Assembly: GCF_003231495.1 (NCBI RefSeq)
Contig: NZ_PQWO01000014.1
Location: forward strand, 1-32,000
Direction of reading: 5' to 3'
DNA: 32,000 nt
Origin: Acaryochloris thomasi RCC1774
Lineage (GTDB): Bacteria > Cyanobacteriota > Cyanobacteriia > Thermosynechococcales > Thermosynechococcaceae
Positions 1 to 32,000 of the stretch are shown in pieces (positions within the stretch are counted from its first letter, which is position 1; every line of letters starts with the position of its first letter). The notes under the pieces were generated by a model, which searched no databases, was not told where the DNA came from, and saw only the letters and a program-made list of their open reading frames with translations. A program made the translations under genes and the position numbers.

Positions 1-46
1 CTATCTGCTCCCATTGATCATCGCGCAGAGCATATCGTCGGGGCAT
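1..46 (-). mobile_element. 5' end of an IS5-family-like transposase gene (DUF4096-type N-terminus); partial, continues beyond the left edge
   Basis: The reverse complement of 1-46 reads ATG CCC CGA CGA TAT GCT CTG CGC GAT GAT CAA TGG GAG CAG ATA = MPRRYALRDDQWEQI, preceded by GAGGAG (about 52-57). The Y-x-L-x-D-x-Q-W-E-x-I pattern is the usual start of IS5/IS4-type OrfA proteins. Only 15 codons are visible. Confidence 0.35.
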
Positions 47-117
47 CTCAAAGCTCCTCACAGTAGAAGAGTCTTTAAGATGAAAGATTAATGTAGATAC
101 GTCAAGTTAATTGATGA

Positions 118-1008
118 CACGCCCTAGATGCATCTGCTAGCGAAATTCGGAAACGATATCTAAAAATCGCCCGCAGTCTGCACCCAGATGCTCGTGGACA
201 GGGAGCAGACGTCGCACAGGCGAGTCAGTTGCTTTCTAAGCTAGTCAATCCGGCCTACGAGACGCTTTCGCAAGATAAAGAGCGGGAAGAGTATCGCCTG
301 TTGGTGCGGCTCGTGAGTCAGCGAGTCACGATGGAGCAAAACCAGCAGATGCACACGGTTAAAGCAAAGGAACTGCTCAAAGCCAATGATGTTGGTGTTT
401 TGTACAAGGAAATGGTTGCTGAGCTGGCAGAGGGGCAATACCAGACGTTAGATCATGTTCAAGCTGTTGTTGAGCAGTTAAGCGAGTTGAATCTTGCCTA
501 TTTGATTCGTCAAGAGAGTATGGCGAGTGCGCCACAGCAAAAGTTTGCTACCTCCCAGACCGTCCAGACATCTGCTCCAGAACCGGTGCCACAGCCACCA
601 CCCTCTTCGCCCAAGACGGCGGTGACGTCGCCGCAGGCTGCTCCGGCTCCCAGTAAGCCCCCGGTCGATTCTTTTGTGAGTCAATATGTGCGCCGTGCTG
701 AGGAGTTGATGGCGAAGAATCGCTTTCAACAGGCGATTCAGGAGTTACGCGATGGCTTAAAATTGGATCCTAAAAATAGTCAGTGCCAAAGTTTGCTGGG
801 CAGCATCTATCTCAAACAGAAGCAGACAAAAATGGCTAAGATTCATTTCCGGCAGGCTTTGAAGCTGGAGCCTGGCGATATTGATGCGCTTAAAGGCATG
901 GAGAAAATTGCCAAGCTGGAGAAGGCGGCCCAGGGCACCAGCTCTCAAAGTGCTCAGCAAGCCTCAGGGCGTAAGGGGTTATTTGGGCTGTTTGGTGGCA
1001 AAAAGTAG
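118..1008 (+). CDS. J-domain protein with Pro-rich linker and C-terminal TPR repeats; 5' end unresolved, possibly truncated
   Basis: Frame 1 is open from 118, after a TGA at 115-117. It reads ..LDASASEIRKRYLKIARSLHPD, which is J-domain helix II plus the HPD motif (HPD at 181-189). The first canonical start in frame is the TTG at 229, downstream of HPD. The C-terminus has TPR-like repeats (AEELMAKNRFQQAIQELRDGLKLDPKN, IYLKQKQTKMAKIHFRQALKLEP). Confidence 0.6.
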   Translation, partial: HALDASASEIRKRYLKIARSLHPDARGQGADVAQASQLLSKLVNPAYETLSQDKEREEYRLLVRLVSQRVTMEQNQQMHTVKAKELLKANDVGVLYKEMVAELAEGQYQTLDHVQAVVEQLSELNLAYLIRQESMASAPQQKFATSQTVQTSAPEPVPQPPPSSPKTAVTSPQAAPAPSKPPVDSFVSQYVRRAEELMAKNRFQQAIQELRDGLKLDPKNSQCQSLLGSIYLKQKQTKMAKIHFRQALKLEPGDIDALKGMEKIAKLEKAAQGTSSQSAQQASGRKGLFGLFGGKK

Positions 1009-1442
1009 ATGGAACGCTTGAGTTTGATAATTGCGCAGACGGCGGAGCAGTTGAGTCAACTTACTCTCTTTGGTCACAGAACGAACAATACGAAGCTCAC
1101 AATGTTCTAGACGCTGCAGCATCGATTTTAGGTTGCGATCGCGACTCGCTAGTTTATTGGTCAGACAAGCTGGTTGGCGCAGACAAGAATTACACAGCAC
1201 TCGGTCACTCCTCAGTTAAATAATGGGGGCTTAAACCCCCCGCACCGCATGGCAAAGATGAGGCGTGATTTTACGTCGATTTGATTTTAGCCAACATCCC
1301 ATCAGATGGCACTCTCTATTGTGCGGCATTGTTCAATGTGAAACTGTGCCCCATATCACTTGAAGGCTTGATCTTGAGCCGCTGTGACAAGAGCGGTCTA
1401 ATCAGACTAGAGTAGAAGTAGGTTAACAATTCGCAACCTTTC

Positions 1443-1814
1443 ATGGATTATCCCCGAGCAACGATGACGCGAGCGGTAAGGGCTGTGGCCTGTAGTCCGT
1501 TTGATGTAGAGCTGTTTAAAGCGATGCGATCGCAAAGTATTTCCCTCGCTGAGATTGCCGGACAGCAGGGCATCACGCATCGCTACACCCGTCGCTCCCT
1601 ATCAGAGCAGAAAGTAGAGGGCCTGTTGACGTGGCTCATTGATGTGGGGCTTCTGCGGCGTGAGGTTGACGGTCAAGGTTTGACAGATAGCTTTCGGTTG
1701 ACGCCCCTAGGTCAGCAGCTCCTGCAGCTCTGGCAGCAGCAGAATATCCCGCGCCCTTCCCTTGCGGACTATTGGCGTAATCTCTGCAGCCGCTGGGTGC
1801 GGTGGCCGGTGTAG
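1443..1814 (+). CDS. Conserved cyanobacterial hypothetical protein (I recall it as Npun_F0494-family-like), possibly a winged-helix fold
   Basis: 123-aa ORF with an ATG start. Its stop TAG (1812-1814) abuts the cobQ ATG (1815). The family assignment is from memory and is unverified. Confidence 0.55.
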   Translation: MDYPRATMTRAVRAVACSPFDVELFKAMRSQSISLAEIAGQQGITHRYTRRSLSEQKVEGLLTWLIDVGLLRREVDGQGLTDSFRLTPLGQQLLQLWQQQNIPRPSLADYWRNLCSRWVRWPV

Positions 1815-3323
1815 ATGGGCGCAATCATGGTGGTGGGAACCACCTCCCATGCTGGGAAATCGCTACTCACCGCTGTCATTTGTCGATTGCTGAAGCGTCA
1901 GGGCAAGCGGGTGACTCCCTTTAAAGGGCAAAACATGGCCCTCAACGCCTACGTAACTGCCGCCGGAGAGGAGATGGGACATGCTCAAGCCGTCCAGGCT
2001 TGGGCCGCTGGCGTCGAGCCTCAGGTGGATATGAATCCTATTTTGCTCAAGCCCCAAGGAGATATGACTTCTCAAGTGGTGCTGCAGGGGAAGGTGGTGG
2101 GCCGAGTCCAGGCGGCAGACTACTACCGAGATTATTTTGACCGTGGCTGGCAGGCGATTACCGGGGCGCTGGAGCGACTGCAGCAGGACTTTGACTGGAT
2201 CGTTTGTGAAGGAGCCGGAAGTCCCGCAGAAATTAATCTTAAGCATCGTGATTTGACGAATATGCGTGTGGCCAAGCATCTACAGGCTCCAACGCTGTTG
2301 GTGGCAGACATTGACCGAGGCGGTGTTTTTGCCCATGTCGTCGGAACGCTAGCGCTACTGGAGCCAGATGAACGGGCGCTGGTGCGCGGCATTGTGATCA
2401 ACAAATTCCGGGGGCAGCGCTCCTTGCTAGAGTCGGGGGTGACGTGGCTGGAGGATCGCACGGGAATCCCTGTGGTGGGCGTGATTCCCTGGCTACCCCA
2501 AACGCTGCCTGCAGAGGACTCGCTGAGCCTTTTTGACCGTCGTGCAACAAAGCCAGAGGCTGAGATTACCATTGTCGTCATTCGGCTCCCGCGAGTGGCT
2601 AACTTTACGGACTTTGATCCGTTAGAGTCTGAAGCCAGCGTCAACTTGCGATTTGTAGATCCCTCTGAGCTTTTGGGAACGCCTGATGCGGTAATTTTGC
2701 CCGGGTCAAAAACGACCATTGCCGATCTGCAGGTGCTGCAATCATCTGGGATGGCTGCTCAGATTCAGGCTTACAGCGCGGCGGGTGGCATGGTGTTGGG
2801 CATCTGTGGAGGTCTGCAGATGCTGGGGCAGGTCTTGATTGACACGACCGGCGAAGAGGGCCAGGAAGGAGAATTTCCAGGTCTTGGGCTGTTGCCGCTA
2901 CGAACGGAGATGACGATGGCGAAGATAACCCAGCAACGACAGGTTCTGAGTTGTTCTCTACCGGCCCAATTTGAGGCTCCGTCGGCGGAACGGCCGATTC
3001 ACGGTTACGAAATTCATCAGGGCCAAACGCAGATACTTGATTCCAGTATTGTTCAGCCTTTATTTGACGATCCGACTTTGGGCGTCGTCAGCTTAGAACG
3101 TCTGACGCTCGGCACTTATCTGCACGGCCTGTTGGATAATGGGGCTTGGCGGCGATCTTGGCTCAATCAAATTCGGTGCCGACGCGATCTTTATTCTTTG
3201 CCGACGGATGTGCCTGACTATGAAGAACAGCGCAATCAGATGTTCGATCAGGTAACGGATGCCATTGCGGAGCATCTCGACCTCACGCCCTTGCTGACCC
3301 TAACGCCAACCGATACTCATTAA
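1815..3323 (+). CDS. cobQ: Cobyric acid synthase
   Basis: N-terminal MGAIMVVGTTSHAGKSLL P-loop, central ..ICEGAGSPAEINL.., and a C-terminal glutamine amidotransferase-like region (LGICGGLQMLG). Length is 502 aa. Confidence 0.9.
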   Translation: MGAIMVVGTTSHAGKSLLTAVICRLLKRQGKRVTPFKGQNMALNAYVTAAGEEMGHAQAVQAWAAGVEPQVDMNPILLKPQGDMTSQVVLQGKVVGRVQAADYYRDYFDRGWQAITGALERLQQDFDWIVCEGAGSPAEINLKHRDLTNMRVAKHLQAPTLLVADIDRGGVFAHVVGTLALLEPDERALVRGIVINKFRGQRSLLESGVTWLEDRTGIPVVGVIPWLPQTLPAEDSLSLFDRRATKPEAEITIVVIRLPRVANFTDFDPLESEASVNLRFVDPSELLGTPDAVILPGSKTTIADLQVLQSSGMAAQIQAYSAAGGMVLGICGGLQMLGQVLIDTTGEEGQEGEFPGLGLLPLRTEMTMAKITQQRQVLSCSLPAQFEAPSAERPIHGYEIHQGQTQILDSSIVQPLFDDPTLGVVSLERLTLGTYLHGLLDNGAWRRSWLNQIRCRRDLYSLPTDVPDYEEQRNQMFDQVTDAIAEHLDLTPLLTLTPTDTH

Positions 3324-3326
3324 CCT

Positions 3327-4193
3327 ATGGACAGTTCTGTTCCTGCGACTCTACCGGCATGGATCATTCTTGATCCGATGCTCACCCGCTGGCTGCAAGA
3401 AGATATCGGTCGAGGAGATTTGACCACTCAGGCCCTGGGTCTATCGGAGCAGGGGCAGGCAAAGCTTCTATTTAAGCAGGCAGGATGTGTGGCGGGTCTT
3501 CCTCTAGTGCAAAGGGTATTTTCTCTTCTTGATGGCCACATAAAGCTGATGCCGTTGGTGGCAGAGGGAGAATGGTGCGCCGCAGGCACGGTTGTGGCTG
3601 AGCTTCAGGGGCCGATGGCGCCGCTATTAACAGGGGAACGAGTGGCTCTCAATCTGATCATGCGGCTGAGTGGGATTGCGACTTTGACAAAGCAATATGG
3701 AGATGCGATCGCAACCCTACCCACGCAACTCGTCGATACTCGTAAAACTACCCCTGGCCTCAGATTGCTAGAAAAATACGCCACGAGAATCGGAGGAGCC
3801 AAAAACCATCGTCTGGGCCTCGACGATGCCGTGATGCTCAAAGACAACCATATTCAGGCGGCAGGTGGCATTGGTGCCGCCATTGATCAGGTCCGCACCC
3901 AGATTCCGTATCCCCTTGCCGTTGAGGTGGAGACTGAAACGTTAGAGCAGGTGACAGAAGCCCTAGAGCATGACGTGGATATCATTATGCTCGACAATAT
4001 GCTCCCAGCTCAGATGCAGAAGGCTGTTGGAATGATTCGAGCCTGCAGCACCACAATCAAAATTGAAGCTTCTGGCAACATCACCTTAGACACGATTCGG
4101 GCTGCCGCTGAAACAGGGGTTGACTACATTTCGACGAGCGCCCCGATTACCCAAGCCCCCTGGCTCGATATCAGTCTACGGATGATTGCTTAA
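3327..4193 (+). CDS. nadC: Nicotinate-nucleotide diphosphorylase (quinolinate phosphoribosyltransferase)
   Basis: Motifs GERVALNLIMRLSGIAT, DTRKTTPGLRLLEKYATRIGGAKNHRLGLDDAVMLKDNHI and IMLDNM. Length is 288 aa, 3 nt after cobQ. Confidence 0.9.
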   Translation: MDSSVPATLPAWIILDPMLTRWLQEDIGRGDLTTQALGLSEQGQAKLLFKQAGCVAGLPLVQRVFSLLDGHIKLMPLVAEGEWCAAGTVVAELQGPMAPLLTGERVALNLIMRLSGIATLTKQYGDAIATLPTQLVDTRKTTPGLRLLEKYATRIGGAKNHRLGLDDAVMLKDNHIQAAGGIGAAIDQVRTQIPYPLAVEVETETLEQVTEALEHDVDIIMLDNMLPAQMQKAVGMIRACSTTIKIEASGNITLDTIRAAAETGVDYISTSAPITQAPWLDISLRMIA

Positions 4194-4366
4194 GTCGTCA
4201 TGCACGGTTGTAGGATAGGCTCCTATTAAAATCCCGCGAGGTCAGGCGATCCCGCGACAGGACAGATGTGATCGCCTCAGGGTACACTTGCAATGCGGCG
4301 AGACTCACGAAAAGTCCTGTCGCAACTGCGCTTGATTTATCGTTGCTTGTCAGGTCTAAACCCAAT

Positions 4367-5359
4367 ATGTCTGACCTTCCGTTTACGCTCGATCAGCTCC
4401 GTATTCTCAAAGCGATCGCAGCAGAAGGGAGTTTTAAGCGGGCCGCCGACAGCTTGTATGTCTCTCAACCCGCCGTGAGCCTGCAGGTCCAAAACCTGGA
4501 GCGCCAGCTTGATGTTCCACTTTTTGATCGAGGCGGACGTCGCGCTCAGCTAACTGAAGCTGGGCATCTGCTACTCAACTATGGCGATCGTATTCTCGCC
4601 CTGTGCCAAGAGACCTGCCGAGCTATTGATGATCTGCAAAATCTTCAGGGCGGAACCCTCATTATTGGAGCTAGCCAAACCACCGGCACCTATCTCATGC
4701 CGCGTCTTATTGGTCTGTTTCGCAAAGAATATCCTGAGGTTGCTGTTCAGCTTCATGTACATTCCACCCGCCGCACTTGCTGGAGCGTTGTCAACGGACA
4801 AGTTGATCTCGCCATTATCGGCGGAGAAGTTCCCCCAGAACTCCAGGAATCTCTTGAGATCTCGCCCTATGCTGAAGATGAGCTGGCCTTGATTTTGCCC
4901 GTCTCCCATCCCTTTGCTCGGCGAGAGATTGTACATCGAGAAGATTTATATAAGCTCAACTTTATTGCCCTTGATGCTCAATCAACCATTCGTAAGGTGA
5001 TTGATCAGATTTTGGTGCGGGGCGATATTGACCCCCGTCGTCTCAAGCTAGAAATGGAGCTTAACTCTATTGAAGCGATTAAAAATGCTGTGCAGTCGGG
5101 GCTAGGGGCCGCTTTTGTCTCGATATCAGCCATTGAAAAAGAGCTTGACCTGGGGCTCTTCAAGCAGGTCGCTATTGAAGGTGTCGTAGTGAAGCGGGTT
5201 CTTTCGCTCATCATTAACCCCAATCGCTATCGTTCTAAGGCTGCCAAAACCTTCATGCATGAAATTTTGCCGCAGTTTGCCAGCGTCAGCGCGCGTCTAA
5301 TATCGCTCTCTGAAGTCGAGAAACCACTGTCGGCAACCTCTGGTTCTACGCCTCTATAA
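4367..5359 (+). CDS. rbcR: LysR-family transcriptional regulator, RbcR/Ycf30 type
   Basis: [69 protein letters not shown] is the characteristic RbcR/Ycf30 N-terminus. I place the start at ATG 4367 (codon 34 of the tracked ORF), because the upstream 33 codons are not LysR-like. Confidence 0.8.
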
Positions 5360-5483
5360 GCCGGTGACGCATGAGAGATAAGGCGTTCCGATCTCCACCT
5401 AAGGTTAATGAAAGCCTCACCCAAAAGAGCCTACCGAATTTATTTGCAACGTATGTTACACCTGTGATAGCTTGAGAGCCTGA

Positions 5484-5557
5484 GGACGCATAGCTCAGTT
5501 GGTTAGAGCACCACGTTGACATCGTGGGGGTCCCCCGTTCGAGTCGGGGTGTGTCCA
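5484..5557 (+). tRNA. tRNA-Val (anticodon GAC), CCA not encoded
   Basis: GGACGCA acceptor stem pairs with TGTGTCC. D arm is TAGCTCAGTTGGTTAGAGCA. Anticodon stem CCACG/CGTGG encloses loop TTGACAT. T arm is CCCCG TTCGAGT CGGGG. Length is 74 nt. Confidence 0.9.
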
Positions 5558-5916
5558 TCCTTTAAGTGTAAAAATGCTTGTCTGAACGTTTGTTTTCGGA
5601 GCTTGCTGATATCGGATTAAATAAACAGAAAGTTATACAATAATCTGACTCACTTTTGATCTAAGTATGCTATGCTCCACTGACAACTCTAGTCTAGACG
5701 CAGATCTGTTGTTGGCAAATTGCCACAACTCGGGGGAAACAGGCTGCTTCTAAGAGCAACGTTTTGACGTAGCTAGCGTTGTATTTTAGTTCGTGCTTCG
5801 TCCTATCTGCTGCTCCACCAAGGATGTGGGGTTGGTGATGACGATGGATCTTGGATAGGAACGATTTTTTTGAGTCAAATTTTATTGGTAGAGCGGCAGG
5901 ATTAATACGCTGGGGG

Positions 5917-6117
5917 ATGGCAGATATGAGACAAAACACTCAAAACAGGTTGCTGTGCTTTTTGAAAGAAGAACTTTCTTTGCCTAGCGATTCTATTGGC
6001 CTTGCTTTACGACACCTAGAGCAGGATCCTGGTCCGTTGCCTATTGTGCTGTGGCAGTATGGCCTGATTACGCTTGAGCAATTAAATAAGATCTACGACT
6101 GGTTGGAAACGTCATAG
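5917..6117 (+). CDS. DUF2949-like small cyanobacterial protein
   Basis: ..LLCFLKEELSLPSDSIGLALRHLEQDPGPLPIVLWQYGLITLEQLNKIYDWLE fits the DUF2949 pattern (LWQYGLITLEQL..DWL). The start is uncertain: ATG 5917 or 5926 rather than 5851. Confidence 0.6.
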   Translation: MADMRQNTQNRLLCFLKEELSLPSDSIGLALRHLEQDPGPLPIVLWQYGLITLEQLNKIYDWLETS

Positions 6118-7071
6118 AGACTTGACCCAGGCCTTGGGTAAAGAAAGCAGTTTCTGGCGCTTTGGAACGTAGGCCCGTTTGCTGAAGACGTCGTACTGGT
6201 TGTGCTTAATGACGTCTAGGATCCTTCGATATAGGATGAGTGCCGACCAAACTGGCCAACGCGCATTTTTCTCCAGTGATCGGATGCCGTCTTCGGCTTG
6301 GGCGAAAAACTGGTGTGCGCGCTCAATCTGAAACTGCATCAAGGAACGCCACTGGTCGTTGATGACGCCATCAAAGAGTTCCTGTTCGGTATAGCCAAAG
6401 CGCTTTAGATCGTCGAGTGGGAGATAGATCCGACCTCGCCGAGCGTCTTCGCCCACGTCACGCAGAATATTGGTGAGTTGATTGGCGACACCCAGAGCAA
6501 CGGCCTTTTCAATGGGGCTGCCCGGTGTTGTCTCAGGGATGGCCCAGGGTGGCTGCAGGCGATCGCAAAAGGGTTCGATGCCCATGACGGGAGCTGACAT
6601 CAAACCTACGGTACCGGCAACTCGGTAGCAGTAGAGATGCAGTTCCTCAAAGGTGTCATATCGGCTACGCTGCAGATCCATTCGTTGCCCTGCAATCATG
6701 TCTTGAAAGGGCTGAATATCAAGATTAAAGCGTTTGATAGTATCCTGAAGGGCGACATCTTCGCTTTGGATGGGGTGACCAGCAAAAACGGATTCTAGCT
6801 GCTCTTGCCATTGATCCAATGTGGCCGCCAGCTCTTCCGGTGTGGAATTAGCGGCTTGCGGACCATCCATTAGTTCATCTGTCTGGCGACACCAGACATA
6901 AATCGCCCAGATGCCCCGCCGCTTTTCGGGCGTCATTAGCAGCGTGCTGAGGTAAAAGGTTTTGGCATAGTCTGCTGTAACCTGACGACACTGCTCGTAG
7001 GCATCTTCGAGGGAAGACAGGGATTTGACCTGGCTAACCTGGCGTCGTGGCGTTTCAGGCAGTTGTAGCAT
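6112..7071 (-). CDS. crtB: Phytoene synthase
   Basis: Motifs [36 protein letters not shown] and [12 protein letters not shown], plus [18 protein letters not shown]. Its ATG lies inside the last 17 nt of crtP. Confidence 0.9.
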
Positions 7072-8500
7072 GTGTCAGTGACGGAGAGCGAGACAATGAT
7101 GGAGCAGATTTGCCACTATCGGAGGCAGAGGGATTATTTGCGATCGCATGTGCTGCCAGCTTACCAGAAAGGACCGCTCCCTCCATACTGCCAAGGTATT
7201 CCTGCATGGTGTAGCTTCCGGCCAAAAAGAAGTTGGCGATTGGCGTGGTCTGCACGGGACGACACTGCTGTGAACCCGGTACAGCCTTATAGACTGACCG
7301 AGGCGTAATCACAATTTTCTGCTTTAGTAGCTGGGCTGAGTCGTCACCTTGAAAGTGCTGAGGGAAGAGGTTTTCAAGCTCTGCCATCGTGGCGGCTAGT
7401 ATTTCATCTTCAGACTTAGAAATCCAATCTTTTGCAGGGGCTAAAACTAGCTCCAGCATAGATTTGTTCGGATCGGCATACTCACGACAGGTATTGCTCA
7501 TGTCCGCGTAGACACTTAACAAAGGCGACCGAGAGAACAATAGATTATCAATCTCAGTTAGCTTGCGGTCAAACCACAGATGAATGTTGATCACCGGTAC
7601 GCCTTCTAGTCCCTGCATTTTTTTGAAATAGTCTAGCTTCTGCCAGGGTTCGGGCAGCATGACCTTAAGCGGATCAACGGCCATCGCAGAGACGTAGGCA
7701 TCAGCAGAAACTTCGTAGTCTTCAGCACCCTCAAGACCGCGCATCAAAAAGCTGTTGACGGAGTCATCCTCTTTAAGACGAATTTCCTTGAGAGGGGCAT
7801 TCAAATGAATTTCACCACCGCGTTCAGTGATGTAGTCCACGATGGGTTGACATAGGCGTTCAGGGGGTGAGCCATCTAAGAAGGCGACGCGAGAGCCGTG
7901 CTGCTCTTGCATGAAGTGGTAGAAAGCCGAGAACATCACGGTGGCGGTGATCTCTTCGGGATTAATAAAGTTGAGAGATTTAGAGGCGGCTAAAAAGAGT
8001 TGGTTGGTGACGTTCTCAGGGATGCCGTGTTGATCGCACCATTCAGTCCATGAGTACTTATCCATCTCTTCGGCGTAGGATTGCCCCTTAATCATGGCGG
8101 GCACTAAGCCGACCCCTAAGCGCACCTTCTCCGGCCAAGAGAGCATATCGTTGTTGCGGGCGATTGCCGCCAGGCCATTCCAGGGTGCGGCTACATTCGG
8201 GAAGTCAAATCGAGAGTAAGTTCCTGGCTTGTCTGGCTGGTTGAAGATCATGGTGTGCTCTTTCCACTGCAGCCGATCTTCAATGCCTAACTCTTTAAAG
8301 AGCTGGAGCATATTCGGGTAGGCACCGAAAAAGATATGTAAACCCGTCTCATACCAGTCGCCGTCCTCATCTTTCCAGGCAGCGACAAGGCCACCTAAGA
8401 CATCCCGGCGCTCATAAACGATAGGAGTATGACCATGATCAACTAAATACTTGGCACAGGCTAGCCCAGCTAGGCCACCCCCTGCGATCGCAACTCGCAT
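7055..8500 (-). CDS. crtP: 15-cis-phytoene desaturase
   Basis: [37 protein letters not shown] is a FAD/NAD dinucleotide fold, and the protein is Pds-like throughout. The tracked start at 8509 is a TTG. ATG 8500 has GGAAGGA about 12 nt upstream. Confidence 0.9.
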
Positions 8501-8910
8501 GTATTTCAACTATCCTTCCGCGACGCCAATGGGCGCGTCTGCTGTCTTGCAGCCGCTCCGTCACTAATTATACCGTTGCAATCCGTAACATTTCAGGAAT
8601 ATTTAAGATTGCTAGATTTAAATCATCACGGCGAACGTCTGAAACCGTCGGATATAGAAGTACACGTATTGATTAGGACATAAAAATGACTGCAATCTAT
8701 CTGTGCTGAAGAAGGGCTGTCCTAACTCAGCCGGGTACTGCTCTAAGCTCCAGAAATACCGTAGAATTCAATGGACTTCGGGCAGGGTGAGCTGACGATT
8801 GTAGGTTCTCCAAGGGGCGCTGTCATTGAGGGCCTCCGGTTTGAATCGGAAACCCGAAGGCCGACGCTCAAGTCTCCTGCCAAAGAGTCTGCTGTCATCG
8901 TGGGTTTCCC

Positions 8911-9876
8911 ATGCGCATTAAACGCCCCCTCAAAACGATTACTGATGTTCTCGTTTTCAAAACGCCCTTAGAGGCCCAGTTGATTATTACGCGACGCTGC
9001 AATTTGAGCTGTGGCTATTGCACAGAGTACGACCACACCTCAGATCCTGTTCCTCTCGCTGACCTTAAAGATCGAATCGATGCCATTCATCGATTAGGCG
9101 TGATCAATATTTCTTTGCTAGGGGGTGAACCGCTGATGCACCCAGATCTGATGGAAATTATTGAGTATGGCAGTCGTCACAGCCAGGTTTCGATGACGAC
9201 CAATGGTTTTTTGCTCAAGAAAGAGCTGATTGATCGGCTTAATACAGCGGGCCTCAGCAATCTACAGATCAGTATTGATGCTCTGGAGTCTGACCCAACC
9301 CACTATATTCAGAAGTCGCTGAATAAGCTGATCTCAAAGCTAGAGCTGCTCAAGGAGTCTGCTACCTTTGATGTCCATGCCAACGTGGTGATGTGTGAAG
9401 CGACCAAAGAGACGTTTACAGAGACCGTTAACCAGATTCGGGCTTTTGGCTTCTATGTCTCTGTGGGGCTAATCCATAATGATCAGGGGCAAGTTCAAGT
9501 GCAGGGCGATGACTACATAAATCTCTGGGACCAGCACTTTGCCAATCGTGCGTCTCATACGAGCCTAGATTATGATTACGGTCGTCAATTACTGCAGGGG
9601 CAGCAGCCAGAGTGGATCTGCCGTGCGGGATCTCGATTTCTCTATATTGATGAATTTGGACTGACGCAGTACTGCTCTTCACAGCGTAATCGCCTAAATA
9701 AGCCGATCACGGACTACACCCGTGCAGATTTGCAGGCGCAGTTTAAAGAGCGAAAGGGCTGTGAGTCGGGCTGCTCTATTCTCTGTGTCTATCGCGACTC
9801 GATGCTCGATAATCAGCCGCTGGCAATGGTCAAAGATGCTTATCAATCCTGGCAAAGTGGCTCTATTTCTTTCTGA
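8911..9876 (+). CDS. Radical SAM protein with a C-terminal SPASM/twitch-like cysteine cluster; substrate unknown
   Basis: CNLSCGYC (CxxxCxxC) at residues 30-37 and GGEPLMHP. C-terminal C-x19-C (ICRAGSRFLYIDEFGLTQYC) and CESGCSILC. Confidence 0.8.
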   Translation: MRIKRPLKTITDVLVFKTPLEAQLIITRRCNLSCGYCTEYDHTSDPVPLADLKDRIDAIHRLGVINISLLGGEPLMHPDLMEIIEYGSRHSQVSMTTNGFLLKKELIDRLNTAGLSNLQISIDALESDPTHYIQKSLNKLISKLELLKESATFDVHANVVMCEATKETFTETVNQIRAFGFYVSVGLIHNDQGQVQVQGDDYINLWDQHFANRASHTSLDYDYGRQLLQGQQPEWICRAGSRFLYIDEFGLTQYCSSQRNRLNKPITDYTRADLQAQFKERKGCESGCSILCVYRDSMLDNQPLAMVKDAYQSWQSGSISF

Positions 9877-9908
9877 GGAAATATCTATACGTGATCTCCT
9901 GATTCAGA

Positions 9909-10865
9909 ATGTTTAAGTCTGGAACGAGGCGGCTATTCTTTCGCCTGCTGTTTTTGCTATTGCTGGGTGTGGGGTTTGTGATTGCTTGGCATCGCTTGCG
10001 CTTCGATGGGGAAGCTTTTTTGGAAACGCTCCGACAGTTTGGCCCTACTTCTTTGGGGACAGGTCTAGTCATTGTCCTTGTCCAAATCGCGTTCCAGATC
10101 TCTCGCCTCTGGGTACTTTGCCCGCCAACGGTAGGTGTTTCCTGGCGGCAGGCGGCACGATCTTTTACCTCTGGGCAATTTGTCGGAAATTTTATTCAAG
10201 GACAGGCCGGACATGCGGTCAAGGTGGCTGTTCTCCGGCAGCCTGCGAATGCTCAGGGGCGGCAAATGGCGACGGCGGAATCGACGGCTATTGTGTTCGT
10301 CGATAAGGTGATGGATATCTTAATGTTGCTGGGGCTAACGGGACTGGCGGTCCTGCAGCTCGGGTTACTGGCACGGAGCTGGCGCTATTTCGACCATAAT
10401 TTGCTGTGGGGCATTCCGGTGGCGGCGGTTGCGATCGCAATCTTGATCTATGTTCTCCGCCGCTGTTCAGGGCGCATTCAGCGTGGGCTGGCGGATTTCA
10501 AAAAGGGTTTGGCCGTCGTCAAGGTACCGATGCAGTTAGGCCAAGGCATCACAATGGGGCTGGGAGACTGGTTTACTGAAGGCCTGCTTTTGCAGGTGCT
10601 CTGTGTCGCTCAAGGGTTTCCGCTATCGCCCGCTCAGTTGATGGTGAGCCTATTTATTCTAAATGTCGGCATTTCAATCCCCATTTCTGTGGCTAACGTA
10701 GGGACGTTTGAGGCTGCGCTAATTTTTGCCTTGACGCGATTTGGCGTACCGCTGGTGCAGGGGGTTGCGATCGCAACCTTATTTCATCTTTACCAAATGC
10801 TCGGCATTGCCCTGTGGATGCTGGTGATGCTTCCAAAAAATGTCAAAGCTGAGATGCAGGGATAA
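9909..10865 (+). CDS. Flippase-like / lysylphosphatidylglycerol-synthase-TM-region (UPF0104) family membrane protein
   Basis: 318-aa polytopic membrane protein. The N-terminus RRLFFRLLFLLLLGVGFVIAW and overall architecture are typical of UPF0104/HpnL-like proteins. The family call is from memory. Confidence 0.65.
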   Translation: MFKSGTRRLFFRLLFLLLLGVGFVIAWHRLRFDGEAFLETLRQFGPTSLGTGLVIVLVQIAFQISRLWVLCPPTVGVSWRQAARSFTSGQFVGNFIQGQAGHAVKVAVLRQPANAQGRQMATAESTAIVFVDKVMDILMLLGLTGLAVLQLGLLARSWRYFDHNLLWGIPVAAVAIAILIYVLRRCSGRIQRGLADFKKGLAVVKVPMQLGQGITMGLGDWFTEGLLLQVLCVAQGFPLSPAQLMVSLFILNVGISIPISVANVGTFEAALIFALTRFGVPLVQGVAIATLFHLYQMLGIALWMLVMLPKNVKAEMQG

Positions 10866-11028
10866 TAGCTTTTGAGACGATTTGCCCGAACTTCTAAGCA
10901 CTCGACCCTTATAGAAGTAAGATTGGCGCTGTTCATGATAAATTCACACACAGTGAGCGCTTCTAATATTACGGAGCCAAGCAACGATTACAGGATTTTC
11001 TGTCAAGCTGAAGGACACCTCTATTGCA

Positions 11029-11469
11029 ATGAACTCAAGCCTTCTCTTTACACCTACGCTATCAGCTCTACTCAAAAATAGACCTGCCTGTCTCGCCGTA
11101 TCTGGTGCCACTATGCTTCACCTGACCCTGATGTCATTAGGATTGCCAAGCTGGCAATGCCCACTTCGCTATGGCTTGAATATACCTTGCCCTGGCTGTG
11201 GTCTGTCACGCTCTGTTGCGGCTCTCGCTCACGGACATTGGCATGATGCGGTCAACATTCATGCATTTTTCCCTCTCATGATGGCTGCTATTCTACTGAT
11301 ATTGGTAGCCAGTTTTTTGACTGACACTGCTAGGCTTTCTCTCGCGAATCGTTTAGAAAATGTAGAGGTTGACTTTGGAATTACAAATTTTATCTTAGTA
11401 GCCTTTGTTATCTACTGGTTAGTTCGGCTGCTGTTTTTCTCTAGCATTTTGTATCGGTTAGTTATGTGA
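11029..11469 (+). CDS. DUF2752-family membrane protein
   Basis: CPLRYGLNIPCPGCGLSRS matches the DUF2752 CP..G..CPGCG.TR signature and is followed by TM helices. Confidence 0.7.
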   Translation: MNSSLLFTPTLSALLKNRPACLAVSGATMLHLTLMSLGLPSWQCPLRYGLNIPCPGCGLSRSVAALAHGHWHDAVNIHAFFPLMMAAILLILVASFLTDTARLSLANRLENVEVDFGITNFILVAFVIYWLVRLLFFSSILYRLVM

Positions 11470-11771
11470 TACCTTTATCTCTAGATTTTGTTTTGAGATG
11501 GGGGATAAGAGTTGTGGCTTTAGTGGCTTCTATATTGGCGATTGCAACCTCAATTGGTTCAATTGTTTGTTGGATTATTGTGTTAACAAAACTTTTCCCC
11601 TCAGAAGGTGTGGGTTTAGGGATTTTGGGAATTATTTGCGGTCTCTACACCTTTATCTGGGGATGGCAAAATGTCAATCAGCACGATATTAAAAATATTA
11701 TGTTGATTTGGAGTTTTTGCTTTGGGATGGGGATAGTCCTGAACGGCGTATTGACTGTGGCTGCTTCGTAG
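11466..11771 (+). CDS. Small hydrophobic protein (about 3 predicted TM helices), function unknown
   Basis: 101-aa ORF whose GTG start overlaps the stop of the DUF2752 gene (ATGTGA). A hairpin plus T-run follows it. No recognisable motif. Confidence 0.45.
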   Translation: MIPLSLDFVLRWGIRVVALVASILAIATSIGSIVCWIIVLTKLFPSEGVGLGILGIICGLYTFIWGWQNVNQHDIKNIMLIWSFCFGMGIVLNGVLTVAAS

Positions 11772-11804
11772 GAGTCGAAAGAAAAAATTTGTATATTCGT
11801 CACC

Positions 11805-11842
11805 AATGATGTGTGCTGCTCGTACCAGGCACATCATTTTTT
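11805..11842 (+). terminator. Rho-independent terminator candidate for the 8911-11771 plus-strand unit
   Basis: AATGATGTG (11805-11813) pairs with CACATCATT (11830-11838) and runs into TTTTTT (11837-11842). It lies 34 nt after the stop at 11771. Confidence 0.55.
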
Positions 11843-11879
11843 GTATCAGTCTTCGGTTAGTAGGCTGTGAGCAAAGTTC

Positions 11880-12437
11880 TCACGCCTGCTTGAGACCCAA
11901 CCGAATCCGAATGAAGGTGGCTCCCATAAATAACAGAGGACTCAATAAAAATCCTGTGATCACCAAATGCAGCGGAAAGTGAAAATAAAGCCACCAAAGC
12001 AGCAAAATTCCGGTACTGGAGTCGATGTGGTCAAAGATAAAAAAGAGAGGGCTACTCTGAGCACCGGCTGGAATCTGTAGCCGCCGTTTGACAAAAGAGT
12101 TGGGTAGCTCAGCAAGGTTACAGGCAAAACCGATCAGCAGCCCGTATTCTAAGGTACTGACGTCAGCAAAGCTCATCCAGGCATCTGGCACGACCGGACT
12201 GTAGTGTTCCAATACCTGGAAGCAAAATGTAGCCAGTAGATGCGTCAGCGGTAGGCTTAAAAGACCGCGCCAGCGTTTATTCTCACCAAACCATTCTCGC
12301 TGAATAGGGTGATTAGCCCACTCTAAAAGGGAAGTCTGCCAGAGATAGGCTTCCAGGATGCCAGCGGCAAACAGACCCAACAGTAACCAGATGAGGTTAA
12401 ATGAGTCTTGAATCAACTGGTTAGCTGCAGAAGGCAT
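11880..12437 (-). CDS. CDP-archaeol synthase-like (CarS/DUF46 family) integral membrane protein
   Basis: GENKRWRGLL parallels the archaeal CarS GDGKTWRGF. NSFVKRRL parallels GSFIKRRF. C-terminal PLLFMGATFIRIRLGLK parallels PLLHMGINYIAYRLNLK. The comparison is with the A. fulgidus CarS sequence as I recall it. Confidence 0.65.
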   Translation of the reverse strand: MPSAANQLIQDSFNLIWLLLGLFAAGILEAYLWQTSLLEWANHPIQREWFGENKRWRGLLSLPLTHLLATFCFQVLEHYSPVVPDAWMSFADVSTLEYGLLIGFACNLAELPNSFVKRRLQIPAGAQSSPLFFIFDHIDSSTGILLLWWLYFHFPLHLVITGFLLSPLLFMGATFIRIRLGLKQA

Positions 12438-13743
12438 GACGGTTCCCTTGAGACAATTGATTTTAGAAGCAGATCTGATCTACTGTCCATCGGGAATTCG
12501 GTCTCGTTCCCAGACTGTAGCGGCTTCTCTGACCTCTGAAACGTTTACATGGCAGGAAGGGAACCACTCTCAAACACTCAATCTGTCGGATATTCTGAAT
12601 GTCTCCCCTTCGCCAGCAAAAGAGGCCGTGGAATTTATCGTGACGGCCTGTCCACTGCGGCGTCGGCATCAATGGACCCAGGTGCGACGACGAGTGATAG
12701 AGACTTATACGTTCTCTTGTTCAGAGGATTTGCGATCGCAATGGCTGTCAGCATTTTCTCAACTCCTCCGCACCCCTGCGAAACATCTAGTCGTGATCCT
12801 CAACACCACTAGCGGGCAAAGGCGGGGACTGCAACTCTTTGAGCGTGTCCGCCCGCTGCTAGAAGCGAGTCAAATTCAGGTAACGGTGGCAGAGTCTAAA
12901 AATGGTTCCCAGACGCGGCAATTGATCCAATCGCTAAACCTAGCTGAGTTCGATGGTCTAGTGGTGGTGGGCGGTGATGGTACCGTTCACGATGTGATTA
13001 ATGGACTGATGCAGCGCTCGGACGCGGCAACCGCGATTCAAACACCTATCGGCGTCATTCCGGCAGGGACAGGCAATGGCCTCTGTCAGTCTCTGTTAGC
13101 GCAGGCGGGTGAACCCTACGATGTGATGTCAGCAGGATTTGCGATCGCAAAGGGCCACCCCCAGCCCTTAGATATTTTGCAGGTCCAGCAAGACGGGCAG
13201 CTATCCTACGGTATTCTCTCGCTAGCGTGGGGACTCATCAGTGATAGCGACCTCGCCTCAGATCGTTTACGTTGGCTAGGGCCGCTGAGGGATGATATCT
13301 GCGCGCTGCTGCTGATTGCTCGCCTGCGCGCTTATCCTGGACGTCTTGTGTTTGAGCATGAAGGTCGAAAACAGACTATTGAAGATGAATTCATTGCGGT
13401 GTGGGGCATGAATGTCCCCTGGGCCGCCTCCAATATGTTCGTGGCTCCCAACGCCGAGCGTGCCGGAGGAAAACTAGACCTCCTGATGGTGCGTCGGGGC
13501 GCCTCCCGATGGCGGTTGCTCCAAGCTTTTTCACAGCTTGATACGGGAGGACACGTCCAGTTCGCAGAGGTGGACTGCTTCAAGACCAGCCGATTGACTC
13601 TAACACCTGAAAAGCGATGCGGAACGCTAGCGATTGACGGGGAACCCGTTTCCTATGGCAAAACTGAAATGACAGTATTGCCTATACTGAGTTACTTCTT
13701 CGCTTTGACAAGAAGTGACTCAGTATTTGGGCCGCGAAATTGA
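12436..13743 (+). CDS. Diacylglycerol-kinase/sphingosine-kinase-like lipid kinase with an N-terminal extension of about 115 aa
   Basis: HLVVILNTTSGQRRG, VVVGGDGTVHDVINGL and IPAGTGNGL are the DAGK catalytic-domain motifs. The N-terminal 115 aa precede the kinase core. Confidence 0.8.
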   Translation: MTVPLRQLILEADLIYCPSGIRSRSQTVAASLTSETFTWQEGNHSQTLNLSDILNVSPSPAKEAVEFIVTACPLRRRHQWTQVRRRVIETYTFSCSEDLRSQWLSAFSQLLRTPAKHLVVILNTTSGQRRGLQLFERVRPLLEASQIQVTVAESKNGSQTRQLIQSLNLAEFDGLVVVGGDGTVHDVINGLMQRSDAATAIQTPIGVIPAGTGNGLCQSLLAQAGEPYDVMSAGFAIAKGHPQPLDILQVQQDGQLSYGILSLAWGLISDSDLASDRLRWLGPLRDDICALLLIARLRAYPGRLVFEHEGRKQTIEDEFIAVWGMNVPWAASNMFVAPNAERAGGKLDLLMVRRGASRWRLLQAFSQLDTGGHVQFAEVDCFKTSRLTLTPEKRCGTLAIDGEPVSYGKTEMTVLPILSYFFALTRSDSVFGPRN

Positions 13744-14196
13744 TTTCGTCCGTGTTTTGAGATTCCCAAATATCAGCACCCGCATATTCCTGAAATGAGT
13801 AACACAGCAGCCCAAGACTATCTCAACCTTAATGAACTTCAATAGGGACACTAGCTTATCAGGAGGTTGAGATCCAGTAACGGTAGGGCAACAGATTGAA
13901 ATGCTCCATCAATAGAAAAATTTTTGGTTTGCGATCGCACAATTTAAATCGATCACCTCAACCTTGCAAGAGTGAATAAGAAGCTGAAAACTTGATATCT
14001 AGTATAAACAGCTACACTATTTCGAGCAGTGTAAAAGCTGTCTGTCATGGCAGAATGCATTTATGTACTCAGTACAGATAACCGATAATAGTGTTTTTCA
14101 AGTTGTTGAATAAGATGTCACTGTCCTCATAAATCTATTAAATATAATCTTGTAGAAAAATAATCTCACCCAAAAAACTTCCTGATAAAACTAATC

Positions 14197-14216
14197 AATG
14201 TATACGTGTATACATT
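14197..14216. repeat. Perfect 9-bp inverted repeat with 2-nt spacer (AATGTATAC GT GTATACATT)
   Basis: Read directly from the sequence. It lies in the 865-bp AT-rich gap, about 390 bp upstream of the first island gene. Confidence 0.8.
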
Positions 14217-14608
14217 CTATATTCGAGGTGAGCGTGTAAAGTAATCACCTAATGTCAGTTAGCTCAGTTAGCTTAAATAAATTCCTCAGCATCATTCCGA
14301 GTTGAAAAGCATCTAAAGCCCGGGTAGTTAGAGTTTTAACTAACGTATCTACTATTCAAAATGTTTCAATAAATAATTTTTATCTAAGTGGTCTAGCACG
14401 CTTCATTATTTACCTTGCCCCCGCCTTCTCAAGCTTTTCCAGTAAGGCAGCCTACTCTTGCTGCATAGACTAGTTTTCTTTATAAGTAATATTCACGGTT
14501 AATAGGAGTTCGCCTCGAAAGCCTTTTAATACTATCCTTGTATCTAAAATTTCGTTAACCAGCAAAATATTTCTTGGATTTAGCAATCCGTAGCCATGAG
14601 TGAAGTCA

Positions 14609-15463
14609 ATGACGCTATCATCCTCTACCTTATCTCCTTCTCATTCAGCCACACGCGAGCCTGTTATTGAAGCCTATCTTTTAGAGCGTCGCATAACATT
14701 TATGACAACTCCTACATTAGTGAATGTCATCAGCGATATGTGCACATGTGGCAAGAAGTTTGTGGTCGCTAACTACAACGTTCACGGTTTTAATCTTTCA
14801 ATGCAGTTGCCATGGCTCGATGGCTTTCACAAGACTGCAAACATCACCCACTGTGATGGGATGGGAATCATAAAACTGGTCAATATTTTAGGACTCAAGC
14901 TGCCAAAAGAGTATAAAAATTCATACACACTTTTGATGCCTGAGCTTTTAGAGCGATGCAACGAGAGGCAATTCTCAGTCTACCTTCTGGGAGGGAAGCC
15001 AGAGCAGCTCACGAATGCCCTCATTAATTTAAAGAACAGATATAGTGAAGCTCATTTCTCAGGACATGACGGCTACTTTTCGGTCCATGATTCTAATCGA
15101 AACGAAAGCATAATCAACGAGATTAATGCGATTAAACCAAATGTTTTGATTGTCGGCATGGGTATGCCTCTTCAAGAGCAGTGGGTTGACCTATACAGAG
15201 ATAGGATAGATGTTAATGCGATTATGCTAGGTGGAGCAGTAATTGATCGGTTCGCAGGTTTAGTTCCTGATTGTCCTCATTACATTTCGGATCTAGGACT
15301 AGAATGGTTATTCCGATTGCTAAGAGAACCAAGGCGACTGATGGGTCGTTACCTACTCGGAAATCCAGTCTTTTTATTGAATATTGCCTTGGCATCTGCC
15401 CTTGGAATTCGTCCTTTGACTATTGGTCGGGTTGATGAGAACTGGCAAGAGATTATTCCGTAA
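14609..15463 (+). CDS. WecG/TagA/CpsF-family glycosyltransferase
   Basis: ..THCDGMGII.., VYLLGGKPE.., IVGMGMPLQEQW and GLEWLFRLLREPRRL match the family pattern seen in E. coli WecG (GLEWLYRLLSQPSR). The start could be GTG 14600 or ATG 14609. Confidence 0.8.
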   Translation: MTLSSSTLSPSHSATREPVIEAYLLERRITFMTTPTLVNVISDMCTCGKKFVVANYNVHGFNLSMQLPWLDGFHKTANITHCDGMGIIKLVNILGLKLPKEYKNSYTLLMPELLERCNERQFSVYLLGGKPEQLTNALINLKNRYSEAHFSGHDGYFSVHDSNRNESIINEINAIKPNVLIVGMGMPLQEQWVDLYRDRIDVNAIMLGGAVIDRFAGLVPDCPHYISDLGLEWLFRLLREPRRLMGRYLLGNPVFLLNIALASALGIRPLTIGRVDENWQEIIP

Positions 15464-15591
15464 GTAAGTTCCTGAAATGAGAGGATTGAAGCATTGCCTA
15501 TAATTGGGCCATCTTTGTCGACGCATACATCCACGCTGTCTTTCCCCACTGATGTTGATTTTCTAGAAAACAAACGACGTGAACCTAAATT

Positions 15592-16581
15592 ATGGTTTTT
15601 GATTCCAAAGTCAGCATTATAATTCCGGCATTTAATGTTGCATCTTATCTTCAATCAGCTCTTGAGTCCGTTGAAAGGCAGTCCTACCAAAACTTCGAAG
15701 CAATTGTTGTTAACGATGGCTCAACTGACAATACGGCTGAGATAGCTAGCTCCTTTTGTGAGTGTGACAGCAGATTTCACCTGCTATCTAAACCGAATGG
15801 TGGACTTTCATCTGCGAGGAACTATGGCATCAGACACAGTCAGGGAGAGTACATTGCTCTTTTAGATGGTGATGACGTCTATGAACCCGATAAATTACTC
15901 AATCACGTTTTTCATCTAGATCGATTGCTTAATGTGGGTGTTGTTTACAGTGCTTCAAGAGCCATTCGTGAAGATGGGCAGTCTACGCCAATGTACTTGA
16001 GCGGAAAACCTGTTAAACAGAATGACTTGGCAGCGCTTTTGTGTAAGAACTTTGTAGGTCATGGCTCCAATAGTATATTTCGCCGCTGTATTTTTGAGGA
16101 GATAGGTGAATTTGATGAAAGACTTAAAAGCTGTGAAGATTTAGATTTTTGGTTGAGAGTTGCTTCGGCTGGGCGGTGGCAGTTTTACCGCGAGTCAAAA
16201 ATTTTATGTCAGTATCGAGTGCGCCCATCTGGTCTTTCTTTTAATGTGACAGAGATGCAGCGCTGCAACGAAAGAGTGCTTGAAATGGCCCGTAACAGAA
16301 TGCCTAGCCTAGTCGAACCACTTCTCCCAACAGCTAATGCTTACATGTATCGCTATCTAGCACGTTTATCCTTGACTGCGGGCAATATAGGTGATGCTCG
16401 TAAATTTATTGACAAAGCATTATCATCTGATCGTTCTATCTTTCTTCTCGACTGGCGATCTTTCCTCACCCTTATGTCAGTTCGCTTAGCTCCCATCTCT
16501 AAGATAATGCTTCACTTAGCCTTGGGTTCACATAAGTCTCTAAGCCAGACGCCTTTGATTAGCCTTAACCAAAAAAGATAA
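15592..16581 (+). CDS. Family 2 glycosyltransferase
   Basis: VSIIIPAFNVASYLQSALESVERQSYQNFEAIVVNDGSTDNT, plus GEYIALLDGDD (DxD). Confidence 0.85.
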   Translation: MVFDSKVSIIIPAFNVASYLQSALESVERQSYQNFEAIVVNDGSTDNTAEIASSFCECDSRFHLLSKPNGGLSSARNYGIRHSQGEYIALLDGDDVYEPDKLLNHVFHLDRLLNVGVVYSASRAIREDGQSTPMYLSGKPVKQNDLAALLCKNFVGHGSNSIFRRCIFEEIGEFDERLKSCEDLDFWLRVASAGRWQFYRESKILCQYRVRPSGLSFNVTEMQRCNERVLEMARNRMPSLVEPLLPTANAYMYRYLARLSLTAGNIGDARKFIDKALSSDRSIFLLDWRSFLTLMSVRLAPISKIMLHLALGSHKSLSQTPLISLNQKR

Positions 16582-16699
16582 GTATTATTTCTAGAGTATC
16601 AAGTCTACTGTCTCATGACTTTTTTATCCACGAATGAGTCTCTTTACTTGAACCAGATTCCAACAAGCTAATCCAAATTATAATGGAGACTTTGATATA

Positions 16700-17584
16700 G
16701 TGCAGTTAGCTTATGTTTCGGTAATTGTTCCGGTTTTTAATGATATAGAACGCTTGGAAAAATGCCTGAGGGCTTTGGAGGAGCAAACATATCCGAAGCA
16801 TCTATACGAAGTTATAGTCATTGATAATAATTCTGATGAGGATATTGAATGTTTAGTGGCTAGCTTCAAGCACGTAAAACTAAGCTTTGAAGCTAAGCAA
16901 GGTTCATATGCAGCAAGAAACAAAGGTATTTCCCTATCTGTGGGCGAAATATTCTCTTTTACTGATTCAGACTGTATACCTAGACCTCAGTGGATCGAGA
17001 AAGGAGTTGAAGCTTTAGAGTCCAATAATGCTGACTTAGTAGGTGGAAAAGTAGAATTCACATTCTCATCTGAAAGGACTGCTGCTGAAATTTATGATTC
17101 TGTGACAAATATGCAAATAGAAAAAAATATAGCTAGTAGAAAAATTAGCAAAACGGCTAATTTATTTGTTCGGAAAACTGTCTTCTCTGAAATTGGTTTA
17201 TTCCCAGGTAATCTTAAGTCAGGTGGAGATGTTATTTGGACTAAGAGGGCAACTGACGCAAATTTTTACTTAGTATACTCTTCTGAAGCATGTGTATTAC
17301 ATCCAGCACGTAAGCTAGTATCAATGCTCAGGAAACAGTATCGGGTCGGTTCTGGTCAACCGTCTATATGGCTAGAGCAAGGGCAGTCATTGACGCAAAT
17401 TTTTAGCAATATTATATTTGGGTTTAGACCTCCTTCACGCAAGCAAATTCAGCAAAACTGTATAGACCGTGCGCGTGAGATTCGCTCTAGCTACATATCT
17501 ATTTGGCGGGTTGCTTGGTTGTGTACTATCGCAACAAGCTTAGGACGTTTAAGTGGTTTTTTTATGTTTTATTCAGCGAAATGA
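16700..17584 (+). CDS. Family 2 glycosyltransferase (paralog of 25004-25960)
   Basis: VSVIVPVFNDIERLEKCL..QTY..YEVIVIDNNS and FTDSDC. GTG start with GGAGA upstream. Confidence 0.8.
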   Translation: MQLAYVSVIVPVFNDIERLEKCLRALEEQTYPKHLYEVIVIDNNSDEDIECLVASFKHVKLSFEAKQGSYAARNKGISLSVGEIFSFTDSDCIPRPQWIEKGVEALESNNADLVGGKVEFTFSSERTAAEIYDSVTNMQIEKNIASRKISKTANLFVRKTVFSEIGLFPGNLKSGGDVIWTKRATDANFYLVYSSEACVLHPARKLVSMLRKQYRVGSGQPSIWLEQGQSLTQIFSNIIFGFRPPSRKQIQQNCIDRAREIRSSYISIWRVAWLCTIATSLGRLSGFFMFYSAK

Positions 17585-18657
17585 AACTCTATGATTTTAT
17601 TGTTGAAAGTGCTAACTCGGCCCTGCCTTTTCAAAATAATTCGACAGGCAGTATGCCAGCGGGCCACAACGGTTTATACCATGACTTAGAAACTCCTGTA
17701 AGAAATACTTCACATTGGCTTATTACTTTTTTAAAGGCATATTCAATATCTCATGATCAGAGATTTCTCAGAGCTGCTGAGTTTTCAGCTCAGTACTTAT
17801 GTAAGAGTGAAGTAAGGCCAATGGGAGCCACATTTTGGCACCGCCAGAATCCTGAAAAAGATGCATGCAATGGTCTTATTGGTCAAGCGTGGACGATTGA
17901 AGCATTAGCAATAGCTGCTCAGAAACTGGAAATGCCTGAGTTGTTAGACTTGGCACAGGAAGTGTTTCTACTTCATCCATTTAATGAAGAAGCTGGGCTT
18001 TGGCAACGGGTTGGTGTTGATGGGAGTTACTTATCGTTCGATTTAACATTTAATCACCAGTTGTGGTTTGCTGCTGCAGGCAGTTTGATAGCAAAATATG
18101 GTTCTAGCGAAATTGATAGGCAGGTTCAGTGCTTTATCAGTAAGATCCCGAATCTCTTCAATACTTACGCTTCGGGGCTTATCTATCATTTGATTATTCC
18201 CAAGCCTGTAGGATTTCGGCAAAAACTTGTGAATCTAATTGAAGAGCAAAAGTCAATCCAGAAGCGTAAGATGTTGGCTTATAAAGCTATTGGATACCAT
18301 AGCTTTAACCTTTATGCTTTTGCACTGTTGAAGAATCAGTATCCAAGTCAAGAAATTTGGAGAAGCAAAAAAATTAAAAAATCTCTGTTATATGCTAAAT
18401 CAAGCCAGTACTTTAGAGATGTGCAGAATAACAAATATGGCTACCCATATAACCCTGCCGGGTTTGAAATACCTTTTTCTCTCCATGCCTTCAACGTTTG
18501 TGACCGATCAGAACAAGAAAAATGGATTTCTTCTCAATTTAATATATGTTTTGACTTCAGTGAGAATATGATGTCTAAGAATACAGACGATCCAAATACT
18601 CATTCTGCGAGAATCTACGAAGCAACAAGACTATCTAATATGGAGGTTGTAAGATAA
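17581..18657 (+). CDS. Uncharacterised 358-aa soluble protein; possibly an AglQ-like or alpha/alpha-toroid enzyme (weak recollection)
   Basis: ATG 17581 overlaps the preceding stop (ATGA), implying translational coupling. Motif GSMPAGHNGLYHDLETPVRNTSHW and NGLIGQAWTIEAL. No confident family assignment. Confidence 0.6.
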   Translation: MKLYDFIVESANSALPFQNNSTGSMPAGHNGLYHDLETPVRNTSHWLITFLKAYSISHDQRFLRAAEFSAQYLCKSEVRPMGATFWHRQNPEKDACNGLIGQAWTIEALAIAAQKLEMPELLDLAQEVFLLHPFNEEAGLWQRVGVDGSYLSFDLTFNHQLWFAAAGSLIAKYGSSEIDRQVQCFISKIPNLFNTYASGLIYHLIIPKPVGFRQKLVNLIEEQKSIQKRKMLAYKAIGYHSFNLYAFALLKNQYPSQEIWRSKKIKKSLLYAKSSQYFRDVQNNKYGYPYNPAGFEIPFSLHAFNVCDRSEQEKWISSQFNICFDFSENMMSKNTDDPNTHSARIYEATRLSNMEVVR

Positions 18658-19079
18658 CTGCGTCTCATCAGCTTCAAGATATGCGAACGTTTTTTCTATT
18701 TAATTGGACTCAGTTTTGTCGATTTTGATAGAATCTTGCGTATTGCTTATATAAGATGAGAATATGCCTCACCTCTAATGTGATTAAGCAGTAAAAATGA
18801 GATTTTGATAATGTATTATTGTGATTTTATGCCGATTTCGCCTATGTTTTTTTGATTGGTTGCAGCCCTTTAATTATAGTGCTGTGAAAAGAGTTATCTC
18901 TTTTAATCTAAGCATTCTGTAACAAAAAAATTATCTATTCGTGTAATTCAGCACTCCATTGAAAAAGAACTAAAAGCTCAATCCTGTCGTTTCTGGTATA
19001 CCTCTTAATCTTTTTTGCACTTGTTTGTAAAAGAGACTCGCCGCTTCTTGCTGAATACTTTGCATGCTTACACTCGCCT

Positions 19080-20603
19080 ATGAGTCATCCTTCTACACAT
19101 ACTAAGTACAGTGAGTATTTTAATACTTCAAATCTTAAGGCTGACTTGAAAGAGCGCTCTATTCGTAGTGGCGCAGTTACGATTACATCTCAGTGGTTTC
19201 AGTTTGTCCTACGGATGGGATCAACGGTTTTTTTGGCTCGTTTATTGAGCCCTGAAGACTATGGTTTGATTGGGATGGTAGCTATCCTCACTGGTTTTGT
19301 TCAACTCTTCAAGGATCTAGGATTATCTGCAGCTACAGTACAGAAAAAGGAAGTCGATCATCAGCAAGTTAGTACTCTGTTTTGGATCAATCTTGGCGTC
19401 AGCTGCTTAGTTGCTTTTGTTGTTGCAGCTCTTGCTCCTATCTTAGCCTTGTTTTATCAAGAGCCACGACTGCTTTGGGTCACGCTGGCACTTTCGACTA
19501 ACTTCATTTTCGGTGGATTGACCGTGCAGCATCAGGCTTTGATGAGGCGGCAGATGCAGTTTACTAACTTAGCTAGGATCGGCATTTGTTCGGTAGCTGT
19601 AGGCTTAATTGTAAGCATTACTATGGCTTGGCTAGGTGCTGGATACTGGGCATTGGTCGGAATGCAGTCTGCAAGCTCGATGACCACTGCAGTGTTCACA
19701 TGGATCGAATGCAAATGGCGACCAGAAAGGCCCACACGTAGATCAGATATTAGAGATATGTTAGCCTTTGGTGGAAATTTGACGGGGTTTCGCACACTAA
19801 ATTACTTTTCTCGTAATCTGGATAATCTTTTAATTGGGCGGTTCTGGGGTGCAACAGAGCTAGGCCTGTACGCGAAAGCGTATCAATTAGTTTTACTTCC
19901 GATCCAACAGATAAATTCTCCTGTTAATAATGTCGCGATGCCAACTCTCAGTAGTTTGCAGGATGACCCGGAAAGATATAGTCGGTACTATTACAAAGCC
20001 ATCCTGCTTATTACTAGTCTGGGAATGCCGATTGTGGCGTTTATGTTTGCCTCATCTGATAAGCTGATACTACTTTTATTGGGTGAGCGATGGATTGATG
20101 CAGTTCCTATCTTTAGACTTCTAATACCTGCAGCTTATATTGCTACCTTCAATGTAGCGACGGGCTGGGTCTATCAGTCATTAGGTAGAACTGATCGTCA
20201 ACTTCGATGGGGTGTTATTGGTTCGATATTAAATGCGTTGGTATTTATGGCTGGAGTCCGTTGGGGGGCTATCGGTGTTGCAGCAGTATTTGGGATGACG
20301 AGACCATTATTTTTTTTCCCTGCTCATATCTACTGTTTTCAGGGGACGCCTATTAAGTTCAAAAGCTTCTTGTCTGTTCTAGCAAGACCGACTATTGCTT
20401 CTATTGGTGCCGCTGGGTTGCTTATGGTTTTTCACAAGGTAGGCATCACACAGCATAGCAGCATCGGAGTGCTATTGCTCGATATAGCTTCATACATAGT
20501 GCTTTACCCTCTTCTCTGGATAGGTCTTCCGAACGGCAGAAGGCGTTTCATGGAAATTTTGGGTATATTCAGTAGTCTTAGAAAGAAGAGAAAAAAGATC
20601 TAG
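19080..20603 (+). CDS. wzx: Wzx-type oligosaccharide-unit flippase (MOP/PST superfamily)
   Basis: 507-aa polytopic protein. LRMGSTVFLARLLSPEDYGLIGMV..LFKDLGLSAATVQKKE is the canonical N-terminus of PST-family flippases. Confidence 0.85.
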   Translation: MSHPSTHTKYSEYFNTSNLKADLKERSIRSGAVTITSQWFQFVLRMGSTVFLARLLSPEDYGLIGMVAILTGFVQLFKDLGLSAATVQKKEVDHQQVSTLFWINLGVSCLVAFVVAALAPILALFYQEPRLLWVTLALSTNFIFGGLTVQHQALMRRQMQFTNLARIGICSVAVGLIVSITMAWLGAGYWALVGMQSASSMTTAVFTWIECKWRPERPTRRSDIRDMLAFGGNLTGFRTLNYFSRNLDNLLIGRFWGATELGLYAKAYQLVLLPIQQINSPVNNVAMPTLSSLQDDPERYSRYYYKAILLITSLGMPIVAFMFASSDKLILLLLGERWIDAVPIFRLLIPAAYIATFNVATGWVYQSLGRTDRQLRWGVIGSILNALVFMAGVRWGAIGVAAVFGMTRPLFFFPAHIYCFQGTPIKFKSFLSVLARPTIASIGAAGLLMVFHKVGITQHSSIGVLLLDIASYIVLYPLLWIGLPNGRRRFMEILGIFSSLRKKRKKI

Positions 20604-21085
20604 GACTACGGCTTTTGTTGTGCTTTGCAATAGAAATAAAATCTGAAATTTGCGTGACATTATGAATTTTCTCTTGAGACATATTTTTTCCTTGCCATCG
20701 TTTCTTTTATCTGGTGATGTAAGCAATGTTATTTGTCAATCAAGATAAGACTCAGTACGAGAAAAATTTACTCTCGTTGAAGGATGCTTAAGATGATAAG
20801 TAGACAACTTTATGAAATCGGGCCGAGCTACTTCTCCTGTTGCGTTGAATAAAAAATCACTCTGACTCTTGTCGCGAGCACACGAATGTTTCAAATTGCT
20901 CATTTAGATGAGGATGTACAATTTAAAGTCGTTCTTAATTCGCTGAAATATATGCTTATTAATCAATTGTCGTTAGCTTGAAATGTTATTCAACATAGAT
21001 GCAAATGGGGATCTCAAATATAGAATAAATCACGGAGAAAAAATAGCCGCTACTTGGTACATCAAGTGCTAGGACCCCGCTAGTG

Positions 21086-21274
21086 GTTATAACCAATACT
21101 CCGGACAGTTTTCGGAACGCAGCCATAAGCCTTTCAGCATATGAAGTATAGAAAATATCGAATTAAATGCAACTCAGGGTCAGACCTGACTTTGAGTTAA
21201 TGATCCTTGGTACACCCTAACCCTAGGGGGATGGTTATCCAGCCTCTAAAAAAGTGTCCGGACTATTGTATAAC
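21086..21274. repeat. MITE-like element: imperfect terminal inverted repeats about 147 bp apart
   Basis: GTTATAACCAATACTCCGGACA (21086-21107) versus the reverse complement of 21255-21274, GTTATACAATAGTCCGGACA. That is 19 of 20 matches with one 2-nt indel. No ORF lies inside, and I could not identify a target-site duplication. Confidence 0.35.
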
Positions 21275-21397
21275 AGCAACTGGAGGTTCATAAAATGTCA
21301 AGTCAAAATAGAGAATGTTAAAAGTAAAGATAAAAAATACTTTCATTATGTTCTAGAGCCTCTGTTACAGTAAAATGTTGAGCTTTGTTAAAAAACT

Positions 21398-22603
21398 ATG
21401 AAGCAACATCCAATCTTTATTGTCGGGGCACCTCGATCAGGCACGACACTACTTTCAGCTTTGCTGTCAAGCCATAGTCGAATTGCTTGTGGGCCTGAAT
21501 CACATTTTTTTAACAAGCTTGCTTCTAAAGAGATAGACGACGCTATTCAAGATGATAACTGGCCAAACAAAGCAGTGAGCTTGCTGACTTCCACTAAACT
21601 ATCAGGTCAATGTGTTTATGAACTTTTTGGCTTGAAATCTGACGATATTAGAGTCTATCTTACAAATCGATCTCCTTCTTTGAGAGTGCTACTGGAAGCT
21701 CTCACCGTTCAGCATGCTCATAAACTAGATAAGGTTCGTTGGGCTGAGAAAACACCAAATCACTTACTTTGCCTCCCATTGATTCGCAGCACCTTTCCCG
21801 GGTCACCGATCATCCGAATTATTCGTGATCCGAGAGATTCGGCAATGTCTATGCGCAAGCTGCCATGGGCTAGTCAGTCAATCTTGGCAAATTGCTATTT
21901 GTGGGATGCATGGTTCTCTTCAAGTCATGAATTTTGTGTTCGGGATGAAGAGACGCTAACTATCCGATATGAAGATTTAATTCTAAGTCCGAAAACTGTT
22001 CTTAGCAAAATCTGCTGCCATATTGGAGAGAGCTTTGAAGAAAATATGCTAGACACCTCAGAAACAGCCAGGATTGTAAGCTCACCGAATGAGTTTTGGA
22101 AAACTCAGGTTGCGGATCCTCTAGATCTAGATCGTTTATATGTGTGGAAAAGGGAACTTCCTAAACAGCTTTTGAAGCCTACTACTTATGCTTGTCAATA
22201 TGGAATCGAGACTTTTCAGTATGAACAAGCATCGCCTCCAAAGTCTCTTTACTTTTTATATTGCCTAGATCGAGATTTCATTGAGATGAATGAGGCTTCT
22301 ATTATAGAATCTTCGAATAATGGTATGGAATTTATTCAAGTTCAAAAAATCAAAGTTCTTGAGCATACTGATTTGGGTGCTGGAACGTTCTTTGTCTGCA
22401 AGTTGCCTGATTTGGAAGATGAGTTTCTTGAAAAGGTACTGTCCCTCTTGAAGTTTTTTTTGTACTTGCTTATCAATCGAATGAGAGGGCACTCAATTGC
22501 TTGTCCGGAAGATTATCTGGATTTAAGAAAAGCTAAGGGATTGAGTAATTTTTGGCGCATATTCTTTCTTAAAATACTCGGATCGAAAGCAGCTTCGATA
22601 TAG
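21398..22603 (+). CDS. Sulfotransferase (PAPS-dependent, Sulfotransfer_1/3-like) with a C-terminal extension of unknown function
   Basis: IFIVGAPRSGTTLLSALL is a 5'-PSB P-loop-like motif. IIRIIRDPRDSAMS is a 3'-PB motif. Residues from about 260 to 401 have no recognisable motif. Confidence 0.8.
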   Translation: MKQHPIFIVGAPRSGTTLLSALLSSHSRIACGPESHFFNKLASKEIDDAIQDDNWPNKAVSLLTSTKLSGQCVYELFGLKSDDIRVYLTNRSPSLRVLLEALTVQHAHKLDKVRWAEKTPNHLLCLPLIRSTFPGSPIIRIIRDPRDSAMSMRKLPWASQSILANCYLWDAWFSSSHEFCVRDEETLTIRYEDLILSPKTVLSKICCHIGESFEENMLDTSETARIVSSPNEFWKTQVADPLDLDRLYVWKRELPKQLLKPTTYACQYGIETFQYEQASPPKSLYFLYCLDRDFIEMNEASIIESSNNGMEFIQVQKIKVLEHTDLGAGTFFVCKLPDLEDEFLEKVLSLLKFFLYLLINRMRGHSIACPEDYLDLRKAKGLSNFWRIFFLKILGSKAASI

Positions 22604-22647
22604 AAGCAGATTTATATTTTGAGACTGTTATACAGGAATAGTATCGC

Positions 22648-23403
22648 ATGAAGATTTTCAGAAATAGGCATGATAATCCCCGTATTTTCTTCATGCATAT
22701 ACCAAAATCAGGAGGTACGTCTGTTGATTATGCGATGCGAAAGAACTACCAAAATAGCTTTAGAAGAATTGAAGCTTCTGCATCTTATAAAGCATCTGAG
22801 ATTGTAAATTCGCATATGCATTGGGAAGAAAATTATAATGCCTGTTTTAGGTATCGAGAAGGTTTGCTAGTTTATGAAATGGTTAGAGGTGTTCGCTATA
22901 TTAGTGGACATATATTATATGATCAGAAAATATGGTATTTATTTAAGGATAAATATAACTATATTTCATTGCTGAGGCATCCCGTTGAACGATATGTATC
23001 AAACTATTTTTATAATAGGTATAAAGATAGTGAGCATTGTAGGCTGGAAACCAGTATTTCAAGTTTTTTGGAGTCAGACTTAGGTCGCTCTTGGGGACAC
23101 GAATTTATTAAGTTTTTTTCTGGTTCGCAAACTAAAAGTGATGACTTGCCAGAGGTTAAGTTGAATGTAGCCAAAGAGAATGCCTTGAAATTTAATACGA
23201 TTGGGTTTTTAGATTCTCTTGAGAGTTTTGTGGCTGAATGTAAAAGCAAATATGGTTTAAAGCTAAATATCCCTCATAAAAGAAAAAATCCTAAGGGTAA
23301 TTATGGACTGTCTAAAGCTGAATTCGATAGAATAGCCCACGTTTGTCGCTTTGATATTGAACTCTATGACTTTATTCGTTCTAGTAGCTGTAAAGTCTAT
23401 TAA
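22648..23403 (+). CDS. Sulfotransferase family 2 (carbohydrate-sulfotransferase-like)
   Basis: FFMHIPKSGGTSVD (HIPKtGGT-type 5'-PSB) and SLLRHPVERYVSNY (3'-PB). Confidence 0.75.
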   Translation: MKIFRNRHDNPRIFFMHIPKSGGTSVDYAMRKNYQNSFRRIEASASYKASEIVNSHMHWEENYNACFRYREGLLVYEMVRGVRYISGHILYDQKIWYLFKDKYNYISLLRHPVERYVSNYFYNRYKDSEHCRLETSISSFLESDLGRSWGHEFIKFFSGSQTKSDDLPEVKLNVAKENALKFNTIGFLDSLESFVAECKSKYGLKLNIPHKRKNPKGNYGLSKAEFDRIAHVCRFDIELYDFIRSSSCKVY

Positions 23404-23431
23404 ATTGTAGTGGACACCGAACCTGAGATAT

Positions 23432-24577
23432 ATGAGTAAATTTTCTGATCGATCTTTGCCCGTTTTCTCTGGTAAATTTACTGTATGCTTTGCTCCTAAG
23501 TTTACCGATACTAATCCTTATCAAAGCTGTCTAGCTTATAACCTTGAACGTTTAGGTGTGAAATTGGATGGGATAGAAGATTGTAAGCTTTTTTTGCCTA
23601 AGGAAGTAGCCAAAAGGAGGGCAAGGATTCTCCATTTGCACTGGCTGCATCGCTTTTATCACCGATCAAAATCAGAAGTCTCTATATGTGTCTTCCTTAA
23701 GTTTTTTGTTGGGTTAATGACTTTGAAGGTCCGTAATGTTCCTATTGTTTGGACAGCTCATAATATTGTAAGTCATGAGGTTTCCAGCGTAGTGCTTGAT
23801 CGCTTGAGTAGTATTTTAGTTGCGAGGCAAGCTGAGGCTATTATTACACATTCAAAGGCTGCCAAGCAGGAGCTTATTAATACATACAAAATTAAGAGCT
23901 GCGACAAAATATTAGTTATTCCCCACGCTAACTATATCGATCAGTACAAAAATGAGATTAGCAAAAAAGATGCAAGAAGTCGGCTCAGCATTCCAGAGGC
24001 TAAAACTGTTTTTCTGTTTTTCGGTCTTATTCGACCTTATAAGGGGGTTCCTGAACTAATTGATGCATTTGAGAAGTTGCGGGCAGATGAAATATGCCTG
24101 CTGATTGCTGGGCAACCAAGAGATAACGACTTAAGAGGTTTGATTGAGCGAAAGGTTGCTAAGAACTGTGAGTCTATTTGCTTTATTCCTCGCTTCATTG
24201 CTGAGGACGAAGTCCAAATATATATGAATGCTGCTGATGTTGTTGTTTTTCCGTATCGCGAGCTTTTGACCTCTGGAGCTATTTTGTTAGCAACCTCCTT
24301 CGGTCGCGCCTGTATTGCTCCCCAAAGGGGAGCGATTCTTGAATCTCTTGATAGCAAAGGAGCTTTTCTCTATGACCCTGACTCAGAAAGCGGTTTACTG
24401 AAGGCAATGACTTCGGCTCTCGCCCACAAAGCAAATCTTCATGAGATGGGTCAGCACAACTATCGAGTTGCTAAGGCATGGGGTTGGGAAGAAGTCGCAA
24501 GGGAAACGTCGGCTGTATATTCAAAATGTCTTAACGTAGTTAACTCACAGAAGGATTCAGTTGCGTATAAAAAATAG
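23432..24577 (+). CDS. GT4 (Glycos_transf_1) glycosyltransferase
   Basis: FLFFGLIRPYKGVPELIDAF, LLIAG, and AADVVVFPYRELLTSGAILLATSFGRACIAP form a GT-B C-terminal domain pattern. Confidence 0.8.
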   Translation: MSKFSDRSLPVFSGKFTVCFAPKFTDTNPYQSCLAYNLERLGVKLDGIEDCKLFLPKEVAKRRARILHLHWLHRFYHRSKSEVSICVFLKFFVGLMTLKVRNVPIVWTAHNIVSHEVSSVVLDRLSSILVARQAEAIITHSKAAKQELINTYKIKSCDKILVIPHANYIDQYKNEISKKDARSRLSIPEAKTVFLFFGLIRPYKGVPELIDAFEKLRADEICLLIAGQPRDNDLRGLIERKVAKNCESICFIPRFIAEDEVQIYMNAADVVVFPYRELLTSGAILLATSFGRACIAPQRGAILESLDSKGAFLYDPDSESGLLKAMTSALAHKANLHEMGQHNYRVAKAWGWEEVARETSAVYSKCLNVVNSQKDSVAYKK

Positions 24578-24731
24578 GGCAGCGAATAAATTCTACTCAT
24601 GCCTCAGTTTTAAAACGCTGTTTCAAAACGTCTTGTCAGTGTAGAAATATCTTCTGCTTCTCAGAGCCTTTTCTGCATGCTTTATGCCGCAGCTGAGATA
24701 CTATGCTGGGGCGTAATTTTTGTCCAGCCTT

Positions 24732-24751
24732 TGATGATTTGTAAATCATCA
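24732..24751. repeat. Perfect 9-bp inverted repeat with 2-nt spacer (TGATGATTT GT AAATCATCA)
   Basis: Read directly from the sequence. It lies in the 426-bp gap, about 250 bp upstream of the 25004 gene. Confidence 0.8.
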
Positions 24752-25003
24752 TGCAAAAGTATTTCAGTAAAGCGAACACATTGTAGTCTACCAGGCTTAC
24801 ATCTGCTTTCTTGTCTGGCCCTTAAAAAATATTCCGATTTTTTCAAACTTTATTTTGAACATGGTATATCTGGCTACTTAGTTCTTAAGCAAGATATTGA
24901 TAAGTTAGTGGTTGTGGTAAGTTATCTGCTGGATAGTTCATATGCTTGACTTAGAGATAGGTCAAGTTGACGTCTGATTATCAAAGATTAACTTATTCGT
25001 TCG

Positions 25004-25960
25004 ATGGATGCCAAGCGGAGTGGTATGCCCATTATGCTTAAAGTTAAAGTACCTCAGCCATACGTTTCCGTCATTATTCCAGTCTTTAATGACTCAGCTC
25101 GTTTAAAGAGATGTTTACAGGTCCTGGATGGACAAACCTATGCCAGGGAGCGGTACGAAGTGATCGTGGTCGATAATGCCTCAGAGGAGAGTGTTGTGGA
25201 CCTTTTGGCTCAGTTCGTCCAGGCTGTGTCGGCTTACGAAGGTCAGCAGGGTTCTTATGCAGCGCGCAATAGGGGTTTGTCTCTAGCTAAGGGAGAAATC
25301 ATTGCTTTCACTGATTCTGACTGCGTACCTGCTTCTGACTGGATTGAAAGCGGTGTCACTGCGCTCTTACAGGATCAAGACTATTCAATTGTTGGAGGCA
25401 GAATAGAGCTTTTCTTCAGAAATTCAGATCAGTTAACACCTGCTGAACTATATGAGGACTTAACAGCTTTTCCGCAGAAGCAGCACATTGAAAAATCAAA
25501 TTTTTCGCCAACAGCAAATCTATTTACATATAGAAGAGTTTTTGATGAATGTGGCGTCTTCAATCAAGAGCTTAAATCAAATGGCGATCGCGAGTGGTGC
25601 CAATCTGTTGTTCGCCAAGGATGTTCAATTAGATATGATGAGAAAGTTGTGGTTCAGCATCCGGCACGACATTCATTTCTGCAGCTTTATCGACGCCATT
25701 TGAGAATGGCTGGTGGTCGAGCTGATGCGTATAAAGAGAAGTTTAGCAACAGAAGATTTCAGTTGGTCAAAAATATTCTTTTGAACGAGATTCTTCCTGA
25801 TGCCTTTTTGATGATAAAGGATTTCTTGGTCATTATCTTGCGGCGAAAGTACTCAGCTTTTGAAAAAGCTCAAATAGTTTTAGTTTCATCCTTGCTACGC
25901 CATGCTAGGAGTTGGGAAAAGGTGCGAGTCATTATGGGTGGAACATCCAGAAATTTCTAG
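25004..25960 (+). CDS. Family 2 glycosyltransferase (paralog of 16700-17584)
   Basis: VSVIIPVFNDSARLKRCL..QTY..YEVIVVDNAS, QGSYAARNRG and FTDSDC. The start could be ATG 25004 or 25025. Confidence 0.8.
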   Translation: MDAKRSGMPIMLKVKVPQPYVSVIIPVFNDSARLKRCLQVLDGQTYARERYEVIVVDNASEESVVDLLAQFVQAVSAYEGQQGSYAARNRGLSLAKGEIIAFTDSDCVPASDWIESGVTALLQDQDYSIVGGRIELFFRNSDQLTPAELYEDLTAFPQKQHIEKSNFSPTANLFTYRRVFDECGVFNQELKSNGDREWCQSVVRQGCSIRYDEKVVVQHPARHSFLQLYRRHLRMAGGRADAYKEKFSNRRFQLVKNILLNEILPDAFLMIKDFLVIILRRKYSAFEKAQIVLVSSLLRHARSWEKVRVIMGGTSRNF

Positions 25961-25990
25961 AGACGTCCAGCAGCTCAGGAGAGAATTATT

Positions 25991-26965
25991 TTGGGATCAT
26001 CTATTGTCAGCGTTGTCATCCCGACTCGTAATCGACCGGAGCTAGTCAAAAGGGCAGTGCATAGTGCCTTGGCCCAGACATTGGAGAAGATTGAGGTCTG
26101 TGTTGTGATTGACGGTCCAGATCCAGAAACATTTTCCGAACTATCTAAGTGTTCTGACTCACGGCTACGAGTAATCCAGCTTGCATCTAACAAAGGAGGT
26201 GCAGGTGCCCGCAACGAAGGTATTTCAAAGTCACAATCAGAATGGATTGCCTTTTTAGATGATGATGATGAGTGGCTTCCCCAAAAACTAGAGTGTCAGC
26301 TTGAAGCCGCTACGGCTTCTCAATATCAGTGGCCCATTATTACCAGTTTTGTAACTGCAAGAACGCCGAAAGGTGAGTTTACTTATCCTCGTCGGTTACC
26401 GCGTCACTCTGAAGACCTCAGCGAATATCTCCTAGCGCGGAATACACTTTCCTACGGAGAAGGCTTGATTCAGACGTCCACAATTTTAACAAAGAGGGAA
26501 CTTTTGCTGACCGTTCCTTTTCGGGAAGAGCTACCCAAGCATCAGGATTGGGACTGGATACTGCACGTTCATTCATTAGAAGGCGTAGCAGTGGAGTTTG
26601 TACCCGAAGCGCTAGCGGTTTGGCATCTATGGGAACAGCGAGCAAGCACGAGCGGCAACAGCAACTGGGAAAATTCACTCGATTGGATTCAGCAGAATCA
26701 GCATTTGATTACCCCTAGAGCCTATGCCGCTTTTGTGCTAGTGGAGGTCGGATCACAGGCAGCACACACTCGTCGATGGGCCGCATTTTGGCAGCTTTTA
26801 TTGGAGGCGTTCCGACTGGGTAAACCGAAACCTATTGATCTCTTTGTATTTATGGGGATGTGGATAGTTCCTCAAGAGCTACGGCGTTCTATGAAAAGTT
26901 TGCAGAGCAAAGCAGCTCAAAAGTTGAGTCACTTACCGTCACTAAAGGCAGATGCTACAGGCTAG
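25991..26965 (+). CDS. Family 2 glycosyltransferase
   Basis: VSVVIPTRNRPELVKRAVHSALAQT, VIDGPD, GAGARNEG and AFLDDDDEW. TTG start with AGGAGA 7 nt upstream. Confidence 0.8.
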   Translation: MGSSIVSVVIPTRNRPELVKRAVHSALAQTLEKIEVCVVIDGPDPETFSELSKCSDSRLRVIQLASNKGGAGARNEGISKSQSEWIAFLDDDDEWLPQKLECQLEAATASQYQWPIITSFVTARTPKGEFTYPRRLPRHSEDLSEYLLARNTLSYGEGLIQTSTILTKRELLLTVPFREELPKHQDWDWILHVHSLEGVAVEFVPEALAVWHLWEQRASTSGNSNWENSLDWIQQNQHLITPRAYAAFVLVEVGSQAAHTRRWAAFWQLLLEAFRLGKPKPIDLFVFMGMWIVPQELRRSMKSLQSKAAQKLSHLPSLKADATG

Positions 26966-28289
26966 TCACTCACCATTGAGGCGTCGTCACGTAGTCCCTG
27001 ACTCTGAGCTTGGGCAATTGTCCCGCGCGGAGCGGATAATTTATTGGACAATTTTGCTCACCCCTCTATGGTGGGTGTTAGGGATACAGCCTTTATTATT
27101 CCCTGCAGTTGTGATCGGCTTACTGGCTAGCTCCTTTGATGCTGATAAGTTGCTAAGAATTCCTCTCCCCCTTTGCATATGGGCATGGTTGGGTATGGGG
27201 ATCGTGATGCTCTGGACAGCCTTTACTGGCCTCAGTGAGCAGGGCTGGGATATATCGAAAGCAATTGCTACCGTGGTTACTTTCCTCAAGGGATACTTTC
27301 TGATTTTTGCCTGTTTTCTACTGCCTATGTGGAATCGCGTCAGAGTGGCGGTTATTACGAGAGCAGTAGTTTGGATGACCAGCGGTTATCTAATTAGCCT
27401 TACCGTTCAGATTACCTTGCTGTTCCTGGGCCTCAGCAGGGCGTTCTCTCCACCGTGGGCGCGATTTATGCCCGGTAATCCCTTGAGTTTTAGGGTCAAT
27501 GCTGCTACTTTTCAGCCTTTTTTCGGTATCCCTCTTCCAAGAACTCCTCTTTATATGCCTGACCCGCCAATCCTAGGAATTTGTGGCCTGCTTTGTTTCT
27601 TAATTTGTCTGGGTGAGCCTAATCATCGGCTGCGTCAACTCGGCATGGCCGGGAGTCTGTCAGCACTCATCATCAGTCAGAGCCGTTTGGGCTGGATCTG
27701 CTTACCTATTGCCTTGCTAATCATTGCTTTATTCCGCAGCCCAATTGCTCGGCAGGGGGCTATTTGGGTCTCAGCCTTGATCTCTTTATTATGTACCTTG
27801 CTAGGAGGATTAACGCTCTCAGAGCTATTGAATAAGCCCCTCACAGTTTTCACAAATGCCCGACCGGCATCCTCAACAGATAGAGAATTCGTTGTTCGCA
27901 AGACCCTTGAAGCATGGCAAGAATCCCCCTGGCTTGGCTGGGGGGTTGCTCATGATTCAGCCAAATGGCATACCTTTGAGATCACCCTCGGCTCGTTCTC
28001 GAGCTATGCTGGCGTGCTTTATCTGCATGGGATTTTGGGGTTTGTCTGTCTGATAACTGCAATAGGATCCACACTATGGCATTTCCTACTGCCAGCACTA
28101 AGAGGTAATCTGCTTTGTAAAAAAGCATTTGCGAGCGTTGTTGCCCTCAGCCTGTTTATGGAAGGTATTCCCCTTTCTTGGATGGCCGTATATTTCTGGT
28201 ATTTTCTGATTTGGCTAGGCGCTATTATTTCTCAGCAAAAGCAAGAGAAAAATTCAATGAAAAAGCTCGAGAACTTCAGCCCAATTTAA
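26952..28289 (+). CDS. O-antigen-ligase-family membrane protein, likely the Wzy-type repeat-unit polymerase
   Basis: 445-aa protein with about 10-12 TM segments. GSLSALIISQSRLGWICLPIALLIIALF resembles the Wzy_C core. The start overlaps the preceding gene by 14 nt. Confidence 0.7.
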   Translation: MLQASHSPLRRRHVVPDSELGQLSRAERIIYWTILLTPLWWVLGIQPLLFPAVVIGLLASSFDADKLLRIPLPLCIWAWLGMGIVMLWTAFTGLSEQGWDISKAIATVVTFLKGYFLIFACFLLPMWNRVRVAVITRAVVWMTSGYLISLTVQITLLFLGLSRAFSPPWARFMPGNPLSFRVNAATFQPFFGIPLPRTPLYMPDPPILGICGLLCFLICLGEPNHRLRQLGMAGSLSALIISQSRLGWICLPIALLIIALFRSPIARQGAIWVSALISLLCTLLGGLTLSELLNKPLTVFTNARPASSTDREFVVRKTLEAWQESPWLGWGVAHDSAKWHTFEITLGSFSSYAGVLYLHGILGFVCLITAIGSTLWHFLLPALRGNLLCKKAFASVVALSLFMEGIPLSWMAVYFWYFLIWLGAIISQQKQEKNSMKKLENFSPI

Positions 28290-28311
28290 CTCTTTAAATT
28301 CAAAAAAATCT

Positions 28312-29157
28312 ATGACGATCTATTCAGAAACATCCCGAAAAATAAAGCGACTAAAATCAGTTCTAGAAGATATTGCTTTAGAAAAAGGAATAGTCAATAA
28401 GCACCATAGTTATACGAAGTTTATCATTCTTTGTCGAAGCCGTGTTGGCTCCAACTTGTTGCTTAATCTTCTGCAATCTCATAAGAATACTAGATTATTC
28501 TATGAGCTATTTAGCACAGCCCACAGCGACAAAACTCATTGGGATTTTGTTAATCATAATATTGATGATGTTATGCAGGTGAAGAAAAAGGATCCAACTG
28601 GCTTCATCGATGATTTTGTATTTCGTCCTATGCCACACTCAGTTCATGCAGTTGGATTCAAAATATTTTACTATCATGCCTCCTCGGGAAAAGAAAAATG
28701 TATCTGGGAACACTTAAAAAACATGGATGGCATGAGGATTATTCATCTGAAGAGAAACAATATATTGAAGTCGTTGCTTTCAAGAACAGTGGCTCAGAGG
28801 ACTGGCTCTTGGGTTAAGCAGTCACTCCACAAAACAGATTCCAGCCAATCAAAATCAGTTGAGTTTGACTACAATCAACTCCTTTATTCTTTTGAAAGCA
28901 CTAAGAGAATGGAACAAGAGTACGAAAGATTCTTTAAAAAAAATCCATTAATGAATATTACATATGAAGATTTATTGATGGAACCCTTGAGCGAGTTAAA
29001 AAGAATCTTAGACTTCTTGAGCTTGGATTTTCAGACTCTGAAAATATCTACCAAAAAGCAATCATCTGATAAGAGTCTGTCTAACGCTATTGTGAATTAT
29101 TCCGAATTAAAACAAAAGTTCTCCGGTACTCCTTGGAAAATTTTCTTTGAGGAATAA
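28312..29157 (+). CDS. Sulfotransferase, NodH/Stf0-like
   Basis: KFIILCRSRVGSNLLLNLL (5'-PSB-like, RxGS) and IIHLKRNNILKSLLSRTVAQRTGSW (the NodH-type R.N....S....A..TG.W). Confidence 0.7.
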   Translation: MTIYSETSRKIKRLKSVLEDIALEKGIVNKHHSYTKFIILCRSRVGSNLLLNLLQSHKNTRLFYELFSTAHSDKTHWDFVNHNIDDVMQVKKKDPTGFIDDFVFRPMPHSVHAVGFKIFYYHASSGKEKCIWEHLKNMDGMRIIHLKRNNILKSLLSRTVAQRTGSWVKQSLHKTDSSQSKSVEFDYNQLLYSFESTKRMEQEYERFFKKNPLMNITYEDLLMEPLSELKRILDFLSLDFQTLKISTKKQSSDKSLSNAIVNYSELKQKFSGTPWKIFFEE

Positions 29158-29168
29158 TAGCTGTACTT

Positions 29169-29717
29169 ATGTTGACTGAAGATTATTCTAATTTAAAGAG
29201 ATTAATTTATCTCTTCTTTGAGATTAAGCGTTGGTTTTATCAATTTCAATACCCCAATCTCACTCTTGAAAAAGGCGTATTAATTAAAGGTTCTATCAAG
29301 ATAGAAGGCAGCGTTAAGGTGAATATTGAGACCGGGACGCGCATCAGTAAACAAGTTAAAATATTTGGTGGCGGGGAGGTTGTGGTAGGTCGAAATGTAT
29401 CGCTCAATGGATGTTGGATTGGTTGCCAATGCTCAGTTCTAATCAGTGATGACTGTCTGATTTCTGATTGCTATCTGCTCGACTCTGATTATCATAACCT
29501 TGAGCCACATCTGCGGCATAGTCATGCCGGACCAAAGGTTTCAGCTCCAATTGTACTCAAGCCTAATGTGTGGGTGGGAGCAAATGCTACCGTAATGAAA
29601 GGAGTACACATCGGAGAGAATAGCGTTGTAGGTTTAGGGAGCGTTGTTAGAGAAACTGTTCCTGCTAATGTTGTCGTGATTGGAAATCCCCAACAGATTT
29701 TAAAGTCTCTTAAGTAA
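29169..29717 (+). CDS. Hexapeptide-repeat (left-handed beta-helix) O-acetyltransferase
   Basis: NVWVGANATVMKGVHIGENSVVGLGSVVRETVPANVVVIGNPQQIL is the typical C-terminus of WbbJ/MAT-type acetyltransferases. Confidence 0.8.
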   Translation: MLTEDYSNLKRLIYLFFEIKRWFYQFQYPNLTLEKGVLIKGSIKIEGSVKVNIETGTRISKQVKIFGGGEVVVGRNVSLNGCWIGCQCSVLISDDCLISDCYLLDSDYHNLEPHLRHSHAGPKVSAPIVLKPNVWVGANATVMKGVHIGENSVVGLGSVVRETVPANVVVIGNPQQILKSLK

Positions 29718-29887
29718 GAAGGCTTAGTCCTATGATTTTGGGAGTTAAAAAAGTATATGGGATAGAAAAACGTTGAGTTATTGCACAACGCTTGCTTCTG
29801 ATCACTGCTGTTTTTTGCTCAATTATTATCTGCATCATACATGCATCTGTAATGTACCTCATATCTTAGAAGGTTTAGTTTTACAAC

Positions 29888-31975
29888 ATGAACTTAATCA
29901 TTACTATTTTTAGGCATAGCAAGTTTATCATTCTGTGGAATGTTCTGGTACTCCTGTTTTTCTTGCAAGCTTGGAAGGGTGCCGCTAAGTCATGGACAGC
30001 TACAACAAAATTTGCTTTGCCGCAGACAACGAGTACTTTGAGTGCAGACCTTGGAACACTTGGGTCACTTAGAGGAGGAGATCCAAGCTTCTCTGCTGTT
30101 GTCAATCCACTCAAAACTCAAGAGGAGATTCTATCGAGTGATAACTTATTAGAAAAGGCGTTGAAGCTAGATCCAGAGTCTGAAAATTTTTCTGGGGTAA
30201 GTCAGTATAGAAATCTCTTTGAAGTGATTTTGGTCGAAAAGTCTAATGTATTTTCCATCGATGCCAAAGGCTCTAGCCCTGGAGTCGCACTTCAAAGAGC
30301 TAAAGTTCTAGCGCAAGTTTACCAAAAACACTTGAACTATTTACGTAAAGCGGATGTGGCTGGCCGGAACTCGTTTTACCAAAATGACCTAAAACGAGCA
30401 AGTCAAAGGTTAGCAGATGCGGAATCTGCCTTGGCAAGCTATCAAAAAGCTTCAGGATTAGTTAGTAGCGAAGAACAAACTGGTCAGACAGTTTCTCTGA
30501 TATCTGAATTAGAGAAAACTTTAGCGCTTACAATTGCCGAGTCCAATAAAGATGCCAGTCAAGTTCAGGAGCTATCAAGTCAGCTAGATCTTCTGCCTAG
30601 AGAAGCCGTTAGCTCTGTAAGTTTAGATGAAAATAGTAGCTATCAGCTTGTCCGTCAAAAGCTAACTGAACTAGAATCCGAGTTGAAGGCGCAGCGGGCT
30701 CAGCTCACAGAGAGCCATCCATCAGTACAAACCCTAGTTTCGAATCGTGATGGGCTACTACGCCAACTATCTCAGTATGTTGATCATTCAGAAATTCAGA
30801 ATGGCGATGGTGTTATTGCAAGTGGAGCTGAGGGGCAAAACGAAATCATTGAGCAGATTATACTTCTGAAAAGTAGCGCTATTGGAAAACGTCAGCAAGC
30901 CCAGGATATTCAGTCAAAAATTAATTCACTTCGGGTTAAGTTAGGGTCTCTCCCAAATCAGCAATCCCGTCTCGCTGTTTTGCAGAGAAACCTAAACGTT
31001 AGTAAAGGAATCTTTAACGGACTAATCGCACAAATTGAAAAGAGCAAAGTGGATGCCTTCCAGAGTTATCCTAGTGTTCAGTTATTAAATACTCCTACCC
31101 TAAATCCTGCGCCTATCTCTAATCGACTTCTAATTTCGATTAATGCACTATTCGCCTCAGCTCTTGGGAGTCTTGGCTTACTACTTTTGTTAGAGGGGCG
31201 CAACCCACTTCTTAGGCCAAAAGATCTAGAAGGCGCTTCCTTCCCATTAGCAACTCGAATCCCTAAATTGCGACGCCAACTGCACAAAGCTAGTGATAAT
31301 ATTCAATCTCTTAGGGGTGGTGAAACAGCTTTTTTGCAGCTGGCTTATGGAATTCTGACGCAAGAGATTTCTGATCGTTGTCTAATGGTAGTAAGCGCAA
31401 TGTCTAAGGAAGGGAGGACAACTATATCCCTCCATCTAGCCCAAGCTTTGAGGGATTTAGGTTTAAAAGTATTGATTTTGAGTGAACGTTCATCTCAAAA
31501 TGTTAAGAGGCGAAAAAAGACAGATCAGATACCAGCACTAGGCTCCATGTCTAGCCGAGCCTTAAAAAACTTCCCTTCACAGAAGCTACTTACTAGTAAA
31601 TCGAAAGAGGCAGGGGTTCAAGTTATTGATTTCAATTTCTCGAGTCGCGACGACTTTAAGGAACAAATGCATCTTATTCTTAAATCTGAGATCTATGATT
31701 TCATAATTGTTGATGCGCCTCCTGTTCAATCAAGTAGCATAACAACTTTAATGTCTACTGTGATTACAAATATTTTGTTAGTTGTTCGCCCTGGAAAAAG
31801 TACGCGTTTTTCTGTGAGAGACTCACTTCAACTTTTGTTCCAGAGTCAGTTGAATTCTGTTGGTTTAGTTATTAACGATCCTGGCTATTTGGGGCTGTCA
31901 GATAGAACGGGATGGGAGCAAGATTTTATTGGTGTTTCTTCTAATAAATTTAATTCCTTGACTGTGGCTCCATAG
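29888..31975 (+). CDS. Wzc/GumC-like polysaccharide co-polymerase (PCP-2a architecture) with a degenerate C-terminal P-loop domain
   Basis: N-terminal TM helix, a long coiled-coil periplasmic region, and a second TM (LLISINALFASALGSLGLLLLLEG). The C-terminal domain has SAMSKEGRTT at the Walker A position, VLILSERSS at Walker A', and a conserved Walker B (YDFIIVDAPP). There is no C-terminal Tyr cluster. Confidence 0.8.
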   Translation: MNLIITIFRHSKFIILWNVLVLLFFLQAWKGAAKSWTATTKFALPQTTSTLSADLGTLGSLRGGDPSFSAVVNPLKTQEEILSSDNLLEKALKLDPESENFSGVSQYRNLFEVILVEKSNVFSIDAKGSSPGVALQRAKVLAQVYQKHLNYLRKADVAGRNSFYQNDLKRASQRLADAESALASYQKASGLVSSEEQTGQTVSLISELEKTLALTIAESNKDASQVQELSSQLDLLPREAVSSVSLDENSSYQLVRQKLTELESELKAQRAQLTESHPSVQTLVSNRDGLLRQLSQYVDHSEIQNGDGVIASGAEGQNEIIEQIILLKSSAIGKRQQAQDIQSKINSLRVKLGSLPNQQSRLAVLQRNLNVSKGIFNGLIAQIEKSKVDAFQSYPSVQLLNTPTLNPAPISNRLLISINALFASALGSLGLLLLLEGRNPLLRPKDLEGASFPLATRIPKLRRQLHKASDNIQSLRGGETAFLQLAYGILTQEISDRCLMVVSAMSKEGRTTISLHLAQALRDLGLKVLILSERSSQNVKRRKKTDQIPALGSMSSRALKNFPSQKLLTSKSKEAGVQVIDFNFSSRDDFKEQMHLILKSEIYDFIIVDAPPVQSSSITTLMSTVITNILLVVRPGKSTRFSVRDSLQLLFQSQLNSVGLVINDPGYLGLSDRTGWEQDFIGVSSNKFNSLTVAP

Positions 31976-32000
31976 AAATTCTGCCTACAGTATGCATCAA

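Follow-up and report, generated by a model that had tools for sequence, protein, structure and literature searches.

A putative AglQ/Agl32-family epimerase gene in a mosaic Wzx/Wzy-type cluster for a predicted sulfated polysaccharide in Acaryochloris thomasi

The marine cyanobacterium Acaryochloris thomasi RCC1774 carries, within the 32,000-nucleotide stretch of DNA analysed here (the window), what its sequence indicates is a real gene cluster for a sulfated, acetylated surface or secreted polysaccharide, the most distinctive component of which is a gene of the AglQ/Agl32 family. The ORF list and family profile searches define 14 intact co-directional genes on the + strand from 14600 to 31975 (Table 1), and the gene products appear in the NCBI annotation of A. 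thomasi as 'hypothetical protein'. GC content drops from ~51% to ~40% at position 14000, the locus forming a 40% GC island in 51% GC DNA. A first-pass annotation had proposed one GT26, four GT2 and one GT4 glycosyltransferase, a Wzx, a Wzy, a hexapeptide acetyltransferase and three sulfotransferases; each is present on this strand at the position given in Table 1, and all the families named pass their Pfam thresholds, the three sulfotransferases included, except the polysaccharide co-polymerase (PCP). It counted fifteen co-directional genes, where the present count is 14 intact genes and one probable relic of a GT4 C-terminus, and the gene at 17581-18657 had been left without assignment. As also claimed, profile searches of the window find no priming transferase, Wza/OPX, nucleotide-sugar or PAPS-synthesis genes, nor one for UDP-glucose dehydrogenase.

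Table 1. Features of the A. thomasi locus, with positions in the window and principal evidence
Feature	Position	Strand	Evidence or context
GT26 (WecG/TagA/CpsF-family) glycosyltransferase	14600..15463	+	Glyco_tran_WecG PF03808 2.9e-45
GT2 glycosyltransferase GT2a	15592..16581	+	PF00535 5.2e-39
GT2 glycosyltransferase GT2b	16700..17584	+	PF00535 1.2e-25
AglQ/Agl32-family (alpha/alpha)6-barrel protein, predicted sugar (hexuronyl) epimerase	17581..18657	+	homology, predicted fold
Wzx (MOP-family) flippase	19080..20603	+	Polysacc_synt_3 1.9e-98
AT-rich non-coding gap, 794 bp, 36% GC	20604..21397		left border of ST-A/ST-B/GT4 block
Sulfotransferase ST-A, Sulfotransfer_3/TPST-like	21398..22603	+	PF13469 9e-30
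Sulfotransferase ST-B, Sulfotransfer_2 type	22648..23403	+	PF03567 8.4e-7, 29.8 bits vs cutoff 22
GT4 glycosyltransferase, ST-A partner	23432..24577	+	Glyco_trans_1_4 3.2e-15, Glycos_transf_1 2.1e-13
Probable GT4 C-terminus relic, 90-aa ORF	24677..24949	+	weak blastx
GT2 glycosyltransferase GT2c	25004..25960	+	PF00535 4.1e-24
GT2 glycosyltransferase GT2d	25991..26965	+	PF00535 9.8e-29
Wzy-type polymerase (O-antigen ligase/polymerase superfamily)	26952..28289	+	Wzy_C 3.9e-14
Sulfotransferase ST-C, NodH/Stf0-like	28312..29157	+	Sulfotransfer_3 PF13469 2.3e-11, Stf0 PF09037 6.2e-10
Hexapeptide-repeat (LbH) O-acetyltransferase, WbbJ/WcaF/LacA-like	29169..29717	+	Hexapep 6.7e-8
PCP, PCP-2a architecture, degenerate cytoplasmic ATPase/tyrosine-kinase domain	29888..31975	+	sub-cutoff Wzz, GNVR, AAA_31

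The AglQ-like protein, a full-length family member, has no Pfam or NCBIfam match in profile searches and has 1419 homologs, several of them named 'agl cluster protein AglQ'. It is 45% identical, end to end, to AglQ of Haloferax denitrificans and 42% identical to a family member from Halobellus rufus, the latter two being 41% identical to each other, and it keeps T38, K52 and K93, the mutagenesis-sensitive residues needed for AglQ function. Its predicted structure (AF2, pLDDT 92.4) has the (alpha/alpha)6 fold, and the top Foldseek matches of the model, AGE-family and cellobiose 2-epimerases and unsaturated glucuronyl hydrolase, are the same structural neighbours as those reported for archaeal Agl32. 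In archaea the family epimerises lipid-linked glucuronic acid, with sulfation afterwards: Agl32 converts GlcA to IdoA on a dolichol-linked tetrasaccharide, as established by NMR and genetics, and its loss greatly lowers sulfation (PMC12624080, PMC13308652). In cyanobacteria, 12 of 13 loci place a P-loop sulfotransferase no more than 10 kb from the AglQ-like gene, compared with 13 at most of the 67 other loci, and the cyanobacterial gene sits in a conserved sulfotransferase-GT2-AglQ module. The protein is a probable epimerase of the lipid-linked repeat unit, acting most likely on a hexuronic acid. Among the loci compared, L079 derives from a species for which an Agl32 homologue has been reported, and its ORF is a candidate for that protein.

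The reaction is not readable from the sequence; the fold is common to glucuronyl hydrolases and the protein stands at a similar distance from both archaeal members. It is possible, although we think it rather unlikely, that the AglQ-like protein is instead a glycoside hydrolase/lyase-like trimming enzyme or an enzyme of neutral sugars, the analogy to sulfotransferase-linked epimerases being coincidental and the rest of the locus as described. The single best Foldseek match is a heparin-specific unsaturated glucuronyl hydrolase, with GH76 and GH105 enzymes also listed, the original AglQ paper noted a likeness to hydrolases and lyases, and Agl32 does not conserve the catalytic residues of known epimerases. 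Of the 59 Pfam families found in 82 otherwise unassigned neighbour ORFs of 12 related cyanobacterial loci, the 25 commonest do not include Ugd, but this ranking breaks off at families with one member, and a single copy could escape it. However, enzymes that trim the polymer in EPS clusters usually reside in the periplasm, whereas inspection by eye finds no obvious N-terminal signal peptide in the AglQ-like protein, and in bacteria its gene is tightly coupled to that of a cytoplasmic GT2. Together with the three retained residues and the conversion established for Agl32, this argues for the epimerase.

All three sulfotransferases keep the 5'-PSB and 3'-PB motifs for PAPS binding that the earlier reading had picked out, in alignment with solved sulfotransferases, and by eye none shows a clear signal at the N-terminus or a membrane segment. 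In ST-A (A. thomasi C1752_04447, 100% identity), which bears a C-terminal extension of ~130 residues, the 5'-PSB PRSGTT and 3'-PB RDPRDS align to TPST2. ST-B belongs to a family in which PF03567 is passed by 6/6 members scanned and K20, G22, T24, S25, S86-G87-H88, R110, P112, R115 and S118 are invariant. Against the PDB the family profile matches HS2ST over its full length (3.4e-9) and HS6ST (1e-7), and the top four Foldseek matches of the ST-B model (AF2 pLDDT 84.9) are HS2ST, followed by HS6ST; profile and model alike place ST-B nearest, among known proteins, to the heparan sulfate 2-O- and 6-O-sulfotransferases of animals, and the 2-O enzymes resemble it most. In the PDB, ST-C matches the LPS sulfotransferase NodH best (8.9e-8), in an alignment that spans RSRVGS and KRNN..S, and its orthologs of 46-47% identity lie between Wzy and PCP in loci L006 and L008. 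The three had been called unrelated, which is apt insofar as they share no significant pairwise BLASTP similarity (a 28-residue ST-A/ST-C match, E 0.38, is the only one), but ST-A and ST-C both match PF13469 and merge under iterated HMM search, in which only ST-B (PF03567) stays apart.

Orthologous clusters collinear with the locus, at 47-62% identity, are found in Hyella patelloides, Myxosarcina and GCA_017973915. The GT26 (NCBIfam TIGR00696, 98.9 bits vs cutoff 69) has 48% identity to the gene that opens the Hyella cluster and 30% to XssN. It probably places the second sugar on a lipid-PP-sugar primer that another enzyme, encoded elsewhere, has made. GT2a shares 62% identity with the Hyella ortholog at the same position, GT2d 60-61% with those of Hyella and L006, Wzx 61% with Hyella Wzx (25% with XssH) and Wzy 55-56% with same-position orthologs in L006 and L008. 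GT2b and GT2c are paralogs (42% identity): the stop of GT2b runs 4 bp into the start of the AglQ-like gene, which is immediately preceded by a GT2b ortholog (55-59%) in L006, L008, L010, L012 and L016 and immediately followed by one of GT2c (47-57%) in L006 and L008. The acetyltransferase matches the NCBIfam models for WbbJ (1.2e-20, the best), maltose O-acetyltransferase (6e-18) and WcaF (5e-15), all below equivalog cutoffs. ST-A and the GT4 are orthologous to adjacent sulfotransferase-GT4 pairs in L001 and Synechococcus PCC 7335, the GT4 being 49-50% identical to those adjoining ST-A orthologs in L001 and L002, and in L010 and L012 GT2b-AglQ is immediately preceded by an ortholog of ST-B, which adjoins GT2b-AglQ in Leptothoe-type clusters. 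The locus is best read as a horizontally acquired mosaic of a Hyella-type core, also present in Myxosarcina, with an imported ST-A/GT4 pair and ST-B. It had been thought to run off the right edge of the window, but probably extends little past it because the PCP is the last biosynthetic gene in the collinear clusters, followed only by a GH39 gene.

The mosaic bears signs of disturbance. AT-rich gaps of 794, 426 and 422 bp interrupt it, the first containing no + strand ORF of at least 60 aa, no blastx or blastn match to related loci and no Rfam match; NCBI locus tags run 04445 (AglQ-like), 04447 (ST-A) and 04448 (ST-B), with one number for Wzx and none for this gap. The probable GT4 relic lies in the gap of 426 bp that bounds the ST-A/ST-B/GT4 block on its right; it has no Pfam match and is 32% identical over 81 aa to residues 311-386 of the L004/L005 GT4, a weak blastx match (E 1e-3, small database). 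Relic and gaps suggest recent rearrangement. The PCP, described earlier as Wzc/GumC-like, does have PCP architecture, matching NCBIfam chain-length-determinant models at 1e-18 and the Hyella and L006 PCPs at 34-35% identity, but its Pfam domains score only below cutoff and its ATPase motifs are degenerate: Walker A reads KEGRTT vs GEGKTT in orthologs, with loss of the lysine, and the Walker A' DxD, kept in orthologs, is deleted, while Walker B (IIVDAPP) is retained and motif inspection finds no tyrosine cluster. With the degenerate ATPase domain and the relic, the pathway in RCC1774 may be less than fully active.

That the island is altogether decaying or silent, its genes acquired horizontally and its polymer no longer made, we consider improbable. 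The PCP lesions in motifs that orthologs keep, the relic and gaps, the lack of a nearby priming or OPX gene and the growth of RCC1774 in culture as a planktonic suspension without visible matrix would all fit such decay. Yet all 14 genes are uninterrupted ORFs of full length that keep their catalytic motifs, and PCPs can function without kinase activity, as the GumC-type PCP-2b does. Priming and OPX genes are also missing from the collinear Hyella-type clusters, the functional xss system of Synechocystis uses an OPX gene elsewhere on the chromosome (PMC8205485), and a fibrous sheath has been described around the cells of A. thomasi (PMC6002478). It is very unlikely that the product is instead an LPS O-antigen or a protein- or lipid-attached glycan, with the Wzy_C protein as a WaaL-type ligase or the sulfotransferases acting on glycolipid like NodH/Stf0: Pfam Wzy_C spans ligases and polymerases, the nearest solved relative of ST-C was deposited as 'LPS sulfotransferase NodH', ST-C also matches the trehalose sulfotransferase Stf0, and the PCP kinase domain is degenerate, but the long PCP-2a architecture (GNVR plus P-loop) is typical of capsule/EPS and not of O-antigen Wzz, orthologous clusters have an intact kinase-type PCP, and related AglQ-containing cyanobacterial clusters carry Wza/Poly_export genes.

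We therefore favour, with good though not full confidence, a horizontally acquired mosaic Wzx/Wzy-dependent cluster that would build a sulfated, O-acetylated heteropolysaccharide. This fits the function first proposed for the locus, although sequence does not separate a released EPS from capsule, sheath or O-antigen; any of the first three would fit. Priming would fall to a phosphoglycosyl transferase encoded elsewhere, yielding a polyprenyl-PP-sugar, on which the GT26, then the four GT2 and one GT4, would assemble at the cytoplasmic face a repeat unit of up to ~7 sugars; the enzyme families are supported by profile, while their order and sugars are conjectural. The AglQ/Agl32-family protein, translationally coupled to GT2b, would by analogy with its archaeal homologs epimerise a lipid-linked sugar, most likely a hexuronic acid. 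The three cytoplasmic PAPS-dependent sulfotransferases may then sulfate up to three positions, and the hexapeptide transferase may add O-acetyl from acetyl-CoA, the acceptors in both cases being presumed. The decorated unit would be flipped by Wzx and polymerised by Wzy, and the PCP would control length and export jointly with an outer-membrane exporter from another locus.

The Synechocystis xss cluster is a precedent for cytoplasmic sulfation in a Wzx/Wzy pathway; it has two sulfotransferases (PMC8205485) where the A. thomasi locus has three, and the locus proteins are only 24-30% identical to their xss counterparts. The first-pass annotation held bacterial sulfated polysaccharides to be rare and named xss as the one genetically dissected example in cyanobacteria, a framing that calls for revision, since the type of cluster is already known. 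Sulfotransferase genes were described by Maeda et al. 2021 (PMC8205485) as a common feature of cyanobacterial polysaccharide clusters of both Wzx/Wzy and ABC type, marine species above all, and clusters collinear with the present one occur in Hyella and Myxosarcina, among others. The overlooked addition here is the putative AglQ-type epimerase gene, which places in a cyanobacterial cluster a family whose study has so far been confined to halophilic archaea.

Fourteen intact, co-directional genes make up the locus, one fewer than the fifteen counted in the first-pass annotation, and each family named there is matched by Pfam (see table), with the matches of the final gene, encoding a protein resembling polysaccharide co-polymerases (PCP), falling below the gathering cutoffs (Wzz 25.2 vs 25.5, GNVR 17.6 vs 27.7, AAA_31 22.1 vs 27). 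The genes described as missing from the window are likewise missing here, in that its ORFs have no Pfam match for nucleotide-sugar or PAPS genes, for a priming phosphoglycosyl transferase of the Bac_transf or WecA type, or for an outer-membrane exporter (Wza/OPX, Poly_export). A priming transferase is present in some related clusters and missing from those collinear with that of Hyella. As no GT2 protein has an NCBIfam assignment above cutoff, their sugar specificities cannot be inferred. Two of them, GT2b and GT2c, are related as paralogs, with 42% identity over 241 aa, and in related clusters they bracket the gene that we call AglQ-like, an arrangement which suggests a duplicated glycosyltransferase pair around an epimerase gene.

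Features of the polysaccharide locus and its left flank
Feature	Position	Strand	Match or remark
tRNA-Val(GAC)	5484-5557		higher-GC flank
Phytoene synthase (crtB) and phytoene desaturase (pds), adjoining	6112-8509	-	higher-GC flank
Run of membrane- or lipid-related genes just upstream of the island	8911-13743		radical SAM protein, LPG_synthase_TM-family, DUF2752, CarS-like (- strand), DAGK/YegS-type lipid kinase
GT26 (WecG/TagA)	14600-15463	+	Pfam 2.9e-45
GT2a	15592-16581	+	Pfam
GT2b	16700-17584	+	Pfam
AglQ-like gene	17581-18657	+	predicted sugar epimerase
Wzx, MOP-family	19080-20603	+	Polysacc_synt_3 1.9e-98, Polysacc_synt 3.3e-42
Sulfotransferase ST-A	21398-22603	+	Sulfotransfer_3 9e-30, 105 bits
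Sulfotransferase ST-B	22648-23403	+	Sulfotransfer_2 29.8 bits vs cutoff 22
GT4	23432-24577	+	Pfam
ORF, 90 aa	24677-24949		weak match to GT4 C-terminus
GT2c	25004-25960	+	Pfam
GT2d	25991-26965	+	Pfam
Wzy_C protein	26952-28289	+	Wzy_C 53.1 bits vs cutoff 31.7
Sulfotransferase ST-C	28312-29157	+	Sulfotransfer_3 2.3e-11 (44.8 bits), Stf0 6e-10
Hexapeptide acetyltransferase	29169-29717	+	Pfam
PCP-like protein, 695 aa	29888-31975	+	matches below cutoffs

At position 14000, the left end of the locus, GC content falls from about 51% to about 40%, and within the island it ranges gene by gene from 34% (34-35% in ST-B and ST-C) to 48% (GT2d and Wzy). This drop and spread fit a horizontally acquired, composite island and suggest acquisition from several sources. 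The remainder of the window is housekeeping in character (cobQ, nadC, a LysR regulator, tRNA-Val, crtB, pds, radical SAM and lipid-related genes). The tRNA-Val, the sole match in Rfam and tRNA scans of the window, lies some 9 kb from the island border and so offers no obvious integration site, and repeat searches of the window returned only short matches of the kind expected by chance. Promoter-like and terminator-like sites are no more frequent than in shuffled sequence, so operon boundaries cannot be drawn.

A collinear cluster is present in Hyella patelloides LEGE 07179 (locus L008), a Myxosarcina sp. MAG (L009) and GCA_017973915 (L006), in the order GT26-GT2a-Wzx-(acetyltransferase, L008 only)-ST-GT2b-AglQ-GT2c-GT2d-Wzy-ST-C-PCP. 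Ten of its genes are orthologous to those of the window (47-62% identity, about 35% for the PCP), the shared local order being GT26-GT2a, GT2b-AglQ and GT2c-GT2d-Wzy-ST-C...PCP, and like the window these clusters carry neither priming nor OPX genes. They differ in placing Wzx between GT2a and GT2b, whereas in the window it has moved to after the AglQ-like gene, and in carrying upstream of GT2b a 283-aa Sulfotransfer_3 gene that the window lacks; only L008 has an acetyltransferase gene between GT2a and GT2b. The window for its part has gained ST-A, ST-B and GT4. In the collinear clusters a GH39 gene directly follows the PCP gene, with unrelated genes beyond (L006 17547-18935 and L008 17542-18960, 65% identical to each other, with a signal-peptide-like N-terminus); the window ends 25 nt past the PCP gene. 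The GH39 family includes PslG-type EPS hydrolases, beta-xylosidases and alpha-L-iduronidase.

The acquired genes have orthologs elsewhere. ST-A (51-61% identity) and GT4 (49-50%) correspond to adjoining sulfotransferase-GT4 pairs in the related locus L001 and in Synechococcus PCC 7335, and ST-B (54-55%) to the sulfotransferase that immediately precedes GT2b-AglQ in Leptothoe and in a Leptolyngbyaceae MAG. These orthologies indicate that the locus is a mosaic of at least three modules. The ST-A-ST-B-GT4 block is bounded by AT-rich gaps of 794 and 426 bp, and the second of these (24578-25003, after GT4) contains a 90 aa ORF that weakly matches the C-terminus of a GT4 (32% identity over 81 aa, E 1e-3) and was probably left by recombination or by the decay of a pseudogene. 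Searches of the intergenic gaps by blastx and blastn against all the loci compared revealed nothing beyond this GT4 relic.

The window PCP is 34-35% identical over its full length to the PCPs of the collinear clusters, which supports the architecture of a Wzz/GNVR protein with a C-terminal P-loop. In those orthologs Walker A reads GEGKTT and Walker A' reads DGD or DAD, and the C-terminus carries a small tyrosine cluster (Y-x-Y-xxx-Y); the intact motifs are kept in the Hyella, L006 and L015-L017 orthologs. In contrast, the window protein has KEGRTT in place of the Walker A consensus GxxxxGK[ST] (Lys replaced by Arg and the first Gly missing), the Walker A' motif (DxD) is deleted, only Walker B (IIVDAPP) is kept and a single tyrosine is left in the tail. 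Judged by these motifs, the window PCP does not function as a BY-kinase, but it may act as a co-polymerase all the same. The degenerate PCP, the GT4 relic and the long gaps, together with the planktonic growth of the organism, would fit an island that is silent or decaying, as it may be, but the 14 genes are intact and their motifs conserved.

All three sulfotransferases exceed the Pfam gathering thresholds and keep their PAPS motifs, as the first-pass annotation had anticipated, and they are predicted PAPS-dependent sulfotransferases acting on polysaccharide. None has an obvious N-terminal signal sequence when inspected by eye. ST-A, ST-B and the AglQ-like protein are 100% identical to C1752_04447, C1752_04448 and C1752_04445, respectively, annotated as hypothetical proteins of A. 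thomasi RCC1774. The description of the three as unrelated holds at the level of pairwise BLASTP, which gives no significant match among them (the sole match, ST-A to ST-C, spans 28 residues with E 0.38), but not in an iterated profile search, in which ST-A and ST-C merge and ST-B alone stays apart. This convergence indicates three subfamilies within one superfamily. The PRSGTT and RDPRDS motifs of ST-A align to protein-tyrosine sulfotransferases (TPST2) and the CurM sulfotransferase, and RSRVGS and KRNN..S of ST-C to a solved structure named 'LPS sulfotransferase NodH'. ST-A is also extended at its C-terminus by about 130 residues (approximately 270-401), a stretch with no Pfam match; it is common to the closest homologs (98-100% query coverage, P0002-P0008), and most members of the family are without it (63-80% coverage).

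ST-B, being the weakest call of the three, was examined further. Its orthologs occur in five cyanobacterial genomes and one Thermodesulfobacteriota MAG (L064), and the six members of the family scanned all exceed the PF03567 threshold. K20, G22, T24, S25, S86-G87-H88, R110, P112, R115 and S118 are invariant in a 6-sequence alignment (A2), and R110, P112 and S118 also in a 9-sequence alignment (A3). Searched against the PDB, the family profile matches chicken heparan sulfate 2-O-sulfotransferase (HS2ST) over its full length (3.4e-9) and then HS6ST (1e-7), and the residues binding the 5'- and 3'-phosphates align to those of HS2ST. The AlphaFold model (pLDDT 84.9) agrees, its best four Foldseek matches being HS2ST and the next three HS6ST, with others at E >1e-3. 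The ST-B subfamily is apparently small, with at least eight other 90% clusters in a search of limited reach through a large protein database.

Two further homologs of ST-B lie in other settings. A metagenomic cluster (L089, ENA ERZ25067541 contig_150, 7635-19850) has five sulfotransferase genes among GT2 and GT4 genes (two Sulfotransfer_3, two Sulfotransfer_2 and one Sulfotransfer_4), one of them an ST-B homolog. No AglQ-like gene was found within it, and the 346-aa gene beside the ST-B homolog was rejected as a candidate, having no similarity. In L090 (Logan SRR21285589_157811, 6790-10371) a distant homolog of 34% identity adjoins a GH88 unsaturated glucuronyl hydrolase gene, the product bearing a Por secretion tail, and an alginate-lyase-family gene, neighbours which hint at an association of the ST-B subfamily with uronic-acid-containing polymers.

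The AglQ-like gene, whose ATG start overlaps the GT2b stop by 4 bp, encodes a protein with no match in Pfam or NCBIfam. It has 1419 homologs, several named 'agl cluster protein AglQ' by NCBI, and a genome scan with the homolog alignment recovered members in cyanobacteria, Balneolaceae, Bacteroidota, anammox bacteria, haloarchaea and methanogens. Against a Haloferax denitrificans protein it is identical end to end at 162 of 357 residues (45%; tblastn E 8e-105), and that protein in turn carries all 16 of the 16 residue-position pairs published for Hfx. volcanii AglQ. Mutation of Thr-38, Lys-52 or Lys-93 impairs AglQ; all three residues occur at the same numbers in the window protein, and across 30 homologs T38 never varies, with conservation of at least 90% for K52 and K93. 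The AlphaFold (AF2) model is a single (alpha/alpha)6 barrel (pLDDT 92.4, pTM 0.92) with Foldseek matches to 5zig, 3vw5, 3wkf, 2afa and 3wiw (E 3e-5 to 2e-4), the best being AGE-family and cellobiose 2-epimerases and unsaturated glucuronyl hydrolase, the same structural neighbours as published for Halobacterium Agl32. On sequence and predicted fold we consider it a true member of the AglQ/Agl32 family.

Agl32 is the family member with direct evidence for its reaction: it converts GlcA to IdoA on a dolichol-linked tetrasaccharide, and its loss greatly lowers sulfation (PMC12624080, PMC13308652). It reportedly lacks the catalytic residues of the D-glucuronyl C5-epimerase GLCE (PF06662). GLCE homology was also considered for the AglQ-like protein and rejected, as the protein has no Pfam match and GLCE is not in its top 50 Foldseek matches; PF06662 is precomputed for three of 120 listed homologs. 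Within the family the window protein stands at similar distances from Haloferax AglQ (45% identity) and from a member in Halobellus rufus (42%), a species reported to carry an Agl32 homologue with which the compared ORF is not equated. In a neighbour-joining tree of 71 members, which is star-like, the cyanobacterial clade could be placed with neither the AglQ nor the Agl32 lineage. By analogy the AglQ-like protein is a predicted hexuronic acid epimerase acting on a lipid-linked glycan, and its sequence does not tell which epimerisation, if any, it catalyses.

The family extends beyond archaea, with full-length homologs of 40-59% identity (loci L008-L087) in cyanobacteria, Balneolaceae, Bacteroidota (Algoriphagus), anammox Brocadia and Scalindua, Chloroflexota and SAR202, as well as in methanogens, and nearly always beside GT2 genes. 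A P-loop sulfotransferase lies within 10 kb of the AglQ-like gene in 12 of 13 cyanobacterial loci versus at most 13 of 67 others and none in archaea, these loci having been found with the AglQ-like query and the counts ignoring kinship. In at least eight cyanobacterial loci the sulfotransferase is directly upstream of GT2b-AglQ. Full-text searches of the literature returned no paper tying an AglQ-type or C5-epimerase gene to cyanobacterial sulfated polysaccharide clusters.

The AglQ-like protein may instead be a hydrolase-like or neutral-sugar enzyme. UDP-glucose dehydrogenase does not figure in the top 25 Pfam families by frequency in 82 unassigned neighbouring ORFs of 12 related cyanobacterial loci, a list that bottoms out at one-member families, so that a lone copy may escape it; there is hence no in-cluster support for the supply of uronic acid. 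For the uronate reading this counts as neutral to slightly unfavourable.

Taken together, these families suggest the following assembly. An unlinked priming enzyme would form a lipid-PP-sugar, on which GT26, the four GT2 and the GT4 would build a cytoplasmic repeat unit of up to about seven sugars, the families being matched and the order and sugars conjectural. The AglQ-like enzyme, coupled to GT2b, would epimerise a lipid-linked residue, most likely a hexuronic acid, ST-A, ST-B and ST-C would add sulfate from PAPS and the hexapeptide enzyme O-acetyl groups, each to putative acceptors. By analogy with the xss and xanthan pathways Wzx would flip the unit and Wzy polymerise it, with the PCP and an unlinked OPX protein providing length control and export. 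The sequence of the Wzy_C protein does not separate polymerase from ligase, and the product may be an O-antigen or glycolipid and not an exopolysaccharide. The product could be the fibrous sheath described for A. thomasi (PMC6002478).

We compared the locus protein by protein with xss, the synechan cluster of Synechocystis sp. PCC 6803, read from plasmid pSYSM (sll5042-sll5060). The likeness to xss stands at the level of class but not of orthology to xssA-xssP, the best identities being 24-30% (GT26/XssN 30%, Wzx/XssH 25%, ST-A/XssE 24%, PCP/XssK 24%), and no match to pSYSM at 1e-3 was returned when ST-A and ST-B were searched against plasmids by tblastn. Both are cyanobacterial Wzx/Wzy-type systems with many glycosyltransferases, GT26, Wzx, Wzy, a PCP-2a-like protein and PAPS-type sulfotransferases of mixed subfamilies, and neither cluster contains the OPX gene, which is unlinked in the functional xss system (PMC8205485). 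However, xss has two sulfotransferases to the window's three, and its priming transferase XssP, GT25 and XssQ/R/S regulators are without counterparts in the window, where no STAND/NACHT protein, histidine kinase or response regulator was found among ORFs of at least 100 aa. Conversely, xss offers nothing that corresponds to the window's third sulfotransferase, its acetyltransferase or its AglQ-like gene, and synechan contains essentially no uronic acid (PMC8205485).

For the AglQ-like gene the parallel is archaeal. The Halobacterium salinarum Agl pathway comprises the glycosyltransferases Agl25-28, the epimerase Agl32, the sulfotransferases Agl30/31 and the flippase Agl29, and shares the logic of a cytoplasmic lipid-linked oligosaccharide, uronate modification in situ by an AglQ/Agl32-family enzyme, sulfation and export by a flippase. 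Its product differs, being an N-linked glycan borne on dolichol phosphate and transferred by AglB whereas that of the window would be a Wzy-polymerised polysaccharide, and its sulfotransferases have the sulfatase/alkaline-phosphatase fold, unlike the PAPS P-loop sulfotransferase fold seen here. For ST-B the parallel is the animal heparan sulfate module (GLCE with HS2ST/HS6ST), since HS2ST and HS6ST are its nearest known relatives by profile and predicted structure and share its PKxGxTS, GH and RxPxxRxxS motifs. In related clusters an epimerase-family gene lies beside an ST-B-type sulfotransferase, but the AglQ-like protein is not a homolog of GLCE, and the animal enzymes work in the Golgi lumen on completed polymer, whereas those of the window would modify a lipid-linked unit within the cytoplasm. 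Identity between ST-B and HS2ST is only about 18%, so acceptor specificity cannot be transferred.

These parallels lead us to a tentative proposal, which we hold to be a possibility well short of likely: that the conserved cyanobacterial sulfotransferase-GT2-AglQ/Agl32 module corresponds in bacteria to the archaeal Agl32 step and parallels GLCE/HS2ST in function. GlcA on the lipid-linked repeat unit would be converted by cytoplasmic epimerisation into iduronic, galacturonic or some other uronic acid and then O-sulfated, in this locus by the HS2ST-like ST-B.

The functional reading of the first-pass annotation is reasonable and its novelty overrated, because this kind of cluster is already known. 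Maeda et al. (2021, PMC8205485) had reported that cyanobacterial clusters of the Wzx/Wzy and ABC types commonly contain PF00685, PF03567 and PF13469 genes, 13 in A. marina and 30 in Trichodesmium, and they termed most such clusters 'more or less partial'. As an uncharacterised case of a known kind, the locus is therefore useful and not surprising. Synechan is the only cyanobacterial sulfated polysaccharide with a dissected pathway, the other sulfotransferase-bearing clusters being gene lists, to which the present locus adds an AglQ/Agl32-family gene, an HS2ST-like sulfotransferase and a modular, mosaic build. The combination of a core with a sulfotransferase-glycosyltransferase pair and a single sulfotransferase indicates that sulfation patterns may diversify by module swapping. 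Were the epimerase reading correct, it would make epimerised, sulfated uronic acids of bacterial polysaccharides accessible to genetics, bring bacteria within the range of a recently described archaeal enzyme family, and provide soluble cytoplasmic enzymes of interest for engineering heparin-like or other sulfated polymers. If the proposed reading of the module is right, these marine cyanobacteria would produce glycosaminoglycan-like sulfated uronate residues, and the route to them would be one so far undescribed in bacteria.
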